Shown here piece by piece: positions 1 through 64,000 of a stretch of 64,000 nt of DNA. The stretch lies in the NCBI GenBank assembly GCA_002633005.1, contig NMRA01000165.1, positions 439,541 through 503,540 on the forward strand, in the 5' to 3' direction. The translations under genes were made by a program, and so were the position numbers. Under the pieces are notes generated by a model, which was not told the origin of the DNA, did no database searches, and worked only from the letters and a program-made list of their open reading frames with translations. How positions within the stretch are numbered: the stretch's first letter is position 1; each line of letters starts with the position of its first letter. This DNA comes from Phoronis australis. Taxonomy: Eukaryota; Animalia; Phoronida.

Positions 1-1131
1 AGTGCATTTAATTTATTGCGTTGAGAAATATGTTAATTTTATTCCTTTGTTGCTTGTCTTGCTATTCACTACGTTTGTCAGTGTTACAAGATGGTAGGGC
101 TTACAGCTTCGGCATGTCAAAACATGCAGTTTTAGTTCATTTGTATCGCAATTCTCACTCACACTGTGAACTTCCAATGCAGCTTCACATTTACCTACAT
201 GTTTAGAATAGTTGTTTTATTATCTATTACTGAGGGACATTATGCAATCACATACTACCAATTTTTCAATCACATCTTATCCGAAGTTGAGTAATCTATT
301 TATTTTTGTGCACAAGATGTGTTGTGAAGTCTCCTCAGCCTGAAGTAGCCAGGAACCATTAGAGATACTCAATGCAGCTGTCATTTACACGGTACCTGGT
401 TTGCATGTAGACTGCTAAATGACATGTGGTAAGTGAGGACTCAATAGCTGGCACAATCTGATGTCTAAATTCAACGTGTTAAAGGGACTGTTAGTAAATT
501 TATGCAATGTTACTAATAAAGTAATATATGAAATGTGTGTTTATCTCCTGAGCAGCATTGTTGCTCAAATCCATTAACTGTTTATAATTATAACTCCATA
601 CAATACAGTCACAACAACAATCTGGTTCAATATATTACTATCCCAAAGAACTCATTCCCTTGTACATAAAGCGTGTTTCACTACAGGATGAAATTGTTAA
701 CGTGTTGGATTGATTGTACCCAGTACTACCCTACCACATGCAATCGTACAACAGCACAGGTGAAACTGTCTTGAGAATATGATGCACAGATTGACAATTG
801 AAAGCTATGAGCTCAAATCTTGAAATATGAGTAACACGGTCAGTATGAATACAATACACAATGACTGAATATTAATTCTTTAACTACATCCCTGGCATTA
901 GGCTTCACGTTCAAGTACCCAAATATACAACACTGATATTCTGAATTAGTCACATCAAAATAATGACACAATTTAAAGCAGCTAACAACCCGTCCTCTCC
1001 CGTCAAAGCAACTAACATGTATAAGGGCAAATACCTCCAATCAAAAGTTAATTTTTTGACGGAAAATGGGTTAAGCGCTTCCAAATGAACTGAAACTAGA
1101 TTAGTTAACAACTGTACACGACCTCTCCACT

Positions 1132-1194
1132 TTAGTCCGTAAACTGTCGGTTGATATTTTTCCCAAACAACATTTCCCGTAGAGCTGGCTGCAT
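1132..1194 (-). CDS. ATP6V1E1: V-ATPase E exon 9 ([20 protein letters not shown])
   Basis: 63 nt; cag acceptor; TAA stop at 1134-1132. Confidence 0.96.
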   Translation of the reverse strand: MQPALREMLFGKNINRQFTD

Positions 1195-4100
1195 CTGCAA
1201 TAAAACAAAACTTACTTACACAGCAATTGCAGAGTCTACAAATACAGGTGAAGACAACAGTGATATGTCAATAACAGGAGCAATTGAAATACTTTGAGTC
1301 TCCAGGCAAGGCTGATGAAGAAAATTGTGTAAAGTGTATCGGAATTCTTCACCTATTTAGCAAACCCTATGGCAGACAAAGGAAATTGTTTTTTGCCAGA
1401 TTTCTCAACAAAAATAGACATTAAGAATTTTTTCATCTATTCTTAGCTTGAAATTGATTTCTTCTATTTTTCCCAACCAGAAAAGTGTGTGTACCTTGAA
1501 ATTCTTAGCTTGATTTGTAACATATATAGATGTCATGACATAAAAACAACATTAGGAAAATTTTCATGATTTGCAATTTCTGAAAATGACTTCTTAAAAC
1601 CACTTTCAGCTGGTGATGTAACCCCACCACTAATGGTCTATTTACCCCAACCTCAAGACCGTCTGGCACAACTTTTCGATCAGTCACTTCTTTGGCAGGA
1701 ACTTCGATGCCAAATATTGGCCCATTCCGCAATGACAAATATTTAAAAACCACATAAAATTCTCCTCATTCAGTCCCAAATTCCCCTTCAGTGATTAAAA
1801 AAACCCTCAAGGTTAGAATCAGTTCTTCAAATCGTCAGTTTTGGCTACATGATGCATTGCCAATGAGGGAGAAGACATGATTATTTAAACAAGAGCAATG
1901 TGGAGTGTTGAAATGCGCTCACAAATGCATTGCAAATGGTGTGCTTTTAGGGTTACTTATTTGTATCATAAAAATGGCCACTAGATGGCGCAAAAACATA
2001 CAATCCATCCAAAAACAGGAACATGCAATAATTCATAAAAATCTGTCAAGGAACTTCCGAGAAACAAAGGAAAACAGAATAAAATGAATTGCCACTAGCG
2101 GTCACACTGTCCGTTGGATCTGCCTGAAAGTCCTCGTCGTCTGTTGTTATCTTCATATAAATACACTTACTAAATTTAGTAAAGATCCTGCAGTGGATTT
2201 AGGAGATACAACTATGGGCGCAAAACAAAACTACCACTAGGAGGCGCCACAGTAGTCAGTCACCATCATCAACGGTCATCTTCACAGTGAGAACATATAT
2301 GCCAATTTTCAAACAATTTGATTGATACAGGGGTGGACGCCAAAAACAAGATTTGAAAACAGCAAAAATGGCCACTAGGTGGTGCAAAATACCTCAAATT
2401 CCATCCAAAACAGGGAGATAGCGTCATCACACAAAAGATGCCTATATATAAAATTTTATGAAAATCTGTTGAGAACCTTTGACGATACTGAGTTAAAAAA
2501 ATAAAATTGCCACAAGGGGACACAGCAGTAGTCATATCTGTCTGAAAGTCGTCGTCATCTGTAGTCGACATCATATAAATACGCTTGCTAAATAAAATAA
2601 AGATCCTGCAAACGGTTTAGGAGATACAGCCATAGGCGCAACAAAAACAAAACTGCCACTAGGAGGCGCCACAGTAGTCAAAATCGTCGGAAAAGCATCG
2701 TCAACAGTCCCCTTCATAATAAGCACATACATGCCAATTTTCACAATCATCCTTTGAGCAGTTTGGTTGATAGAGGGGTGGACACAAAAAAACAGACTCA
2801 AAAACAGTAAAAATGGCCACTAGGTGGCGCAAACTACGTCGAATCCATCCGAAAGCTTGAGGATAGCGTCATCTCACTAATAGGTGCCTACATACCAAAT
2901 TTCATGAAAATCCATTCAGGACTTTTGAAGACACAAAGGTAAGCCTACAAAATTAAAATTGCCACTAGGGGGCACACCGGTAGTCGGATCCGTCCGAAGG
3001 TTCGCTCATGCCGTCACATTCATGAATGGAACAAATGTGCCAAATTTCATAAACGTATGTCAAAGGGTTTTGGAGATAAAGCAGCAGATGCCGGACGGAT
3101 GCCACCCGGACGGACGGAAATGACGGCATAATGCGTCCACATATAAATATGTGGGCGCATAAAAAGTAATGCATTTGATTGGCATTTAGACTTACACCTA
3201 TAACCTGAAATTGAAAAGAATTCCTTGAAAAATGTAGGAGAAATGACATTTTGAAAATAAGACGACCTGTGTACCTATTGGCCACTTCCGGTGCATTATG
3301 AGTAAAAATATAATTATATATTTTATAAAGTTTCGTGATGGCTCAAATGTACTTGAAAAGTTTCAAAGTTGAAAGTTGAGTCGATTGAGAGTTTTTAAGC
3401 TCTAGAAATGGTTGGAAAGGAAAATGAGAAGAAAAAGATCAAAACCCGAGAATAACAAGACTCTGCAGTGGTACACACAGAGTCATTATTTGTTAAAACT
3501 GTCAGTGACGTTTGAATGTTTTCACATACCAAATGGATGTAAACATGGAGCATCAAATACTTAAGACTATGATCAAAAGTTGAGTCGATCCCCCTGTCCC
3601 CCGTAGAGGTATTATTACCCAGGTGCTATCACTTACCTGCTCACTGATCAAGCCAAGTCTACTCTCTAATGTATTCTCTACTTTAATCTTCTGGTTAGGA
3701 GTGAACAGTACTACACCACCAGCTCTGTAAACAACAAACATCAAAGTAATTGGTGTGTGTGAACCAAGGGTGCAAAAGATGAATAGCCCTACCAAATATA
3801 GACAAGAGAGCTTATGCTTCAGAAGTTATATCACAGACCTTGAAACAAGAGCAATGCGGAGCACTGAAATGCGCCCACGAATGCACTCCAAACGGTGTGC
3901 TTCTAGGGTGTTTATTTTGATCATAAAATGGCCACTGGATGGTGCAAAATACTTTGAATCCACCAAAAACCAAAATAGATAAATGACACAGTTTTGTAAC
4001 AGAAAGCTATTTACCACATTGCAAGGAACTTCAGAGAAACAGAGCAAAACAGAAAAAATGAAATTGCTACTGGGGGGCAAAGAGTTTGTCGGATCCACCT

Positions 4101-7100
4101 GAAAATTGTCGTCTTCTGTTCTTAACTTCTAAATCATATGAATACACATGCTAAATTTAATGAAGATCCTACAGAGGGCTTATCAGCTACAGCTAAGGGG
4201 GCAAAAAACAAAACTGCCACTAGGAGGCGCCAAAGCAATTGAAGTCGGAAAACCATCGTCAACCGTCCTCTTCACACTAAGAACATATAAGCCAATTTTC
4301 ACAATTATCCTGGTTGACAGAGGGCGGACGTTAAAAAGAGTTAAGAAAACAGTATAAATGGCCACTAGATGGCACAAAATATGTTGACTCCATCTGAAAA
4401 CCGGAAAATGTTGCCGTTTCTCTAAAAGACAGCCATTTATCAAATTTCATGAAAATTCGTTTAAGAACTTCAGAGAAACAGAGGAAAGCAGAAAAATAAA
4501 ATTGCCATGAGGGGGCACAGTGTTCATCGGATCCGTCTGAAAGTCGTCATCTTCCGTTGTTAACTTCATATGAATACACGTACTAAACTTAATAAAGATC
4601 CTGCAGAGGCTTAGGAGATACAGGTATGGACGCAAAAAACAAAACTGCCACTAGAAGGCGCTTCAGTAGTCGAAGTCGACGGAAAATCATTGTCAATGGT
4701 CCTTTTCACAGTAAGAACATTCATGACAATTTTCACAAACATCCTTAGAGTGGCTTGAATGACAGAGATACGGATGCCAAAAAACAAATTCGAAAACAAT
4801 AAAAATGGCCAATACGTGGCGCAAAATGCCTCAAATCCATCCGAAAACGTGAGGATAGCGTCATCTCATTAACACATGCCTATGTGTCACGTTTCATGAA
4901 AATCTGTTGCGGACCCTTGAAGATACAGAAGCAAACGCCCTCTGTCGTCAACCCCATAGGAACACACCTGCCAAATTTCAATACGATCCTGTATGGGGTT
5001 TAGGAGATACAGCTACGGATGCCGGATGCCCGGACACCCAGACAGAGATGACGGCAATTATGTACCCACATATAAATAGGTGGGCGCATTAAAACAAGAG
5101 CTTTTCCATAAACACTGTTTGGAAACGGAATATACTTAAAATGTGTCTTGGATATGAATTTTGTGGGGTCTGTTCAAATAAAATCTGTGATATAGGAGGG
5201 CAATAGCACTTGAAAGCAAAAGTTTTGAGCCTTCTGTCAAAATCATAATTATCGGCGGTTGTTTTCCAGAACAAACAAGCTGAAAGTGCCTTTACCCCCA
5301 CACCTGGTGGACAATGTGAGAATTAAAAGCTTAAAAATATACAGACTGACTTGCCATTACTTGAACATTCCAAATAGCCAACAATGTGCATAGTACTCAC
5401 ATATCTGAAGGTAAAAAGTCAACCGTGTCCAATTTTATCGTGACTTCATTTCCTGTGGCTTCTTTGTACTGCTGGACAGCAGGAGTTATACATTGCTGAA
5501 GCACAATAAAATGTCCCAGCATCAACCAAATGCTTATTAAACTTATTAAGTTTCACACTTGATAATTAAGGTAACCGGCTAACCATCATTATGAAGAATC
5601 CAATCTTCTAAATACATTTACAAAACTGATTGCAGATCCATAAAACTATACATTTTAAAAATCCTTAATGATCAATTGGCAAACATGGATATGACTATGA
5701 GCCGACTTGGCAAGAACACTGCATGAAAGGAACCTTTTGTCACAGACTCTGCCCAAATGTACGGTGGTTTCACAAGGACATGAAACTGCACATCAGCAGC
5801 AACACAAATGAAAGCCACGTTGGCACAGTTTTATAATGAAGGAATCCTGTGCATCCTAGTGACATTATGCATCACATTCTAGTGACAATATGCATCACAT
5901 CCTAGTGACATTATGCATCACATTCTAGTGACATTATGCATCACATTCTAGCCACTTTCTAAAGACAAAATATTAATCTGCATTTTTGTGTTCGGAGACA
6001 GGTAAAAGAAATGTCAAAACATCAAAACAATAACTACAAAATCTGCAAGTCTAGGCACACGTAAACTTTGCACTGAGGCTATTATGTGATATCAGGGACT
6101 TTCTGTGATGTAGAAGTTAATACTTCATCAAACTTAAAGGCAAATGGATGTCCGATATTGCGTGTCATGTTAACCCTTGCACTCAAAAGGTGCACTGTTT
6201 CACCAGTTGTCAAAAGTCAGCACTTACAAATAACAGCATCAAAAAAGCCAGTGTCAATGTTGTTAGGATTGATCAAGTGCATTTTTCAAATTAAACTTCT
6301 TGGTAAATAATTTTACTTTCTAGTATGAAAACTATTTCTTACTGTTAATGAGCCAGAAAAACAAAATTCCAAAATAGGCCACTAGCTCTTAAAACATTTC
6401 CTTCCCAATACAAGACTTAAATTCATTTTCAATATGAATGGCATCAAGAGCAATTACAGTTCCAAAATTGCTCCAGACAATAATTGGGCTAGCTGCCTAC
6501 CTCTCCAAAATTTGACAAGTAACTTCATTTAATTTCAACTAGGTAAAAAACCGTAATGCTAAATATGGGAGGGAAGTTAATTATCAAGTCTTGTATTATA
6601 AGATACTTTGTATTATATGATACTTTCCCTGTATCTCTCATTTCACCACATGGATGTGACTTGAATGGTTATCAACACTTGTTGTCTATCTGTACATATC
6701 CTGATGATGTCTTGTGGAATAGACGAAACGTTGAGTTAACATGAACTTAAAACTACATAGTTCTTCATTCAAGTAGTTAAGAACGTGCAATGTCAACTGA
6801 TGTTGATGAACGTATCTTGTTACCTGTTGTGACTATCTTTCATTTTTGTTGACAAACCCCTTAATCATACTCATTAATTTTCCAAATGCATCCGAACACC
6901 CTTTACCTTAACGAGCTCCAAGTCCTGTTTCCTACACTTCAGCAACACTTCAGCTTCCAACAACTGATAGACACCCTGAAAATAAGAGCACAGTGTGATG
7001 AGTACATAACATATACCAGAGCAGAGATAACGGGTCAGGTACAACAAGGACATGATGCACACTCAATGTGAAAGGGAAGAAGGAAGTAAACGAGCAAGCT

Positions 7101-10100
7101 AAAAAGCATCAGAGTTAACAGTATTTTGTTCCACGTTTCATTCTATAACAAGGTATTGCTAAGGGATTGAAAATATCTGAGTCATGCTTGGAAATCTTGA
7201 GTCAAGCTTAAAGAGCTCCAAGTTATGCATAACATCTAGCTTTATGAGACAAATGGTTTAAATACTGTTGTATGGTACTTATGCTCTTCCTGTAAAAGGA
7301 CAGTGACATGCAAACAAAGATAGTTATTTCACTAAATTTGCGGAAAAGAAGATCATGACAAGAAAACACAATGGGCAACTTGAATCATGTTTAAATTTTT
7401 GCTCATATAGAAATGCCAAGATAAATAAAGTAATACACAGACACCCGTGTCACAGCTCAACATGGGACAGAGCAGTGATTTGGACCACAGACTCATCAAA
7501 GCTCAACATACCTGTAAGATCAGACCTTTTAACACAGTCTTGTATTTTTCTGCATCTCGTGTCACACTTCCCAGCTTTTGATGTGCCTCACTCAGTATCG
7601 TCTGAAAAAGAATTTACAAAGAGAATCCTTTGTATGGTCTTAACAAAGATTTCATCCGTTGTCCTTATTACTAAGGGACCCTAGATTGTAAACACTGTGA
7701 TGACCATATGTGACCACACGTGTGTGTGTGTGCGTGTGTGTGCGTGAGTGTGTATGCGTGTGCGTGCATAAAAATGGAATTTTATACAATTTGTGTACAT
7801 ATATCAAATTTTTTAAGAATCCACAAAGTTTACCATCATCTACCTTAACTAACATCAACAGGTAAAGAAATGACAAAGTCACAAATTACAAAATGCAATA
7901 CTTGAGCATGAAACAAACGAAACACTACTTATCGCTAATCGTGTAATTCATGCTTCAACTATCAATTATCAAAAAAACAAAGTGGTTATTTATGAAGCTA
8001 TATAAAGATCAAGAAAAAGGCTGCCGACACTTCAAGAAACTTTCCAACAGTTTCCAATTATTACCAATATTATGTGTGGATAAATATGTGAAAGGCATTT
8101 GAGTTTTAGTTAAATGTATATCTCCAGAGAGCAGCACACAAACAGGTGCAAAAGAAACCATTTGTGTTACAAGCTCTCAATTCAGCTTGAAATAAATGCC
8201 ATACCTTCATATGGTCTTCTCTACACTTCAACACTTTCAGACGGGCTTGATTTAGCAAATTTGAGTTTTGACTGTAAGAGAAAAAAGCATTAACATGAGA
8301 AACAAACCAAAACAGTTAAAACTTTGCTTTATAAAGCTAACATTGGGTTTTCCTAGCGACTGCAAATAATATGCATCAAGACAGAAGAAATAAATACTTG
8401 ATGTACTTTAGCATTCCAAGTTGTTTATATCTGTTTTTTTGAGTAACACTTTAAAGAAGTGAAATATCAGTGGTAGTAATTACAATGTCCAATTTGAAAA
8501 ACAAAATTAAGCAAACAAAGTCTTCCACAGGACCAAAAATGTGCAAACTTCAAGATAACTAAAGGCATCAGAAAGAGTTTCAACAATTTTGTGCAAGCCA
8601 TTGTCACAAAAACACTCAAGTTTGAACTCTGGACGTGTCTCTTAGATTTTACTAAGTTCCATTCATAAGGTGACAATAAGGATTTTAAAGAGAGAAGCCA
8701 GAAAAGCAAGATGCTAAAAGTGCATAAAAGATACTCATTCATAACAAATTAATGTCTCCACTAAACAGATTTTGCTGTACTTATCACTTAGCTGCATTCA
8801 ACTGTTTAAAGCTGGCTAAAACACAAAAATCAAATTTGGTCTTTTCCACCCATAAAAATCATCATTTCAATATTCCTTGCCATGACAGGATTCCATTTCA
8901 AAGTCACAGACAATGAGTACATGTGGGATGTGCCAACTTCGAATTCGCCATTTTAAAGTTGCACAAACCCATTAAACGTTTCCTTGAGTCACTGATGGTT
9001 TCAATGATCTTGTTGATTAGATTCTACTATGATAAGGAGCACCATGAGTCTGAGTTCATGAGATTTGCTTTTTAGTCACTGGGTAAAATGCATCTTTAAC
9101 CATATTAATCAATACGCAGAACAAAAATATTCAAGACAGTCTGAGGCAGTTCAGTGTTAGGATGACTCTTCGTGTTTTTTGTTTCCTAAAACAATGAGTA
9201 GGACATACATCTTCTTCTGCAGCTCAACCTGTTTTTCCTTCCGCTCATAATACTCCATGATCTTCACACGCTGCTGCTGCACCAGACGACCTTTCTGAAT
9301 GTTGAACTCCTCTTCTGCCTGGAATCAACATTCAATGCATCACAGAGTATGACAATGAAGATGGTGATAATGGTGACGGTAGTGGCAGCAATAGGCAGTT
9401 ATTAGGAATTTCTGATACACACCATAAAAACAAACACAAAATACTTTTTCTGGAATGTCCTTTTATGACTCGTAGCTAGCCGCATGGTGAATTCCTCTTG
9501 CATACAGCTGTCATGACAGATGATTCTGCCCGCATTCAGACAACATGACAGGAAAAAAGGGTCATTTCGACTGAATGCTCTTTGGTATGAGCTATATCTT
9601 CAGAAACCAGCACAGTTTTGGGAAATCCAACAAACTCTGAGAAACCATAGTAGAGGCTATAAAAGTAAGCCTGTGGGTCAATATTTGGAAAATTTATGAA
9701 TATAGGCTCATTGGTATACATTTAGAGAAGCCTGCTTTCAGAAATTGCATATAGTAATAATTAAGTCTGCCTCAGCAACCTTTTTAAAAAGAATTTTAAT
9801 TATTTGCCTCACTGAGTATGAGTGATCAGTGAAGCAGAATACATACGCATACACTTAGAGTGGTGCTTAGCCACGTAATATTAGAACAACATCCAAGACA
9901 AATGCAACATTAACGCTTCATGAGATATCTTGGAACAAATTACTAAAGAGCAGGGAGCATGACCAGAATCTGGCTTCGAATAGTTAATTACTATAGAATT
10001 GATAGCGAAGTCATCCAGTCCATCGAAACTTAGAAAAGATCAAACACTCCACTGTCCACAAAAAGGGCTTATGTCAGCATATTTGGAAGTTTTCTATCTG

Positions 10101-13100
10101 CATTCCATGGCATAATCACAACTCACTTTAGCATCAATTTCTTCAGCTTTTTCATTGGCTTCCTGGTCTATGAAAGCCATCATGTGCTTTATCTGAAGAC
10201 AAAAAAACGACAGTCAGTTACAGATACCCAATGTGAGTGGCGTTCCTTCAGTAGCAACAGAAGCCATCATCTAAGGGCTGTTCCAGCAAAATCTGTATGG
10301 GAGGGGGGGAAGGCACTTTTATTTCATACCCACCGCCCGTATTTTTCATTTATTTCTCCAACCCATGACCCATAATTTTTTAATTATTTTTAATAGGTTA
10401 AAATATAAAATCCAACACTTGCAAACAAATTGCCTCCAGGAGGACCTATTAAGAACTTAGATGACTGACAGACAAGAACTAGTTGTCTTGTCCAATATTG
10501 TCAAAAACTAAAGTAGCCTGTGAGCAATACTTTTGGCAGCCACCAGGTGTCTCTGTTCACCATGTGTCTATAATTTCAATGAACATTTTTTTCATTTATA
10601 AGGATCTATGAATCTCAAACTGTCTCCACGAACTCTTCTATACTTCTATGTCAAGTGAATATTGGAACTTGTTTATCTTACTCCTCATACTTTTTATTTA
10701 AAAATCATCAATTTTCTGATATGTGTTAACACCAGTTCAGTGTTGCATAACTTTTCAATTCAATAGGACTGCAGACAAACAGTTGGCTCAAATCGAGTTG
10801 CCCATGACTTGATTAATGGCTTAGTGAACATATTGCACTCTGTTCACTGGCAATATGGGCTTTTTTGTATTTGGATAAGTTAGGACAATTGCATTTATTT
10901 TTGAGTTTTTACCACTGAAGTAACCAACCTAACATTAACAGGTCAAAAAATACCACCCATTTTTAATGCATTACTTATTACAGGAACGACCACCCATAAT
11001 TTGAGTTTTTTTCTGAAGACCACCACCCATGAATTTTTATTTCTACTGCCGTCCCCCTCCCACACGGATTTTACTGGAACAGCCCTAACACAAAGTGCAG
11101 TAAAATTTCACCAATTCAGGACACAAAATGGCAAAAATGAAATTTTATTGACACAAATTCTATACAAGTTTTATACTGTAGTGAAAAGTGAAAAAGTATG
11201 TAAAATTTTGTTTTTGTCCTTAGGATAAGATCACCTAGTCAAAATGCAACCTGACAAAATTCCCAGGTAGCTAACTGAGAAAATGAGGTACAAAAAACAA
11301 GGAAGTCACAAATGTGGAGGTGCCAAATCATTGCTCACACAAACAGCACATAGTTTGCAAAAGGGAAAACTGGGATAATTGGGATACCTGAATTTCTCAG
11401 TCAAACAGAAAATTAGATACATTGTGAGATGGGTAACACAGAATCCCCCAATTTCCCGTTCCTTTTTGGTTGAACAATTCAAACACTGTCTCTTAATTTA
11501 CTTCCACTGGCATTTTGAGCTTGTGCTAGGATATGTGCCTTGCCAATTTGTGGCGACTTAGGAATTTAGCAGCCCTGCATGACACTGAAGACAGTTTAGT
11601 CCATAAAATTTGAACATATCCATGAAAATCTCTGTAGGTTCACTCGAGCTCCCCTCGCCAAATGCCATTTTGAGGAAGTTATGGAAAATCACACCAGTTC
11701 ATGAACAAAAAGTCCAAGGGACACAAATTTTACTAATTCCTCTGGATATCTTCCATGCTACTTTTTGCAGGTCTCGCACTCAGTTCAGTCAGTCGTTGTG
11801 GCCTAACTCTCATGGGGCCAATTGAGATACCTTTTGGTTATCGTGCGGTGAAAAAGTTAATGGCAACCAAAAAAAGTGAAGTTCTTCGCCAAAGCCATAA
11901 AGAATAAGTACCTCAGACATGCTTCATAAAGGACACACAAAGAACCACAATGGATTGGTGAAGAAAGTAAGTGCTTTTTAAGTGATAATTTTAAGAGTAA
12001 AATGCACTTTTGATGAGGTGAAATCCTCTTATTCGGTGACCGGATTAGTTACTGCCTGTTTCTGCAACACACAGCCCCTTGGCTAACTATTCAGGGTCTA
12101 CAATAGTCCCCATTACTTTCTGTACAAATTTCAAACCATGTATTTTAAATGGGCAGTAGGCCAAATCTGCTCACCAAATAAGAGGTTTTCACCTCGCCAA
12201 GAAACATTTTACATTTAAAATTGTCACTCAAAAATACGCTTACTTTCTTCAGCGATCCTTTCTAGTTCTACACATATCTTCAATGAAGCATAGATCTACA
12301 GCAACTAAGATTTTGGTGAAAATTTTTCATGTTACTTTTTTTAGTCGGCGTTAACTTTTTCACTGTGATAACCCCAGAGAATTTCAATTGACGTCAAGTG
12401 AGTTATATCGACTAAATTGTCTCCAGAGTCATGGTATGTGTTAATTATAATTCGATGTGTATATATGCATGCTTCATTTGATGTTATTCGCTGTATTTCG
12501 AGAAAAGTAACTTTTTATGGGGGTGTACTAATTCCGCTGTATGCCTGTGTCATACAGGGTGATGTAATTGCCTGCAACCCATATAAACACACAGGGATAT
12601 GATTACTAGAGAGACCACTGAGGAGCATTGTAGCCTCTCCCCAGCTGGCTACATGTAGCCAAAACTGATGCTCGACCATCACTCTGGTCAGACAATCAAT
12701 AACCCCTATCGGTGGTCAAGCAAGAGTCAATAACAGCTATTGACAGACACATCACATAGTGGCGAGATTACAAGACCCACCAGATTTCTGGCATATCTAT
12801 GGTACTATGTAATTGCGTACCATACTACTCCCCTTCTTGACTACACTGGTGTATACTACAGGTATGTTCTTAGGGTCCTCAATTCCTCCATTTTGGGGTG
12901 AAAATCAGCCCCATTCCCTCCAAAAATATTAAAAAATCAAGCCAAGTTCCTTTCATGAGGCCCAAAAATTCCCTTCAGCCTTTCAGTGATTGAAAATTCA
13001 CCTCGAGGTTCAAATAACTTGCAAGTCACACATGTGATCAGTGTTATCCACGACCTGTTTTGACTCGATGCAGTAACAAGTTTGGATTTTGCCACGTCGA

Positions 13101-14673
13101 GTTTGGGGAAAATGCTGGCTTGGTACTTCAGTCCTCAGTATCTAAGCAGAGCCTGATTTTACCATCAGTAAACATAGTTCACTTTACTATGAGGCAGTTA
13201 ACACTACCATATTCGCCATAATAAGGTGCCCAGGCGCTTAGTAAAATTCGTTTCAGGGGGAGGCGCTTATTATAACCCAAGGCCGTTGAAACCCGGACTC
13301 CAAAACGGGTGAAATCGGAAGCTAGGATTCATCAAATTTACACAATGTGATGTACCTGTAGCCTATGACATACTTTCTACAACACTGTGGTGCATTGCTA
13401 TTAAACTTTTGTTTTTAAATTACGATCATTTTACAGAAAAATGTAGTCAGTGAAATTCTAGGGTGAAAACTTGCCAATGTGCCACGCCTTGCGATCGTCA
13501 ACAGGGCAGCTTGAATAAAAATATAATTTCGACTCAACAAATTACCTTCAGGATATCCTCACTTAAGTTTTCCAAATAGCGTCCCTAAGATTCTAAGTTC
13601 CTGTCGTCATTTGCTTTTGTTTACGAGTCAGTCAACATGCCACACTGTTGCTGCGTACCAGGGTGTAGTCACTATGGCCCAAAGCCTTTAAGCAACCTGC
13701 TGCGATGTTGAGTAGTGGGAATGAATACAGGCCCAGTGAAGAGTACAGTTCGTCGTTCCATTAACATATCGGTGACCCAAACTTTGATAAGTTTATTGTG
13801 GACTTAGAAAGTATTGGAGCTATTTAGAAGGTGTCAGGTGTGTGGCGAGGGAGTCACATGGCGGGGTGTAAGTGGTTTGTGTGCTCAGGTCACTATTCAG
13901 TGGGAGTGTGTCGCGGGACACTAGGGCAAGTGGGACAGTTGTTCCTCTGTCCGTGAGACAACAATGAGTACGTCCCGTAACAGTGTGGCATATTAACTGA
14001 TTCGTAAACAAAAGCAAACAACGACTGAACTTATCACAACTGAGATAGAACAATGACTGACTCGGCAGCTCTCACAGTCAGACTATTTTAAAAGAAATTG
14101 GCGCGAAATTCTTGCCTCCCAAAACGTCACTTCCGGAGTAGGGAAGGAATAATCAGAGGCAGATTCAGCATTTTGAGTTAGGGGGGGCCAGGACATAGTA
14201 TTAGCCAAGATTTTTCCCGTCAGACATTCGCAACCCCAAACTGCCAAATGTAATCNGGCAAATTATTCATCATAAAAAGTTCTTTAAAATGATGTATTAC
14301 ATGTCTATTTACGTTTCTTAGTTTTGAAATAATAATATTTTGAACTCGCAGATTCGATTTGACAGAATTTTTACCAAAAATTTTGACACGAAAATGACAT
14401 TTTCTCCGGAACCATAAGTCCAATTTAAAAAATTTTACTATCGTTATTTTAGTCTCGAAAAGAGCTTTCTAATGATGTATATTACATGCACATTTTCTAA
14501 AATTTTTGAAAAATGCTGTCCTCCCTACCCCTAGGCCCTACGCAGCTAGCTGGTTGGCTAAAATGAAAGGCGAATGTCAGTCTTGTGGGACAGTGGATTC
14601 AGTCGAATATGACTAGAAATAATCGCTATAAATAATTCACCTGTTTCTGCACGTCTACGTCGCTCAACGCCAT
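1132..14673 (-). CDS. ATP6V1E1: V-type proton ATPase subunit E, complete 9-exon gene, 226 aa
   Basis: Exons read by hand, all GT-AG with compatible phases: 14641-14673, 10127-10192, 9209-9318, 8205-8271, 7512-7601, 6907-6975, 5401-5495, 3637-3724, 1132-1194 (681 nt). Translation [63 protein letters not shown]...[33 protein letters not shown] is recognisably V-ATPase E. Confidence 0.98.
1887..3165 (-). mobile_element. Non-autonomous Helentron-associated (HINE/DINE-1-like) element with internal tandem subunits of about 140 bp, copy 1
   Basis: Terminal hairpin ATGCGTCCACATAT..ATATGTGGGCGCAT next to an A run, (GGAC)n-like microsatellite near 3090-3117, subterminal repeat ATGCGC[T/C]CAC near the other end, AAACAAGAGCAATG terminus; homologous copies elsewhere in the window. 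Confidence 0.75.
3637..3724 (-). CDS. ATP6V1E1: V-ATPase E exon 8 ([29 protein letters not shown])
   Basis: 88 nt; cag acceptor, GTAAGT donor. Confidence 0.97.
3843..5094 (-). mobile_element. HINE-like element, copy 2
   Basis: Same termini (AAACAAGAGCAATGCGGAGCACTGAAATGCGCCCAC ... GTGGGCGCATTAAAA) and subunits as copy 1. Confidence 0.75.
5401..5495 (-). CDS. ATP6V1E1: V-ATPase E exon 7 ([31 protein letters not shown])
   Basis: 95 nt; cag acceptor, GTGAGT donor. Confidence 0.94.
5852..5951. repeat. Minisatellite of about 23 bp (CATCACATTCTAGTGACATTATG), about 4.5 copies
   Basis: Read directly from the sequence. Confidence 0.85.
6907..6975 (-). CDS. ATP6V1E1: V-ATPase E exon 6 ([23 protein letters not shown])
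   Basis: 69 nt; cag acceptor, GTAAAG donor. Confidence 0.96.
7512..7601 (-). CDS. ATP6V1E1: V-ATPase E exon 5 ([30 protein letters not shown])
   Basis: 90 nt; cag acceptor, GTATGT donor. Confidence 0.95.
7719..7766. repeat. Imperfect (GT)n microsatellite
   Basis: Read directly from the sequence. Confidence 0.9.
8205..8271 (-). CDS. ATP6V1E1: V-ATPase E exon 4 ([22 protein letters not shown])
   Basis: 67 nt; cag acceptor, GTATGG donor. Confidence 0.96.
9209..9318 (-). CDS. ATP6V1E1: V-ATPase E exon 3 ([13 protein letters not shown]...KQVELQKK)
   Basis: 110 nt; cag acceptor, GTATGT donor. Confidence 0.97.
10127..10192 (-). CDS. ATP6V1E1: V-ATPase E exon 2 ([22 protein letters not shown])
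   Basis: 66 nt; cag acceptor, GTGAGT donor. Confidence 0.97.
10275..11085. mobile_element. PIF/Harbinger (Tourist-like) MITE
   Basis: Inverted ends of about 30 bp, GGGCTGTTCCAGCAAAATCTGTATGGGAGGGG / CCCCTCCCACACGGATTTTACTGGAACAGCCC, flanked by TAA on both sides. Confidence 0.75.
11805..12406. mobile_element. Degenerate foldback MITE with inverted arms of about 240 bp
   Basis: GTGAAAAAGTTAA / TTAACTTTTTCAC, AGAAAGTAA / TTACTTTCT and GAGGTGAAATCCTCTTATT / AATAAGAGGTTTTCACCTC are placed symmetrically. Confidence 0.6.
13595..14155. mobile_element. Truncated copy of the Kolobok/THAP-derived element in ATP6V1E intron 1
   Basis: Colinear with about 30095-30655; encodes remnants [13 protein letters not shown] and [19 protein letters not shown]. 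Confidence 0.75.
14155..14255. mobile_element. MITE fragment cut by an assembly N at 14256
   Basis: Shares ATTTTGAGTT..GGGGGCC..GTCAGACATTCGCA..AACTGCCAAATG with 51973-52080. Confidence 0.5.
14641..14673 (-). CDS. ATP6V1E1: V-ATPase E exon 1 ([11 protein letters not shown])
   Basis: ATG at 14673-14671; donor GTGAAT. Confidence 0.96.
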
Positions 14674-15000
14674 CCTGACTGTTCACAGAGAAACAAGAAA
14701 ATCGCGAAAATTAACAAACCGACTTCAGCCTCTATCGATCATGTGACTTCTTGACAAAAGAGGTCACTGTAAATCATATAAAATGTATCATTCGAATCAA
14801 CTTGGCATAAAGATTTGAGTTTTGGCAACAAAGAGAGAGGTATCATTTAACTGACTCTTTAAATTTTGATTTTTTTTATTATTTTTTATGTTATTTTCTT
14901 GGTTCTTGCGTCAACTGCATATAATCGATTGTTGCTTTACTTTTCACTTCCGGACCGGCATTTTTGATTTTTGGAAGTCGCGAAACGTTACCAATCAGGT
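14674..15000. promoter_or_regulatory. Putative bidirectional promoter between ATP6V1E and the BCL2L13-like gene, with a candidate non-coding first exon of the latter ending at 14998
   Basis: M-box/CLEAR-like TCATGTGAC at 14739-14747, DRE-like TATCGAT near 14733, TCGCGA near 14702 and 14978, ETS motif ACTTCCGG at 14946-14953, donor-like CAG|GTATTT at 14998/14999. The BCL2L13-like ATG exon starts at an acceptor (21530/21531), so an upstream UTR exon is required. Confidence 0.6.
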
Positions 15001-15306
15001 ATTTCCACTATTGTCTCTATTTATTAAATTTTTGGCTATTTTCTCTGTCCTGATTCGTCATTAGTGATATTAGCAGTTGTACCTAGGTTTTATAATAAGC
15101 CACAGGCACACGAATCTTGTGCAGTTTAAACTTCTCTTCACAGCATTCTGAGACTGAGACATCCATGATCCAGTTGAGTTGAGTAGCCTACTATAGGAAA
15201 AAAACTTAAAGTCGTAATTAGTACGTAGAATACTAGAATTTTCTTACTTGAGCTGGCATTGTTGTGTCTGTCTGTCATGGTGTTACCATCGTTCTGTCCT
15301 GAACTG

Positions 15307-15847
15307 AAGCGTGTTCAACAGAGTGAGCGCCCGCTAGGCGCTAGCGACGCGTGTACTCGAGAACACTAGAACAGCTCCTGAACAGCTTTGAGCGCACACT
15401 GTGCGATCCAGTAAAGCGAATCTGAAGCAGATTGTGTTGAACGTCTTAGCGGATGAGCTTAACACTAACAGTCCTTTCTATGGCGTACTGAGCGATAAAT
15501 ATGATTAATCTTTGCCAATGTTAATATCGGCAGCCCAAGACAACAACCGTGAAGACTTTGGAATGACAAGAATCGAAAATTACGTCGAGGAAACTGCCGT
15601 CCTCGCTACAGTGACCCACAATTTAAGTGGCACTTTCAGATGAGTCAGTCAACTTTTGAGGTTAATTTTCGTGTTGCAGAACCATAATGGGTTCATATTT
15701 TGCAGACGTGAAGCCTTCGCAGGATGCCATCTTGGAAATCTAAGCGAACATGCTCTCGAGGTTGTTCGTGAGCGCTAATGTAAACACAGCTGTTCAGGAC
15801 GAGGGTGCTGAAATCGCTCACGGGCACTCACTCTATTGAACACGCTT
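15307..15847 (+). mobile_element. Harbinger-family deletion derivative
   Basis: Inverted ends AAGCGTGTTCAACAGAGTGAGCGCCCG / CGGGCACTCACTCTATTGAACACGCTT; 3-bp CTG duplication; interior near 15600-15662 translates PRYSDPQFKWHFQMSQSTFEV, like the Harbinger transposase N-terminal F..FRMS..TF motif. Confidence 0.75.
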
Positions 15848-15930
15848 CTGGTAGCATTTAATTTTTAGTCTGACGATGGGGCATCGAGGTCACGACACTC
15901 ATATGTGTGACTGTTGCCTATCGTTGGAAA

Positions 15931-16139
15931 CTTAATCCACCTTGTTTGTCCAGAGAACTTCTTAATCCACCTTGTTTGTCCAGAGAACTTCTTAATCCAC
16001 CTTGTTTGTCCAGAGAACTTCTTAATCCACCTTGTTTGTTCAGAGAACTTCTTAATCCACCTTGTTTGTCCAGAGAACTTCTTAATCCACCTTGTTTGTC
16101 CAGAGAACTTCTTAATCCACCTTGTTTGTCCAGAGAACT
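15931..16139. repeat. 30-bp minisatellite, 7 copies (CTTAATCCACCTTGTTTGTCCAGAGAACTT)
   Basis: Head-to-tail with one internal substitution; no spacers. Confidence 0.97.
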
Positions 16140-16591
16140 GCGCTCGTGCAGAGCTGCTTCTTTGACACCCTTCCTGTCTTCGACTTAATTTTTTATATTT
16201 TAACATTCTGAGTAATCAATTGTGAACTTTTAGAAGGAGTTTTCTTTCCAAGCTGTCCTTTTATGTTTAACTGAAGACATAGGTATGACTATGTCCTTGG
16301 ACCAAAATCTCATAGTGGGTTGTATGTAAATCAGCCTTCCCCAAGCGTTCAACTGTTTACCACATGCTTTATTGATTGGTTAACTCAGATATATCGTGGA
16401 TGTTCTGATGACGTAAGTTCATTTTTTAATTATGATTCACTATTTAGCAAATAGACACATTATCAGGGTCAAAATATGGTGCTCATTCAGTTGTTGGTCC
16501 GAGGTCAAAAAGGGAGTTCTCAAGTGTGGGTCCTGGTACCTATGTTATTATAAATGACGTCGTCTGTCTTCTATTCATTACATTACACGTC

Positions 16592-16689
16592 ATTGCAATC
16601 TGTATAGCTATGCTGATTGCAATCTGTATAGCTATGCTGATTGCAATCTGTATAGCTATGCTGATTGCAATCTGTATAGCTATGCTGAT
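16592..16689. repeat. 24-bp minisatellite, 4 copies (ATTGCAATCTGTATAGCTATGCTG)
   Basis: Read directly from the sequence. Confidence 0.95.
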
Positions 16690-19666
16690 GATAATAAATT
16701 ATTTTTAATAGAGAGCTCTTAGTAATTGTGACAAAATATGTCAAGTTTACTCTCTGATTTACACCAAACCATACGGCAATAAATACTGGAAAATTTAAGT
16801 CCATTATCATTTTCAAGAATGGCTAGAAATGATGTTGAAGTTCTTTTACTGATTAGTGATGTTATTGAATCAAAATTACACGTGAAATGAGTAGTGGGAG
16901 ATTAGTCACTTTTTAAATAACTTATGACATTTTGGACTTTTGTGACCTTTTAAATGCATGTATTCAAAGACAACACCCAAACTCAAATGGACTTTTTTGA
17001 ACATGTGTGTGGATTTTGAAATTCTTGTTGAGTTTGAAAATCTGTTGTGGAAAACACTGTGAAGGACTGTTCGAAAAAAAGTTTGATTACGAGAGTATTT
17101 TCTCATGTTGGTGTCCCTCAATTATGTGCTAAAGGTACTTATAGCAACATGATTTTGATGACTTAATCAGTTTTAGGCATAATTCACTGAAAATCTTCTG
17201 GTGTATTGAGGGCCTATGGAATGGCCACCATTTGTGCTGACAGTGCTACTGTTTGGATTCACCATGTGGACATTATCTCATTGTCAGAAGGCCTGAAGAC
17301 AGGTACATTGGGCTTTTCAGGCTTCGACATCTGCTAGACGCTGGCATCAAATTAGAATTATTCCTTGCTTTTGTATATTCAATCATTGTCCTCTTGTCTG
17401 GCACCTATATAATTTTCAGAAGAGCAGCATTTCAGAATTATAGCATAGTATCACATACAGAGCAACACAAACAATTGTGTCTAAATACAAAAGTATACAA
17501 ATTCCATGTGACTCATTTAATTGGCAAACAGTAAGAGTTACACAACTGTGGGGAGGGGATGAACTATCTCCACATACTTTCTCCAAACAAAAATGTCAGC
17601 CCAACATTTGTCCTTTACATAAGACAAGGACTATCAAGCAACACCAACAAACAACAGTTGATAGTGAGCATAAAAGTCTCAACATCTCACCAGTATAGTT
17701 ACCCTACAACTTACACAAATACCACTCCTGGCTTTGGCACAGGTTTTAAGAGATTAACTATCAATTCAGAGTTCTAGATTTCTGGGGCCACTCTGCGAAT
17801 CACAACCTTTATGACGTGGCCATTCTGACGTGGCGCATCACAATTATCAGAGTTACATTGCATGGCCATTATTCGCAGCATAATTTTCAAAGCCTACATT
17901 CCTTACTTGCAGCCATTCTGCTGATCGCATTTATCACAACCCTGGTAGGCCTGTGAATCACAATTGTAAGAGCCTACATAAGGTGTGCATTGTGAGCATC
18001 ACAATTATCAAAGCCTATCAGACATCTTAAAGTGTCTAACCCTTATCCTGTGACACCCACTGTTCACTGAGCTTGACGCCTCACCTAGAATGTCTAATAG
18101 TCTGCTGCCTAACACCTGACGGTATCATCTTGACTCTGCTTGGCCACGTTCATGACTCGACTGCTCCTGTTTCCTTGGAGACAGGTTATTTTTTGCCAAA
18201 GTTCCTCCACAAGAGCGTCGAACTTCCAATTTTTTGGAAATCATTCAGCAATCATTGCTCTGCTACCAGGGCTCGACGCTATGAAAATCGCCAGGTCACA
18301 TTTTGCCACCTAGCCAAAATACCAGGTCGCATTTTCAAGATTCAACTGGCATTCATAAATGCCAAGTCGCAAAGTTTTCGCGCCATTTTTACGCGCCAAA
18401 ACAGATTTCTAGATCGTAGAGAAAGTGCTTAGATTATGTATTTCCCAGCAGCGTTAAATACTCACAAATTTCAGGTAAAAAATTGAGTTCTTACATTCAA
18501 GTACTGCGTTACTGTTCTTCACAACCGACATTCAAAGGCTGTTGCCAACGCGTGAAAGTTGAATCAGTGCTTTCTAACTGACACGTGCATTCGAATAGCT
18601 AAGTTTGCAATGTGAAAAGGGAGATTATATTCGTTGAAGAAGTATCCGCGATTTTGCTAGGTCTGACCTGCTATATGATTGTCATCAATGCGTTAAAGAT
18701 CCAAACTAATTCTGAGTGCAAACTCCCTCCATTTTTTATTCGCAGCCTAAACTTTGCAACTTAACTCCATGTTTGAAAAACATCATGTCCAAAAAAACTT
18801 GTGAAACATTGCCCTAGCCCATGCGGATGCGCAGTTACAAATAGTGCAAATTTCACAACAGAAATGCTGGACTTGTGCTGTTTACGTACTCAACAATTAG
18901 TTTCCATGAAATGAAAGGCCTTGAAATAATTCCCGAATACGTGTGGGTTTCCATGGTAATTCAAGTTTGCTCCTCAATACCTTCCATGAACGGGAAAAAT
19001 AGTCACAAAACGATACACATGTCACTAGTCTAATCTTTCTTTTGGAGGTTTAAAAACAAAGCTGGGGTTTGTTTTTTTACATATTAAGAAAAGACATTTT
19101 CTTTGAAAACTGAATGTGTTGTGTAAAATGAGAGTGACTCATTCTATAGGTTGCGTGTCAATTTCAAACCATGTGCTGTAGTGTGCTGCGATAGTTGCTA
19201 GCCTGAACTGTTGGCTTTTAATTGGAATTCCCAAAAGTTAAGGGGGAGCACTTAGTAGTGAGCGCTTATTATGAAACACTTCAAAGGTAAGGAGTGTTTG
19301 CGGTAATATAAGATATTGAAAAACTGCAATAATACGAAATATTGTTACAATGCGATGTTGCGAGGCAAATTTCATCTAGTTTGGCAAGTTCATCGTCTTA
19401 GAATTAGTTGAAACACCGCTGTTTCGTCACTTGTTATGCCGTGGTCTGAAACTTTCTTCGGCACGTCCAGAAATTTGGAAAAGTAGCCATAAATGTTAGC
19501 CAATGAAACGTGCCAAAGATCGATTCTGCATTATCCCATGTTCACGCTACATGCTTACAAGTCATCAGGATGGCTGTTCCCAGTCGGTTAGTGTTCTTTT
19601 GAACTTGATTTGAAACCATCCAAATAACGGTCGGATTCACACTAGTTGCTTTACATTTGCCTGGTG

Positions 19667-21086
19667 TAGACCCTATTCACGCCGACAGGAGGCGCATTCC
19701 AAAACGAGGCTCGCTACGATAGCTCTGTTAGCTTATCGGCATAGTTCTGTGTTTCAGACCGTGTTGTTCCGCGAACGGCTAGAAAAAATACGGACACGCA
19801 AACTGTCTGCTTCACAATCTCTAAAGACGTTGAGATTCGGAAGCGTTGGGTCGTTGCTGCGACGAAGCAAAATATGTCTGTGTAAAATTTATAAATGTTT
19901 TCGAAAAGTTAGATCATATTTTGTCGCATGTCGGTCAGTTGTTAAGCATCATAGTAACGACCGGAGAATGGGCCAGCCAGGCTGTGTTTTCATGACTACG
20001 GATTTAGGGGGGGGGCATGGCCTCCCCTAAAATTGTATCAGATCCCATTTTTGAGTTCGGGTGCAAATTGCTGACTAGCACACGTGCGCAACGGGGGGTG
20101 AATAAACAACGCATAGGCGCTGAATGAACCCCGTTTACCGTTTTTTTTTTAGTCAACAGGTCCGCAAACCCAAGAATTCAAGACCCCTGCATCCCCAGAG
20201 TTTAGGCTGGGCGCGCTTATCTGCCGAAATGCTGCTTATTCCTGTGCCCTGTAGGCACTGGCACCGTTCCCCTCGGATGAAAGAGGCTCCTGCAGAAACA
20301 TTATAACTATGATTGCTGAGTTCACTGAAACTGAGTTCTAAAACGATTTTATGTTTTGGACGAACGAATTAGGTGTTTTAATTTTAAAATTCAACTTGGT
20401 CCAGATTGATATTTGAAATCTAACACATGAAATAGACGTAAGAATTATTACAACCAAGAAAGCATTGATGGTCAAATAATTTTTATTTTCAATTACGAGC
20501 CTGGTTTTTTATTTTAATAAAAATATACTTAATAACATCAATTATTCTTTCAGACCAATGGCAAATCAACTGTTAGTCCCAGTGAGTGCATAGGATCAGG
20601 CTATGCTTGATGTTAATATTCTTGATCAACAAATTAAACCAGATGTGACTAATTGCACATGACAGCAACCACTGTCGAATATGTCTTCAACTCGTCAACA
20701 ATACGGGCAGATGACCTGGTCCGCGTAGAAAGCATTTTGATCAACAATTTACAAGAAAAAACGTAACCCTGCATTCAGCATAATACTAATCCGTAACACT
20801 ACGATCGCCGCAATTTGGTCATATTTACTTTTCATGGTTCGAACCTAGTTTTCCAAAAAAAATTAAAGTTTTTACCCTTTCGTCAGACAACTCTTTGGCG
20901 CCTTAACTTGTTCTCTAATGTAATTTTCTACGTCTCTGTGGTTAATTGTCGACACATCATTAAAATTTAATATCCAGGTTGAACTCGAAAGACCGGCTAT
21001 TTAACTCACGCAATGTCTACTTATGCTTTGTTTATCGCAGTGAGCCTCGCTTTGGATCTTAATGGCCGCCGCGTGAATAGGGTCTA
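19667..21086. mobile_element. Non-autonomous terminal-inverted-repeat element of about 1.4 kb, superfamily uncertain (Academ- or ISL2EU-like ends)
   Basis: Perfect 16-bp inverted repeat TAGACCCTATTCACGC / GCGTGAATAGGGTCTA; CpG-richer interior; no clean target-site duplication. Confidence 0.6.
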
Positions 21087-21532
21087 TAGATCTGCCGAAA
21101 AGTGTAAAAACTCAGCTCGCATACATTAGAAATTCTAGTTTGTACTCTTGGCCTTTGACATACAAGTTGGATTTTGCCTTACTGGGATAAAATCGTGGTC
21201 TGGTTGGATCCGACTTTTTATGAAGTTATTGAATATTATAAGTGACAACAAACTCCAAGAATATTAATGTGTAGGTCTTTAAATAAAACACTTGTTTATT
21301 CGTTTTATTCAAATACGTTTTACTTCTTAAAATATCAAGCTGAGATTGTGCTTCTCAGTCCATTGTTTAAATTGTTGACTGATAACATTTATAAATTAAA
21401 AAGCTATCTTGGCAAAGGGTGCCTGGTGCATTGTGGGTAATACGTTATCCTTATCAGCCAGACAGTCACAATCAGCTGTGAATATTTGATAGGAGTGCCA
21501 GGTTTTTTCACAGTTCTTCACTTGCTACAGAG

Positions 21533-21662
21533 ATGGACACCAAACCCTCATCAAAGCTAAACAGACAGGATAGTTTGAAGTATGAAACCAAATACCTTGT
21601 TCTAAAGTTTCTCTACCAGCCACCATGTCCCACATTGTATCAGCCACAGGGCACGGATCAGG
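21533..21662 (+). CDS. BCL2L13: BCL2L13-like coding exon 1 (MDTKPSSKLNRQDSLKYETKYLVLKFLY..., BH4-like helix)
   Basis: tacag|AG ATG; YETKY motif; GTGAGT donor, phase 1. Confidence 0.92.
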
Positions 21663-24600
21663 GTGAGTTGACATTGTCCAGGTGCATTTGTTGAAACTGA
21701 AACCAAAGTACAAATTACTTGTTGGTAGTAGGACCAGGTAGCATCAACATTGTGGAAATGCGTTATATGGTAGCTACAGGAAAGTGAACGTAATTCATTT
21801 TTCCTTATTTACCTGACTGTTTGTTATGAAATCATTTGAGCACTGTGGACCCAATTAACTAAAATTAACATGTTAGAATTATACTTAGTAGCTAGGCCAG
21901 GATAAGCACTGTAACTTACTAAGCACTTCAAAAATTATTACCTGGCTTTGGGCCCATGCCCAGCCAATCTTAATTCTTCTCAATTCCTGGGTGCTACCAC
22001 TGTCGTATCTCATCGATTAATCTAAGCACATAAGTTAGTAAAAAATACAAACCCTGATTTGCCCCCTGGTTACCTCAATCAAAAACATACAAAGCCTGCC
22101 AAATTTTTGAAAATATGATTTGACTGCATTTCTATTCTTACTTGTGGGTCCAAATTGCGTAATTTTTTTGGCAAATACGTCGTCCAAATTCATGCTGAGA
22201 AACTTTATGTCAGAAACTGTATTTCAGGCGACAAATCCTAAAACAAAAGCAGAAACTGCTACACATTTCAAAATATTGCCAAATGTTTAGTGTTGATAGC
22301 TGTATAGAGCAGTTCATGACAGGGACATTGTGTAAATGATGTCATCTTTGAGTGTCCATGTGACTGTGGCTTGTTGACATTTTTTAGAAATATAAAGATA
22401 ATACTCGAGAATTGGCTCACAACATTTCAATAATTTTGTATTAGAAGTTGATGGATAATAACTTTTAATGCAATTTTCTTCCAAATAAAGCTTTAAAATA
22501 GCCAGTGTTTACCAGAATTCCTTATCTGAGCCTATGACCAATACCAGGACTTTGGTTATCTTTTTCCTAAGAAAGAGGCCAAAATTCGCTATGTTCCCCT
22601 ACAAATTTCTGTATCTGTTTTGACGATTTGGCCTCGACTTGGCTGTAATTTTCTGAGATTTAAGTGAAAACTGAAAAATAACTAGTGTACAGCACAATGT
22701 GCGTCTTTTACAGTTGATAGTGGTCAAGAGCGAAGTTTTGTTGGCCAGGATGACCTCCAAGTTGACGGTGGTGGACCAGACTATGATGAAACAGGTAAGA
22801 GAAAGATCCTTGGGCATTGCAATGGAAGGCACCTAGCTGGGTTTCATTTGGCCTACTTAAACATGCAAAGAACAAGGTGGTCTCAGCCTGGGATTCATTC
22901 TCCTTGTCTTTAAGGTTCTTTGCACAAATTTTGAGTTGTTATCTATGTTACAAAAACAAAATAAAGTAATGTCTGAGTGTGAGTACAACACAATGTCTGT
23001 CTATAGGGTGAAGATAGACATTTTTAGGTTTATTTTTAGTTAAAACGCAATTTTCTGGTTATCCTAGTTTGAATCCAAGTTTTAATTAATTATGCATAGG
23101 TCACCACGGCCCACGATATATCTTAAATTGAACCCAAGTAACCCACGGCCCAGGATATCCAGAAAATCATTTTTTAACTAATAATAACCCTAAAAATGTT
23201 TGCCTTTCCCTTTAAATTGGAACTCCGAAGTTAAGGTGCTGGGTTCTCTGCCACTAAGATGGACTTAGTTCCTGGTTTGAGAAACAGGCTATTTTCCACT
23301 AAGATGTAACTAGTTCCTGTTATGAGAAACAGGCTCTATGTCACTAAGATGGACCTACTTCCTGTTATGAGAAACAGGCTCTTTGCCATGAAGATGGACC
23401 TACTTCCTGTTGTAAAAAACGTTTTGTACTTCTGTCATAGCTTTTACGATAGTTTATGTGGATGCCAAGAGGGTTAGATACAGTTTTCTCTGTATCTGGT
23501 GTGTTGAAACGAACTTAAAATTCTGCTTATACTTTCTGTTTCAATATGAATATATGAGTGGGCAAATAGGTAAATCTCACTGTTGTGTTATTGTTAATGT
23601 TGTTGTTTATAATGTTACACATTAGTGTTATTTTCTGGGTTATTCTGTTTGCTTGTCTAATGAGTTGGGTTTTGTTATTAACCCTTTAATAAATGCGATA
23701 TAATTTTGTGGTTTATAATTTTCATCAAAAGTTATAATTGTTGGCAAGGACAGCTTTTTTACACCAGTTGAGCATAATTTAATGCCGTGCCCCTCAAATT
23801 TCTGGAACTCAATTTTATTATCTCATTTCCTTATCCTTTGAATTGTGATAAAATGCTTCCTTGTAAGGAACAAATTGAAACTGATTGATAATTTAACTGA
23901 ACATATATTCCATATTTTCTTGAAGACAGCAGGTCTAGGCATGAAGGAAGGCCAGGTTCTGCCTTTGTTTTACAATGTTTTGTTTTTTAATACCTAAGAT
24001 AAAAATTCAGTAATCATTTTCATATTATTAACTTCGACTCAATTTTTCCTGAAAGGTAACCACAATTTACCGAAAAAATGTAATTGATATTTCCAAAATC
24101 CTGCTTTTGAATTGAAGAAGTATGCACCACAAATAAATGCACAAATTTATACTGCCCAGTCACAACCCTTCATTAGTCTAGTACTTACATTTAGCTGTCA
24201 ACTCGTGGTGGGAAATTTCATTTGCCATAACGAAGAAGTACTTATCATTTTGACCTATGATTTTTATTGTATAGAGTGTGGCTAATTGTGGCTTAATAGA
24301 ACTTTATCATTAACAATGATCATGCGTTTCAAATGAACTGGGTCATGGTCCATCCTTTTTTACCCCCACCATCTCCTGATGCCAGCTAAAATGGGGCAGA
24401 ATCCTTTTTTATGCGCCCACATATTTATATTTGGACGCATTACGCTGTCATCTCAGTCCATCCGTCTGTCCGGTGTCCGGCGTCCGCTGCTCTATCTCCA
24501 AAACGCATTGACGTATGTTCATGAAATTTTGCACATGTGTTTTTTCCGCGGATGGCATGGCATGAGCGAATGTTCAGACGGATCTGATTGCCGATGTGCC

Positions 24601-27600
24601 CCCTAGTGTCAATTTTAGTTTTTTACATTTACCTCTGTATCTTCAAAAGTCCTAAACGGATTTTCATAAAATGTAGTACATAAGCACCTATTACTTAGAT
24701 GACGTTGTCCGTTCGTTTTCAGATGGATTCAACATAGTTTGCTCCACCTGGTGGCCATTTTTGCTGTTTTCGAGTCTGTTTTTTGCGTCCACCCCTCTAT
24801 CAATCAAACCGCTCAAAGGATGATTGTGAAAATTGGCATGTATGTGCTTACTATAAAGAGGACAGTTGACAATGATTTTCCGACGATTTTGACTACTGTG
24901 GCGCCTCCTAGTGGCAGTTTTGTTTTTTGCACCTATGGCTGTATCTCCTAAACCGTTCAAAGGATCTTAACTAAATTTAGTAAGTGTATTTATATGATGT
25001 TGATAACAGACGATGGTGACTTTCGGACGAATCTGACTACTGGTGTGCCATCCAGTGGCAATTTTATTTTTTTATGTTTACCTCTGTATGTTCAAAGGTC
25101 CTCAACTCATTTTCATAAAATTTGGCATACTGGCATCTGTTAATTAGGTTTTCTTGTCTGTTTTTTTGGCGTCCACTCGTCTATCAACTAAACCGTTTTC
25201 AGGATAATTGTGAAAATTGGCAGGTATGTTTTTACTATGAAGTGGACGACTGACAATGTTTTTTGACGAGTTCGACTACTGTAGCGCCTCCTAGTGGCAG
25301 TTTTGTTTTTTGCACTCATGGCTGTATCTACTAAACTGTTTGCAGGATCTTTACTTAATTTAGCAAGTGTATTTATATGATATTGACAACAGACGACAAC
25401 GATGGATCTGACTACTGGAGTGGCAATTTTAGTTTTTTACATTTACCAATCTGTATCTTTAAAGGTCCTCAACAGATTTGCATATAGGCATCTATTGGCG
25501 AGATGATGATATCGTATAGAGGTATTTTGCGCCTCGTAGTGGCCATTTTTGCTATTTTCAAATCTTGTTTTTGGCGTCCACCCCTCAATCAACCAAATCA
25601 CATTATACGGATGGTTTTGAAAATTGGCCTGTATGTTTTTAGTGTGAAGAGGACGTTTGATGATGGCGACTGACTACTGTGGCGCCTCCTAGTGGTAGTT
25701 TTGTATTGTTGTTTTTTGCCTATAGTTGTATCTCCAAAACTCACTGCAGTATCTTTATTAAATTTATTAAGTGAATTGATATGAAGATAACAGACAACTA
25801 CTTTCAAGCGTATCGAACGGACGCTGTGCCCACAAGTAACAATTTCATTTTGTTCTGTTTCTTTTGTTTTGCTGAAGTTCCTTGACAGGTTTTGTGAAAT
25901 ATGGCATGTTCCCGTTTTGCCCCATCTAGTGGCCATTTTTATGATACTATTAAATAACCCTAAAAGCACACAATTTGCGATGCATTCGTGGGCGCATTTC
26001 AACGCTCCGTGTTGCTCTTCTTAACTAGCGCCAGCTGATGTCAGCTTTATGGGTAGGTTTCAAAATGATTTTTGTGTAGATCAACCAAATATGTTTCTGT
26101 TTTTGGCCTAATATTTTATCAGTAATTATACAACATTCATGCTTGTAAGGAACACAAGCATGTACAGTACAAGCCAAAGGTATTCAGAAAAAATGTCTCG
26201 GAATATCGCCTCATGGTGGCTGGGCAGAAGCCAAATTCGTTGTCCAAGTAGTCTTCCTTCGTGACGGAGAATAATGGGAAATTAAGGTGGCAGTTAGACC
26301 GGTGGCTATGCCAGTCTGTCATTAGAATTTTTACGGCCCTAAAAATTATTACAGGTCATTTTTGCTGTTAATAGAATTAGTAGTTAGGACTGGAAAACAA
26401 TAGTAAATCCGATTTCTTTTGTCTTGTACTGTGACACTTGTGTGGTTGTTTCCAGATAATAGTTTGTCCAGTGTGACAGCCAGGTCACTGAGTCTGTCTG
26501 AGCAGAGGAGTGACAGAACAAAACTGTCACTTGATCTCACTCGTGACATATCACATTCAGGCTACGCTTTCAAGCCTGAAGATGTCTCTGCCATCACAGG
26601 GGAGATTGAGAAGGGAGTTTCGCCTGAGATTGACCGTCTTCGTCAGGGTTAGTAGTAATTCAGTTCAGTAGTCATTTCCTGTTTGAAAATCAACTCACCA
26701 AATGACGTGTGGTGAAGCATAGTCTCGCTGTTTTGTAATGTTTCTAAAACAGATTTTTATATGATCAACTTTTTGAACATTAATTGAAGATAATTGTTTA
26801 AATTTCAAGGGAATGCTCCTGTGGTCTCTAGTAGGTTAATGGCAGTTTGTTTTTTTTCATGGCAATTAATGAAATTATTGTAATATATGTCATTTCTCCC
26901 CTTTATTTGACATAGCAAGTTCTGTAGTTGTGTAGTTGTGAATTTTGTCATCCAAGTTAACACTCAAAGGAATATTTCAATGTACATTCTAGTTCCTGTT
27001 GAATCCCCCATTTTAAGCCATGCCGAGGCTGAGAATGAAGTTGTGCATCAAATCCGAACTATCGGTGATGAGGTTTGTATATCATGGTGTCGTGAAGGAA
27101 TTACAAGCTGCTCTTTCATTAAATATATACAATAGTCACACTCTCATATGCAACAGTTTTCAAAGAACACTTGGCATTATCATCACCAAAATCTTGAAAT
27201 AAATGTTCTGGTTAAATCTTTTCAATTGGTGTACAGTTATGTTTTCTTGTGATTTCGTCATCATTTTTGCTGTGGGTTTGAAGAAACTTGGCATGATTTA
27301 ACATACTTAGTGAAATCTTAATATTTAGCTTTATTGAGGTGTTTGGGGGTGTTCACTTTTAAAATACTTTCTTTTGGTAAACAGCGTATCTTTGATATCA
27401 GAGCCAGTTCACACTACCTTGTGTTTTTCTGTAGACAGTTTTTATCAGGGCTTGGAAATTTTCCTGTTGTAAGAGGATTTCCTCTTCTGGTTTCGATTTC
27501 CTCTTATTTGGTTTCCAGTTTTCACTTTTTTGACCTCATTTATGCAAAAAAAATGTTTCTTGTAGTTTGTAAAACATGTCATCTGCAAAATTGTCCTCTT

Positions 27601-30600
27601 TTTTGTCGTTGGTCATTCCAAACCCTGTTTTATTGCTGTAGGCTCTGATGAATCATTTTCTCTTTGGCAGGTGAATGTTCGGTTTGCAAATGAGATCAGA
27701 CAAGCCAACAAATACCTGTTGGGCTCGTTTACCTATGAACAGTTCAAGAATGTAATGAGGACTCTCACTCAAGACATTAATGCCTCAGGATGGCACCAGG
27801 CAAGCAAATCACACCTATTGTCGGTGTACACCAAATGTGAAACATCCTCTCATTTGAACATTGAGTTTCATTTTGAAATCATGTCAGTGTACACCAAACG
27901 TGAAACATCTTCTCATTTGAACAGTTAGTTTCATTTTGAAATCATGTCAGATGACTCTTATGGATGGGCATGTTTGTTGCCTTATCGTAGTAAAGGTCAG
28001 ACTGTTACTGTCTGATTTCTTTTATGACTTACGGGCAAAACTAAATTGGTGTGTCGTACCTTTGAAATTCTTTGGAATCAGTTTTCAGTGATAATATGCC
28101 AATTTCTTCATTAAACTGCTCTCCTTTGGCTCTGGATCTTAATGATTTGATAGTGGTAAATGGAACAATTCAGAGTTCTAGTTTAAGTTTTTGGCAGAAT
28201 TTGGTGGTAAGATGCATCTCACGTTCAAAGTTTAATGCTTTGGCTGAAGATTCTGTGGAATGATTAAGAATTCTACGAGAGTAGAAAAAATCTTCCAAAA
28301 CACTAGAAAAATGCAATGTTTCAACATAGAACAAACTAATTTCTCACTGTTCTTTGTAGGTTGCCCTGGTGATGTCTTTCAGCCAACAGCTGGCATTTTT
28401 CTCTGTAAAACGGGGTCAGAAATTTTTGAGTGATCTTGGAGAGTACACAACTGACTACATCATGGAAAAGAGTGCTGACTTCATTATAAGACAAGGAGGC
28501 TGGGTGAGGGAGGAAACTTTGTTCATGTAGCGGTTATAGCAACCAGTTTTATGTGCCCACATAGGACCACATCATGCCCTCATCTCCATACGTCTTCTGT
28601 CCCATGCAGTATCTCCAAAACCCCTGGATGGATGCTCATAAAATTTTTCAGACATGTTTCCATAATGAAGGGGACAGCAAGAGGGCAATTTCAGACGTTT
28701 CTGCTAACTGATGTCCCCTCAAGTGGCAATTTTAGTTTTTACATTTGCCTCTGAGTTCCTTATTACAGATTTTTATGAAGTTAAACAACACCACCTTCTC
28801 ATTTTCATATGTATTTGATGTATTCTGCGCTACCAGGTAGCGGTTTTTGCTGTTCTCGAGTCATCTGGCTCCTATTGGCTAAACCACTCTAAGAATCACT
28901 ATGACAATTGGCATGTGTCCATACTTTTCAATATAGTTTATTATAGTTGCCACTGTAACAATATTCAAGTTTTATGCCAACTTAAAGGCGAAGGCAACCT
29001 TTTTTCATGTCATTTTTAGTAAAAATAAGGTTCGTTGATTATCCCAGACATATTTTTCACTTATTTACTGCTTTTCGTAATTTAATTAATTACTTGTTGT
29101 CTACTCAGGAAGTGACGTTTTGGGAGGCAAGAATTTGGCGCCAATTTCTTTTCATATAGTCTGACTGTGAGAGCAGTCGAGTCAGTCATTGTTTTACCTC
29201 GGTTGTAATAAGTTCGGTCGTCGTTTGTTTTTGCTTTCGAGTCAGTCAACATGCCACGCTGTTGCTGCGTACTGGGATGTATTCATTATCGTCTCACGTA
29301 CAGAGGAAGAACTGTCCCACTTGCCCGAGTGTCCCGCGACACACTCCCACTGGAGGGTGATCTGAACACCCAAACTGCTTACATCACGCCGTGTGACTCC
29401 CTTGTCACGCACCTGGCACCTTCCAAATAGCTCCAATACAAGTCCACAATAAACTTATCAAACTTAGGCTCACCGATCTGTTCATTGGATGACGAACTGT
29501 CCTCTTCACTGGGTGTCGAACTGGGCCTGTATTCACTACCACTACTCAACATCGCTGCAGGGCTGCTTACAGGCTCTGCCGGGGCTAGAGACAACAATAC
29601 AGGGTGAATCACTGCTAGTTCCCGGAACTGTACGCAATGGGGTACGTTCGGAGGCACGAGTGACAGTAGATAAAGTGCCTTCAGTCATTGTATATAGTGG
29701 CCACAGCTCGCGAGGCTTCTCGCTTCAAAAATGCACTTCTCGGGGGTGGCGACGGGGCATCGCTGGGAATCAGCAGCGACGGTATGGTACCCTTCTTCAG
29801 GCGTTGTTTCGCAGGGACCTTCATCAATTCAGCGTTCAGTGACATGAAAAAAGATTTCCTTCGCCTTTAGAAGCGAAGGCAACCTATTTTCATGTTATTT
29901 TTAGCAAAAATAAGGTTCGTTGATTGTCCCAGACATATTTTCCACTTAATTACAGCTTTTCGTAATTTGATTAATTATTCGTTCTCTACTCCGGAAGTGA
30001 CGTTTTAGGAGGCAACGATTTCGCGCCAATTTCTTTTCCCGTAGTTTGACTATATGAGCATTGACGAGTCAGTCATTGATCTACCTCGGTTGTCATAAGT
30101 TCAGTCGTCGTTTGCTTTTGTTTACGAGTCAGTCAACATGCCACACTGTTGCTGCCTATCGAGATGGCCCAAAGTCTGTAAGCAGCCCTGCTGCGATGTT
30201 GAGTAGTGGGAGTGAATACAGGCCCTGTTCGAGTACACCCAGTGAAGAGGACAGTTTGTCGTTCAAGGAACAGATCGGTGAGCCAAACTTTGATAAGTTT
30301 ATTGTGGTCTTGTCTAAAGTATTGGAGCTATTTAGAAGGTGCCAGGTGTGTGGCGAGGGTGTAAGCAATTTGTGTGCTCAGGTCACTATCAGTGGGAGTG
30401 TGTCACGGACACTCTGGCATGTGGGACAGTTGCTCCCCTGTTCGTGAGACGATAATGAGTACATCCCGGTACGCAGCAACAGTGTGGCATGTTGACTGAC
30501 TCATAAACAAAAGCACACGATGACCGAACTTATTAAAACTGTGAGATAGAACAATGACTGACTCGGCAGCTCTCACAGTCAGACTATACAAAAAGAAATA

Positions 30601-33600
30601 GGCGGGAAATTCTTGCCTCCCAAAACGTCACTTCTGGAGTAGAGAACGAATAATTAATTAAATTACAAAAAGCTGTAATTAAGTGGAAAATATGTCTGGG
30701 ATAACCAACGAACCTTATTTTTGCTAAAAAAGACATGAAGAAAGGTTGCCTTCACCTTTAAAGGGGTGATAAAGAAAAGAGGTCACGACTTTCATTCAAT
30801 CATTCACACACTTACACTTCATGTGGTAGGAATAACATCAAAGAAAATGATATCAAGTACATGAATGAAATTCATTGAATTGCATCCCCTAGGCTCTCCC
30901 ACATTCTAATTTCTCTGTTTTCCAGTTCTTTTTTGTTTTTGAAAATTAAAATGAATGATTTCAAGGTAAACCAAACTGAGCGTAGCTGTTGTTGATCACG
31001 TATGTAGATATGTTATTGAGTGGTAGTGATAACATAATTTGTCAACAGGGAAAGCTCTGGAGTATTTCAGCCATTCAACGTTATCTTGACATTTTCTGTT
31101 ATCACATCACAACCATAGCATGTAGGGATATATTGTGAATAAAACGTTCAGCTTCCATGTTCGGAGAATGAAGTCAGTTGAGTAGAGGGCCTTCATTAAC
31201 AGGGTTCATGCTGTGAACTTTTAAACCACCATCTTCATAAGAGGCCATCATTTTTCTTTATTGTAGGATTTCCTGACCAAATCGTCATTTCATATTTTGC
31301 TAAATTTGTTTACACCTGTCATTTGTCAAGCCAAGAACAAATATGAATTAATTAGGACAGCGCAAATCCGTTAGCAAGGACAATTCTACCATTGACTGTC
31401 TTGTTTTCCCAATATTTAAAAAGCTTAAATTCAATTTTTTTTAGAACCTTGTTTATTTTTTCATACACTGATACATTGAATGTTCCTTATAGACCAGTTT
31501 GTGATGTTGGTATTGTACAGTTAAGACTGGTGACCTAAAAACATGATTTTCCCTTACACTTTCACTTGTTTAAGATAAAACCAGACACTAGACCATTTCT
31601 TTGGAAAATTCAATATGTGAGTGTATTAATATGTATGTAAATCAATAAGCAAAAGGTCCAGGGTTTGAGTCCTGGTCGGAAACATAAATTTTTAAGTTTT
31701 CAGACTTGTGTTCATTAGGTCACCTGATGTGGCCAATAGGTGGCGTGCTGACCAGACTTAAAAATAACTATGATCTATATTTCCACGCCGCTATAAGATT
31801 TAGATGTCACTTGACATTGATGCGTGGAGACTAAATACACACCTGCACGGGTGAGAAACAACGTGACCGCCGGTCCTCTAAATCGGACTGACTCACCCAA
31901 AACAGGACCTCCGCACCAAAAAATGGGACTGATGCACCTAAAAACATGACTGCCCCACCAGAAAACAGGACCGTCGGGGACTGAACATGACCGCCGGACA
32001 ATATGTAGTTATCAATGTCTTTGTATTATACTGCTTATGATTACGTAACCGGTCAGCTAGCTGTGTAAAGACTCGCCAAAATAAAACTTGGTAGCGCTGC
32101 GTTATTGAGCTCCGTTACATCCCCGAAATTTCCCACAGCCCGGGTATAGTTCTGGTCGTCACCTTGTCGTGAAACTTACATCAACATGTAGAGCTAGCGA
32201 GCGGAGCAGGTGCATGCAAAATCTAGGAGTCAATCAACACTCACCTTGCAGGTTGCAGCCGTGAAAAACAATCTAATGAACGTCATTTGTTTGCCTAATG
32301 TAACAAAAAAGTCTGTCGCGCTCGTGACATGAGCACGCGACATGTCCTAAAATTTTGCGACATCTTTCGGAAGATGATGACTCAACTTCGCAGCAGCACA
32401 ATTTGTTCTGAAATTCGATTTGCTGGTATTGAAATACTAAAAACTTATGACGAAATGAAACCAGTTCCGATAATTTGTTGTGCCATGTACGCAACCTCGT
32501 AGAAGAGAAGAAGAGCTGACTGAACGGGGGAAAAAATTAAGGAACTGGTCAATGTAAGCCAACCTAAAAGAACGCATCTCAATTTTAGCTGCAGAATAAC
32601 GACAGAACAACAATTTTTCCAAGCGAGTGCCGATAAATAATTTAGTTTACTCAAGGAAGAGTGTCGTTAATAACGCTAATTCGGTGAAGATTTTATGTTT
32701 AGTGTTTTACCCACATTGGCGCCAAGCTGTATATTTAGTATACTGCTTTGCCGCACAAAGGGTAGTTATGATGCTGCACCTGAGAACCAGAACGCCCGTT
32801 TTTTGTTTTTTTTCTTGACTAAAACGTCAAATTGGAGAAAACGATTTTCATTTTGTTTTAAAACTTACGCAGTGGATAAAGTTATAATTATTTAGCTCAA
32901 AAGCGTGCAATGTGGTTGGTTTGTGGTTAAAACTCAAAAGCGCCGCGTGTTACAAAGCGGAGAGTCCTGTAGCACACAAAAGATTTTGTTGGAGTAATCG
33001 GCACGAGACCTGCAAATGCATAGCTCCATTGTATGATCTGTGTAGGCCTACCGGTAATAAAGCAACTTGTTTGTCACTGCGGTTTCAATCCCCGGCGGTC
33101 ATGTTCAGTCCCCGGCGGTCCTGTTTTCTGGTGGGGCGGTCATGTTTTTAGGTGCGTCTGTCCCATTTTCTGGTGCTACGGTCCCATTTGATCCCCGGAG
33201 GTCCTGTTTTGGGTGAGTCGGTCTGATTTAAGAGGACCGGCGGTCATGTTGTTTCTCACCTGTGACCTGGAGAACAGAACTTTTAGTTCTGTTGAAAATG
33301 GCACTCCAAGATAACCAAATATTTATATTTTTAGTAGCCATAATATTAAAATGGTTGCTTTCCTCTTTCATATGTATTGGTAGTTACATGCTTGTTAGTT
33401 TCACTTGTAATTCAAAAAACAGAAGGTTTTTTTTATTAAGAATTTGCAGTTTCACGCCAAATACGTGTTTGCAAGAAGCAGAAACTTATAGGATGTGATC
33501 ATCTGTAATTTCCAGTCAGTGGAGTCACTTCCTCTATCAGGGGAGGGGTAATCTATCCATCTTAAGGAGTATGCAGTGAAAATCCATTTGCTACTAATTG

Positions 33601-36600
33601 GAGCTACATCCAAGTTCTTGTAAGGAACCCAATCGTTTTTTGTTAAATTCAGAGACCGCTTTGAAGAATGCAATTATATAGAAAGTGGTCTTAAGGTTAT
33701 GAAGTTCTTATCGACAAGCCTAGTGTGTATTGTAACAAATGTCTAAAAACTAAAAAGTCTTTATGAATTCAAAGAAGTCTGTTAAATTTGATGTTCGATT
33801 TATCAATCTGCCATTAATTGTGTAACGTGATATGTCTTTTAAGTAAAATTCAGGAAAAACCTAATTTTCATTGATAACTGTGCCATGATGTCTGAGCATG
33901 ACTAAATTTTGTTTAAAATAATTCAAGATGCAATCTCAAAAACATTTCCAGTTTTCTAAATCATTTTGTTTTCATTTTTGTTTTATTTCCTTTTTACTTT
34001 TTTCATGAAAATTACCAAATTTGGATAGCCAGTCATTCAAATGTGGATCATTTTTAAACAATTTCTCACAGCGTTTTCTTTTTTCTAGCTCACTACATGA
34101 GGCATAGTATCCGATCAATTATTTTTGAGATATCAACAGTTCCAAAGTTGGAATTTGGATATTTTTTGCTACACAATCTTAGGTGGCCTGATGTTTTCGA
34201 ACAAGACTATTAGAATTATTGTATATCTGTAAGATGTTATTGAAACAATAATTCTGGATGTTGTCAAAACCATACTTATGCCAGATATGGATGGTTAAAG
34301 TAATAATTTGAACAAAAGATTTTTCTTGGGCAGGTACCTCCATTCCAGTTATTCACGATTAGAAATGTATAATTTTGCAGGAAGTATTCCCTTGTAAGTA
34401 GTCAATTTGTTGCAAATCCTGCCTACTTATTTCAGGGGTCAATTCAAAAAACACCTCCAGAAAGTCCTGTGTTTGATGGCAGCTCACCGCCGTCTGCTAA
34501 CGTGCTGCCATCAGGTGGTCCTGTAAGTATCACTGGAGACCTAATTTTACACACAGAGCCAGCGTTTATGTAGGCTGAGTACACAAAAAGTGTTGAATAG
34601 TTGGTGTTTAAAACTATATTTCAAACTTGCCCATGTTTTAAGATTGGCAAATGATTTCATTACTGATATTTTTGTAATGTATTTTTTCGTAACACTGAGT
34701 CAGGTCTCTCTAAGGAAGAGACTCTTCACTTTGAAGTGGGAAAAACTCTGCTCAGGGTTCATCAAGGCTGGCAGTCAAATCTATAACCTCTCCCACATGC
34801 TCACTGGTTACATAAAATCCTAAAAATTGCTGGTGTAATGTCACCATAGCTACATGTACATCTTGTAATAATGTTATAATCAAGTAGCAAGATAGTAGTG
34901 CGTGCAAATTAGTAGTCTTACAATTCAACTAGATCCAGAGCCATTTTTGTTGTTCGTGCAAAACAAAACCAACATTTGAATGAATTCATTATGACTAACT
35001 ATATCTTGTCGAGCTTTCCACTCATAAAAGCAACTCTTTGTCTCCTTTCTGCTTACTAATGACTTGCTTTCCTCTGCACAGTCATGCCGTAACACATCTA
35101 GCCGGCTCTCCTCCGACTTCCCTTTCTATGACACGAAGAGCACACTCAGTTTGGAGTCTCTGCTTCGGAAAGTAAAGAAAGACCCCGCCCCCTGCGGCCA
35201 CACATCATGTAGCTGCAGAGAGAGGTCAGATGATGATTCCTATTACAGAGCCTCCTTAAACTGGGACAATATTTGTTACCAGGACCGACGAGGAGCATCG
35301 TCCACTTTCCCATCCATGTGTAATGAGAATATACGTGAGTTAGCCGAGGCGTGGGCCGAAGCCAAGCAAATGAAGCTCCCCTCAACCAGTCCCACTTCAG
35401 GGGAGTCGGACTACTACTCGGCCTACTCAGACTACCACCGTCCAGACACGGCTGAAGTAATCGACTGTCCTGTAGCACCGACTGATGAGGAGGTGTCCAC
35501 CGAAGCTGACAGTGACCTGGAGTCGGAACCATCAAATTCTGCTGCTGAGATGCTTGAGGTGCAAGGCGTGTATTACAAGCAGGTGTCCAGCAGTCCAGAC
35601 ACTGGTCAACGCCGTTTGATTGTATCTAGCCTCTTGCCCCCTCGCACCAGGGTAAAAACTTCAAAGAAGTTCAGCATCTCCAAAGCTGCTGCATTTGTCA
35701 GCAAAGAGTCAGCATCAGAGAGTGGAAGTACTACCTCAACAGACTCAGCAGTGTCTGGTACTCCAGAGTTTCCGATCTCTGAGGAGTTACTTGAACAGAT
35801 TAAGCACATTGAGGTGCTGGTGGTCAGTGAGAAAGAGACATCTAGCAGTGACAGTGAAGAGGAAGGCAGACACCAGCCAATGTGCACCCTCGGCCGAGTT
35901 TGCGGAGCTGATCCTGCAGTAAGCATTGACAATGAAGTGCAACATAGCAAAGACAGTAGTAGTAGTAGTAGCTGCATTAGTTTACAGAGAGCTGGTGAGT
36001 CATTTGCAGTTGATGCTGTGGGTGCAGTGCCAATAAGGATCGATTGCCGTGACAACAAGTTGAAGTTCAAGATAGCTGGCTCCATGACTCACACCTTTGG
36101 TGACTCATTACAAGGCATGGAGAAAAACTGGGAGTTTGCAAGTGGTGGCGAGGAGTACAACGTGCACACCCCAAAGCAATTCAGAGACGAGACTTACCAG
36201 AGGGAGTGTGAGGGGTCATTCTGTGTTCCTAACTTCATCATCAGCCCTTCTCGAGATAGTGTTTTTACTTCTGTCGTCTTGACTAACAGTGAACATGATG
36301 TGGTGTCCTGTAACGATGTCTGGGAAGATGCCCAAGAGTATACAGAGATGCCGTCACCACCAACCACCATTGTACACCCTTCTTTGGCTTCCTTGAAGAC
36401 ACACAGAACTGTAGATACTAGCCCATCAGTTTCAGCAGTGCCTTTGTTGAAGACAAGCGTGGAGCCAGCTAGTATAAGTACTTCCATTTCTAGCTCTCTG
36501 TTGCTACGTAAACGCGATTGTGAGAATGCTGTTCCGTTGTCAGATGTTCACAGTTCACTATTGACTATGGGCGGAAAATCAGACAGTCAAGCCATGAAGT

Positions 36601-39600
36601 CGCTGTTGAAAGTTACTTTACCAAATGACAATAAGGGAACCAAATATCGTAGTCCGCTGAAAAGTACTGAAATTTCAATCAAAGAATTTTCAGGTTCATC
36701 TTTAGCTGAGGACAAAAATACTTACAATGAACAGGTGACAGGTCTCAAACAAGATACTGAAAATGCGCAACAGATGAGCATGATGAAAGGTATGGCAGAA
36801 AGTGTGTCAGAGGACAATAAAGATGCTGGCAATAGTTCATGGCACTTGCGTGATCCCTGTAGGTCATCTGAACCAGACGGAAATACAGATAAGGATACTG
36901 ATGTCCAATACGCTGACAATGATAAGAGCTCCGTTCTGCTAACAAACACTGAAGAGCTGTCTTGCATTACAGATGCTGGAGAAAACAAAACAAAATCTGA
37001 TCGTGATCTTCAGTTGAGAAGCAATATCAGAGAAACAAGTGCTACTGAATGTGGCACCAGTCAGGGTATAGTTTTATGTAACGGTAGTCCTTCTGCCAAA
37101 CATTTGTCTGAAAGTGTTATCACTCAAGATTGTGATGAATTATCTGTGGTGTCTTCAAAACAGACACCTGCAAATGAAAATAAAACTGATAGCACTAAAT
37201 ATGCATCACAGAATGTGGATCCCGCTGATGGTTACCAATCATTAGAATGTCCAAGTGAAGGTGGCACTTTTCAGAAAATTGAAGGAAATACTTCCCAGAA
37301 GACCAACTATGATAATTCACAGAACAGAGACGGTGACACCTCTCAATGCTCAGAAGATGATCCAGTTCAGACCACCAAAGAGGACAGTTCTGAGATGATC
37401 ATGCATGATGGATCCCAGAGCAATGAAGACAATAATTACCAGAATACAGAATATGGCACCATTCAAATAACCGAAGACGAAACTTCTCATAATATAGAAG
37501 GTGATACTTCTCAGAACACTGAAGGTGACTCTCCTCCGAACACACAAGGTGACACTTTCCCAAACACTGAAGGTGACACTTCTCAGAGCACAGAAGGTGA
37601 CACTTCTCAGAGAACAGAAGGTGACACTTCTCAGAGAACAGAAGGTGACACTTCTCAGAGCACAGAAGGTGACACTTCTCAGAGAACAGAAGGTGACACT
37701 TCTCAGAGAACAGAAGGTGACACTTCTCAGAAGACTGAAGGAGATACTTCACAAACATCTTCTGAACATGGCAGTTCAGAGAACATTAAATATGATGCAT
37801 CTCAAACTGGTGTAAAGTGCAACAATACAGTTGTTTCCCCGGAAGTTTTTGATGGGCCACCACAAAAGGGCTCTGAAAGTGTTACAGAAGATCACCTCCA
37901 AAGTGTCGCTGTTGGAAAGGCTATCCCATGTCGAAATAACTTAGCTCCTACACTGCCTGCAATTGACTGTGATGTGGAACACTATCCATGTAATTCTGTC
38001 ACTGTGACTAATGACACAATTAGCCAAACAGATGAAGTGTCCTTTGAGTATGAGACCAGTGTGATGAGTACTCAGACGGAGGATCCAGTTCACAGTACTG
38101 ATATGGGGGTGCAGTACTCACCCTGCATGGATAATGAAACTACACAAACAAGCCAAACTAGTATCACTGGCAGCACCATTTGGACTTCTTTGTCAACCAG
38201 GAGAAAAGAAGACAAAGGTTTTCAGTTTTGTCCCTGTACAGATGAAGTACCGTCGCAAACTGAAAGTAATGGACCAAATGTAATGCAAACTCAAACGAAA
38301 CTTCTGAATTACAGCGAGCAGTTTGCTTCTTTATCTGAGGCCGCAACCAAACAAACTTTGGAAAATGCAAGTGGGGTATGTAACACAATTGGTAGTAAGA
38401 AGAAATTGTGGGATTGCTCAATTATCCAACTAGGCAAGTCGGTGAGCATTTCAAAGAGGAAACAGAGTGCTGAGAGAGAGAAGGAACTGGCAGAGATACG
38501 AAAGTCACAGTGGCAAGCTGCATCTAATATGGTTAGCTGTTTGGGCATTAAACCAGAGAAGGTGAGATTTTCGGTCGATGGAATCAACTTTGTGAAGCTA
38601 GAAACAGGCCCAACTGGCAAAAGTGAGCGCCATCAGTGGATGGAAGACAAATTTATTGAGCGAGCACTGAGACGGTCGCCTAGGAAAGATAAACACATTG
38701 ATGATACAGTTGAGGCACGCGATTCTGAAGTCGGTTTGAATCAACTGGCCAAGAATCAGTACAAATCACCTACTGCATTGCGGCTAGCCATGAATACCTC
38801 AAGTAATGAAATGACTGAGAGGAATGTAAAAGAAGTGTTTGATGAGGCTAAAAACGGCAATTTTGGTGAAATAAGAGGTGGTGACGAATCTATGCCATTG
38901 CCTGGATTATCCAGTTCTGATGTAGTTGAAAACGAAAGTTCATCTACATCTGAAGTAACATCTGTCAGCCTGTCATTGGATAACAGTGAATCTAAGCTGC
39001 AGGTAAGTGGTGATCTTCAAAAGAGATTTCTTAAGACAGCCAGGGCTACCAAGACATTACATCACAAAGGCAAAGATGAGGTCACAGGGCAAGACTGTGA
39101 GCATACTACCACTAGGGGAAATACACACTCTGAAAGAAATCAGTCCAACAATCATGGATATGACATGATTTCAAGTGAGGGTCTTCAAGAAAATGAAAAT
39201 ATTTCAGCTCCAGGAACAAGTCACCATCCTTCAGCTGGCACAAGTCAGTCTGAAAATGTGGTTAGTGGTAAGAACGTCACTGAAGTTAATGGCACTGTCG
39301 GCCAATGTAGAGTTGAAAATACAAAGAAAAAAGTTGAAAATGCTGACATCCCTAATGCTGGTGGTGGTGGGGTTTTATTCCATGGCCCTGCATTCATAAA
39401 AAGTAATTTTCAGTGTTCTTACAGCAAAGGATCAGATTACAATAGCAAAAGAGCAGTGGCAGAGGTGCTTGTTGATGGAGAGGAGTCCAGACACGAGTCT
39501 TCATGTACTACCAAAGCTCAAAGGAGTGATGAATCACATGCGTCAAGAAGACACTTCTGTTTTCCAGTAGATAGTATTTCACAAGACCTAACTACTGCCC

Positions 39601-42600
39601 ATCAGTGGCACAATCTTCACCCAAAAGATAGTCTGACTGTCAATTTGCCTAGTTCACTGTGGCATATGGGGAAGGCTTCATCCTCCAACCAGCCCACTGT
39701 GAGTGTGCACATTCCTGAGTCAGTACGTGAAATGACAGTCCGGTATGGAAATTGCACTCCTGCCGAATTTAGGACTGTGTCTACGAGTAGACCATCACTT
39801 CCAACTCCCTTAAAGTTGGATAGAAGTATGGAAATTCTGAGTTCCTCTTGCAAACATTTGAGTCCCTTGAAGGAAGTTGAGGTAAATGATGAAGAACGGG
39901 CTTATAAACCAGCATGTATTAAAGCTGACATACTGGAAACAGGGCAGCAAAGTAAGGGGCATGTTGGTCAGTCAGAGACAGAACCACTTAACACAGCTCA
40001 TTTTAAGTTCTGGTATGGTTGCAGCCCATCTTTGCTAGCTGCTAAGGAAAAAGGTTTGGGTGTGACAGGCTCTTCTAAGTATAAAACACGTGAAGAGTTG
40101 TGTCCGAAAAAAGGATCACTTCATGCAACGATCAATCAACTAGAGGAAGTTGTGGGTCCGCAGACTGACGTGACTGACATCATGTCTGTTTTGCAGCAGA
40201 TGAATCACTCTCTACAAGAACTGCAGAACTATCAAAGCAAAATGATGTCTGAGAATATAACAAAGTTCTCCACAAAGCAAGCAAGTGATGAAAAGACCAT
40301 CGAGGAAGCTCACACTTCGTCCGTTGCTGGGCATGGTGTATACCGAAGAGACATTAACCTTACTCAGAGTTTCAAGTACAACCAGGTTTGTGTGGATCCC
40401 AATAAGGAGTGCAAGGCATCAAATAGAACCAATGATAGGAGCAGCATGATAGTCAATGTTGGAGAGGAAAGTCCCGATACACGTAGCATTCTGACAGGGA
40501 CCCCACGGGAATTAGTCGATGACTTAGAAAGTATGTACTCACCAGGCCAAAGCGCCATTAGTTCTGGTCTAAGTATTCTGTCCCAAACCCCCAGCGTCAC
40601 CGCTAGCAAGAATTGCTTCGACTTTGAGAGCTGCAGTCTTAGAAAAGAATCAATACGTAGAGACAAGGGTAGTCGGGACTCGTTTAGTCGGAAGTCTGTC
40701 AGATGGTGGCCTGGTCTACATGTCCAGTGCGATGTTGCTGAACACAATTCGGGTGAGTCTGCTCACCCATTAGTGTCAGCAGCTTGTTTTTCTACTCACA
40801 AACAACCTACAATTTCTTTTGCAAAATTAATGCTTCTGGTTGGTATTGAGCATTTCAACTTTTGTTTTGCTTTAATGCTCTGCGCATTTTGCATTAACCA
40901 TCTCGTTGCTGTTATGTAAAGTACAATCTGCATGTTCCTGCACCTGTTATGTTTCAGAAGGAACTCCTAATACTGTTTTCTGTTTGAACATGCACTGTTC
41001 TTGGAAATCTGTTGATGAACCGATAGGTTATTTGAACGTAAAAAATCTTTAAATAGGTTACTTTATTCTCAAAATGGTGTTTTTGTAAGAATATACTCCA
41101 TGCATGGTGCAGTGGTTTTCTTAGTACCATTCCAATACTGGATGAACACTGGACAATGAGTTGTGTCAGATATTTTTTGCCTCATTTTTTAAAATCATTC
41201 ATTACTTATCACTTTTTAGTTATACCGATTTAACGGTATTATGCAGTTTTCATGTGTTTGGCTATGTAATCACAATAAGTGGTTAGCATGCAAAGTCCAC
41301 TTTAATCAACTCTAAACCCATCATCCATCGCAAAAACCAAGTTTGTTTTGACCACTTACCATTAGGAAATAGTTATCAAATTGTCTCTTAGTCATGTTAG
41401 AGGTGACAATAATGCTTGGAATGAAGAAACAGTTCAGTATTGCTTGACACCAGGATCTAGTCGGTGTAACATTTCTGCGCTAAGCATAGTATTACGGAAC
41501 CACAGTCAATTCTTTGCAAACCCAGAAATCACTTTTCATCTCAATATTAAGGAAAAGATTGAAATAAATTTCTTATCGGAAACTAGCTTATTTAAATCAA
41601 AAATTCTTCGTAGGCAGAGAATGGGTCTATAGCCACTTTTTCAAAACTGTGGAATTGTTCTCGACATTCTCACTTGTAAAGAATGAGCAGTCAAGCCTAT
41701 TAATGTTCTTTTAATTTAATTTACTTTCAGAGCAAACGGCAGTAGATGCTTGCCACATGTCAAGTGTGAATCAGTCATCCACACCCTCCACTCAGCAAAG
41801 CACACCAAACACATTGAAGCAATCCGTTAGTCTCGTCGCTAATGTACCCAGTTCATTATTGCTTGTCAACTCACATGACTCTAAAGCTGAAGAGATTTGT
41901 ATGTTTGTTGAGTCTGATGACAGGATCACAGACCAATCAACTTCCAAGATGTCTAAGATAATGAGAAACAAAAAACTTTGCAAGGAAGGATTTGTTCATC
42001 CCAGAGGGATCAGACATTCTCCAATTTCTGATAAAACTAAGTCGCAGTCTGTGGGTCAGGCTATGAAGTCCTCTTCTATGTCTTTACTGGTAGGAGCCAT
42101 CGATTCCCCTGCATCACTGGCTAACATCCCGCAAAAAGTACTCCCTCCCTCCGACAGTCTTCTTGTTGCTGTTACAGAGTCACTGTACCAACGACAGGGG
42201 ATTGACCAACCATCTCATATGGACAATCTTGGTATCAGTCCTTGTTCATTTGAAGAAAGTGGGTCATCAAGTTCGAAAGAAGAGAATTCAACAGCCAAAC
42301 AAGTCATTGTTAACCGGACATCAACACTCACTGTAGAAACGAAACCTCAGAAGTTGTTTAACACAAGCAGCTCAGACAGTACTGTGCATCCACAAGAGAG
42401 TATATCAGAGATGAGCCGTGATGAAATCACGCATTCAAGTCCAAGGTTCTCAACCACGATGTCATCCTCTTCAAGTGACAGCTCTGAGAAACTTGTTAGC
42501 TCAGTTGACCTAGAGGTGGGACACAAGAATAAGCACCGTGATAATGTCCCTGGTCAGCACCGGGATTCCTTGAATGAAAAGGTCATGGACACTCAAGATT

Positions 42601-45600
42601 TTGACCATGTGGAAGAGAACAGGACTTCACACCAGCAAATCGATTATCAACCAACAACAGACTTGTCTACTGCAAGAAACATGGCTCCATTTTTCATGGG
42701 CTGCTCTGACATATTTGATGACTTTGACGTTGCACAATCCTCTAGGTATGGATGTTCCAATATAGTACTCATTTCCCCTCAGTCTGGTTCGGTCTATTCA
42801 ACAAAGGAGGAAGTTAAACCTGCGACAACCAATAAAAAACTATCCGATACTGATTTGTACAAGGTCAAAAGTGCCTCATCTCATACTCGTGAGTGGCGTG
42901 GACAAACAACTAACTTGTACCGCCCTCAAAGAATAGAATCGATCTTCAATGGCACAAATAAACAAAAAGAGGAGCAGCGGCTATGGCAGAAGACAACTGG
43001 TGACGACCTGCAATCGAGTTCCCCTACAGTGCGAAATGAATTGTTACTCTCTGGTTTGCCCAAGCAGACTTCCACACAGACAAATATATCTGACAGTGAT
43101 TGCTTTAAAATTGAACAAAAATCCAGTAGAAATACTCCCAGCACAAAGGAGACATGTAGAGATGTGAATGTTTGTAAATACCAAAAGCCTGTTGCATCAA
43201 ACGTTTCAACACAAATTAGTTCCTCTCATGGAAGTTGTCATGACAAAAGTGAAGAAATTGACAAGACTGGCTTACACCAAAGTTATCCAGTTGGTGGATA
43301 TGTTTTTGCAATTCAGGAGATTCCATTCGGTTTCACGAAATTGAAGCCTCCAATGGTTTCTGTAAGTACTCAATATTCTCACAGCGTTAATGACCTGTCA
43401 GAAGACCATGTGCAGGCTGAGATCAACACGCAACAAGAACAACTATTTCATAGGTTAAGACAGGAAAGAATGCAGGGTACAACATCGAACGTGATTTGCG
43501 ATTTTGACACAATTTTGTTGTCATATATGGCTGCTGTTTTTAAGACCATGTTAAAGAAGAGGTTACAACAGGCCGTCATGTCCAAATATTTTATGCCCGG
43601 CATACAGAGTGTTTTCACTGATCCATGTTTAAGCCTTCTCCATGATGAGAACTTTTCTGGCTTGCAACTAAGTCTCGTACAAACCATAACCAATAACATT
43701 ATGGACAGTATTTTGGATCGTGTTCAGTGTGATGGAAGCCAAAGTAATGTACGATATTCCCTTCCTGGAACAATTCCGAGTTCTCAGACAGATTTCGTAG
43801 TATTGCTTAACAGAGTTGAACAGCGGCTTGACCAAAGTCTCCAGGGGTTTCGCTCCCAGTTGGAAAGGTTAACTGTCAGTGGTTTGATGTCTCAGCCAGT
43901 TGCATCCAGGTTTCAAACTGCTCTAGTACACGTACTTAGTAGTGAATTGCTGCAACCTGTCTTAAATGGAGCACTGACTATGGAACCTCGCACAATTTTG
44001 GTGGTTGGACAGAAGATCGCTCATGCTGCCCTTCAAATAGATGGTGTTCAACAACTGCTGGACAAACTCACTGATCCCCTAACGCCCAGCTGCCAGTCAC
44101 TCGTAGATGACATCAACCGTTCTTCTCGCAATATTTCTTGCCGCGAAATACAGTCATTGTTTCTTTATATCCTGCTTGCTGCAGACGCATGCAGAATTCT
44201 CCAGTCTGATATCACAACTGCAGTCAGACGAGTGGTGACCTCAGAAACGTTCAATGAACAACTCCGTTCAGTTATAGGACGACAGAGAAACTCACCCAGT
44301 GCGGCAAATGACATTGCGTGGTTTTTGACTGACCAAATTCTTGAAACTTTGATAGTTGCCGAAGTGGATCTCGATAAGGAAGCTAATTGTGAATACGATA
44401 TGAACCATGATATACGCTGTGATACTGTAAGGTTTATGAAGGTCGTTGAGGAATGTTTGAGTTTTAGTTCATTGGAAAATCAACTTAGGTCGTGCTCAAT
44501 TCATTTGAAATGTACCGTTAATGCATATCAATCGTTTCTAGCCCGCACAATGCAGGCACCTGTTCGTTACTTACTGCACAACTTGATCAAAACTCAACCC
44601 CGTCATGACGATTTGTTCATGTTTCTGGTCGACCCCATCTTGCACGATTTCGTTGAGCCCTTGTTGCATTGTGGCTTCNTCACAACTGCAGTCAGACGAG
44701 TGGTTACCTCGGAAACGTTCAACGAACAACTCCGTTCAGTTATAGGACGACAGAGAAACTCACCCAGTGCGGCAAATGACATTGCCTGGTTTTTGACTGA
44801 CCAAATTCTTGAAACTTTGATAGCTGCCGAAGTGGATCTCGATAAGGAAGCTAATTGTGAATACGATATGAACCATGATATACGCTGTGATACTGTAAGG
44901 TTTATGAAGGTCGTTGAGGAATGTTTGAGTTTTAGTTCATTGGAAAATCAACTTAGGTCGTGCTCAATTCATTTGAAATGTACCGTTAATGCATATCAAT
45001 CGTTTCTAGCCCGCACAATGCAGGCACCTGTTCGTTACTTACTGCACAACTTGATCAAAACTCAACCCCGTCATGACGATTTGTTCATGTTTCTGGTCGA
45101 CCCCATCTTGCACGATTTCGTTGAGCCCTTGTTGCATTGTGGCTTCGGCGACATTGAACGTATGAAGACATGGCTTATAGAAACGTTAGCTCAAAGTACC
45201 TTGTCTCACAGTTGTATCCCTGCTTTTATTGCTCAAGCACTCCACACAGTCTTTCCTGAGAGGATGTCGTTTAATGTGCACCAGTTCAATTACAACACGT
45301 TGTCAAGCAACCAGTTACTGCCCATTGTGTGTAGGCTGTTGGTAGATTATTACGCTCACCGCGCAACATTTGAGCTTGTCGTTGTACCTCTAACTGAAGT
45401 TGTTAGCGACCAGGGAGTTCATGGTTACTACGGGATGCGCGCAAGTAGTACTGAAGAGGAATGCAATAAACTCATTTCGAATCTGTCGAACTTAGTGTTC
45501 TCCGAAATGTGGCGGCTGATGTCTGGTGGACCACGACTGGATTTCTCCAAACTCTTGCACTTGTCTACCCACATGACCCAATTTCTGGTATCTGTCCAAA

Positions 45601-48600
45601 ATGATCTCCATGCTCACCTAACTTCTCCTTCGCTATCTCAAAGAGCGTCAATAAAAACCGCAGTAGAGAAGATCTTGTCTACTGGATTTCACCCTGCACT
45701 TAGCACAGCCGTAGAAGATGCCACCCTGCGTGTAATTGCTGAAAGGGTTTTATCTTGTGATCAGCGCCAGCCGCTCTCAGAGTTCATAACTATTTCCAAT
45801 ACCAATGAAGTTATTGCGGAAGTGTTAAAACGACCCAACATTCAGAACATCGTCTTAGCGTCATTCGGTTGTTCTCCAGTCGACCTGGAAGGGAATTCTT
45901 GGGGTGTGACAAAAGACAATTGTCTTGATTTTTTCGGCGGACTCTTACACGACTGCCTGCGTGCTGCTGTTCTTTCTACGACAGTATATGATGATGTTCT
46001 GAATTGTCTTCCTTACTTCGACGGGCGAACGAGTATCCATCAATTCATGAAGGAGTTACTGTCCCAGGCTGTTGCAAAGGAAACACTAAAGAAGTTGCAC
46101 GAGTATGTCCTAACATCTTCTAATCAGAAATTTGATTTCTTGTATCCAGTCTCTCCAGATGAGCGACAACATCCCGCTTACGAAGACGCATTCATTCGTG
46201 TCCTTGGTCTGCCGCACAACAGAACCGTTCTTTATCATCTTCTCATGTCTGTTATTCACGAAAAAGTAGTCAAGCCAGTCTTCTCAAAAAAGGTCTCCAC
46301 GAAGGTTCTTGATGTAGGCGGTGATGCTGTAGCCAGCGTCATAGTAGAGGGTTACCAGGCTGGCGCGAATGTAGACTTGTTTGTTCTCCCAGGGACTCAC
46401 TGTTTGGATGCTATCACTGAAGAAGTCGTTGTGGCCGCTTACTCGTGTGGGCTGTTGTCTGATGTCGTGACTGCTATGGAAGCCAAGGAACATACTCCGA
46501 TACCCGAGGTAAGCTTTTAATGAGCAGCTCATGTCTCAAAGTGATAATTAAAGTGACATTATTGACGAGATGAGTCTTTTTTGTGATCAACCTCAGCGCA
46601 TGAATTCTTTGCTGGTTGAGCTTAATTCATCTCAATATTTTAAACTAATTAAACTGGTTGAGACATTGGCCTAGATTTTAGCGAATATCTGGCAAACAAT
46701 GGTGAGACTGGCGCTTCGAAATAAAACCAACGGATTTTTTAGCTCTGGTCAAAGCTTAGAATCACTTCAAAAAGTCTATCACATTGAACAATACATGTAG
46801 TACCAAAAATGACCTTAAAACGATAAAATGTCATGATTTATCTTATAAACAGATATCAACTACCGCAGCTTTCTGCAGACAATGCCGCCTGCTCTGAAAT
46901 AACCCTTTAGGGCGTATACAAGGAAATTCTCCCAAAACTCCCAGGGCTTGTATTTGCATAGAAACTACATTTTCGATCTTTTTAATAAAAACTTTTACCG
47001 ATTTCATGGAAGTGGACTCTTTAGGACCTTGCATTTGCCGTCTCGTACACTCTGCTGTGAAGATTATCTAGGACCGTAGAAAAACGTTCAAATTTGGCTA
47101 ACTTTGGTCCATCATGTTTTAGAAACATTAAAATGTAGTTCTTGGGTCATCCGTGAAATGCATGCTATTGTCTCTCATTCACCGCACGAATCCTTCAGTA
47201 AATAACCTTTCTGAATTATTGAGCCTGTGCAAATTTTGTGTAACATTGGAAAAGGATTGAGTGTCATTTTCAATTATCAGCTCTTCATTATTCTTCAATA
47301 ACTTTGTTACTTTGGTATTTCAATGGATTATAGTTCTAGTACCTCATTGTGTTTTCATGCACGTTGTAATTAGACGATTGCCGTACCTTGTGTTCTATTA
47401 TTACATATTCCAGCGCTAGATGGGGAAAGTCGTTTTTAAAGCTGCATTACCCCTTGTTTAGCCAAAAAAACGAAAGTCGAATTTTGCATTTTTCTCATAA
47501 AGTCGATCTCGTAACATTCCTGTCATCGAAAACGAGGGTTAGCCGACTCTAAAATCGTGCCTTAGCTGTGACTTGAATTACTGACTAATTCGACAATAAT
47601 TGTTCAGTAGATCGGGTGACCGTGGTTATGTTTGAAACCCCTAAACGCATGGGAATTCAACATTAACAAAAACGTCCCTTTAATATCTGTTGATTGGCCA
47701 AAACCCGATTTGGTATCCGTTTAAGTTTCTCATTTTAATTTTGTGCCTAGTAATAAAATAACGGCTATAGTATTGCTAGCGAAGGATGAAAATCTTCTGA
47801 CTTCAATTTGGTGGTGGAAAACTAGATTTCAATGTGTTTTATTGCCACTGAACATTCTGGATTATCTTCTTTATTCAAATGGCATGTGTTCGTGCATTGC
47901 GTCACCGATTGGCGACGTCATTCTGGTGTCCCTGCTGAGCTCATGTAAAACATTATGACGTCACGGGTGTCGACCTGCGCTATGTGATCCAATAAACAGT
48001 CAGTGCTCTTGCTACTGCCCAGGGGCTGCACGTGAACATCTATGAAATGGCCGCAGCTCCTGAGGACGCTAAAGTGACTGAGGTTTGGGGTCCTTCCTAC
48101 AAATACCTTGTGGGCGACGACGAATACGTTATTCAGTCCAGACGTACCCAGGCAACTAGCGACGGGCACGTGCCTGAGATGGTAATCCCCGGGTGTGCCA
48201 CGTCTGCAAGAACGATTGAAATGAGCATCAACAACAATCGTTTATCTGGCTCTACGTCGATTTCGTCGGACGTTGCACATTTGTGCCTCAGTGATGATGT
48301 CCGATATTGCAATATGATTACCGATAGCAAAGATTTTGCACAACAAAAAGGTGGACATGGCGATCCCCCCTCTCAGATGTTGGCTACTGCTGACCTGCAG
48401 TACATAAAAGAAGCTTGCTTACGAGATACGAGAGAATTCTTGCTTCGCTCGCAGAGGAAGAGGTATTATCTCGACAAAACTACGCGTGCCATTGACAGGT
48501 CTATAAGGAAAGCTTTTCGGAGGGAAGAACCATTTGTTAAGAGACCTCAGAAGCATTATCGTAAAAAGCATCAGGTAGAATAGGGCGAGTGCTCAATTTA

Positions 48601-49961
48601 AGAAGAAAGTTCCTTTAAGTATTCGTCTCGATGGTTATTTCGGGTAATATCTTGCAGTTTCATTTTATTTATTTCCTTCCTCCCCGGGTAAATTTTCTCA
48701 AAATGAATTATATTTTTTCTTTTAGGCGCAGTCGAAACCTGGGCCTGTCGAATCCAAACCCAAAACACCAACACGCAAGCCTCATCAAATCTCAGTCGGC
48801 CTTAAGGAGTGGGTTCGCCTGTACGTGGATCATGTACTCTTTAGAACGACACAACAAACAGACACGAAGGCTTTTACCACTAGGACGCCCATTCCTGTCT
48901 TCTCGTCTACTTCGTCAATACCATTTCCCGATAGTCGTTACGGGTCTAGTGTGTCTTCCGTGACAACAGAACATTCCACCATCAGCGTCATCCATGTTGA
49001 AACTCAGACGTCACGTGCTCAGGTTGTGGAGCACTTACCTGCAAGACTCCCGAAAGTCGATAGCAAGTGCGTTGGAGTGACGCCAGACTGTCTAGATGAG
49101 CAACGGTCGGCGGAAACAGGAGAAAACGATAAAGACATTGAGGTTGTCAAGCAATGGCTTGACAATACGGGTGGAGCTTATAAGGAAGTGAAGTCTGGCA
49201 GTAGCCAGAGCAGTGCCACCTCACGAGTTTACGAGGGGGACGATGGGCATCTGATAGTGCCACAGGACAGACGATCTAGTGTTGATACAGGCACTAAAAA
49301 CTTGCATGTCAGTGAACCTTCTAACGATCAATCGGAAGAAACTATTCAGGTACCCAGCAGGCCTCATAGTAAGTCTGTACGTGCCAGTCCGACGTATCCC
49401 GAAGACCAAGCATGGAAGCTCGTGCATAGGGCGTCTGCGCCTCCTTTAAGTAAAGAGCAAACTGTCGCTCTCAGCGCCCTGACTGTCACGCCATCGGACG
49501 AACCCGACGTCTGCACATTATCTCCGCTCTCTTATCAGCCACAGACCACATCCCGTTCGTCATCAACACGCATCAGAAACCCACCTCGAGCTCTGACCCT
49601 ACCTTTCGCAACGGACTGTGTCTCTCATGTTCCAGGCGTCGGTCTTAGCGATCAAGATGCTCTTCTGTTGCGTACCACCGATGCCGCCAGTAGACAGTCG
49701 AGAAGCAGGACGCATATGCATCAGATGGTGATAAACCTTGGACACCGTATCTGTGACATGTTGTCGTCCACGACTGCTGACGACAGCACGGGCGGCATTT
49801 GGCCGTGGTGTGCGGTAGGTGTCGCTGTAGGGCTTGTGGGCGTTTACTGTCTAACGAGGAACAGTTCTTACCCGCGTCTCTTATCTGTAGACAACAATAA
49901 TGTAAGAAGCGTTGTCTGGATACCGTCAGTGAGGCTAGAGAACTTTGTGTCACCTGATTAA
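21533..49961 (+). CDS. BCL2L13: Bcl-2-like protein 13 (Bcl-rambo) orthologue; giant predicted isoform of about 4,203 aa (4,359 aa as assembled)
   Basis: Phase-compatible exons 21533-21662, 22714-22794, 26456-26647, 26993-27072, 27671-27799, 28360-28503, 34436-34522, 35082-40752, 41731-46508, 48023-48574, 48726-49961. Motifs YETKYLVLKFL, TYEQF...NASGWHQ, KRGQKFLS, ADFIIRQGGW and PPESP match recalled human BCL2L13 (YETKYVVLSYL, TYQAF...HASGWNK, RRGQEPLS, AEYIIQQGGW, PPESP). A hydrophobic anchor lies near the C-terminus, and the gene is head-to-head with ATP6V1E. Joining of the giant exons is inferred from splice signals only. Confidence 0.8.
22714..22794 (+). CDS. BCL2L13: BCL2L13-like exon 2 (VDSGQERSFVGQDDLQVDGGGPDYDET)
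   Basis: ttttacag acceptor, GTAAGA donor, 81 nt, phase 1-1, open frame. Confidence 0.8.
23252..23411. repeat. Minisatellite of about 43-46 bp, about 4 copies (CACTAAGATGGACCTACTTCCTGTTATGAGAAACAGGCT...)
   Basis: Read directly from the sequence; imperfect copies. Confidence 0.85.
24405..26022 (+). mobile_element. HINE-like element, copy 3 (opposite orientation)
   Basis: TTTTTTATGCGCCCACATAT start, (GTCC)-like microsatellite, tandem subunits, end GTGGGCGCATTTCAACGCTCCGTGTTGCTCTT. Confidence 0.75.
26456..26647 (+). CDS. BCL2L13: BCL2L13-like exon 3 (DNSLSSVTARS...EIEKGVSPEIDRLRQ)
   Basis: tttccag acceptor, GTTAGT donor, 192 nt, phase 1-1. Confidence 0.8.
26993..27072 (+). CDS. BCL2L13: BCL2L13-like exon 4 with BH3 (ENEVVHQIRTIGDE)
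   Basis: ttctag acceptor, GTTTGT donor, phase 1-0; BH3 core IxxIGDE. Confidence 0.88.
27671..27799 (+). CDS. BCL2L13: BCL2L13-like exon 5 (VNVRFANE...TYEQFKNVMRTLTQDINASGWHQ)
   Basis: ggcag acceptor; non-canonical GC donor (CAG|GCAAGC); 129 nt. Confidence 0.88.
27819..27949. repeat. Tandem duplication of about 63 bp just downstream of the GC donor
   Basis: TGTC[G/A]GTGTACACCAAA..TGAAACATC..CTCATTTGAACA..AGTTTCATTTTGAAATCATGTCAG occurs twice. Confidence 0.85.
28360..28503 (+). CDS. BCL2L13: BCL2L13-like exon 6 with BH2 (VALVMSF...KSADFIIRQGGW)
   Basis: ttgtag acceptor; GTGAGG donor right after GGW (typical Bcl-2 family intron position); 144 nt. Confidence 0.93.
28547..28920 (+). mobile_element. 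Degenerate partial HINE-like copy
   Basis: TTTTATGTGCCCACAT start, TATCTCCAAAAC and AGTGGCAATTTTAGTTTTTACATTT shared with copy 3. Confidence 0.55.
28986..29866 (-). mobile_element. Kolobok-like non-autonomous transposon A with THAP and transposase remnants
   Basis: TTAA|AGGCGAAGGCAACC ... TTTCCTTCGCCT|TTAG; minus strand encodes KQRLKKGTIPSLL..RSAFLKRE (THAP C-terminal AVPT-like box) and [33 protein letters not shown]. Confidence 0.75.
29871..30757 (+). mobile_element. Kolobok-like non-autonomous transposon B with long inverted arms (about 280 bp)
   Basis: TTAG|AAGCGAAGGCAACC ... GGTTGCCTTCACCT|TTAA; arms are reverse complements of each other; interior [24 protein letters not shown]. Confidence 0.78.
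31846..33264. mobile_element. Non-autonomous DNA transposon with CAC..GTG ends and a 5-bp target-site duplication (Transib-like)
   Basis: ACCTG|CACGGGTGAGAAACAACGTGACCGCCGGTCCTC ... GAGGACCGGCGGTCATGTTGTTTCTCACCTGTG|ACCTG; inverted arms of about 150-175 bp built of subrepeats. Confidence 0.8.
34436..34522 (+). CDS. BCL2L13: BCL2L13-like exon 7 (GSIQKTPPESPVFDGSSPPSANVLPSGGP)
   Basis: tttcag acceptor, GTAAGT donor, 87 nt, phase 0-0; PPESP motif. Confidence 0.75.
35082..40752 (+). CDS. Giant coding exon (5,671 nt), Ser/Thr/Glu-rich and probably disordered; inferred exon 8 of the BCL2L13-like gene
   Basis: Lies within the 1951-aa ORF; branch point TACTAAT near 35054, pyrimidine tract and CAG at 35079-35081 (phase 0); donor G|GTGAGT at 40752/40753 (phase 1). 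Confidence 0.85.
37495..37755 (+). repeat. Coding 24-bp minisatellite (TEGDTSQ[R/S]), about 11 copies, with more degenerate units upstream
   Basis: GAAGGTGACACTTCTCAGAGAACA units in frame inside the giant exon. Confidence 0.93.
41731..46508 (+). CDS. Giant coding exon (4,778 nt as assembled); disordered N-half, hydrophobic helical C-half; inferred exon 9
   Basis: ttactttcag acceptor, phase 1, in frame with the 1587-aa ORF; donor GAG|GTAAGC, phase 0. Confidence 0.85.
44212..45146 (+). other. 467-bp tandem duplication separated by a single N; probable haplotype-overlap assembly artefact
   Basis: 44212-44678 matches 44680-45146 apart from five substitutions (four synonymous, one V/A); N at 44679. 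Confidence 0.85.
48023..48574 (+). CDS. Inferred exon 10 (GLHVNIYEMAAAPED...KHYRKKHQ)
   Basis: ctgcccag acceptor phase 0; CAG|GTAGAA donor phase 0; covers the 183-aa ORF. Confidence 0.7.
48726..49961 (+). CDS. Inferred terminal exon with C-terminal transmembrane segment (IWPWCAVGVAVGLVGVYCLTR)
   Basis: ttttctttag acceptor phase 0, in frame with the 378-aa ORF; TAA stop; hydrophobic segment resembles a Bcl-2 family tail anchor. Confidence 0.8.
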   Translation, partial: AQSKPGPVESKPKTPTRKPHQISVGLKEWVRLYVDHVLFRTTQQTDTKAFTTRTPIPVFSSTSSIPFPDSRYGSSVSSVTTEHSTISVIHVETQTSRAQVVEHLPARLPKVDSKCVGVTPDCLDEQRSAETGENDKDIEVVKQWLDNTGGAYKEVKSGSSQSSATSRVYEGDDGHLIVPQDRRSSVDTGTKNLHVSEPSNDQSEETIQVPSRPHSKSVRASPTYPEDQAWKLVHRASAPPLSKEQTVALSALTVTPSDEPDVCTLSPLSYQPQTTSRSSSTRIRNPPRALTLPFATDCVSHVPGVGLSDQDALLLRTTDAASRQSRSRTHMHQMVINLGHRICDMLSSTTADDSTGGIWPWCAVGVAVGLVGVYCLTRNSSYPRLLSVDNNNVRSVVWIPSVRLENFVSPD

Positions 49962-50719
49962 AAACGTCTTCACGACTTCTACGTTTTCTTAATTTATGTA
50001 TATTTTTATTGTGTTAATAGCAGCGCTGCTTCCTTTTCTGTACACCACCTTTAGTTAATTACAGTACTTACGATAGCGTTATTTTAGATAAAAGCCAGGC
50101 CTTTTTCTACTGCAGTTGAATTTTCCCTTGTGGATGACTGATATAACCTCTGACCAACACCTCGGCATATTTGTGTTACCAAGGAATCTTGTTTTAGTGC
50201 AATTGTTACTTATGGTGTGTTTTGTTTACACCCAGGCGCGTTACTCCACATAAGTTCTGTGGAAATTTATTTATATTTTATTTAAATTAAGTATGTTATC
50301 TGCTGTTAATTTAGAGCTCTGCGAGTTTTTGTACCATATTTTTGTCTTTCAATGCTAAAACGGGTATGTTGTGTGCCAACAATTCGTAACCTTCATGTTC
50401 CTGTTTTGAATTGTTAGCCAACGCTATTCAATTATTCTTTCAGGTAGCTTGATAATACAGACAAACTGGTTATTTAATTTATATTTGTGATATTGAATGT
50501 GTGGTGAGAAATTCTGTGTGGCAATAATCTCTGTGAACGAGACAGGCTGAGTCAAAGACTTACTGAAGGTACAAATTTCATGACTTTTTTACCAAATAGG
50601 CCTACCACGTTACTATTCTTAAAATATTTTTATAGATAATTTCTTATCGGGAGGAATTAAAATGTCATATCTTCAATGATTGGGGAGTATCAACTGTTTT
50701 GAAATCTTCGTCAATAGAC

Positions 50720-50725
50720 AATAAA
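50720..50725 (+). terminator. Candidate polyadenylation signal of the BCL2L13-like gene
   Basis: AATAAA followed about 15 nt later by a GT/T-rich tract (cttgtttttgttgtttttt), after an AT-rich 3'UTR. Confidence 0.5.
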
Positions 50726-51544
50726 TGCTAACTAATAATACTTGTTTTTGTTGTTTTTTACCGTAAGGTGCACTTCTTTAAGGGCCGTCAAACGTAACCC
50801 ACTCCCTTGTCTTCATATTTAGGGCCGAGCTACAAAGGCTCCAACCGAGGCTTTAGACCTGATTGTAGCAGAGGTCCCATGCATACCGCCCTATTTAACT
50901 GGCTGGAAAACGAAAATCGAATCGGTCCTTTTTCTCTCGTAAAAGCGGTCCCATATTCCTTATCGTAATAGGATTTTGTTACGAACGTCGAAACCATCAG
51001 CGACGAAAACGCTTATTGATGGTGGCCTTCCCGTAAATGGCCGGCTCGTTCGGCATAACCGGATGAGTTTAAACCCCTGATCTCCTCAACATGTCGAAAT
51101 ACAGCATTAATGGAAAGAGCATCGTAGGCTTTGACTACGTTGCCTTCGCAATACCGTAATTATTTTGAATAGCACTGTTCAAAAAACAGAATGCTCTTGA
51201 TATTTACTGTTTTACGAAACACATGGCAAACTGAATGATTGATTATTATTGGCCTATACCGTGCTGTTACAGTTATCCGCTTTATTCTAAGATGAACATG
51301 CTCCTGTCAGTTATTTCATTAGCGTATCTCGTGTCTTCTCTACTGTGGCTTTGCAATAAAATGAGTTCTCTCCCATGATTGTACGAGTTAACATGAACCT
51401 TTTGACACCCGACTGGAGCTCCCGACTGGGCCGATATGACAATTTTTCTGCCACTGAGCTCAACGGATTGGGGTCGAAAAATCAGTGATCGAGGTCTTTA
51501 GACCAGTTTTATGACGGTAGTCGAAATCAACAACCTACTCATTT

Positions 51545-52170
51545 AATTTCGTGAAATTCCAGCCAGGAACTCCGAAGATACAGAGGCAAACGCATAAAAC
51601 TGCCATTGAGGCACAACGGAAGTTGGATAATCCTTAACGAACGCTTCACCTGTTGTCTCTTTCATAGGAGTACACAAAAACCCTACGAAAGGTTAAGGAG
51701 AAGCAGTGGGAGATGCAAAAATTAAAGCAGATTCCATCGAATCTGGATATGTCGTTGTCGGCATGTCAATGCAAACATGAAAATCCGTGACGGGTTTGGG
51801 CAGATACGGAGACGAAAAGTAAAAAATAAAATTGACAATAGGGAGCACATCAATTCTTGGATATTACCAGAAAATACATCGTATGTCACCTGAATCATAA
51901 GAACACATTACAAAATTCTATGAAGAAACTGCAAGCAGTTTAGAAGGTACAGCATCGGACGCAGGGCGCTGGCAGCGTATCCAGGATTTTGAGTTGGCGG
52001 GGGGCCGGGCAGGGCAGAGTATTGGTTAGGATTTTGCCCTGTCAGACATTCGCACTCCCGAACTGCCAAATGGAAATTGGGACAATTTTAGGGGGGGCAT
52101 GGCCCCCCTCTAAATCCGCCACTGAAGATGACGGCATGATTCACCCACATGTTTACGTGGGCGTCTAACA
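51545..52170 (-). mobile_element. Degenerate HINE-like copy interrupted by a small MITE (about 51973-52124)
   Basis: End GATGACGGCATGATTCACCCACATGTTTACGTGGGCG matches the family terminus; the insert ends AAATCCGCCACTG and shares GTCAGACATTCGCA..AACTGCCAAATG with 14155-14255. Confidence 0.5.
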
Positions 52171-53588
52171 ACTGGAGGTTTCACGAAACTGCATATTTGC
52201 TGGTTCATATTTGTCTGACCTCAAAAGAACTTTAACATCGAGTAACGAATCCTCTGTGAGGACTTCTATAGTTTTTTGAAGGCCTAACGCTGTCTCGCGA
52301 TTTTAATTCGACTAAACCATTGATACCGTGGTTCTTTATTGACTAAAAGGATTTGGATAAAACGCCAACATGTTTACAAACAAAAATTTTCAATGGATGT
52401 CTTCGGTTGAGCATCAGTTGAGCAATATAAGGAAGAGCTGCAGGGATTTTCATCTTGGTAAAATGAACTGGTGTTACAAGAAAGACATCTTATGACAAAA
52501 GTCATTTCCACTTTATTCTTTATAAATATATTTACATTAACAGCTGCCATGTTGGCAGTCATCAAGTACTTGGCACTTGTTAAAAACCTGTAATATTTAC
52601 AACCTCTAAAACAACACTGACAATTCAAGATAGCACTGAGCAAGTAAAACAAACATACGCTATGGGACACTGTACTTCATAACAAGGGCATTCTTCACTC
52701 ATTTTCCCCAATTAAAAATAATAGCCAAATTTGGTAATTTTTCAAATATTCAATTACATCCTGAAAATAATGAAAATTCTCAAACATTGTTTGACAGCCA
52801 AGAGAATTATATACTACAACTTTCTTAGTCTTTATGACATCTAAACAGTTCAAGCCAAGAGAATTATAGACTACAACTTTCTTAGTCTTTATTTTTGTTA
52901 AGAAATTTGACAAAACAAAATTTCACATGTCCGCCACGTCAAGAACTAAATAGGTGAAAAACTACCTTGTACACTGGGCATTAGAGCAAACTATTACAAT
53001 TACAATTACAAATATTTTCCAAACAAGCCTTGTGTCAACATATTACAGTGACAGAATTTGTACAAAAGTTATTAAACTCTTGGAACATAAAATCATAATT
53101 CTATAATTACACCTTTGAAAATTAAACAGAAAGCCCTGAAAAATTGACCGGAATGTTCCGGAACTATATTAGATTTTACTTCCAGCAACACCACAGAATA
53201 TTTAGAAAGACTTCAACATGGGACACTGAGGAGAAAAATATGTACAAAGTAGAGATATTAAAATGAATCTACAATAAAATGCTTTCACAAGGAAATCAAC
53301 AAGAACACCTGAACTTAAAAACGTAAGCCCAGCAGTACGGAATGAATGAAATTATCACAACACTGGGTTACAAATGATAGCACACAGAAACGCGAGTATA
53401 GTATATTGCACCAAAGGCTTGGGTAGAACATTGAGATTGCTAGGATGGGTCAGTAAAACATGGGAAATTCTACCACAGACAAGGGGGGCAACAGAATAAC
53501 TGTTGTTTGAAGACAACACACAGCAGTATCAGAGTTCTTCAGTGGATGTCTTGGATGATGCTCTAAGCTCAGTCAAGTCTGATGTCAT

Positions 53589-53630
53589 TCAGTCCAACTC
53601 GAAATCACTGCTATCCTCTACCATGGAGTC
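53589..53630 (-). CDS. BID-like gene, terminal coding exon (DSMVEDSSDFELD*)
   Basis: tcttatag acceptor phase 0; TGA stop; AT-rich UTR follows, with minus-strand AATAAA near 52512 and 52335. Confidence 0.7.
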   Translation of the reverse strand, partial: DSMVEDSSDFELD

Positions 53631-56600
53631 CTATAAGACAGTGTATTCATGTGGATGAACATTCTTAGGATACACCATTCTACCATGTTATAACTACAAA
53701 CACATTTCTATCAACAGTTACTTTACTTACAGAATAACAAGACAATATTTTGTAATACTTCCAGATCAAGGGATGCAAGTACAAATCTAGTAATTGCAGG
53801 CCTTGGAATGACCCATGACAAAAAAGCGGAAATTTTTACGGCCCCAAACATGCGCGCACCCATCCTTTTGCCGACAAAATTTGGGAGGACTAAAAAAAGG
53901 TAACACCTCCAGAAGCGTGCGCCTCTTTTTAGCTCGTCCGTCCACACCCAACTCCACACATTTTTGGCTGCAGAGTCGTAGTATTTGTCACCGCGATTTA
54001 CAATCTCACGAGATGCCATTGAAGAAGTCCACCACGCTTTTTCCAGGTGCCCTGGCAATGTTGACAATTTACGTTCCTCCGAAACACAAAGAGCAACTTC
54101 CGCTTTTCGTGGTGAAATTCGTCGGCAACGCCGCGGTAAGAAAGAAATTTGCCGCGGAAATTTTATATCAAATCCGATTTTTTTTACGCGGAAATATAAT
54201 AAAATGCGCAGACAGAACATTTGAAAAAAGCGGAAATCCGCGTTTCCGCAGAAAATTCCAAGCCCTGTAATTGGTAGATTTTGAAGGATAATTTTCTAAT
54301 ACAGGACTGACTTCAACTCTGGCAATTGAAACTGAAGTAAAAGCTTAGTTTTACCCTTATCTAACTGCACTGTCCCGCATAAAGTGCACACAAATGTCTT
54401 TTACAGTGTGATACACAAAATGGCATCTACACAACAAGTAATCTCCCAAATTAAGGCAGTCTCCTTCCATGTCAAGAGCAACCTTGAGCATTGATAGGCA
54501 CTCACCAGATACCTGTAGAGAAATGAGAGCACACACGTATACATATATGAGGGGTGTCTTTCAACTCACCCATCCGCCTTGGTCAGACAGCCACTCCGCA
54601 AACTTGTCCTCAAAGTACTGCAGACTCATCTCCTTGATCCTACTGGCCTGCTGGGCACCCACACCTACCCACTGTACTGCCGCCTTGGTCAGTTGAAACA
54701 GCACTGCTATCTGCTGGAAACCTTCGGACTTGGGAAGGATGTTATTTACATGCGTTTTAAACTGGTTGTACGTTGCGTCAGTAACAATCTTCTTTAAAGC
54801 TTCAGCGGGGAACTCGCCCTGTATGAAAAAAACAGTTTCTTTCAGAGAGAAGCTACGGATGAAATAAATGTCACACACTAATAAATCTTGAACATTGATC
54901 AAAGCTCAAACGCAATAGTGCATGTAACTAAAAGTAACTAAAAGGTCTCTTACGTTTGCAAATTCATCACCACGGTGACGAAGCAGAGAGGCCAACTTCA
55001 TCTCCAGGGGGTTGTGCAATTCAGAACCAGTGGCTCCACCTGTTGCTGTAAGAACTATAGGACTAGTAGGCTCATAGTCGGAGCTACTTTCCTGGCCAGA
55101 CTCAACCTGCACAATAAACAATAGTATATTTCATTTTCAAAACTAACACATTCTGTATTTCAGTTTGTACACAATTAATTCCAATTAACTAGCTGTTTCT
55201 CTGAAATACAATCATTGTATTAATGGATTACAAATATTGAACTAATTCTTAAAGAAACATGAAAAACATCAGAAAGGTCACATCAGGTGACATTTCACTG
55301 TGGTATGCAAAACATTGCTAATGAAACAAATATGGCATTTATGAATCGAATATTCCTCTATCAGCCAAGTGCATGTGACTATCATCAGACTTTACCTGCT
55401 GAACATAGCTGTCAGCTATCTCTGCCAGTTTCTTGGCCACTTTGTCATATATTACATCCTTCTCTTCTTCTGTTCTGTCCGCCATTGGTTTCTGGGCTAT
55501 CGCACTGGGTGAAAGGGGAGTACCAGCTGTAACAACCAATGTTGATTACGTAATAGCAACAGCGGCACACTAATTACTAAGGGTTGATGAACAATGGCTA
55601 GCACTACTCTATTACTGGTGTTGGATTTGCAATACAGGTGTAGTTAATACCAGATGTGTAGTAGCTACACCTGTAATTAAGTACACAAACTTCTATCAAA
55701 TCTGTTCTATGTGATGCTACTCTCGTTGTTTAAAAATTGTGTACACATTCATGATCTCGGTTTCATGCAGTGCCATCAAGCACAACATGTTTTCTAAATG
55801 TGAAGAAATGAACATTACACAAAGAAGCTGATCGGGAATGTACAGAAAACTCGCGTAAGTAGTATCCAACCAGACCGAGTAAAATCCGACTTGTCTGAAG
55901 GACAAAAGTACCACGGAACTTCTTTTACGAAACAGCAAACCAAGTTAGCTAAGAAGTAATTTGCTCACGGCAACAGGTTCACCTCAAACTATTTTTAAAG
56001 ATGATGCTAAAATAGTCACCTTGTCCACTATCTCCTCCACCATCAATCTGCAGATCATGTTTTTGCGGAGACACTAGCCCGTCCAACTTTAGCCGCCGTC
56101 TCATTTCCTTGCTCTTCACTTTTTCCCCCATTAGCTGTGCATAGCCTGTCAGCTCGTGTTCATCATTTCTTTGATTGTCAACAAGTGAAGTCACAGGCTT
56201 ACTAGACCCACGTGGTGGAAGAGGAGGGGACTCGTCAGATGTCGTTGGATGAGGCTCAGACTGACGTGAGACAAGTGGGGGACCAGGTGGGGCTTTGGCA
56301 GACGTACGGGAAGCATGAACTTTAGATTTACTAGGAACATGAGGTGGCGGAGAGGGCAGACCTCCTTTAAGTTGACGGGGGACATGTGGTGGGGGAGGAG
56401 GTGCACCACCAGCTGGGGAAGGGGCCCGTGGTGGTGGTAGTGGTGGGGGTTGGTCCTCAGACAGTCTGTGTCCATTTGTCTGCCTGTGCACACTTGTGTC
56501 AATGATATTGGAGAATTCTTCAGTAAGCTTTTTGGGAGAAGACCTAGTGAGGCTGGAGGATTTACGATGGCTGCCGCTGTGCTTTGAGTCAACTTGTAGG

Positions 56601-56712
56601 TACTTTTTCTCTGGAAGTGAGGTAGTTGTATGGCCCAAATCGATGCTTGAGCCGGGACTTTCATCGAGGACATCTAGTGATTTAGATTTGTGACCAGGGC
56701 TGCGTAGGCTCT
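53589..56712 (-). CDS. BID-clade Bcl-2 family protein at the syntenic position of BID (5' exon(s) not found); at least 422 aa, no transmembrane anchor
   Basis: Phase-compatible GT-AG exons 56020-56712, 55396-55526, 54954-55106, 54570-54818, 53589-53630. Pro-rich region, DLQID|GGGDS, BH3 VAKKLAEIADSY, second BH3 LASLLRHRGDEF, core TYNQFK...EGFQQIAVLFQL...QYFEDKFAEWLSDQGGW, ending DSMVEDSSDFELD*. Confidence 0.88.
53797..54267. mobile_element. hAT-like MITE in the last intron of the BID-like gene
   Basis: CAGGCCTTGGAAT / ATTCCAAGCCCTG inverted ends; TAATTG duplicated on both sides; repeated GCGGAAA subterminal motifs. Confidence 0.7.
54570..54818 (-). CDS. BID-like gene, Bcl-2 core exon ending in BH2 (EWLSDQGGW)
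   Basis: atacag acceptor, GTGAGT donor after GGW, 249 nt. Confidence 0.92.
54954..55106 (-). CDS. BID-like gene, second BH3 exon (EMKLASLLRHRGDEFAN)
   Basis: tgcag acceptor, GTAAGA donor, 153 nt. Confidence 0.88.
55396..55526 (-). CDS. BID-like gene, first BH3 exon (EEEKDVIYDKVAKKLAEIADSYVQQ)
   Basis: ttacag acceptor, GTAAAG donor, phase 1-0. Confidence 0.88.
56020..56712 (-). CDS. BID-like gene, Pro/Ser-rich exon ending in a caspase-type site
   Basis: tgtttcag acceptor, G|GTGACT donor, 693 nt, phase 1-1, within the 257-aa ORF. Confidence 0.85.
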
Positions 56713-56742
56713 CTGAAACAACCAAAAACAGCACTTGGTATG

Positions 56743-56828
56743 AATAAAGCAATAGTTATTACATCACTTATAATAAAGCAATAGTTATTACATCACTTAT
56801 AATAAAGCAATAGTTATTACATCACTTT
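56743..56828. repeat. 29-bp tandem repeat, 3 copies (AATAAAGCAATAGTTATTACATCACTTAT)
   Basis: Read directly from the sequence; adjacent to the acceptor of the Pro-rich exon. Confidence 0.9.
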
Positions 56829-59800
56829 TGTCAGTTTTAAACTGAGTAGTTGAACTGTATTCAACTAGGACCAATTTGAATTCAAAGGGCAAAAAAAGTA
56901 TATTTTGTTTCCATCTCAATTTCATTAAAGACAAATTTGAATTTCACAAAATAGCATGTTCTACAAATAAAACCACATGGAGCAACTTGACAATTCTGCC
57001 CGAGATTTAGGTGAAATATTGGTCAAGCAAAAAAAAAAGAAAAAAAAACAGGCAAAGGATGCATGAATTAAAAGTATCGCATACAAGCAACAAAAACTCA
57101 AATGTGAAATAAATAGAAAAGTGATAGATATACACTAAAAAGTATGAGAGCAAGGTAGTCACTAAGCAACTGTATTAGAAAGTAAAGAAATGTTTCAAAC
57201 ACAGCATCCATGTAACAAAAACACAGTTGTTGAAACAGGGTTGGAAAACATGTTGACTATAATTTTTAAAGGAAATTAGATAAACTTCCATACTTTACAT
57301 TCACAGAATGTCACCAACACTTGTTTTGAAAATATTCAATGGAATTGTTAGCAAGACACTAGCTAACAATGGGATATGACATTAGCTAACAATGGCATAT
57401 GACATTTAGTTGTGTTGGCTGAGACACCGCTTACTCATAATAAACAAATCTCTTATTTTTAACAAGGGTTTAAGAGAATTCATTTTAGTCATTAAACTAG
57501 GGGACATAGAAATCCAAGATGAACCTGATTCTAAAATTTGGCTGGGACATGTGTGATTTTTGCAGTCATTGTATTTCTCAAACACTGCCTGAAAATAAAC
57601 TTCATAAAAGTTGAATCAACTTGTAGCATACCTCCTTTTCAAGGAGACAGTTAATGACAACAATATTGGCTGAAAAACCAAAATTCAGGTTAACATGCCT
57701 AAATTATAAAAATTTCTTGGGGCAGAGCCTGAATAAAGCACCCTGACTTCATACTTTCTTTGTGGAGTGCTAAAAGCATCTCCATATATGTCTTTGTTAA
57801 CCACTGAAAATCGTAGCTGAAAAAGTATGGATTGTGAGAAGATTTTAGAATTACCTTTGAAAAAGTTGCCTGATGACCCAGCATATCTAAGAAAAATTCA
57901 CATGGTTTACTTATTTTTCTGTGGAACAATGGAAATCAAACATGCCCATTAGTACCACTGGTATAGTGCACAAGACACACTGCCATGACAGAGAGCTGTT
58001 AAACAGTGACGCACCAGGGCTTGATATAAGCGAGTGAACGCTCAAAAATACGAATGGAAAAAGTAAAATACAGGTAGAATATTGACCCCAGTAGTATCAC
58101 TGGTACAAGTTCCAAGCTGACAGTCAGCATTCTTTCTTATATTTTGTTTTTTTTTTGGTTTCCACTTTTTTAAGGACCCAATCTGGGAATATGAGTAGCG
58201 AATACGGCATCACCGATTTTCGACTGGACATTTTCGCCTGTGACAAGCATTGCATATAAAGAATAAGCCTAAAATACCTGAAAATGATCATCTAGTATGT
58301 CAGTCAATTTCACAAAAATGTTTTATTTGCAGGACACCCCTGATACACCATAAGCCCACATGGTGAAACATTGACCGCGTGAAACTAGTATTTTACATGT
58401 TAACTGACAAGATGCAAACTGACAGTGCATTACGACAATCTGTGGTCGTGTTTGAGTTGCAAGAAGTTGCACCTGATTATACTGTCCCTTGTTACCTGTC
58501 TTTGCAAACACAAATATGAGTCGTGGTAGATAACCGAAAAATGTGTTGGCAAAACTGCACCAGTTATAACATGCCTGTGTGATAGCTGTGCACGTGCAGT
58601 TTTCAGCTCACACTTATCCTTTGCAAGTGAATAAGGCACTTCACATCAGCGTACCACACAAAAGCCTCAGCCACAATCTTAACTCAGTTTTCATCACAGA
58701 TGAACATGATGACATGAGATCATTATAACATCCAGCTAAACAAAACACGGACAGTGTCGTCTTGACAGGCACACTCTACTCCCTCAAGCAATCTGCATAA
58801 AGTCCTACATTAAAGGTCAAGCCTGCATCACTTAACATTAGCTACAAGCCTGTGTGTCAGGTCATTACTGCCCCACCTGTAACTATTATTTCAATATTAC
58901 AAGTCTGCATCCTGCCAAGGTCAAGCTTCAACTCTAGCTGTCGCCATGTCCTAGCATACTATTCACACAGTCTGTCATACATATGCTTAGCAACCTTAAT
59001 TACAGGCCCCTGTTAACTAGTGCTTACTTTGACAGCAATCAATAACAGCTACTTTCATTTAAAACGTTAATTAAAGCAAAACATTTGACACTAATCCAAG
59101 TCAAATTGTAAAAAGGGTTGCAATGTTGTGAAACAAAGTGAAAACTGAAACTGACAAATTTCAGAGATTTTACGGTTACAACCGAACACTGAATAATTTA
59201 CTAGCGACACCATGCAATCGATAATCTACTTAACATTAAATGTATCTGAACTGGCCAGAAAGGGTTGCTAAGCAACAAGCACTAGAATGCAAACGAACAG
59301 GATTCCATTCAGTTGATATAGATAGAATTTGACAGTTATTTTAAGCCACTTCATTCGAAAGCAACACAATCAGCCTCCAAAATAACAACAACCCAGGGAG
59401 TGTTTTTGAAACCAGTCAAGATCAAAAAGTAGTGAATGGCATTTACTACAGATAGTAGATATGTGGCAGGCATCAGTTTGTCAGCAACTGAGCTTCAGTC
59501 GGTAACTGATCTTCACTTGCTCTTCTATTACAGGAAAATTTCAAGTCTTCAACTTGTACATACTGGTAGTTGTCAATGATATAATATGTCATAACACCTC
59601 ATCATCTTCTTGATGCACAGTTTTAACAAGGACCCTACACATATGCTAAATAGTAAATGATTGCATTATTTTGCAAAAATAATTGCCCTATTTATCACTT
59701 TTCTATTTTCAAAGTCTGACCACCTTGCTGTAAATAATGGAAACACAAAATGTTTATATCATCTGCCCAGTACCAACCACGCTTAGTAGAACTAAAATTC

Positions 59801-62800
59801 CCTTTAAGTCAAAGTTATTTTATATGAGAATTTGACAAAATGAAATTTCTCTTGTCCACCATTTTGTGTTCTAAATAAGTGAATATAGTACTTCCAAATC
59901 GTAATCAAGAGACAGATATTCATTTCACTGTGGTTCTCTTATCATGTTCACAGGGTGAGAACAGAAAGCTGTTATACAAATATCGGGTCAAGGGTGTAAC
60001 ATGGCTGGAATGCAATGCAATTCTGGTGAAGGGGCTATTCACTTTTTAATGCATCTAGTGAACTCCCAACTCCTCAATGAGTATCATGTCTACCTACCAC
60101 AGTGTAATACTCGACCAATCAGTGGTGTGCTAGTTATAACTGAACATCCAAAACTAAGAGCAACCTCCATAATAACATCATGATTTCCACTATGTCTATG
60201 ACAGGTACACTCTGGTCATTCAGGGCTCACCCCAGGTCAACAGGTGCTTCATTAGGACAGGTACAATGCTAATACCCTGGTCATACAGGTCCATTGTTGA
60301 ACAGGGGTTAAGAGTTAGAATGAAAACAAGGGGCAATATGGTACTGAGCCTGTTTTAAACATTGCTGAAGACCTATACCAGAGGAAGGCTGCAGATAATG
60401 ACTGGCACTCAGTGAATATGCAGAAGAGCTCAGTTCATAGCTCACCTCAGAAGCAAAATGAACTGTGGGTAAAATTCAGTATCTAGAAACACTTTCTTTT
60501 TCATTGATGCTCATTGCAACCCTAGATTTTTTCAATCAACTAAAACAAGCTAAATGTTTGTAGCAGGTAATAATGTACAAAATTATTAGAAGTCCCACTT
60601 CGGCTCAGCAACAAGGTGCTAATTAATAGGGCTGTGTTCCGTAGACATAAGAAAGACCACACACTCCTTCCCGAGAAAATCATCATGCATTACAAACCAA
60701 GCATGTGATCACACCAACTTTCTCCCAGACATCTTGGCTGAATCCAGCCCTGGTACAGCAGGAATATGTCAGAGGTTTGTAAGACTTCATGTTGCTTTGA
60801 AGGTCCAGGGCCTTATGGGAACCAGTGCAACAAGAAGGAGATTTGTTTCGTGAAGTTTGGAAACCTGCAAGTACGGTAGTCTATTTCCAGGGATGAGCAT
60901 TTGCCTTAGAATATTTAAAAATTCCATGACCAACTTCACAAATAGACTGACCCCAGTTCAACAGGTCATTCACATTTAGTTTGAATTAGCTGACTGGATG
61001 CCAATGGTGAGTTGAACAAACTCATTATTTAATGAGATTGTGTAATCAATGTTTACTCATAAAACACTCAGTTGGACAGCACATGATACAATCTGCCACT
61101 GAATGGTCTAGGTGATCCCATAGAGAATATTTAGCCCCCAGACTCCTCAAAGAAGATTTGTTACTGATACAATTAATTTCAGCATGACTGTATAGTTGTA
61201 CAATATTAATTTCATTTAGTCAAATTTCGCAATGAAAAATATTAGTATCAAATGAGAAAAAAAAATTCTTTGTCATTAGCACCAAATGTTGGCTATCATG
61301 AACAAAACTTTTGTGAGCATTTTAATTACATAATAAACCATTGAAAACTGAAAGCAATTGAAAAATTTGGCAATTATTTTTGCCAGAAATGTTTACAGAA
61401 CCTAACTCCTAATTCTAACTTAGCTCACTGTAGGTAGACTGATTAGCATGGACTTGAATAGACCACACTGTTCGGATTGTATCAAATTATGTTATTGTTT
61501 AATTAGTCATACTCTGGTTGTATTATGCAGCGTTCAGTCAGACTCAAGTCATACTTGGTTGAGTTGAATGCTCATGTACATGCAATTTTCAAGTAACTAG
61601 TCAAGACACACCTCACTGTTTACAGCAGGCCACATTCACCTATCCAATCAACCCACCCTCGTTTATAGCCCCCACAATATAAAATATGATAACGAATTAA
61701 TGGTCATATAACGACTGGTTCATTGGCCTCACTCACTTCTCTATGCCTACACATGGGGGAATACATCATTGACAGGTGTCTTCAAGAATAAAATGAAACT
61801 CGTGGTGACCATGTGACAAGATGACATCATCTACAGTAGGGAACTCAGGGTGATCATGTGACTAGCATAGCTCCAGGTTAACAATCACACTCATTCAACT
61901 CACAATGGATCTGTTATCACACCTGAACAGGGAAGTACAGTTTCCTGGAAATCAAGAAGGCTGGGTATTTCCAGAACTGACAAGAAAAAACACCACTCAA
62001 CACCTATGCTGTAATTATTTATAGCATTTCTATGTAATGGGATTACCCCTAACCACTGACTGTTATCCATTGTATCCTGATTGACTTTCTAGATAGATCA
62101 TAGTGAAAAATGGGTCATGTTATATACACTTACAGGTAACCAGGCAAGTCTTTTCCTCATTGAATAAAATTTAAAGGTGTGTTATTTATTTCCTGAGGTC
62201 AGCTGATTTATAATCAACATAAGGTTTCATTGATTTCTCAGCCTCGGAGTTTCCCAGAAAGAAAAAGTATCCTTGCAACTACCGGTAATGTCAAATCAAG
62301 ACTACTGGTCTACCATAGATTTTATACAGTCAGAATTTTTTCTGAGGTAGCAACTCCAATTAAGGTTACAAATAACCTTAGAAAAGTCTTCAAATTTGTC
62401 TTACATTGAAACCACATCTCAGAAATGACTGATCAGTTTCAAATGAAGTTTTTAGATATTATGATTACGCACTTTTCCCTAAAGTAAAGTAAAATTTCAA
62501 AAATTTAGGACAAAATATGGCGCACAGGTGAACTATATTTTCTAATCATTTCATAAATGTTATACAGTACCAGAATTATACTGCTTTGTCATATTCAAGT
62601 TGGGTACCGTAGATACCAGCAGACAATATTTTGAAATTTCGTGGGCAATCACAACAACGGAAGAGCCAAAAGTTCTTGAAAAATAATGCAATTTTGGCAA
62701 TTATTATTTTTGTTCAAAATTGGTGAGATTGTACAGTACATTATGACTTGCAGCTGGTGTACATAATCAGTAACACAGATGAAATACCTCATATGTTATG

Positions 62801-64000
62801 AATTGTTGCTGAAATGCGTCGTTTTCCAAATATATTGTCAAATTTTAGAACGTTTAGGATGTCCAAGGAGAAAACAAAAATGACAGACAATATTAAAAAA
62901 TTGAATGAATGCTTAAAAAACATAAAATATGTCAACATCAGTCAGGTTATTACACCTATAGTTTTGCTGTGAACTTTTTTTATTTTTCTAGTATAAAATC
63001 AAAAATCAAATTCTGCACTCTCTACTTTCCAAAAAAACATGAACATTTCTTATTTGGCTAAAGACATAGACTTGGTGACACAGTAATTTATAACTTTTAC
63101 AACAGTTGGTAGAATATAAAAAAGAATGTAAGTAAGAAACTTTCAGATATATCACAAATTCTTCAATTATTATCGAGCATTTTAACTGTTCTTGTATTTT
63201 TGGTTTACATGAGTTGAAGCGTTTCAGAGTTACAAATCAAATTTCATAGTTGTGTCTAAACCAGACATTTCATTGAGTGTCATATGTACCCAGTGGCCTC
63301 CACAGATTAATAAAAAATACCTCTAATGTATAACATGGCTATTGAAAAGTCATGAATTCAAACACATTGACAAATTAATACTTCAACTAGTTAATAAGAC
63401 CTAATTCTTCCATTTCACAATATCACAAGTGCAATGTTATTTTCTAGATTTTACATAATTTACCAAAATGCCATATTCAAGTTCTGAACCACAGCTACCA
63501 ACAGAGAGTATCTTGAATATTGTGGGTATTCACAACAATTGTAAGAAGACATCAAAAAATGAAAAGTAAGATTTTGGAAACTATTTTTGCACCGACATTT
63601 TATCATAGCATTCTGGGAAATAATGGTTTAAAACAAGAAATTAGAGATCAAATTATGCGCAAACAAAATTAAAAACAAATCGACCTTTCTACTATCCTTA
63701 TCAGCTTATGTTGGTAGTGACTCTTCAGTGAAGTATTTCCCATAACATGTACCCTCTTATCAAACCCCACTCAATGATTCCAAATCAAGAACACCAGTAC
63801 TTCATGTGTTCCAATGATTCACGGCTTTGTTAACAAAATGTCAAATATTCCTTCTGCTTTAGATGGACTTTTCAACCTTGTACCAAGTGACCCCTCAAAA
63901 CAGCTGATAAACTAAACAACTTCCCAGAATAGCTGGACAGTGCAGAATCCCAATGACAGCTACAAAAACAAACTTAAAACATGGGGTTAGGAGTTCACCT

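Follow-up and report, generated by a model that had tools for sequence, protein, structure and literature searches.

The order of genes in this locus raises two questions: whether an arrangement known from human chromosome 22 also exists in an invertebrate and, if it does, what to make of the gene that occupies the place of BID. The DNA considered here (the window) is a stretch of 64,000 nucleotides from a contig of Phoronis australis (NMRA01000165.1). It contains three genes: one for V-ATPase subunit E on the minus strand, one resembling BCL2L13 on the plus strand, and a third, of the Bcl-2 family, on the minus strand. Their parts are listed in Table 1. ATP6V1E1, BCL2L13 and BID have the same orientations in human as the triplet has in the window. 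Their order, claimed in the preliminary description of the window, is indeed given in an excerpt of PMC7862319, where the cat-eye region of 22q11.21 reads CECR2, SLC25A18, ATP6V1E1, BCL2L13, BID, MICAL3. Human and window thus have in common the order V-ATPase E, BCL2L13(-like), second Bcl-2-fold gene. They differ in the third gene, which is BID in human but BCL-G-like in sequence in the window, and in what can be seen after it: MICAL3 follows BID in human, while the corresponding stretch of the contig falls beyond position 64,000.

Table 1. Features of the window. Exons are listed in order of transcription. + and -, strand; a dot, no strand.
Feature	Position	Strand	Remarks
V-ATPase subunit E gene, complete	1132..14673	-	nine coding exons, 226 aa
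V-ATPase E exons	14673-14641, 10192-10127, 9318-9209, 8271-8205, 7601-7512, 6975-6907, 5495-5401, 3724-3637, 1194-1132	-	
Single N, assembly gap	14256	.	inside intron 1 of the V-ATPase E gene
Divergent intergenic region	14674..21532	.	6.9 kb between the start codons of V-ATPase E and BCL2L13-like
Tandem repeats, divergent intergenic region	15931-16139 and 16592-16689		
BCL2L13-like exons 1-6, N-terminal Bcl-2 domain (aa 1-217)	21533..28503	+	RNA-seq joints, 13-51 reads each
BCL2L13-like exons 1-6, singly	21533-21662, 22714-22794, 26561-26647, 26993-27072, 27671-27799, 28360-28503	+	
BCL2L13-like spacer exons	34436..46508	+	34436-34522; giant cassette 35082-40752 (1890 codons); giant 41731-46508
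Two copies of a 468-nt unit, 98.9% alike	44212..45146	+	meet at a single N, 44679
BCL2L13-like alternative internal first exon	47964..48574	+	ATG 48047; molecule ends at 47964
BCL2L13-like last exon	48726..50685	+	stop 49959-49961; 3' UTR to ~50685
Third gene, last exon	52100..53630	-	coding 53630-53589 = DSMVEDSSDFELD and stop; 3' UTR to ~52100-52500 by read depth
Third gene, post-BH3 helices to BH2 (GEFPAEALKK...SDQGGW, 83 aa)	54570..54818	-	phase 0 after the W codon (54570/54569)
Third gene, loop and BH3 exon (LASLLRHRGDEFAN)	54954..55106	-	RNA-seq joints
Third gene, first domain helix (RTEEEKDVIYDKVAKKLAEIADSYVQQ)	55396..55526	-	joint 55526>56020 (30+27+5 reads and RNA contig)
Third gene, proline-rich internal exon	56020..56714	-	231 codons, open at 5' end
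Third gene, intron	56715..64000	-	5' exons beyond the window

The V-ATPase E gene was modelled from tblastn matches of its Lingula and Liolophura counterparts, with splice sites taken from the sequence. Its coding sequence of 681 nt is uninterrupted, from an ATG at 14673 to a stop codon that ends at 1132, where the preliminary description had placed it. Over all 226 residues the product is 69% identical to the protein of Liolophura and 67.7% to that of Lingula, and one exon matches Pfam PF01991 above the cut-off (E=2.6e-7). This gene (minus strand, 1132-14673) stands head-to-head with the BCL2L13-like gene (plus strand, 21533-49961), on which the third gene (minus strand, from 53589 upward) converges, and in both respects the layout first proposed holds. 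The two Bcl-2 genes end about 1.5-2 kb apart, 3' end facing 3' end (~50685 vs ~52100-52500). Every intron of both genes is backed by RNA-seq joints, with reads of opposite strands for the two, and both open reading frames continue across the joints.

The plus-strand gene is BCL2L13-like by its architecture, its motifs and its position. It amounts to one giant open reading frame of about 4,000 codons (4,140 continuous), encoding a Bcl-2 domain, a spacer of some 3,800 residues and a tail anchor. The exons proposed earlier are joined as had been inferred, with 9-51 reads at each joint in two RNA-seq runs (X6 and X7) and, from exon 1 to exon 2, a loose end of 39 reads, but the gene reaches further than was supposed, through two giant exons to the tail anchor and a stop at 49961. 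The N-terminal domain begins with the ATG at 21533. It has its BH3 (IRTIGDE) in exon 26993-27072, then SGWHQVALV, and finally IIRQGGW, the QGGW of which ends exon 28360-28503 in phase 0 (28503/28504). The exon between these (27671-27799) has a GC donor. The spacer is tied to the domain and to the last exon by joints 28502>34435 (15+14 reads), 34522>35082 (14+9), 40751>41730 (13+13) and 46506>48724 (67+43). A joint that skips the cassette (34522>41731; 20+12 reads) shifts the frame and leads to a stop at codon 251. The alternative first exon is joined to the last exon at 48572>48724 (114+89 reads), and its product, of 587 aa, keeps the transmembrane segment, a hydrophobic stretch (IWPWCAVGVAVGLVGVYCL) near the end of the reading frame. 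A hydrophobic, helix-rich part of the spacer, about 1,000 residues long, found no match in Pfam or the PDB, and an embedding search with exon 6 returned only a generic Bcl-2 cluster (0.79).

What this gene shares with BCL2L13 (Bcl-rambo) is an N-terminal Bcl-2 domain with BH3, BH1-like and BH2 elements, a long non-homologous spacer, a C-terminal anchor and, going by the excerpted human order, a V-ATPase E gene head-to-head with it. The proteins presumably resemble each other in sequence as well. They differ in the spacer, roughly 250 residues in human BCL2L13 and about 3,800 in the window, where most of it comes from a pair of giant exons that includes the cassette. An orthologue of BCL2L13 has been reported from coral (PMC4715348). 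The product may be held in the mitochondrial outer membrane through its tail anchor, and a protein of 4,000 residues would be a striking variant of the proteins of that membrane.

The third gene is less complete in the window. Position 56712, taken at first as its start, lies next to 56714, where a proline-rich internal exon has its acceptor, and the transcript continues past the window: of the 3050 nt of one RNA contig, 1930 lie upstream of 56714, and a sequence of 30 letters from this upstream part, present in the contig and in 15 and 21 reads, has no match in the window at up to 3 mismatches. Nor is the ATG at 55485 a start, as it is internal and the frame is open across joint 55526>56020; the exon that holds it is matched (by tblastn) by 6 of 10 full-length proteins of the family described below. 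The remaining joints are 55104>55394 (13+13+7 reads), 54817>54953 (17+23+6) and 53629>54569 (cut +1; one RNA contig and 18+12+4 reads). The domain so assembled has a loop of 40 residues before BH3 (LLRHRGDEF), EGFQQIAVL without NWGR at the position of BH1, and a BH2 (WLSDQGGW) that aligns to that of Bcl-xL, after which come 13 acidic residues and the stop codon, the C-terminus reading QGGWDSMVEDSSDFELD. Pfam Bcl-2 matches the 83-aa exon at E=1.3e-3 (19.7 bits, under the cut-off of 31.4).

That same exon matches 103 representatives at E<=1e-3, 31 of them at E<=1e-10. They define a family of proteins of 450-930 aa that close with a Bcl-2 domain (BH3 and BH2) and, after it, the acidic tail DSE(L/V)D. 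In the long members the match lies at the extreme C-terminus, which ends ...QGGW(D/E)S..DSE(L/V)D, as does the third gene of the window. Many short database reading frames of the family instead read GGWVS, through the GT donor of the intron after GGW. The long N-terminal arm carries two conserved motifs, (E/D)A..ILE.FLK and RKKKSFFKRAKERL, also present at two metagenome loci (L032 and L008); a tblastn search of 56715..64000 with 10 full-length relatives found no N-terminal motif of the family there. A profile of the family, built without the window sequence, scores the domain of the third gene at 180.7 bits and finds Bcl-xL, Bax and Bcl-2 among the solved structures (1.8e-10 at best). Of 72 members, 62 have a Pfam Bcl-2 match (E<=0.01), and at the top of the list of fold matches to an AF2 model of one member (pLDDT 82) stand only chains of the Bcl-2 family (Z 7.6 to 5.7).

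The 22 relatives that could be named (19 of 30 proteins looked up, and 3 more) come from 13 molluscs, 2 annelids, 1 brachiopod, 1 nemertean, 4 echinoderms and 1 hemichordate. All are thus invertebrate, lophotrochozoan or ambulacrarian, and none is chordate. In a tree, the third protein falls on the lophotrochozoan side of a split from Ambulacraria supported 98/94. The best named matches of the V-ATPase E protein are likewise all invertebrate, and on this evidence the objection that the DNA might be that of a vertebrate falls. So does the objection that the third gene might be a recent duplicate of one lineage, given the breadth of the family. The gene is old, a member of a family conserved in lophotrochozoans and ambulacrarians that has no name: its proteins, in at least six invertebrate phyla, are annotated almost everywhere as uncharacterized, hypothetical or unnamed, the exception being entries from Haliotis with unrelated automatic names.

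How are the two adjacent Bcl-2 genes related? The preliminary description proposed an inverted local duplication on the strength of shared motifs, and these are present: TYEQFK, SGWHQ/VALV (the stroke marking an exon joint) and QGGW followed by a phase-0 intron in the BCL2L13-like gene, and TYNQFK, EGFQQIAVL and again QGGW with its phase-0 intron in the third. The intron has to be struck from the argument, because a phase-0 intron after QGGW is generally found in the Bcl-2 family. It is the only one whose position the two genes share exactly; the introns after BH3 lie 2-5 residues apart, and the BCL2L13-like gene has an extra one in BH1. The two domains align with a local score of 92 (z=11), a score reached by none of 1000 shuffles; such similarity is usual within the family. 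What does speak for the duplication is the profile of the third gene's family, which scores residues 103-220 of the BCL2L13-like protein at 63.5 bits (E=2.5e-16 at Z=177,635); the highest-scoring of 177,635 PDB sequences reaches 44.2 bits. An old local duplication behind the two neighbours is plausible.

There remains the identity of the third gene, which had been called BID-like. The position justifies the term; the sequence does not. PF06393 (BID) has no match at E<=0.1 among the stop-to-stop reading frames around the gene's exons in the window, and BH2 (QGGW) is retained in an architecture that is that of BCL-G. On the first two of these counts the gene does not qualify as BID itself. BID is a protein of about 195 aa without a long arm or an acidic tail, and human BCL2L14 is located at 12p13, not beside BCL2L13. 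According to an excerpt of PMC10244440, the long form of BCL-G has BH2 and BH3 without BH1, and BFK is structurally similar. The third gene is built in this way, with BH3 and BH2, no canonical BH1 and no membrane anchor, and it shares with BCL2L14 and BCL2L15 a long region before BH3 and a BH2 near the C-terminus. The invertebrate proteins, at 450-930 aa, are two to three times longer, and they probably also differ from vertebrate BCL-G in their two conserved N-terminal motifs. In an embedding search with the domain of the Lingula homologue, clusters named Bcl-2-like protein 14 ranked 1 (0.88, 195 shared features) and 4 (0.87) and Bcl-2-like protein 15 ranked 9 (0.85, 184 shared features), all below the bar of 0.9 and so a lead rather than proof; no BID cluster was listed. 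Architecture, embedding scores under 0.9 and the human sequence together point to a putative link with BCL-G.

My reading, which I hold to be somewhat probable, is that the third gene is a pro-orthologue, the undivided counterpart of BCL-G/BFK and of BID (not BID itself), lying in a cluster of the human order. Published trees group these proteins in a "BID / Bcl-rambo / Bcl-G / Bfk" clade. Within it, an old inverted local duplication beside V-ATPase E would have produced the two neighbours. A second duplication, of the copy convergent with BCL2L13, would have followed in the stem of the vertebrates; one product may then have become shorter, giving a BID stripped of BH2, long N-terminal arm and acidic tail, and the other would have kept the form of BCL-G. 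By analogy with BFK and BID, the protein may be a soluble, latent donor of BH3, its C-terminal helical bundle burying BH3 until the loop or the long disordered arm is cleaved or modified, which sets it free. In vertebrates it is BID that connects death receptors to mitochondria. I suggest, with more reserve, that the last common ancestor of bilaterians had ATP6V1E / BCL2L13 / proto-BID-BCL-G, that BID, usually regarded as new in jawed vertebrates, arose where it now stands by truncation of a long BCL-G-like gene, and that the full-length form in invertebrates, a latent BH3 on a signalling arm of 300-700 residues, is the missing and so far unannotated BH3 "activator" of lophotrochozoan and ambulacrarian apoptosis.

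Were this so, the clade would have begun as a local pair of genes, in a cluster dating to early bilaterian animals, invertebrate apoptosis would gain an unstudied candidate for a BH3 donor, and the origin of BID would be open to ordinary methods of synteny and phylogeny. A BCL-G-like gene at the position of BID, beside BCL2L13, provides a positional anchor outside the vertebrates. The evolutionary conservation of BCL-G is listed among open questions in a 2023 review (PMC10244440), and neither of two evolutionary surveys searched mentions BCL-G or BFK.

It is possible, though I think unlikely, that the family is a separate branch of Bcl-2 proteins, no closer to BCL-G, BFK or BID than to others and lost in vertebrates, its pairing with the BCL2L13-like gene perhaps an old tandem. 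The absence of chordates among the named relatives would fit, as would embedding scores that stay under the bar and family profiles that match Bcl-xL, Bax and Bcl-2 best, leaving BID and BFK (PDB 7CCL/7CCM) outside the best 60 PDB rows; BFK is also absent among the 50 fold matches listed for the AF2 model. However, BID and BFK evolve fast, and low profile scores are therefore to be expected of them. Moreover, BCL2L14 and BCL2L15 are the nearest named clusters in the embedding search, and the combination of BH3, BH2, acidic tail and long arm without a transmembrane segment fits BCL-G as described in the excerpt of PMC10244440.

Less probable still is that the third gene is the one-to-one orthologue of BID, BCL-G and BFK having a separate origin. 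Its convergent orientation and a BH3 ahead of a helical bundle are those of BID (PF06393; PDB 2BID, 1DDB), and there are weak echoes in sequence: Pfam BID is found in 3 of 72 relatives (7e-4 to 7.5e-3, all under the cut-off of 25 bits), and the only PDB matches of one relative (P0071) are three BID entries, at E 0.09-0.23. The position, again, is that given for human BID in the excerpt of PMC7862319. But the exons in the window lack a Pfam BID match, the embedding search prefers BCL2L14 and BCL2L15, and a two-motif arm and an acidic tail are not known as features of BID. The gene keeps both BH2 and the intron that splits it, whereas Bid is without BH2 in the excerpted part of the BFK structure paper (PMC8814693), and a survey, likewise excerpted (PMC8998228), found Bid only from cartilaginous fishes upward.

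Against the pro-orthologue it might also be held that the adjacency is a rearrangement of this lineage, its likeness to 22q11.21 coincidental. The triplet is, after all, known from one window. The one indirect check on its conservation in another phylum goes against it: the assembly of Lingula has V-ATPase E and the family member on different scaffolds, of 497,177 and 188,750 bases. Neither a BCL2L13-like nor a V-ATPase E gene turned up within 10 kb of the family members at 41 metagenome loci, which counts for little, as the exons of such neighbours evolve fast or would be further off. I nonetheless consider a coincidence improbable, since, in my judgement, a chance repeat of three genes in the same order and orientations would be very unlikely, and the two Bcl-2 genes are mutually nearest among the sequences compared, as expected of a tandem pair.

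That the junctions are errors of assembly is barely credible, despite two single-N gaps (14256 and 44679) and a 468-nt duplicate that abuts the second: the first separates exon 1 of V-ATPase E from exons 2-9, all of them in the right order and on the right strand, which argues against a false join; the second lies within one exon and keeps the reading frame; the stretch that separates the Bcl-2 genes at their 3' ends is free of gaps; and 0.72-0.94 of sampled words of 47000-56999 occur in four DNA runs, which may come from the source sample and so may not be independent. The 468-nt duplicate itself, which adds 156 codons in frame and whose variants appear again in the reads at a spacing of 468 nt, is probably an artefact of the assembly.

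Three genes occupy the window: one for V-ATPase subunit E, a BCL2L13-like gene, and a second gene of the Bcl-2 family, which I will call gene 3. They lie on the minus, plus and minus strands, respectively, and these are also the relative orientations of human ATP6V1E1, BCL2L13 and BID. The preliminary description had seen here the triplet of human 22q11.21 conserved outside vertebrates (the human order is given in PMC7862319 as ATP6V1E1, BCL2L13, BID, MICAL3). The existence of the triplet outside vertebrates and the old age of gene 3 both stand: the three genes are present, and the named relatives of gene 3 and of V-ATPase E are all invertebrate, those of V-ATPase E being the seven with names among its best 120 matches (three insects, a chiton, a bryozoan, Lingula and an oyster). 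I regard the source animal as a lophotrochozoan. That the triplet is conserved across phyla is a claim resting on this one window.

Gene order was also considered elsewhere, by way of the family of long invertebrate proteins to which gene 3 belongs. The genes for V-ATPase E and the family member of Lingula are apart in that assembly, on scaffolds of 497,177 and 188,750 bases, respectively. Around the family members at 41 metagenome loci, within flanks of at most 10 kb, tblastn with the BCL2L13-like and V-ATPase E proteins found no neighbour; the sole returns were cross-matches to the family member's own exon. At two of the loci, L032 and L008, there is no long open reading frame on the opposite strand downstream of the family gene. 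The metagenome result does not count against synteny, because the flanks are too short and the exons of the expected neighbours evolve fast. Full-text searches of the literature turned up no report of the triplet's synteny in non-vertebrates, nor of an invertebrate BCL-G. One survey places Bid only from cartilaginous fishes upward, and its available text does not mention Bcl-G or Bfk (PMC8998228); the text of a survey devoted to lophotrochozoans (PMC11463336) is silent on BCL2L13/rambo as well as on Bcl-G/Bfk. The conservation of BCL-G is called an open question in a review of that protein (PMC10244440).

The sequence itself is animal DNA with a G+C content of 36-44% and two single-N gaps, at 14256 and 44679. 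The first falls in intron 1 of the V-ATPase E gene; it separates exon 1 from exons 2-9, all nine being in the correct order, and since the exon structure is correct across the N, the join is vouched for. The coding sequence of this gene (681 nt) is uninterrupted and specifies 226 amino acids; one exon matches PF01991 (E=2.6e-7), and of the proteins compared over their full length, the most similar are those of a chiton (69% identity) and of Lingula (67.7%). The second gap falls in a coding exon of the BCL2L13-like gene, where two copies of a 468-nt unit (44212-45146, plus strand), 98.9% alike and in frame, meet exactly at the N. The duplicate is probably an artefact of gap closing during assembly. 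Copies of a repeated element that carry open reading frames lie at 2269-4650 and 24337-26020, in introns of the V-ATPase E and BCL2L13-like genes, and the element is very abundant among RNA contigs.

The start codon of the BCL2L13-like gene, at 21533, is 6.9 kb from that of V-ATPase E on the opposite strand. All of its exons are joined by reads of X6 and X7, two RNA-seq runs of one species, the passage from exon 1 to exon 2 being represented by a loose end of 39 reads. The joined exons, which include two giant ones of 5,671 and 4,778 nt, form a single open reading frame of 4,140 codons, or 3,984 without the 468-nt duplicate. Residues 1-217 are a Bcl-2 domain, with the BH3 IRTIGDE, then SGWHQ|VALV and IIRQGGW, followed by a phase-0 intron. 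After the domain come about 2,400 polar residues, including those encoded by an 11.5-copy repeat of 24 nt, and then some 1,000 residues (roughly 2700-3750) that are more hydrophobic and rich in helix and have no match in Pfam or PDB. An AF2 model of 454 of these residues, encoded by the giant exon and modelled from the single sequence, reached a pLDDT of 35.6, too low to be of use. A hydrophobic segment, IWPWCAVGVAVGLVGVYCL, is found 38 residues before the C-terminal end. This combination of a Bcl-2 domain with a long unrelated spacer and a tail anchor is the architecture of BCL2L13 (Bcl-rambo), and I take the product to resemble human BCL2L13. An embedding search with exon 6 returned only a generic Bcl-2 cluster (0.79). 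A coral orthologue of BCL2L13 has been published (PMC4715348).

Two further isoforms are visible in the reads. The 5,671-nt exon is a cassette, skipped in 20 + 12 reads and retained in 14 + 9; skipping shifts the frame and would yield, as read from the sequence, a soluble product of 250 amino acids consisting of the Bcl-2 domain without the membrane anchor. There is also an internal transcription start near 47964 with a first exon of its own, from which an anchored protein of 587 amino acids lacking the Bcl-2 domain would be made. In a third run, X8, the depth over the BCL2L13-like gene (44001-50670) is 0-0.9, as compared to 23-222 in X6 and X7, while gene 3 (52005-56714) does appear; the two genes are thus not co-expressed in all samples.

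Features of the window, with the RNA reads that support each joint (BCL2L13-like gene: X6 + X7; gene 3: three runs)
Feature	Position	Strand	Evidence or remark
V-ATPase E gene, nine exons	14673 to 1132	-	tblastn with two full-length V-ATPase E proteins, and splice sites
Tandem repeat, 30 nt x 7	15931-16139		divergent intergenic region
Tandem repeat, 24 nt x 4	16592-16689		divergent intergenic region
BCL2L13-like gene	21533-49961	+	exons RNA-joined (X6, X7)
BCL2L13-like joint	22791>26558	+	14 + 13
BCL2L13-like joint	26646>26992	+	41 + 26
BCL2L13-like joint	27070>27669	+	27 + 27
BCL2L13-like joint	27797>28358	+	51 + 32; GC-AG intron
BCL2L13-like joint	28502>34435	+	15 + 14
BCL2L13-like joint	34522>35082	+	14 + 9
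BCL2L13-like cassette exon	35082-40752	+	5,671 nt
BCL2L13-like skipping joint	34522>41731	+	20 + 12
Tandem repeat, 24 nt x 11.5	37482-37757		inside giant exon; codes for TEGDTSQx repeats
BCL2L13-like joint	40751>41730	+	13 + 13
BCL2L13-like joint	46506>48724	+	67 + 43
Internal first exon	47964-48574	+	own transcription start
Internal first exon, joint	48572>48724	+	114 + 89
Gene 3 exon	56714-56020	-	
Gene 3 exon	55526-55396	-	
Gene 3 exon	55106-54954	-	
Gene 3 exon	54818-54570	-	
Gene 3 exon	53630 downward	-	last exon
Gene 3 joint	55526>56020	-	30 + 27 + 5
Gene 3 joint	55104>55394	-	13 + 13 + 7
Gene 3 joint	54817>54953	-	17 + 23 + 6
Gene 3 joint	53629>54569	-	18 + 12 + 4

The 3' end of gene 3 (about 52100-52500) faces that of the BCL2L13-like gene (about 50685), and the strands of the reads are opposite for the two genes, as expected. 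Its exons were defined by the joints of an RNA contig set (X5) and of three raw-read runs; among the indexed data sets that contain 47000-56999, none is recorded as RNA. From 56714 the reading frame stays open across a proline-rich exon and into the domain. There a first helix (EEKDVIYDKVAKKLAEIADSYVQQ) is followed by a loop, the BH3 (LASLLRHRGDEFAN) and an exon of 83 amino acids, whose end, WLSDQGGW, lies at a phase-0 intron; the last exon encodes DSMVEDSSDFELD before the stop. The gene starts outside the window: an X5 contig continues for 1,930 bases upstream of 56714, the window lacks the upstream letters that this contig shares with 15 and 21 reads, and tblastn of ten full-length relatives against the window matched only the C-terminal exons. 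Inside a gene 3 intron, X8 reads cover a 40-nt piece (59829-59869) and continue on either side into letters that do not match (27 and 22 reads); the piece may belong to another transcript, as a small exon, or be a repeat.

Judged by its sequence, gene 3 belongs to an old but unnamed family, whose long proteins carry a Bcl-2 domain at the C-terminus. The 83-residue exon on its own matches Pfam Bcl-2 weakly (E=1.3e-3, below the cut-off) and, by phmmer against PDB, only Bcl-xL and Bcl-w (56 rows, best E=0.34); a word-index search with this exon found no match among longer proteins. Against 1.84 billion representative sequences it has 103 matches at E<=1e-3, 31 at E<=1e-10 and none at E<=1e-30. 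In every long family member (450-930 amino acids) the match is at the extreme C-terminus, which reads ...QGGW(D/E)S..DSE(L/V)D, and many of the short matches read GGWVS, a read-through of the GT donor, which shows that the intron following GGW has been conserved across the family. The relatives have two N-terminal motifs in common, (E/D)A..ILE.FLK and RKKKSFFKRAKERL. Names were looked up for 30 matches and found for 19, and a word-index search with the family alignment added three; its seven matches were all family members, with no vertebrate BCL2L14, BCL2L15 or BID among them. All 22 are invertebrate: 13 molluscs, two annelids (Helobdella and Dimorphilus), a brachiopod (Lingula), a nemertean (Tubulanus), four echinoderms and a hemichordate (Glandiceps), a range that bears out the claim that gene 3 is not a recent duplicate. 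Their labels are uncharacterized, hypothetical or unnamed, except for Haliotis entries with unrelated automatic names. Near-complete, compact family genes from an animal host are also present on the metagenome contigs of L032 (2024-6155) and L008 (2786-6899), with an N-terminal exon of 373-375 amino acids that bears both motifs.

A profile of 17 family members, built with the window excluded, gives the gene 3 domain 180.7 bits, against at most 44.2 bits (E=1.8e-10) for solved Bcl-xL, Bax and Bcl-2. Pfam Bcl-2 is found in 62 of 72 members at E<=0.01 and Pfam BID in three, none of which reaches the threshold. A tree of the domain, built from 14 named relatives with no vertebrate row, places gene 3 on the lophotrochozoan side of a split from Ambulacraria that has 98/94 support, nearest to the Lingula protein (40% identity). 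For one member, the AF2 model made from a 72-row alignment (pLDDT 82) has a single 48-residue helix in place of helices 2-5 and therefore aligns over the C-terminal half only; Foldseek gave weak rows (best E 0.09), and the top rows of VIA-align (Z at most 7.6), over the same half, are all of the Bcl-2 family.

The name BID-like, given to gene 3 in the preliminary description, holds for its position beside the BCL2L13-like gene and fails for the protein. Gene 3 departs from BID on both of the points examined: it has no match to PF06393 (BID), and it has a BH2, which Bid lacks according to PMC8814693. One member, P0071, matches three BID entries and nothing else in PDB (E 0.09-0.23); the profile built around it again ranks Bcl-xL first. 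BID and BFK are absent from the best 60 PDB rows of the family profiles, where Bcl-xL, Bax and Bcl-2 lead, so that these profiles single out neither. The long form of BCL-G and BFK are described as having BH3 and BH2 but lacking a canonical BH1 and a membrane anchor, with a long arm ahead of BH3 (PMC10244440), and gene 3 fits in each respect. When the domain of the Lingula homologue was used for an embedding search, ranks 1 (0.88, 195 shared features) and 4 (0.87) went to chordate clusters of 'Bcl-2-like protein 14' and rank 9 (0.85) to a cluster of 'Bcl-2-like protein 15', 19% of whose members carry Pfam BID; the scores, all below 0.9, may be taken as a lead only towards BCL-G and BFK. Human BCL-G presumably ends in ...GGWE....EEVD, with N-terminal stretches resembling the two family motifs. 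Gene 3 should be called BCL-G-like, at the BID position, rather than BID-like.

The two Bcl-2 genes had also been taken as products of an inverted local duplication, on the strength of shared core features. An intron after GGW seems to be general to the Bcl-2 family and so adds nothing specific to the pairing. The alignment score of the two domains, 92 (z=11), was reached by none of 1000 shuffles. More tellingly, the BCL2L13-like domain scores 63.5 bits against the family profile of gene 3, more than any of the 177,635 PDB sequences (best 44.2 bits). These results fit a local duplication of long ago within the BID-like clade, a clade of that name being contained in BCL2DB (PMC3945527). The introns after BH3 are 2-5 residues apart between the two genes, and the BCL2L13-like gene has an additional intron in BH1.

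Follow-up and report, generated by a model that had tools for sequence, protein, structure and literature searches.

A probable giant Bcl-rambo-like gene of Phoronis australis, spliced in frame through two very long exons to a predicted tail anchor

Bcl-2-family proteins are small, about 200-500 residues, and their biology is viewed through a globular fold placed on or close to the outer membrane of mitochondria. The window analyzed here, a 64,000-nucleotide stretch of a Phoronis australis contig, raises the question of whether a member of this family can have its BH motifs and its membrane anchor separated by thousands of residues. Such a protein, a Bcl-rambo of about 4,200 residues, had been proposed in a preliminary description of the sequence. 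Stranded RNA-seq data carrying the same species label were used (runs X1, X2 and X3; paired counts below are X1/X2). The gene was expressed in X1 and X2, and zero expression was observed in X3. Based on these short reads, which were evaluated junction by junction and cannot reach the linkage of all exons in one molecule, the locus is probably one Bcl-2-family gene, whose splicing keeps the frame across two giant exons as far as a predicted tail anchor, specifying a stretched Bcl-rambo design of about 3,992 residues. The features are collected in Table 1.

Table 1. Positions of the features identified at the locus, numbered from the first letter of the window
Feature	Position	Strand	Basis or remark
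Predicted coding exon 1	21533..21662	+	Splice signal and open frame only
Predicted exon 2	26456..26647	+	Both ends in phase 1; from frame and splice signals only
Predicted exon 3	26993..27072	+	BH3-like motif IRTIGDE; open frame with splice signals
Exon 4, start of BH1	27671..27799	+	GC donor CAG/GCAAGC
Exon 5, remainder of BH1 and BH2	28360..28503	+	Pfam match; joint 28503-34436
Linker exon, 87 nt	34436..34522	+	Donor serves three acceptors by joints: 35082, 41731, 46393
Giant cassette exon 1, 5,671 nt, ~1,890 codons	35082..40752	+	Two joints, RNA depth
Tandem array, 24-nt unit, 11.5 copies	37482..37757	+	Inside giant exon 1
Giant exon 2	41731..46508	+	4,778 nt assembled; 4,310 nt without duplication
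Assembly duplication flanking single N at 44679	44212..45146		Two 467-nt copies, period 468
Palindrome TGACGTCA	47956..47963		Directly 5' of the inferred internal transcript start
Short-transcript first exon	47964..48574	+	Read ends, depth step, joint 48574-48726
Last exon, common to both transcripts	48726..50685	+	Joints from 46508 and 48574
Candidate LC3-interacting motif WKLV, acidic residues ahead	49413..49424	+	Motif match, inference only
Predicted transmembrane anchor, 19 residues	49797..49853	+	Kyte-Doolittle

An in-frame stop lies directly upstream of the putative start codon of exon 1, the ATG at 21533, and the donor reads AGG/GTGAGT. The BH3 motif follows the pattern hydrophobic-x-x-x-G-D-E, to which the motif in predicted exon 3 conforms. 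The junction between exons 4 and 5 was represented by 52/39 reads with loose ends before the BH2 exon, mapping to 27768-27797; these ends are the last 30 bases of exon 4. Exon 5 matched Pfam family PF00452 (E 1.3e-6, profile positions 52-100 of 100), in agreement with its earlier assignment as a Bcl-2 domain; its score of 29.3 bits lies below the curated whole-protein cut-off of 31.4 because a single exon was scored. The exon ends exactly behind the GGW codons, and the joint to the linker exon falls there. An intron splitting BH2 directly behind the conserved Trp is a trait of the Bcl-2 family, and the best PDB alignment of the BH region, a weak one to Mcl-1 (E 0.91), ends at the same Trp. A lead from the ESM Atlas agrees weakly with a Bcl-2 family match of the BH1-BH2 region (score 0.79). 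This gene thus shares with canonical Bcl-2, Bcl-xL and Mcl-1 the PF00452 profile, matched by its BH1-BH2 region, and the intron behind GGW; it differs from the canonical members in that these have about 200-350 residues and a TM within a few dozen residues after BH2. The repeats in the intron, at 28967-33635, showed coverage unlike that of the giant frames.

Downstream of the BH2 exon, four joints with GT..AG ends, all of which keep the frame, lead to the last exon: 28503-34436 (15/14 reads), 34522-35082 (14/9), 40752-41731 (13/13) and 46508-48726 (67/43). All reads at the joints of this chain had their first mate on the - strand, which places the RNA on the + strand. The first three had been predicted beforehand, as had 48574-48726 (114/89 reads), and all four predictions were borne out by the RNA. 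A predicted junction 46508-48023 was absent from the seven joints recorded, a list complete at three reads or more; donor 46508 goes to 48726 instead. The preliminary claim that every splice signal is canonical and every phase matching stands for the signals and for the four in-frame joints; the 46508-48023 junction has no read support. Since that joint is missing, 48023-48574 does not lie within the giant transcript as an internal exon. These 552 nt are part of another transcript, so that under the exon model the coding sequence measures 11,979 nt, in place of the 12,612 nt given earlier, and the predicted protein about 3,992 residues, still some eightfold larger than human Bcl-rambo; the in-frame joining of the BH exons to the anchor through both giant exons is retained from the earlier proposal.

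These lengths were obtained after removal of the assembly duplication, leaving 3,992 open codons and one terminal stop in the exon model. The two copies are identical at 462 of 467 bases (5 differences), RNA variants recur at matching places in both, and their summed RNA depth, about 45 as compared to 52-57 in the flanks (X1 bins, by hand), is that of one copy. The period of 468 in the assembly, the near identity and the RNA depth agree with the previous interpretation of the 468-nt duplication as an artefact.

Two arrangements that would separate the giant exons from the BH domain, namely a promoter belonging to the giant exons and BH transcripts ending near 34573, had been named in the preliminary description, and neither was found. 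No start was seen before either giant exon, the RNA depth of the intron ahead of each being about 0-0.5 versus 13-62 in exons. A bin depth of 11 over 667 nt at the BH2 exon corresponds, by hand arithmetic, to about 50 when confined to the exon's 144 nt, which is also the level of giant exon 2; BH transcripts therefore do not stop near 34573, and nearly all run on. A short in-frame splice from the BH region to the anchor, 34522-48726, was not among the RNA joints, so the sole in-frame BH-to-anchor path seen is that via both giant exons.

The giant exons lie in stop-to-stop frames of 1,963 codons (35028-40919, + strand) and 1,601 codons (41715-46520, + strand). Giant exon 1 is rich in Ser, Thr and Glu, has an even + strand RNA depth of 13-34, and contains a 24-nt array which encodes an 8-residue peptide repeat. 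Giant exon 2 has a polar first third; behind it comes a stretch of about 880 residues that is rich in Leu and Val and for which helices are predicted. A single-sequence AlphaFold2 model of 609 of its residues consisted mostly of helices with a mean pLDDT of 37.8, too poor for a fold search. In the ESM Atlas, the same part of giant exon 2 matched a mixture of large helical scaffold subunits (Nckap1, NELF-C/D, Med24 and others), with a best score of 0.92, 151 shared features and a recognition value of 2027, below the tool's mark of 2300; these model-based matches are a lead for "helical scaffold" only.

Homology searches returned no relatives of these exons. Pfam gave nothing near cut-offs for either giant frame, for the last exon or for the alternative first exon, and PDB sequence searches with both giant frames gave nothing better than E 0.4. 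Word-index searches produced no match for the giant exon 2 domain among longer proteins or for the last exon among proteins of similar length. When the C-terminal 1,012 residues of giant exon 2 were compared with 1,835,955,588 representatives in a full HMMER scan, 0 matches resulted, which, depending on the share of animal proteomes among the representatives, is weak evidence that this exon may be lineage-specific. A metagenome contig scan gave 136 pattern matches, of which 0 were confirmed, and no description of a giant form was found in the literature on BCL2L13/Bcl-rambo. A transposon origin of the giant frames was considered and rejected: Pfam revealed no transposon domains, and the coverage is unique, single-stranded and even.

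The last exon is coding up to the stop at 49959-49961, followed by a 3' UTR of about 720 nt; fragment right ends were located at 50682 and 50685, and depth drops to about 1 past 50675. The predicted anchor, residues 3939-3957, is the top Kyte-Doolittle 19-mer of the 3,992 residues (1.88; runner-up 1.44) and lies in frame in 48726-49961, where an anchor had previously been placed. By hydropathy it is a single hydrophobic segment near the C-terminus, as expected of a tail anchor, and is situated 35 residues from the C-terminus with Asp-Asp upstream and Thr-Arg downstream. The protein contains 46 matches to the core of the LC3-interacting motif. The candidate WKLV, about 125 residues upstream of the TM, is among them, and it is one of the two of W type that polar or acidic residues precede.

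At the motif level this protein presumably resembles human BCL2L13 in its N-terminus, BH1 and BH2, and a possible orthology to BCL2L13 is proposed from the architecture and these motifs. The review PMC9800997 describes human BCL-RAMBO as having BH motifs, an insert outside them that is rich in Glu and Ser, and a TM at the C-terminus. The junction-joined frame shows the corresponding order of N-terminal BH motifs, a long Ser-rich insert and one C-terminal TM, and the gene resembles BCL2L13, as portrayed in the same review, in having several exons, a large last coding exon and splice variants which lose the anchor. The functional LC3-interacting motif in the insert of both human and mouse BCL2L13 is WQQI; WKLV in the last exon, upstream of the TM, may be a counterpart, as one candidate among the 46 core matches. 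There are also differences: human and mouse BCL2L13 have 485 and 434 residues, respectively, as against about 3,992, and the insert has about 3,700 residues in place of about 250, encoded by two extra giant exons without detectable relatives and including the predicted helical region of about 880 residues. The gene also differs from BCL2L13 in a putative internal promoter giving a BH-less anchored form, in having no short in-frame BH-plus-anchor isoform among its joints, and in the absence of expression in one of three RNA runs.

Another explanation accepts this architecture and assigns the gene to some other Bcl-2-family member, which gained lineage-specific giant exons and an anchor exon and converged on the Bcl-rambo design. 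It is consistent with the empty word-index protein searches, including that with the BH2 exon among longer proteins, and with a second Bcl-2-like gene adjoining on the other strand, so that a local duplication is possible. The post-TM tail of 35 residues is also longer than in BCL-RAMBO and than the 1-11 residues of the known outer-membrane mitophagy receptors, and the short tail and flanking basic residues of BCL2L13 are not seen around the anchor. The order of parts nevertheless fits BCL-RAMBO as defined in the review (BH motifs, Ser-rich non-BH insert, TM), and Bcl-rambo orthologues are reported for coral and squid (PMC4715348, PMC9389742), so that an invertebrate orthologue is to be expected. 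Convergence is accordingly considered unlikely, and a stretched Bcl-rambo is preferred.

Giant exon 1 is a cassette. At donor 34522 it was skipped in 20/12 reads and included in 14/9, a skipping fraction of about 57-59% of junction reads; skipping shifts the frame and leads to a stop after four codons, leaving a BH-only frame of 258 residues. This skipping, being the commoner choice, together with the 114/89 junction reads of the short transcript relative to 67/43 from giant exon 2, could mean that the giant frame, though transcribed, is of little weight or yields no product, and that the gene works through the 258-residue BH-only protein and a BH-less anchored protein of 587 residues, with the giant exons mainly as substrates of regulated non-productive splicing. 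We regard this as distinctly improbable. Selection for coding is needed to keep frames as long as 1,890 and about 1,440 codons open, all four junctions keep the frame, and about 40% of junction reads at 34522 include giant exon 1. Moreover, 18 of 37 differences between RNA and assembly in the giant exons (the best-supported 40 of 150, minus 3 duplicates) were synonymous versus 9.7 expected (P ~0.002), and the bias is confined to the coding frame, since the same 37 read in the two other frames gave 4 and 6. According to the exon-junction rule, an mRNA is marked for decay when its stop precedes the last junction by a long distance; the stop of the skipped form is so placed, which makes this form, by analogy, the likelier target.

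The short transcript shares only the last exon with the giant one and is presumably driven by an internal promoter near 47964. Fragment left ends cluster at 47964 (8 and 10 molecules), where depth rises from about 3 to 100/83, and the adjacent palindrome TGACGTCA is one which we take to be CRE-like. Translation from the likely ATG at 48047 would give the frame of 587 residues, with the anchor and without the BH domain. Junction reads into the last exon (114/89 from the short transcript, 67/43 from giant exon 2) indicate that most expression of the anchor exon lacks a BH domain. That the locus comprises two genes, a small Bcl-2-family gene and a separate gene for a large anchored protein, with the junction reads as read-through chimeras, would accommodate this promoter and the lack of homology between the giant exons and any Bcl-2 gene in our searches, but is very improbable, as there is no start or coverage ahead of 35082 or 41731, these acceptors are entered from 34522 or 40752 only, the BH2 exon and giant exon 2 have the same depth, and no polyadenylation or end signal lies near 34573.

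If the locus is one stretched Bcl-rambo gene, the giant protein would likely be held by its C-terminal anchor in the mitochondrial outer membrane and would carry its Bcl-2 fold at the end of a cytosolic arm about 3,700 residues long. This arm is envisaged as a Ser/Thr-rich spacer of about 2,450 residues, probably disordered, followed by the helical domain of about 880 residues, and the whole may act as a tether, a scaffold or a mitophagy-receptor-like platform; mitochondrial targeting and these roles are suggested by analogy. Nesprins are giant membrane-tethered scaffolds with very large exons, a long cytosolic arm, a C-terminal anchor and internal promoters which give short anchored isoforms. 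Spectrin repeats and a KASH domain were not detected here by the Pfam scan, no relation to nesprins in sequence or domains emerged, and the analogy to them is functional only.

Which exons and which promoter are used would determine if the BH domain comes joined to the anchor or the two are produced separately. On balance, we favor the view that, with about 4,000 residues, this protein far exceeds every other Bcl-2-family member on record, that in it the BH region reaches the anchor only via two lineage-specific giant exons, and that the 5.7-kb cassette and the internal promoter yield an anchored giant, a soluble BH-only protein and a BH-less anchor, a switch that would couple and uncouple the Bcl-2 fold and the organelle surface. 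Such a three-way output, if true, would be a clear instance of isoform-level control of membrane binding by a Bcl-2 fold. The giant arm and its new helical domain would test how far the Bcl-2 design can be stretched and offer a natural case for the role of the Bcl-rambo insert as spacer, scaffold or receptor platform. A gene of this shape could also easily be split or truncated by annotation pipelines.

The two very long open frames were found on the + strand, preceded by short open pieces bearing Bcl-2-homology motifs and followed by two further frames; frames so long cannot remain open by chance. One upstream piece, 28360-28527, matched the Pfam Bcl-2 family (PF00452, profile positions 52-100) with an E value of 1.3e-6 and 29.3 bits, the curated cut-off being 31.4 and this single exon having been scored alone. 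None of the other pieces in the Pfam scan of 10 reached a family cut-off, and the scan revealed no transposon domain or other known domain in the giant frames. When the coding sequence was assembled by script from the exon coordinates, with one copy of an assembly duplication removed, the joined exons gave 11,979 nt in a single open frame of 3,992 codons.

Exons, open frames, splice joints (reads in RNA-seq runs X1/X2) and protein regions of the giant gene
Feature	Position	Strand	Remarks
Open frame, stop to stop	35028-40919	+	1,963 aa
Open frame, stop to stop	41715-46520	+	1,601 aa
Open frame 3' of both	47996-48583	+	
Open frame 3' of both	48726-49961	+	
Exon 1	21533-21662	+	splice signals and frame only
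Exon 2	26456-26647	+	splice signals and frame only
Exon 3	26993-27072	+	splice signals and frame only
Exon 4	27671-27799	+	GC donor
Exon 5 (BH2)	28360-28503	+	
Exon 6 (linker)	34436-34522	+	
Exon 7 (giant exon 1)	35082-40752	+	5,671 nt (3n+1)
Exon 8 (giant exon 2)	41731-46508	+	less one duplication copy
Exon 9, coding part	48726-49961	+	
Joint	28503>34436		GT..AG, 15/14
Joint	34522>35082		GT..AG, 14/9
Joint	34522>41731		GT..AG, 20/12
Joint	34522>46393		GT..AG, 3/0
Joint	40752>41731		GT..AG, 13/13
Joint	46508>48726		GT..AG, 67/43
Joint	48574>48726		GT..AG, 114/89
Joint	48462>48726		GT..AG, 1/3
BH region	residues 1-225		GGW at its end
Polar stretch	residues ~255-2700		Ser 14-17%, Thr 8-9%; 8-residue repeat, 11.5 copies
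Leu/Val-rich	residues ~2700-3580		mostly helices predicted; low-confidence single-sequence model, mean pLDDT 37.8
Ser/Thr/Pro-rich last exon	residues 3582-3992		

Three stranded paired-end RNA-seq runs with the same species label were mapped, X1 to X3 on 28300-48299 and X1 and X2 on 34000-53999. Reads of X1 and X2 across the locus have their first mates on the - strand, as normally seen when the RNA derives from the + strand, while a neighbouring gene, which has a - strand frame, shows the opposite read orientation. No X3 reads fell on any locus exon in 28300-48299 with a similar number of reads examined; neither locus promoter is active in X3, and expression is therefore restricted by tissue or stage.

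RNA depth was 13-34 over giant exon 1 and 35-62 over giant exon 2, and ~0-0.5 in the introns preceding each. By hand arithmetic the mean of 11 in the 667-nt bin of the BH2 exon corresponds to ~50 over its 144 nt, equal to giant exon 2. Transcripts of the BH region therefore extend through to the giant exons, which have no separate start of their own. Upstream, 52/39 reads (X1/X2) had loose ends before the BH2 exon consisting of the final 30 bases of the exon closing at 27799, which has a GC donor.

The preliminary description of a giant Bcl-rambo is largely real and its central idea stands, with one exon misassigned and a size of ~3,992 rather than ~4,200 aa. It had placed 48023-48574 as an internal exon; that model is likewise open in frame, yet its 46508>48023 junction is absent from the complete list of seven joints (X1 and X2, 34000-53999), in which no use of an acceptor at 48023 was seen. 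Depth rises from ~3 to 100/83 at ~48007, and fragment left ends cluster at 47964 (8 and 10 molecules), which was read as an internal transcript start at 47964. The palindrome TGACGTCA has its last base at 47963. The resulting short transcript has a 587-aa frame with its ATG at 48047, in which the anchor is present and the BH domain absent. By eye, two short upstream ATGs lie in 47982-48049, one with an immediate stop and the other opening an 11-codon frame; the short form may need leaky scanning to be translated. The 3' end is marked by fragments ending on the right at 50682 and 50685, where depth also drops.

Skipping of giant exon 1 (34522>41731) shifts the frame, with a stop after four codons, leaving a BH-only frame of 258 aa without anchor; the 34522>46393 joint shifts the frame too. 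Because no 34522>48726 joint, though in frame, appears in the X1-X2 joint list, the only in-frame path from BH region to anchor in these samples runs via both giant exons. A further correction is that the locus yields at least three products, the giant form being about 40% of BH promoter output.

Single Ns occur at 14256 and 44679, the latter flanked on each side by one copy of a 467-nt stretch (period 468, identity 462/467 bases). X1 depth, taken by hand from bins, was ~32 and ~13 over the copies, a sum of ~45 near the 52-57 of the flanks, and identical RNA variants recur 468 nt apart, one per copy. These observations agree with the 468-nt artefact described previously and fit an assembly duplication that is single copy in RNA. 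Four of the 5 differences between the copies are silent.

From 150 differences between RNA and assembly the 40 with the best support were taken; minus 3 repeats in the duplicated copy, this left 37, located in giant exon 2 (33) and giant exon 1 (4). Of this best-supported set 18/37 were synonymous in the proposed frame, as against 9.7 +/- 2.6 under matched random placement (P ~0.002) and 4 and 6 in the two other frames; pN/pS, calculated by hand from the same variants, was ~0.4 in the giant exons. This synonymous excess therefore indicates moderate purifying selection on the giant-exon protein. Within 41995-45162, RNA and assembly differ at ~1% of giant exon 2 positions, nearly always in all reads, and in the 3' UTR the RNA lacks 5 bases at 50060 (69/76 and 53/72 reads) and has an extra A inserted at 50633. 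The sequenced animals were therefore not the same as the assembled one.

The sole strong hydrophobic 19-mer of the protein, residues 3939-3957, lies 35 residues from the C-terminus. Among 46 core matches across the protein, WKLV, which sits ~125 residues before the anchor and has an acidic lead-in, is only a lead as a candidate LC3-interacting motif. Sequence searches found no relatives of giant exon 2 or the last exon, and for giant exon 1 neither Pfam nor the solved protein chains gave a match; the ESM Atlas gave mixed large helical scaffold subunits, under its own reliability marks. The giant exons may be lineage-specific, coverage of animal proteomes in the searched libraries being uncontrolled.

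The giant protein appears to resemble human BCL-RAMBO at the motif level, and the gene may be the BCL2L13 orthologue or another member of the family. BCL-RAMBO is described as 485 aa in human (longest isoform 509 aa) and 434 aa in mouse; it combines four BH motifs with a non-BH insert, which is rich in Glu and Ser and contains the LIR motif WQQI, and has a C-terminal TM with a short tail behind it; tails of comparable outer-membrane receptors are 1-11 residues (PMC9800997). Bcl-rambo-type genes have been reported in a coral (PMC4715348) and a squid transcriptome (PMC9389742). The Phoronis gene has the parts in the same order, but its insert is ~15 times longer, its tail after the anchor is longer and it contains a putative internal promoter. 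No giant form of BCL2L13/Bcl-rambo was found in the literature searched. Judged by family and anatomy, the protein may serve as a scaffold or receptor of the outer membrane.

On the - strand, a second gene of the Bcl-2 family is arranged tail to tail with the giant one; its open piece 54564-54905 has a BH2-like GGW at the end and a weak PF00452 match (E 0.0013, 19.7 bits). Opposite-orientation RNA covers 52009-53999 at depth 4-24 (X1 and X2). A 258-aa open piece with proline runs and no Pfam match (55982-56755, - strand) may be part of this neighbour or of a third gene. Upstream of the giant gene, 15868-16215 carries on both strands open pieces of a ~10-residue tandem peptide repeat, a minisatellite-like array. 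The intron between the BH2 and 87-nt exons contains repeat-like DNA (28967-33635) with RNA on both strands in X1 to X3, even in X3 where the gene's own exons are silent, and with many loose ends and opposite-strand joints, e.g. 29384/30359; these repeats are probably transposon copies expressed from other genome sites.

What the first reader, a model, noticed from the sequence alone, without database searches (positions are those of the whole stretch)
22714..22794. The BCL2L13 orthologue has its own BID-like caspase loop (DDLQVD61|GGG) on a separate 81-nt exon
Seen: a symmetric phase 1-1 exon encodes GQDDLQVD|GGGPDYDET, with the scissile Asp at residue 61, between the BH4-like helix and the BH3. 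A DETD71 motif forms across the next junction. The neighbouring gene has the near-identical DLQID|GGG. Known: human BID is cut at LQTD60 with a second site at IEAD75; I recall no such motif in human BCL2L13. Inference: the common ancestor of BID and BCL2L13 was caspase-activated, and here both paralogues may be caspase-8 substrates. Skipping the exon would give an in-frame uncleavable isoform.
Basis: partly seen in the sequence, partly recalled or inferred. Interest (0 to 1): 0.82.

Follow-up and report, generated by a model that had tools for sequence, protein, structure and literature searches.

The report
Likely caspase site in BCL2L13-like gene
A small, expressed exon of an animal's BCL2L13-type cell-death gene carries the motif DLQVD|GGG, which the neighbouring sister gene shares and which resembles the caspase-8 cut site of vertebrate BID; it is therefore likely a protease cut site, but cutting is untested and the one orthologue found elsewhere lacks the motif.

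Summary
Window 22714-22794 is an 81-nt, phase 1-1 exon with AG/GT borders. It encodes DSGQERSFVGQDDLQVD61|GGGPDYDET between a BH4-like helix and the BH3 of a Bcl-2-family gene. Stranded RNA-seq reads join it to both flanking exons, and no exon-skipping joint was listed.

The tail-to-tail neighbour gene carries DLQID|GGG at the collinear place. The two proteins are about 25% identical. The 8-mer match beat all of 5000 shuffles, and five codons differ only at third positions, so it is not recent gene conversion. LQ[VI]D followed by G or S occurs 4 times in the 4771 coding residues of the two genes (0.14 expected).

A caspase site is the best reading, but it rests on motif evidence only.
- DETD71 forms only with the minor splice acceptor (11 of 38 reads) and on the reference allele.
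- The neighbour matches no BID model. It has BH1/BH2 and a proline-rich N-terminus.
- The only orthologue retrieved, a metagenome contig, has no LQxD in its linker, only DEYD|G.
- A coral Bcl-RAMBO has LQLD|S upstream of its BH4-like helix.

Verdict: a real feature and a predicted new member of the caspase-cleavable Bcl-2-family loops, of moderate interest.

The parts
14973..14998 (+). 3' end of the non-coding first exon of gene 1 (its start was not determined); donor CAG|gt at 14998/14999
   Evidence: A loose-end consensus of 28 X1 reads lying before 21528 matches here exactly.
21531..21662 (+). Gene 1 coding exon 1. ATG at 21533; holds the BH4-like helix (LKYETKYLVLKFL); ends in phase 1.
   Evidence: Joint 21662|22714 has 37/19/1 reads.
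22714..22794 (+). The exon of the finding: 81 nt, phase 1-1, encoding DSGQERSFVGQDDLQVDGGGPDYDET
   Evidence: Both joints are seen in RNA-seq.
22752..22775 (+). Codons of DLQVD61|GGG, the predicted cleavage motif (P1 Asp = 22764-22766)
26456..26647 (+). Exon 3 with two in-frame acceptors: 26456 (minor, 11 of 38 reads, adds 35 residues and creates DETD) and 26561 (major, 27 of 38 reads)
   Evidence: The minor-only segment holds RSDRTKLSLDL, which is conserved in L001 as RADRTKLKLEI.
26993..27072 (+). Exon 4, BH3 (VVHQIRTIGDE)
   Evidence: Joints 26647|26993 (41/26 reads) and 27072|27671 (27/27 reads).
27671..27799 (+). Exon 5 (..FTYEQFKNVMRTL..ASGWHQ), followed by a GC-AG intron
   Evidence: Joint 27799|28360 has 51/32 reads.
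28360..28503 (+). Exon 6, BH1-BH2, ending ..IIRQGGW before GTGAGG
   Evidence: Pfam Bcl-2 PF00452, E 7.4e-07, 30.1 bits against a cut-off of 31.4. 42% identical to L001.
34436..34522 (+). Predicted exon 7 (GSIQKTPPES.., phase 0-0). Inferred, not seen in reads.
   Evidence: Splice sites and phases. Resembles L001's GGW|GSVMSFDP continuation.
35082..49961 (+). Giant open frames likely forming the C-terminal extension of gene 1: 35028-40919 (1963 aa), 41715-46520 (1601 aa), 47996-48583, and 48726-49961 with the hydrophobic stretch IWPWCAVGVAVGLVGVYCL. Holds a further LQID|G at 44031-44045. Linkage to gene 1 is inferred.
   Evidence: The 3' region 50000-50933 is expressed in X1 and X2 but not X3, like the 5' exons.
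56020..56714 (-). Neighbour gene, 695-nt exon with a proline-rich region, LQVD|S (56588-56599), LKLD|G (56081-56092) and DLQID|GGG (56033-56056). Ends in phase 1. The upstream exon lies outside the window.
   Evidence: (joint 56020|55526 with 30/27/5 reads; loose end at 56714 with 15/21 reads)
55396..55526 (-). Neighbour exon with a BH3-like stretch, VAKKLAEIADSYVQQ
54954..55106 (-). Neighbour exon with the BH3 (LASLLRHRGDEFAN), which aligns with the BH3 of gene 1
54570..54818 (-). Neighbour BH1-BH2 exon ending ..SDQGGW, with the conserved intron right after Trp
   Evidence: Joint 54570|53630 has 18/12/4 reads. Pfam Bcl-2 E 6.3e-04. Weak Bcl-xL match, E 0.19.
53589..53630 (-). Start of the neighbour's last exon: 13 codons (DSMVEDSSDFELD) then stop. 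No membrane anchor.

Best explanation
Exon 22714-22794 is a real, regularly included coding exon of a BCL2L13/Bcl-rambo-type gene, and its DLQVD61|GGG is likely a caspase cleavage site of the BID kind.

Shown here:
- The exon is spliced into mRNA.
- It encodes the linker between the N-terminal BH4-like helix and the BH3.
- The adjacent tail-to-tail paralogue has DLQID|GGG at the collinear position. This is the only strongly conserved block in otherwise diverged linkers, and the codons differ at synonymous sites.
- LQ[VI]D|[G/S] is over-represented in the two genes.

Inferred:
- An Asp-specific protease with a preference for an aliphatic P4 residue (an initiator-type caspase) would cut after Asp61.
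- That cut would detach the BH4-like helix from the rest of the protein, which is predicted to stay membrane-anchored. BID, Bfk, Bcl-2 and Bcl-xL are cut in the same kind of loop before their BH3.
- In the anchor-less neighbour, the cut would remove the proline-rich N-terminal part. It would expose a Gly-Gly-Gly-Asp-Ser-Gly end that fits the recalled N-myristoylation pattern used by truncated BID.
For: - Exon and phases.
- Splicing: 21662|22714 with 37/19/1 reads; 22794|26456 plus 26561 with 19/19/0 reads.
- Paralogy: blastp is collinear from the motif to GGW, 24-25% identity, E 1e-07 to 1e-09.
- Motif beyond chance: score 42 against a shuffle maximum of 38, 0 of 5000.
- Codons: GAC CTC CAA GTT GAC GGT GGT GGA against GAT CTG CAG ATT GAT GGT GGA GGA. 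Five differences are synonymous third positions and one is Val/Ile, which points to selection on the protein rather than recent conversion.
- Both introns after the motif are phase 1.
- LQ[VI]D occurs 4 times in 4771 coding residues against 0.14 expected, 0 of 2000 shuffles. All four are followed by G or S. The whole window in six frames has only 5.
- Within exon 2, only position 22789 appears among the 40 listed letter differences (92 more were not shown), although most reads differ from the reference by 1-5%.
- Literature: LQTDG is identical in five vertebrate Bids (PMC2572728, passages). [quoted passage not shown]
Against: - There is no cleavage data of any kind.
- The one orthologue retrieved (L001; 42% identical in the BH1-BH2 exon) has no LQxD in its 254-residue first exon. 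Its only [DLIVE]xxD|[GSA] site there is DEYD|GSNA. The local alignment that places this site opposite LQVD61 is not significant (score 36 against shuffles 31 +/- 5; 178 of 1000 reach it).
- The coral AmBclRAMBO has ETLQLD|SSS about 25 residues upstream of its BH4-like helix, not after it (supplement read by eye).
- The enrichment count is post hoc, because the motif was defined from two of the four hits.
- One of the four hits (44031-44045) lies in a region that looks helical and may be buried.
- Disorder and accessibility of the linker were not modelled, because spliced proteins cannot be given to the fold tool.
- No closer relatives could be found, and the exhaustive HMMER search never ran.
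Confidence: 0.5

Rival explanations
1. DLQ[VI]DGGG is a conserved short linear motif with a function other than caspase cleavage. It could be a docking or modification site, a turn that positions the N-terminal helix, or a site for a different Asp-directed protease. Its likeness to BID's LQTD|G would then be coincidental.
For: The conservation between paralogues shows constraint but not what the constraint is. The motif is missing from the L001 linker and sits elsewhere in the coral protein. That pattern fits a lineage-specific motif as well as it fits an ancestral cleavage site.
Against: P4 Leu, P1 Asp and P1' Gly in a Bcl-2-family linker just before a BH3 matches the documented BID and Bfk arrangement (PMC2572728; PMC8814693). 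The repeated LQ[VI]D|[G/S] and LKLD|G sites in the neighbour's N-terminal extension look like protease sites rather than one docking site. No alternative motif class was identified.
Confidence: 0.27
2. The motif has no function. It is a slowly decaying remnant of the duplication, or an old short conversion tract, and the caspase-like look is chance.
For: Only two sequences carry it. LQxDG occurs about as often as chance predicts in a six-frame reading of 64 kb (3 seen; about 2 expected by my own arithmetic). The linker alignment with L001 is not significant.
Against: 0 of 5000 shuffles reach the shared 8-mer. The flanks have diverged completely and five synonymous sites differ, so neutral retention of 7 of 8 residues at about 25% overall identity is unlikely. 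LQ[VI]D is enriched about 28-fold in the coding frames.
Confidence: 0.13
3. The exon works mainly as a cassette. Regulated skipping would give an in-frame isoform without the site, so splicing rather than proteolysis would be the switch.
For: The exon is symmetric (phase 1-1), so skipping keeps the frame. The gene does use alternative splicing next door, at acceptors 26456 and 26561.
Against: No joint from 21662 to 26456 or 26561 is among the 15 joints listed at a threshold of 3 reads and 2% (4 weaker joints were not shown). Meanwhile 21662|22714 has 37 and 19 reads. Exon 2 depth is similar to its neighbours. Only three samples were examined, and one of them hardly expresses the gene.
Confidence: 0.05

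Closest known systems
[quoted passage not shown]
   Same: Leu-Gln-x-Asp followed by Gly, at about residue 60, upstream of the BH3 in a Bcl-2-fold protein. The motif is identical in five vertebrate Bids (PMC2572728). The host gene lies next to a BCL2L13-type gene, as BID does in human 22q11 (order BCL2L13, BID, MICAL3: PMC7862319).
   Different: Gene 1 is a multi-BH, probably membrane-anchored, BCL2L13-type protein, not a BH3-only protein. Its neo-N-terminus GGGPDY does not fit the recalled myristoylation pattern, while the neighbour's GGGDSG does. P2 is Val or Ile rather than Thr. Cleavage has not been shown. The literature read here places Bid no earlier than jawed vertebrates (PMC8998228).
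Bfk/BCL2L15 (caspase-3/7 site DEVD41|S in the alpha1'-alpha2 loop) and Bcl-G/BCL2L14
   Same: These are anchor-less Bcl-2 relatives with BH3 and BH2. Bfk becomes pro-apoptotic after caspase removal of its N-terminal helices (PMC8814693). The neighbour's BH1-BH2 exon has its nearest Atlas clusters among 'B2L14 fragment' (0.90) and 'Bcl-2-like protein 15' (0.78, 19% of whose members carry PF06393 BID) (leads only).
   Different: The neighbour keeps a canonical ..GGW BH2 and a BH1-like stretch. It has a proline-rich extension of 200 or more residues. It gave no PDB hit to Bfk or BID. The motif is LQID rather than DEVD.
BCL2L13 / Bcl-rambo (vertebrates; coral AmBclRAMBO)
   Same: The order is BH4-like helix, long linker, BH3, BH1, BH2, long C-terminal extension with tandem repeats, and a hydrophobic tail. 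Block-wise likeness to AmBclRAMBO, by eye: ETRIVVLDFL / ETKYLVLKFL, SYEQF / TYEQF, GWSKVAL / GWHQVAL, KGGW / QGGW. Likeness to L001 was computed: E 1e-09 and 3e-06.
   Different: The extension here would be about 4000 residues, against about 250-450 in L001, coral and vertebrates. A review of BCL-RAMBO mentions no caspase cleavage of the protein (PMC9800997, the 8 'cleav' passages). I recall no LQxD|G in human BCL2L13, but did not check.
Caspase cleavage of Bcl-2 and Bcl-xL in the loop between alpha1/BH4 and alpha2/BH3 (recalled from Cheng et al. 1997 and Clem et al. 1998; not read here)
   Same: The cut falls between the BH4 helix and the BH3 of a membrane-anchored multi-BH protein and removes BH4. 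This is the closest mechanistic analogue for gene 1.
   Different: The site sequences differ, and the consequence here (gain of killing activity or otherwise) is unknown.

Membership tests
Caspase-cleavable pre-BH3 loop of the BID type | Tetrapeptide with P1 Asp, aliphatic P4 and a small P1' residue | tested here: met
   LQVD61|G in gene 1 and LQID|G in the neighbour
Caspase-cleavable pre-BH3 loop of the BID type | Site lies between the N-terminal helix or helices and the BH3, in a flexible loop | tested here: inconclusive
   The order BH4-like (residues 17-28), site (58-61), BH3 (about 150 in the long isoform) is shown. Flexibility was not modelled, because spliced proteins are not accepted by the fold tool. 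For the neighbour, it is unclear whether a helix precedes the site.
Caspase-cleavable pre-BH3 loop of the BID type | Conserved in relatives | tested here: inconclusive
   Conserved between the two paralogues. Absent as LQxD from the L001 linker, which has DEYD|G. The coral protein has LQLD|S upstream of the BH4-like helix. No closer relatives were found.
Caspase-cleavable pre-BH3 loop of the BID type | Actually cut by a caspase, with a change of activity | not testable with these tools
   Needs biochemistry
BCL2L13 / Bcl-rambo (gene 1) | Bcl-2 domain with BH1 and BH2 | tested here: inconclusive
   Exon 6 alone matches Pfam PF00452 at E 7.4e-07 with 30.1 bits, just under the 31.4-bit cut-off. 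The whole spliced domain could not be scanned.
BCL2L13 / Bcl-rambo (gene 1) | Sequence likeness to recognised BCL2L13 orthologues | tested here: inconclusive
   Clear likeness to L001, an unnamed contig with the full Bcl-rambo layout. Likeness to the published coral AmBclRAMBO was judged by eye only. No named BCL2L13 was retrieved by the database searches.
BCL2L13 / Bcl-rambo (gene 1) | Long C-terminal extension ending in a membrane anchor | tested here: inconclusive
   Giant same-strand open frames, phase-compatible splice sites, a hydrophobic 19-mer and a matching expression pattern. No joint from 28503 onward was observed.
BID (neighbour gene) | Match to the BID family model (Pfam PF06393) or to solved BID chains | tested here: not met
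   No PF06393 hit at E <= 1 for four exons. No BID or Bfk chain at E <= 10 for three exons. Exons were tested singly, so a weak whole-protein match cannot be excluded.
BID (neighbour gene) | No membrane anchor, a BH3, and a caspase site exposing a myristoylatable Gly | tested here: met
   The stop comes 13 codons after GGW. BH3 is LASLLRHRGDEF. The neo-N-terminus GGGDSG fits G-{EDRKHPFYW}-x(2)-[STAGCN]-{P}. That pattern is recalled from PROSITE, not fetched, and it is very permissive.
BID (neighbour gene) | Lies next to BCL2L13 | tested here: met
   The two genes lie tail to tail, about 1.3 kb apart at their 3' ends. The human order BCL2L13-BID-MICAL3 is given in PMC7862319. The convergent orientation in human is recalled.

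The most novel reading that the evidence does not exclude
The two LQ[VI]D|G sites mark a caspase-to-mitochondria switch that predates vertebrates. On this reading, a BCL2L13-type gene and its tail-to-tail neighbour descend from one caspase-activated ancestor. The neighbour is an anchor-less, BH3-bearing protein whose cut end could be myristoylated, and it would be the pro-orthologue of the vertebrate BID/Bfk/Bcl-G group, kept in the same synteny as human BCL2L13-BID. The tBID-like link between initiator caspases and the Bcl-2 family would then be ancestral to bilaterians rather than an invention of jawed vertebrates.
Probability: 0.2. Interest if true: 0.8.

Novelty: new member of a known kind. 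Interest (0 to 1): 0.5.

Why it matters
Caspase cutting of BID is the textbook link between death-receptor signalling and mitochondria. The survey read here places Bid no earlier than cartilaginous fishes (PMC8998228). A BCL2L13-type gene and an adjacent anchor-less paralogue both carry a BID-like LQxD|G, in what looks like a non-vertebrate animal (the taxon was not determined). That would make an older origin of this link directly testable with a few cleavage assays. It would also suggest a regulatory step for BCL2L13/Bcl-rambo, whose control is poorly understood. The BCL-RAMBO review read here mentions no cleavage of the protein. If the site is not cut, the finding reduces to a well-annotated paralogue pair.

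Tried and rejected
- **RNA holders:** the index search listed no RNA holder. The three raw-read runs carrying the same species label were laid instead.
- **Word-seeded protein searches:** three searches found nothing. These used gene 1 exon 6, the neighbour's BH1-BH2 exon, and residues 600-1601 of the 1601-aa frame against proteins of 2803-5000 aa.
- **Exhaustive HMMER search of representatives:** it never ran. All 10 tries met a full queue. Conservation in closer relatives therefore stays open.
- **Whole genome:** not held, so the neighbour's 5' exon and the species' caspases could not be looked up.
- **Earlier findings of this scan:** the near-place look-up, the word look-up for BCL2L13/BID/caspase/Bcl-rambo and two sequence look-ups returned nothing; only the word look-up for 'Bcl-2' gave entries.
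- **Pfam:** no family on the giant frames and none on the proline-rich exon.
- **PDB sequence search:** only weak Bcl-xL and Bcl-w matches, or nothing relevant.
- **Atlas look-alikes:** leads only.
- **Rfam:** no match in the window.
- **Paper searches:**
  - A search for the motif strings LQVDG, LQIDG, DLQVD and DLQID found nothing relevant among the 15 of 41 papers listed.
  - A search on BCL2L13, BID, invertebrate and caspase cleavage gave no report of a cleaved BCL2L13 among the titles listed and the papers opened; a search on Bid-like, invertebrate and caspase-8 listed one paper, on Drosophila Mtch, which I did not open.
  - Two searches were uninformative.
- **Supplements:** those of PMC2246300 and PMC8998228 held none of the motif strings searched. 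PMC3582728 is not held.
- **Alignment with L001:** I considered and rejected using the alignment of LQVD61 with L001's DEYD174 as evidence of positional conservation, because it is not significant.
- **SFVGQ..GGG / SFQSGGG resemblance:** also set aside as probable low-complexity chance.
- **Structure and complex prediction:** not used, because spliced proteins are not accepted.
Full report
**What is at the coordinates**

The window is animal-type DNA: 32-49% G+C (mostly 35-45%), introns of 0.3-7 kb, and many repeats. At 22714-22794 an 81-nt open stretch is bounded by ttttacag| and |gtaag. The start codon is ATG 21533. A spliced 5' UTR exon at about 14973-14998 carries an in-frame TGA with no ATG after it, which fixes this start. 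Exon 1 ends in phase 1 at 21662. Exon 2 then reads V-DSGQERSFVGQDDLQVDGGGPDYDET and also ends in phase 1. The Asp of LQVD is residue 61.

**Transcription**

The index search listed no RNA holder. Three raw-read RNA-seq runs with the same species label were therefore laid on the window. Two of them (X1, X2) express the gene. X3 hardly does. Reads lie with the first mate on the minus strand, and the introns are GT..AG, so the RNA comes from the plus strand.

| Joint | Reads X1 / X2 / X3 |
|---|---|
| 21662\|22714 | 37 / 19 / 1 |
| 22794\|26456 | 5 / 6 / 0 |
| 22794\|26561 | 14 / 13 / 0 |
| 26647\|26993 | 41 / 26 / 0 |
| 27072\|27671 | 27 / 27 / 0 |
| 27799\|28360 (a GC-AG intron) | 51 / 32 / 0 |

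Three points follow.
- Exon 2 is spliced exactly as predicted.
The major acceptor, 105 nt downstream and in frame, gives ..DET-G-YAFKPED.. rather than DETD.
- Position 22789 reads G instead of A in 13 of 19 reads (Glu69 to Gly). The proposed second site therefore exists only in a minority isoform of the reference allele.

No joint from exon 1 to exon 3 is among the 15 listed at thresholds of 3 reads and 2%. Four weaker joints were not shown. Skipping is thus absent or rare in these samples.

**The gene**

- Exon 4 encodes a BH3 (VVHQIRTIGDE).
- Exon 5 encodes ..FTYEQFKNVMRTL..ASGWHQ.
- Exon 6 (28360-28503) ends ..IIRQGGW before GTGAGG. Alone it matches Pfam Bcl-2 at E 7.4e-07, 30.1 bits against a cut-off of 31.4.

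Downstream on the same strand lie a phase-compatible small exon candidate (34436-34522) and giant open frames of 1963, 1601, 195 and 411 codons. The last frame holds a hydrophobic 19-mer. The 3' region 50000-50933 is covered at about 85x and 71x in X1 and X2 and under 1x in X3, like the 5' exons. I infer one very long BCL2L13-like transcript, but no joint beyond 28503 was observed.

A metagenome contig, L001, carries a complete gene of the same layout:
- a BH4-like helix (MDFRSETKFVMLNF);
- a long linker;
- RADRTKLKLEI, which matches gene 1's RSDRTKLSLDL in the minor-isoform segment;
- a BH3;
- a BH1-BH2 exon 42% identical to gene 1 (tblastn E 1e-09);
- the same intron right after GGW;
- an acidic extension of about 440 residues and a tail anchor.

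The published coral AmBclRAMBO groups with vertebrate B2L13 in its authors' tree. It shows the same blocks by eye (PMC4715348 passages and supplementary files 1 and 6). Gene 1 is best called a BCL2L13/Bcl-rambo-type gene. No named BCL2L13 was retrieved computationally.

**The neighbour**

The neighbour lies on the minus strand. RNA-seq defines these exons:
- 56714-56020 (695 nt);
- 55526-55396;
- 55106-54954;
- 54818-54570;
- a last exon starting at 53630.

The joints carry 30/27/5, 13/13/7, 17/23/6 and 18/12/4 reads, so the gene is expressed in all three runs. Its 5' exon lies outside the window.

The protein, partial at 422 residues, has these parts:
- a proline-rich region;
- ..RRRLKLDGLVSPQKHDLQIDGGGDSGQ at the end of the large exon, which ends in phase 1 like gene 1's exon 2;
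- a BH3 (LASLLRHRGDEFAN);
- a BH1-BH2 exon ending QGGW with the conserved intron after Trp;
- a stop 13 codons later, with no anchor.

blastp aligns the neighbour collinearly with gene 1 from the motif to GGW (24-25% identity, E 1e-07 to 1e-09). It is a genuine old paralogue.

It is not demonstrably BID. There is no PF06393 hit on four exons. Three of them (the proline-rich exon was not searched) gave no BID or Bfk chain in the PDB, only weak Bcl-xL matches. Atlas look-alikes point loosely to the Bcl-G and Bfk clusters (leads only).

**Is the shared motif more than chance?**

- In the pre-BH3 regions (150 and 312 residues), the best ungapped 8-mer is DLQVDGGG / DLQIDGGG with score 42. Shuffles give 25 +/- 2.7 with a maximum of 38, and 0 of 5000 reach the observed score.
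- The codons differ at five synonymous third positions plus the Val/Ile change, and the flanks are unrelated. This argues for selection on the peptide and against recent conversion.
- LQ[VI]D occurs four times in the 4771 coding residues of the two genes:
  - LQVD61|G in gene 1;
  - LQID|G at 44031-44045;
  - LQVD|S in the neighbour;
  - LQID|G in the neighbour.

  Composition predicts 0.14 occurrences, and 0 of 2000 shuffles reach four. The whole window in six frames holds five.
- The neighbour also has LKLD|G 13 residues upstream of LQID.

The count is post hoc. Even so, the two extra sites were not used to define the motif.

**Conservation elsewhere**

This is the weak point.
- Three word-seeded database searches found no relatives.
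- The exhaustive HMMER search never got a slot in 10 tries.
- In L001 the 254-residue first exon has no LQxD. Its only [DLIVE]xxD|[GSA] site is DEYD|GSNA. The best local alignment puts this site opposite LQVD61|GGG, but the alignment is not significant (178 of 1000 shuffles reach it).
- L001 has LLQVD|Y in its C-terminal extension.
- The coral protein has ETLQLD|SSSEG about 25 residues before its BH4-like helix.

An Asp-small bond somewhere in the N-terminal part recurs, but positional conservation is not shown. In L001 the region is not a separate exon.

**Mechanism**

Best reading (confidence 0.5): the linker encoded by exon 2 holds a cleavage site for a caspase that accepts Leu at P4. Cutting would remove the BH4-like helix.

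The documented analogues are:
- BID, whose LQTDG is identical in five vertebrates (PMC2572728);
- Bfk, cut at DEVD41|S. [quoted passage not shown]
- Bcl-2 and Bcl-xL, cut between BH4 and BH3 (recalled, not read here).

For the anchor-less neighbour, the exposed GGGDSG fits the recalled N-myristoylation pattern, while gene 1's GGGPDY does not. This suits a soluble paralogue that needs a membrane-targeting step and an anchored one that does not. All of this is inference.

Rival readings and their confidences:
- a conserved motif with another role (0.27);
- a functionless remnant (0.13);
- a splicing cassette as the main switch (0.05).

**Novelty**

The survey read here states that Bid does not appear before cartilaginous fishes and is absent from lamprey and hagfish (PMC8998228). 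The BCL-RAMBO review mentions no cleavage of the protein (PMC9800997). Searches for the motif strings and for Bid-like genes in invertebrates gave nothing relevant. Human BCL2L13 and BID are neighbours (order given in PMC7862319). The same pairing here hints at old synteny.

The taxon of the window was not determined. The gene's architecture and the high read polymorphism suggest a non-vertebrate animal, but that is an impression. I rate the feature as a predicted new member of a known kind, the caspase-cleavable loops of Bcl-2-family proteins. Its interest is moderate, because the decisive evidence (cleavage, and conservation in close relatives) is missing.

Noticed in passing
window 35028-49961 (+): Four very long open frames (1963, 1601, 195 and 411 codons) with no Pfam family. 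They are likely the C-terminal extension of the BCL2L13-type gene, which would then encode about 4000 residues or more, roughly ten times the usual size. The last frame has a tail-anchor-like hydrophobic stretch followed by 35 more residues.
   Followed up: partly
window 26456 / 26561 (+): Alternative in-frame 3' splice sites 105 nt apart (11 against 27 of 38 reads). The optional 35-residue Ser-rich segment contains RSDRTKLSLDL, which is conserved in the metagenome orthologue L001.
   Followed up: partly
window 27800-28359 (+): A GC-AG intron (donor CAG|GCAAGC) supported by 51 and 32 junction reads.
   Followed up: yes
window 22789 and 26509: Non-synonymous differences between the reference and the RNA samples inside the linker: Glu69Gly in 13 of 19 reads and a Ser-to-Gly change in 25 of 25 reads. 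Among the listed differences, none falls in the DLQVDGGG codons.
   Followed up: partly
window 44212-45146 around the N at 44679: A 468-bp unit repeated 2.0 times at 98% identity, flanking a single N. This is probably an assembly artefact that duplicates about 140 codons of the 1601-codon frame.
   Followed up: no
window 37482-37757 (+): A 24-nt tandem repeat (11.5 copies) encoding TEGDTSQ(R/S/K) units inside the giant frame. It is reminiscent of the tandem repeats in the Bcl-rambo extension (recalled).
   Followed up: no
window 24264-26239 (intron 2 of gene 1): Repeat-derived sequence transcribed at up to about 100x in all three runs, including the run that does not express gene 1. It shows many chimeric joints and loose ends and is probably an active or read-through transposon family. 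Related copies lie at 2269-5092.
   Followed up: no
window 21794-22040: A short stretch in intron 1 covered only by opposite-strand reads (2-5x in all three runs), with two fixed differences from the reference. It may be an antisense or repeat transcript.
   Followed up: no
window 22714-22737 (+) and 55083-55106 (-): Gene 1's exon 2 begins Q|VDSGQERS, and a later exon of the neighbour begins Q|VESGQESS (8-mer score 31 against a shuffle mean of 25). The neighbour also has DSGQ right after its GGG. This may be a trace of an old internal duplication, or low-complexity chance.
   Followed up: partly
window 55396-55526 (-): The neighbour has a second BH3-like stretch (VAKKLAEIADSYVQQ) on its own exon, upstream of the BH3 that aligns with gene 1.
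   Followed up: no
L001 911-5250: A metagenome contig carries a complete, compact Bcl-rambo-type gene of an unidentified animal. Its BH4-like helix and linker lie in one open frame of at least 254 codons. Its BH3 and the following helix share one exon. It has the conserved intron after GGW, an acidic extension of about 440 residues, and a tail anchor.
   Followed up: partly

Follow-up and report, generated by a model that had tools for sequence, protein, structure and literature searches.

Does the BID gene of vertebrates have a counterpart in invertebrates, and by which features would such a counterpart be recognized? The question is raised by a stretch of 64,000 nucleotides of the phoronid Phoronis australis (contig NMRA01000165.1, positions 439,541 to 503,540; hereafter the window), in which an initial annotation placed an invertebrate BID orthologue, or a co-orthologue of the BID/BCL2L12/BCL2L14/BCL2L15 group, that still carries a BH2 core. 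In its passages on Bid, a 2022 survey dates the first appearance of the gene to cartilaginous fish and reports it as absent from hagfish and lamprey (PMC8998228), while the clades described in the corresponding passages of a 2024 inventory of lophotrochozoan BCL-2 genes are only BAK, BAX, BOK and the anti-apoptotic ones (PMC11463336). The human gene order is given, in the relevant portion of another source, as ATP6V1E1, BCL2L13, BID, MICAL3 (PMC11472575). A literature search for an invertebrate Bid homologue found none among the papers covered.

The candidate gene and its neighbours

The five minus-strand exons of the candidate gene (A to E, Table 1) are spliced as originally read, all four junctions being joined in RNA. 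The junction evidence consists of three raw-read RNA runs (X2-X4) and of the contigs of a further data set (X1, presumed to be RNA), which holds one transcript contig per junction. Raw-read counts per junction amount to 18/17/13/30 in X2, 12/23/13/27 in X3 and 4/6/7/5 in X4, and expression of the gene is modest, with similar depth in all three runs. The intron after exon A is in phase 1 and the following three are in phase 0, with a last exon of 42 nt. Together, exons A-E contribute 421 codons and one split codon. Exon A has at least one exon ahead of it, since RNA reads and a 3050-nt X1 contig (1930 nt of it upstream) run on 5' of 56712; the upstream RNA sequence, with loose ends at 56714, has no placement anywhere in 56714-64000. 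The protein accordingly exceeds 422 aa, and its N-terminus is encoded outside the window. The 422-aa product described in the initial annotation is thus spliced as it was read, but represents no more than the C-terminal portion of the protein.

Table 1. Positions of genes, exons and protein motifs in the window
Feature	Position	Strand	Evidence and remarks
V-ATPase subunit E gene	3556-10213	-	six colinear exon matches to Pfam vATP-synt_E
Neighbour gene	26407-49961	+	Bcl-2 core (BH3, BH1, BH2) and giant tail; RNA joints in X2, X3
Neighbour exons	...-26647, 26993-27072, 27671-27799, 28360-28503, 34436-34522, 35082-40752 (optional), 41731-46517+	+	
3' untranslated region	52500-53588	-	at least 1.1 kb; stranded RNA depth 6-35 continuing down to 52500
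Exon E	53589-53630	-	13-codon acidic tail DSMVEDSSDFELD, then stop; 42 nt; RNA joint
Exon D	54570-54818	-	Bcl-2 core; ends ...EWLSDQGGW; RNA joint 53629->54569
BH2, EWLSDQGGW	54570-54596	-	exon D; aligns to Bcl-xL BH2
BH1, degenerate, GFQQIAVLF	54696-54722	-	exon D
Exon C	54954-55106	-	RNA joints; acidic/Ser-rich linker, then second BH3 LASLLRHRGDEF (54960-54995)
Exon B	55396-55526	-	RNA joints on both sides; contains EEEKDVIYDKVAKKLAEIADSY
Helix 1, BID-type BH3-like, VAKKLAEIADSY	within 55405-55470	-	exon B; relatives align to BID BH3
Exon A	56020-56712	-	ORF, splice sites, RNA joint 55526->56020 in X1-X4; internal exon
LQIDG, candidate caspase motif (P4-P1')	56039-56053	-	read from spliced product

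The product of exon A is Pro/Ser-rich, carries 12 PxxP motifs and is probably disordered; its 3' end reads ...KHDLQID/GGGDSGQ, where the slash marks the candidate cut. The C-terminal fragment after LQID, as predicted from the spliced product, counts 198 aa, in agreement with the earlier estimate of about 198 aa. Where the canonical BH3 has Gly, helix 1 of the window gene carries Ala. The second BH3 (LLRHRGDEF) aligns to that of Bcl-xL. The NWGR signature of BH1 gives way to EGFQQ in the window gene and mostly to GW-x-Q in its relatives, and BH1 is also degenerate in several divergent Bcl-2 family members. The spliced product has no membrane anchor, since its strongest 19-residue hydropathy window reaches only 1.35. 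The LQID/G motif, two BH3-like helices, BH2 and acidic, anchorless tail that had been noted from the letters of the minus strand are hence all in place. Searched singly, exons A, B and C match no Pfam family, and a PDB search with exon B alone yields no match; exon D matches Pfam Bcl-2 (PF00452) at E=5.4e-4, with 20.9 bits against a cut-off of 31.4, and its alignment with Bcl-xL is weak.

The exon matches of the V-ATPase subunit E gene fall on vATP-synt_E profile positions 1-23, 16-53, 54-77, 75-105, 105-128 and 159-190. In the neighbour gene, which has an open frame of 3713 codons, exon 28360-28530 matches Pfam Bcl-2 at 1.3e-6, and a downstream ORF (48726-49961) with the TM-like segment GGIWPWCAVGVAVGLVGVYCL is a candidate part of the gene. 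We regard this neighbour as a putative BCL2L13-like gene, judged by its architecture. In both Bcl-2 genes of the window an intron lies directly after GGW, as seen from joint 53629->54569 in four runs for the exon A-E gene and from joint 28502->34435 for the neighbour; an intron that splits BH2 at this very point is a hallmark of the Bcl-2 family.

The order of the three genes is thus V-ATPase E (-), Bcl-2 core with giant tail (+) and exon A-E gene (-), the first two head-to-head and the last two tail-to-tail, which bears out the claim that the candidate lies tail-to-tail with a BCL2L13-type gene. The human ATP6V1E1-BCL2L13-BID strand orientations presumably match this arrangement, and the position tail-to-tail with a BCL2L13-type gene, itself head-to-head with V-ATPase E, is one likeness of the candidate to BID. 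The local alignment of the two Bcl-2 genes scores 92, as compared to 31.2+-5.5 in shuffles, none of 500 shuffles reaching 92. As far as sequence comparison goes, they are each other's closest detectable kin in the window, and the core of the BCL2L13-like neighbour is also the closest relative detectable there of the family described below. BCL2L13 (Bcl-rambo), however, has an N-terminal core, a long tail and a membrane anchor, whereas the core of the window protein is C-terminal and the anchor is lacking.

An unnamed invertebrate family and its caspase-type motif

A search with exon D among 1.84 billion representatives returned 103 relatives at E<=1e-3, 31 of which reach E<=1e-10. Against the family profile (A1), the spliced window product reaches 195 bits and the neighbour 62.8 bits. 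By these sequence matches, the product belongs to a conserved family that spans Lophotrochozoa and Ambulacraria. The family is represented in at least six phyla, with named members among molluscs, brachiopods, nemerteans, annelids and echinoderms and in one hemichordate (Lingula, Tubulanus, Lineus, Sepia, Crassostrea, Mizuhopecten, Pecten, Potamilus, Dreissena, Batillaria, Gigantopelta, Nucella, Physella, Helobdella, Dimorphilus, Antedon, Acanthaster, Holothuria, Diadema and Glandiceps), and all are labelled 'uncharacterized' or equivalent. No longer proteins emerged from a word-indexed search of protein sequences with exon D, and the same kind of search with profile A1 and with that of a short subfamily (A2) returned unnamed family members only, with no vertebrate BID, BCL2L12, BCL2L14 or BCL2L15. 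In a quick tree, the window protein grouped loosely (SH-aLRT 83, with the fork open), next to unnamed short forms rather than molluscs, a placement that supports no conclusion on taxonomy.

Full-length relatives share a common layout, in which an alpha1-type helix, a disordered Pro/Ser-rich spacer of 150-700 aa and an x-x-[VITL]-D-G motif are followed by a first BH3 helix of BID type and, past a short acidic linker, by a second one of Bcl-xL type, a core with BH2 and an acidic tail that for the most part finishes in [ED]x?[LIVF]D. The N-terminal helix motif was found in 23 of 42 full-length relatives, and about 40 genomic-fragment relatives (counted by eye) read through into 'V..' right after GGW.

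The caspase-8-type motif reported for the window gene is not a one-off: of 37 distinct proteins of the family, 21 have xx[VITL]DG at a distance of no more than 70 aa ahead of helix 1, as opposed to 10 of 192 control windows. In those 21 proteins it lies 16-46 aa before helix 1, and the variants seen in the family include IETDG, LETDG, LEVDG, IEVDG, LEIDG and DEVDG. By the same rule, the motif is absent from the other 16 of the 37, including those of Lingula and Crassostrea gigas. It falls in a low-confidence loop in the predicted models of relatives; in that of P0073, this loop comprises 160 aa and connects the BH3 helix with an N-terminal helix (pLDDT >90) that aligns to alpha1 of BAX, BOK and BFK. 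There is a likeness here to Bcl-xL and Bcl-2, both of which become pro-death when caspases cleave their alpha1-alpha2 loop. In our reading, the product of the window gene is likely caspase-gated. N-myristoylation after cleavage was also considered, and 12 of 26 DG sites, including GGGDSG in the window, fit the PROSITE-type pattern, which is too loose for these matches to count.

The same features might also be accommodated by a non-apoptotic scaffold on a Bcl-2 fold, with the DG motif and the BH3-like helices serving SH3, kinase or TPR contacts and with no caspase cut. A long disordered spacer rich in PxxP and Ser, a degenerate BH1, similar modest expression in the three raw-read RNA runs and the 16 relatives without the motif are all congruent with this reading. 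We nevertheless deem it quite unlikely, given that the motif is enriched at one fixed place and has initiator-caspase-like P4-P2 residues, and that two BH3 signatures are conserved beside an intact BH2. It seems very unlikely, in turn, that the protein binds or buffers caspases much as BCL2L12 does, using the xxxDG motif and a C-terminal ExD as substrate- or product-like decoys. BCL2L12 is Pro-rich, BH2-bearing and caspase-inhibiting, and the PxxP-bearing exon A (12 motifs), the conserved DG motif and the conserved acidic tail ending in Asp would be in keeping with such a role (tails end in [ED]x?[LIVF]D in 29 of the 83 relatives with sequence past BH2, the other 54 being mostly intron read-throughs); the BH3 helices, however, are well conserved, and a pure decoy would have no need of them.

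Relationship to BID and to other Bcl-2 proteins

Pfam BID (PF06393) matches 9 of 20 family members (E<=1) and 6 of 26 full-length proteins. The matches are colinear (for instance, P0054 514-586 with BID 43-106 and P0073 200-283 with BID 71-153) and, as had been suggested for the first BH3 of the window gene, they align helix 1 of the relatives to the BID BH3, at positions 70-100 of the Pfam model. All of them lie below the gathering score of 25 bits (the best reach 19.7 and 19.5), and none of exons A-D of the window gene matches Pfam BID at E<=10. The short-subfamily profile A2 has 16 PDB matches, led by mouse BID (E=0.0089, profile 200-319 with BID 73-186), with tBID, human BID and BID BH3 peptides next. 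Of the 18.6 bits between A2 and BID, about 14 stem from the BH3 segment alone, a motif short enough to evolve by convergence. BID is absent among the best 60 of the 169 PDB matches of profile A1, which matches Bcl-xL at E=5.5e-14 from the second BH3 to GGWD. At the level of sequence, then, the links between the family and BID are colinear but weak, and the family profile matches Bcl-xL far better.

It is the family profile that places these proteins in the Bcl-2 family, through its significant match to solved structures of that family. Pfam Bcl-2 itself matches 18 of 20 family members, and P0084 is alone among 26 relatives in passing its cut-off. The AF2 models of two relatives, P0088 and P0073, both contain the helical bundle, with Z scores of 9.5 to Bcl-xL and 8.8 to human BFK for the former, and of 13.6 to BAX, 13.3 to BOK and 13.1 to BFK for the latter. 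The model of P0088 is only a moderate one (pLDDT 77, pTM 0.56, alpha5-alpha6 as one helix; Foldseek TM 0.3-0.5), and with neither model did a Foldseek search of the PDB reach a match at E<=0.001. For P0073, BID comes 35th (Z 6.0, rmsd 9.3), and the best 50 structural matches of P0088 do not include it. The predicted fold is hence an ordinary multidomain Bcl-2 fold, and a direct equation of the candidate with BID is borne out neither by the HMM search nor by the comparison of structures, in which both models match multidomain members better than BID.

These results have to be weighed against the features that the candidate shares with BID besides its position. Neither protein has a membrane anchor, and both have an (L/I)-x-x-D/G motif ahead of the BH3, which in the window protein is a candidate cleavage site in a probably disordered region. 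In BID, the motif is given as LQTD in the pertinent passage of the source (PMC12319900). The BH3 is of the same type (VAKKLAEIADSY in the window gene, IAERLAEMGDSY in relatives and IARHLAQVGDSM in BID), and in the predicted models of relatives the alpha1 helix is parted from it by a putatively cleavable loop. Unlike BID, the window protein is not BH3-only: BH2 is retained, along with a second BH3 of the Bcl-xL type, and its C-terminus forms an acidic tail. The family has a spacer of hundreds of residues as compared to 42 in BID and fails the Pfam BID gathering score, and the folds predicted for two of its members lie closer to those of BAX, BOK, BFK and Bcl-xL than to the NMR structure of BID. 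Bcl-xL and Bcl-2, the best sequence-profile matches of the family from BH3 through BH2, differ in turn from the window protein, which lacks BH4, NWGR and the C-terminal anchor and has an additional BH3-like helix and a far longer loop.

Three further anchorless Bcl-2 relatives with BH3 and BH2, BCL2L14, BCL2L15 and BCL2L12, stand beside the window protein by virtue of their architecture. These vertebrate proteins have one BH3 helix as opposed to two, their genes are, to our knowledge, not adjacent to BCL2L13, in contrast to the window gene and its BCL2L13-like neighbour; human BCL2L14, for its part, shares an acidic end, in the form of an EEVD-type tail. The window gene could be an orthologue of BCL2L14 (Bcl-G) or BCL2L15 only, in which case BID would have arisen separately in vertebrates, for example from a BCL2L13 duplicate, and the shared position would not be inherited. 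A long N-terminus, a BH3, a BH2 and no anchor are what Bcl-G has as well, human BFK is tied among the top structural matches of both models (Z 8.8 and 13.1), the matches to BID are weak and dominated by the BH3 segment, and the Atlas leads for exon D are 'B2L14 protein (Fragment)' (0.90) and 'Bcl-2-like protein 15' (0.78). The Atlas hint at BCL2L14 is weakened, however, because the BH2 exon of the neighbour draws the same B2L14 cluster (0.83), and an origin restricted to BCL2L14 or BCL2L15 appears unlikely in view of a three-gene order and orientation that fit the BID locus.

Proposed identity and implications

Taking these lines of evidence together, we propose, with a probability of about 0.5, that the 421 C-terminal residues encoded in the window belong to an anchorless Bcl-2 protein whose gene is expressed and is likely a pro-orthologue of BID, and probably of BCL2L14, BCL2L15 and BCL2L12 too; activation of the protein by caspase cleavage is predicted. 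What stands of the initial assignment to BID is a real, spliced, anchorless Bcl-2 gene with a BH2 core at the BID locus; it does not match Pfam BID, and Bcl-xL provides the better fit. Before cleavage, the first BH3 would be kept out of reach by alpha1 and the spacer; an initiator-type caspase would then cut after the Asp of LQID. Cleavage would free the 198-aa fragment, whose BH3 may then engage other Bcl-2 proteins at mitochondria, as tBID does, and BID would represent a derivative that has lost BH2 and the second BH3.

A broader and more tentative proposal, about which we remain rather doubtful, is that the family represents the single bilaterian ancestor-type gene of BID, BCL2L14, BCL2L15 and BCL2L12, which would have been caspase-gated, anchorless, equipped with two BH3 and located beside BCL2L13 since before the split of protostomes and deuterostomes. 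If so, caspase-to-mitochondrion amplification would be ancestral to bilaterians, and BID would be a stripped-down form minus BH2 and one BH3.

The window gene, which lies at the position of BID and whose product is one of this anchorless family, is likely to be the missing invertebrate counterpart of BID. With a family present in at least six phyla and a caspase-type motif ahead of a BID-type BH3, it offers a concrete candidate for a pre-vertebrate link between caspases and the mitochondrion, which can be tested in animals as tractable as oyster, sea urchin, sea star and Lingula, and it suggests a possible route by which a BH3-only protein with a Bcl-2 fold may have arisen from a multidomain one.

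Transcript structure of the candidate proto-BID gene

The initial annotation had described five minus-strand exons (A to E) as a candidate proto-BID, and these are spliced as it predicted. Mapping of four runs bearing the same species label (transcript contigs presumed to be of RNA origin, X1, and the raw-read runs X2-X4) to the region 52500-64000 shows all four junctions joined in RNA, each on an X1 contig and in 18, 17, 13 and 30 raw reads for X2, 12, 23, 13 and 27 for X3 and 4, 6, 7 and 5 for X4. The RNA is of the strand expected of a minus-strand transcript, and its depth extends at least 1.1 kb beyond the TGA stop, indicating a 3' UTR. All the motifs quoted in the annotation (LQID/GGGDSGQ, both BH3 motifs, EWLSDQGGW and an acidic last exon) were found at their coordinates, the stretch after LQID measures the 198 aa predicted for the cleaved product, and no segment of the product is hydrophobic enough, by hydropathy, for the membrane anchor that it had been said to lack. 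The proposed 422-aa product stands as a continuous frame (421 codons following a split one at the start, with introns of phases 1, 0, 0 and 0) but not as a whole protein. Reads and a 3050-nt X1 contig continue 5' of 56712, with 1930 nt of the contig lying upstream in sequence for which no placement was found up to 64000, and the frame is open across the junction 5' of exon A. Exon A is an internal exon, and the 422 residues are thus the C-terminal part of a longer protein.

Directly 5' of exon A, a ~29-base unit occurs three times in tandem within the intron; one X1 contig skips 58 bases there (joint 56742 to 56801), suggesting copy-number variation. Two intronic regions show deep RNA coverage from both strands, together with numerous variant letters, loose ends and joints of opposite strand. 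They probably represent expressed repeats or transposon copies and belong to neither Bcl-2-type gene of the window.

Features of the window (window positions)
Feature	Position	Strand	Remarks
Exon A	56020-56712	-	3' end LQID/GGGDSGQ
Caspase-type motif LQIDG	56039-56053	-	in exon A
Exon B	55396-55526	-	contains EEEKDVIYDKVAKKLAEIADSY (helix 1, BID-type BH3)
Exon C	54954-55106	-	contains LASLLRHRGDEF (second BH3, Bcl-xL-type)
Exon D	54570-54818	-	3' end EWLSDQGGW
Exon E	53589-53630	-	last exon, acidic, 13 residues
Tandem ~29-base unit	56745-56830		three copies, intronic
Probable expressed repeats	53800-54300; 28900-30400		intronic
BCL2L13-like gene, exons by RNA joints	...-26647; 26993-27072; 27671-27799; 28360-28503; 34436-34522; 35082-40752; 41731 onward	+	gene spans 26407-49961; a GC-AG intron adjoins exon 27671-27799
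Near-exact duplication	~44200-45150	+	either side of N at 44679
V-ATPase subunit E gene	3556-10213	-	six colinear exon matches; head-to-head with BCL2L13-like gene

Architecture and fold of the protein family

Searched against 1.84 billion representatives, exon D (83 aa) retrieved 103 proteins at E<=1e-3, of which 31 reach E<=1e-10, with a top identity of 51-53%; many are proteins of 460-932 aa aligned at their extreme C-terminus. Names were sought for thirty representatives, and the named relatives are all labelled 'uncharacterized', 'hypothetical' or similar. They represent a brachiopod (Lingula, LOC106152312), nemerteans (Tubulanus, Lineus), a cephalopod (Sepia), bivalves (Crassostrea gigas, LOC105336916, Crassostrea virginica, Mizuhopecten, Pecten, Potamilus, Dreissena), gastropods (Batillaria, Gigantopelta, Nucella, Physella), annelids (Helobdella, Dimorphilus), echinoderms (Antedon, Acanthaster, LOC110985049, Holothuria, Diadema) and a hemichordate (Glandiceps, LOC144453011). 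A family profile built from 20 C-terminal parts (A1) gives the spliced window product 195 bits. In a quick, unfinished tree, relatives P0015/P0057 and P0039/P0098 fall into two clades, one uniting Mizuhopecten with C. gigas and the other Pecten with C. virginica, and bivalves appear, from these sequences, to hold two family paralogues.

The layout is unusual among Bcl-2 proteins, combining alpha1, a giant loop with a caspase motif, two BH3 helices, BH2 and an acidic end. An N-terminal xAxxILEEFL-type helix, present under a strict pattern in 23 of 42 full-length members, is followed by a long low-complexity spacer, by helix 1 with a BH3 signature of IAERLAEMGDSY type (Ala replacing Gly in about half of the members, including the window gene), by an acidic linker and a second BH3 (LExxIxxxLRxxGD), and by a Bcl-2 core terminating in GGW. 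Among the 83 members with sequence beyond BH2, 29 have an acidic tail ending in [ED]x?[LIVF]D, and some 40 (by eye) of the other 54 tails are genomic fragments with a 'V..' intron read-through right after GGW, which shows that the BH2-splitting intron is conserved in the family. A short subfamily (profile A2: P0073, P0117 and P0078; 291-337 aa) has one BH3 and no acidic tail, and is clearly part of the family (E=6.8e-33 against A1).

Ahead of helix 1, at a distance of 16-46 aa, the motif x-x-[VITL]-D-G occurs in 21 of 37 distinct family proteins; of 192 control windows drawn from the same proteins, 10 contain it. Its variants include IETDG, LETDG, LEVDG, IEVDG, LEIDG and DEVDG, and the window gene has LQIDG; the predicted caspase cleavage of its product has about an even chance of being real. 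tBID is myristoylated after cleavage; a cut at LQID would expose GGGDSG, which agrees with a loose pattern for N-myristoylation, as do 12 of 26 DG sites in the family.

For profile A1, E is 5.5e-14 against Bcl-xL and about 1.5e-11 against Bcl-2, over an alignment that spans the second BH3 to BH2 and runs into 'GGWD..'. The Pfam Bcl-2 model matches 18 of 20 members, mostly under its cut-off, and gives window exon D alone 20.9 bits. Evidence on the fold comes from AF2 models of two relatives. P0088, a 201-aa fragment starting at the DG motif (pLDDT 77), was modelled as helix 1, a disordered linker and the remaining helices, with Bcl-xL (Z 9.5), Trichoplax Bcl-2L2 (9.0), human BFK (8.8) and BAK (8.6) as top VIA matches; its poor Foldseek TM scores arise because alpha5-alpha6 was modelled as a single helix. 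The complete P0073 (332 aa) has a full Bcl-2 fold, best matched by BAX (13.6), BOK (13.3), BFK (13.1) and Bcl-xL (12.9). Its N-terminal helix, predicted with confidence, is aligned with alpha1, and its DEVDG motifs sit in the 160-aa loop of low confidence that separates alpha1 from the BH3 helix. There can be little doubt that the window gene is a real gene and a Bcl-2-family member.

Relationship to BID and gene order

The proposal of an invertebrate BID orthologue stood in part. The Pfam BID model picks up 9 of the 20 A1 members (at E<=1) and 6 of 26 full-length relatives, all under the Pfam cut-off. The matches are colinear: helix 1 and the stretch preceding it align to BID 39-106, and for P0073 the alignment spans BID 71-153. 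A2 has only 16 PDB matches, headed by mouse BID (E=0.0089, with profile 200-319 aligned to BID 73-186 and about three quarters of the score lying within the BH3 segment), followed by tBID, human BID and BID BH3 peptides, and Bcl-xL is absent from them. Against a link to BID, no exon of the window gene matches BID in Pfam, and exon B has no match in PDB. Structural comparison of the two modelled relatives with BID was unfavourable, BID being a poor match for P0073 (Z 6.0, rank 35) and not among the structural matches listed for P0088. Puzzlingly, the BH3 that resembles that of BID is the first, while by position it is the second that corresponds to the BH3 of Bcl-xL. In the subfamily with a single BH3, the helix of BID type takes the place of alpha2, so BID-like proteins could have arisen by losing both the linker and the second BH3.

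The plus-strand neighbour encodes a Bcl-2 core with a BH3 (VVHQIRTIGDEV), a GW-type BH1 and a BH2 ending IIRQGGW (BH2 exon against Pfam Bcl-2, 1.3e-6), with an intron directly after GGW, as in the window gene. Behind the core, one exon of 5.7 kb and another of 4.8 kb or more form a single open frame that exceeds 3,700 codons and has no Pfam domain. A downstream ORF with a TM-like segment is a candidate part of the same transcript; the likeness to BCL2L13 (core, long tail, anchor) is one of layout. The neighbour is expressed in X2 and X3, not in X4, and its 5.7-kb exon is skipped alternatively (joint 34522 to 41731, 20 and 12 reads, against 14 and 9 for inclusion), shifting the frame to a stop 4 codons on and yielding a short, anchorless, core-only isoform. 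Around N at 44679, where RNA depth falls from ~48 to ~15, some 150 residues of the giant-exon translation are repeated in what looks like an assembly duplication, not biology.

The two Bcl-2-fold genes of the window are each other's closest detectable kin: their local alignment scores 92, a value reached by none of 500 shuffles (31.2 ± 5.5), and against A1 the neighbour reaches 62.8 bits, above the 55.7 of Bcl-xL. Beyond the neighbour lies a V-ATPase E gene, complete-looking except that no exon for profile positions 128-159 was found. The strand orientations of this gene, the neighbour and the window gene correspond to those of human ATP6V1E1, BCL2L13 and BID. The window order, V-ATPase E (-), BCL2L13-like (+), window gene (-), agrees with the human order ATP6V1E1, BCL2L13, BID, MICAL3 in a clinical paper (PMC11472575). 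The claim of a BID locus holds for gene order, the neighbour is likened to BCL2L13 by its layout, and the window gene is probably the positional counterpart of BID.

Proposed mechanism and significance

Before cleavage the protein would adopt a Bcl-2 fold in the cytosol, its alpha1 tethered through a spacer that is very long and regulated and that in the window gene has PxxP motifs, Ser/Arg-rich sites and an RRRIS sequence at an exon junction. A caspase preferring (L/I)-x-x-D would cut LQID/G, removing alpha1 and the spacer, and the resulting 198-aa fragment, starting just before the BID-type BH3, would engage pro-survival or BAX/BAK-type partners. We put the probability of this reading as a whole, a caspase-gated invertebrate counterpart of BID, at roughly one half; the predicted tBID-like activity is more tentative.

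The conserved tail end [ED]x?[LIVF]D, found also in exon E, resembles a caspase product end as well as the EEVD-type ends of Hsp70 and Hsp90 that are bound by TPR-clamp proteins. As a site of either type, the acidic end could give the anchorless protein a predicted docking site.

A 2022 survey dates the first appearance of Bid to Chondrichthyes and reports it as absent in hagfish and lamprey (PMC8998228). No description of an invertebrate Bid homologue was found in the literature searched, and the supplementary tables of a lophotrochozoan inventory (PMC11463336) may list some of the family proteins under other labels. The window gene encodes a Bcl-2 protein of unusual layout located at the BID locus, whose named relatives have so far been called 'uncharacterized' or equivalent.
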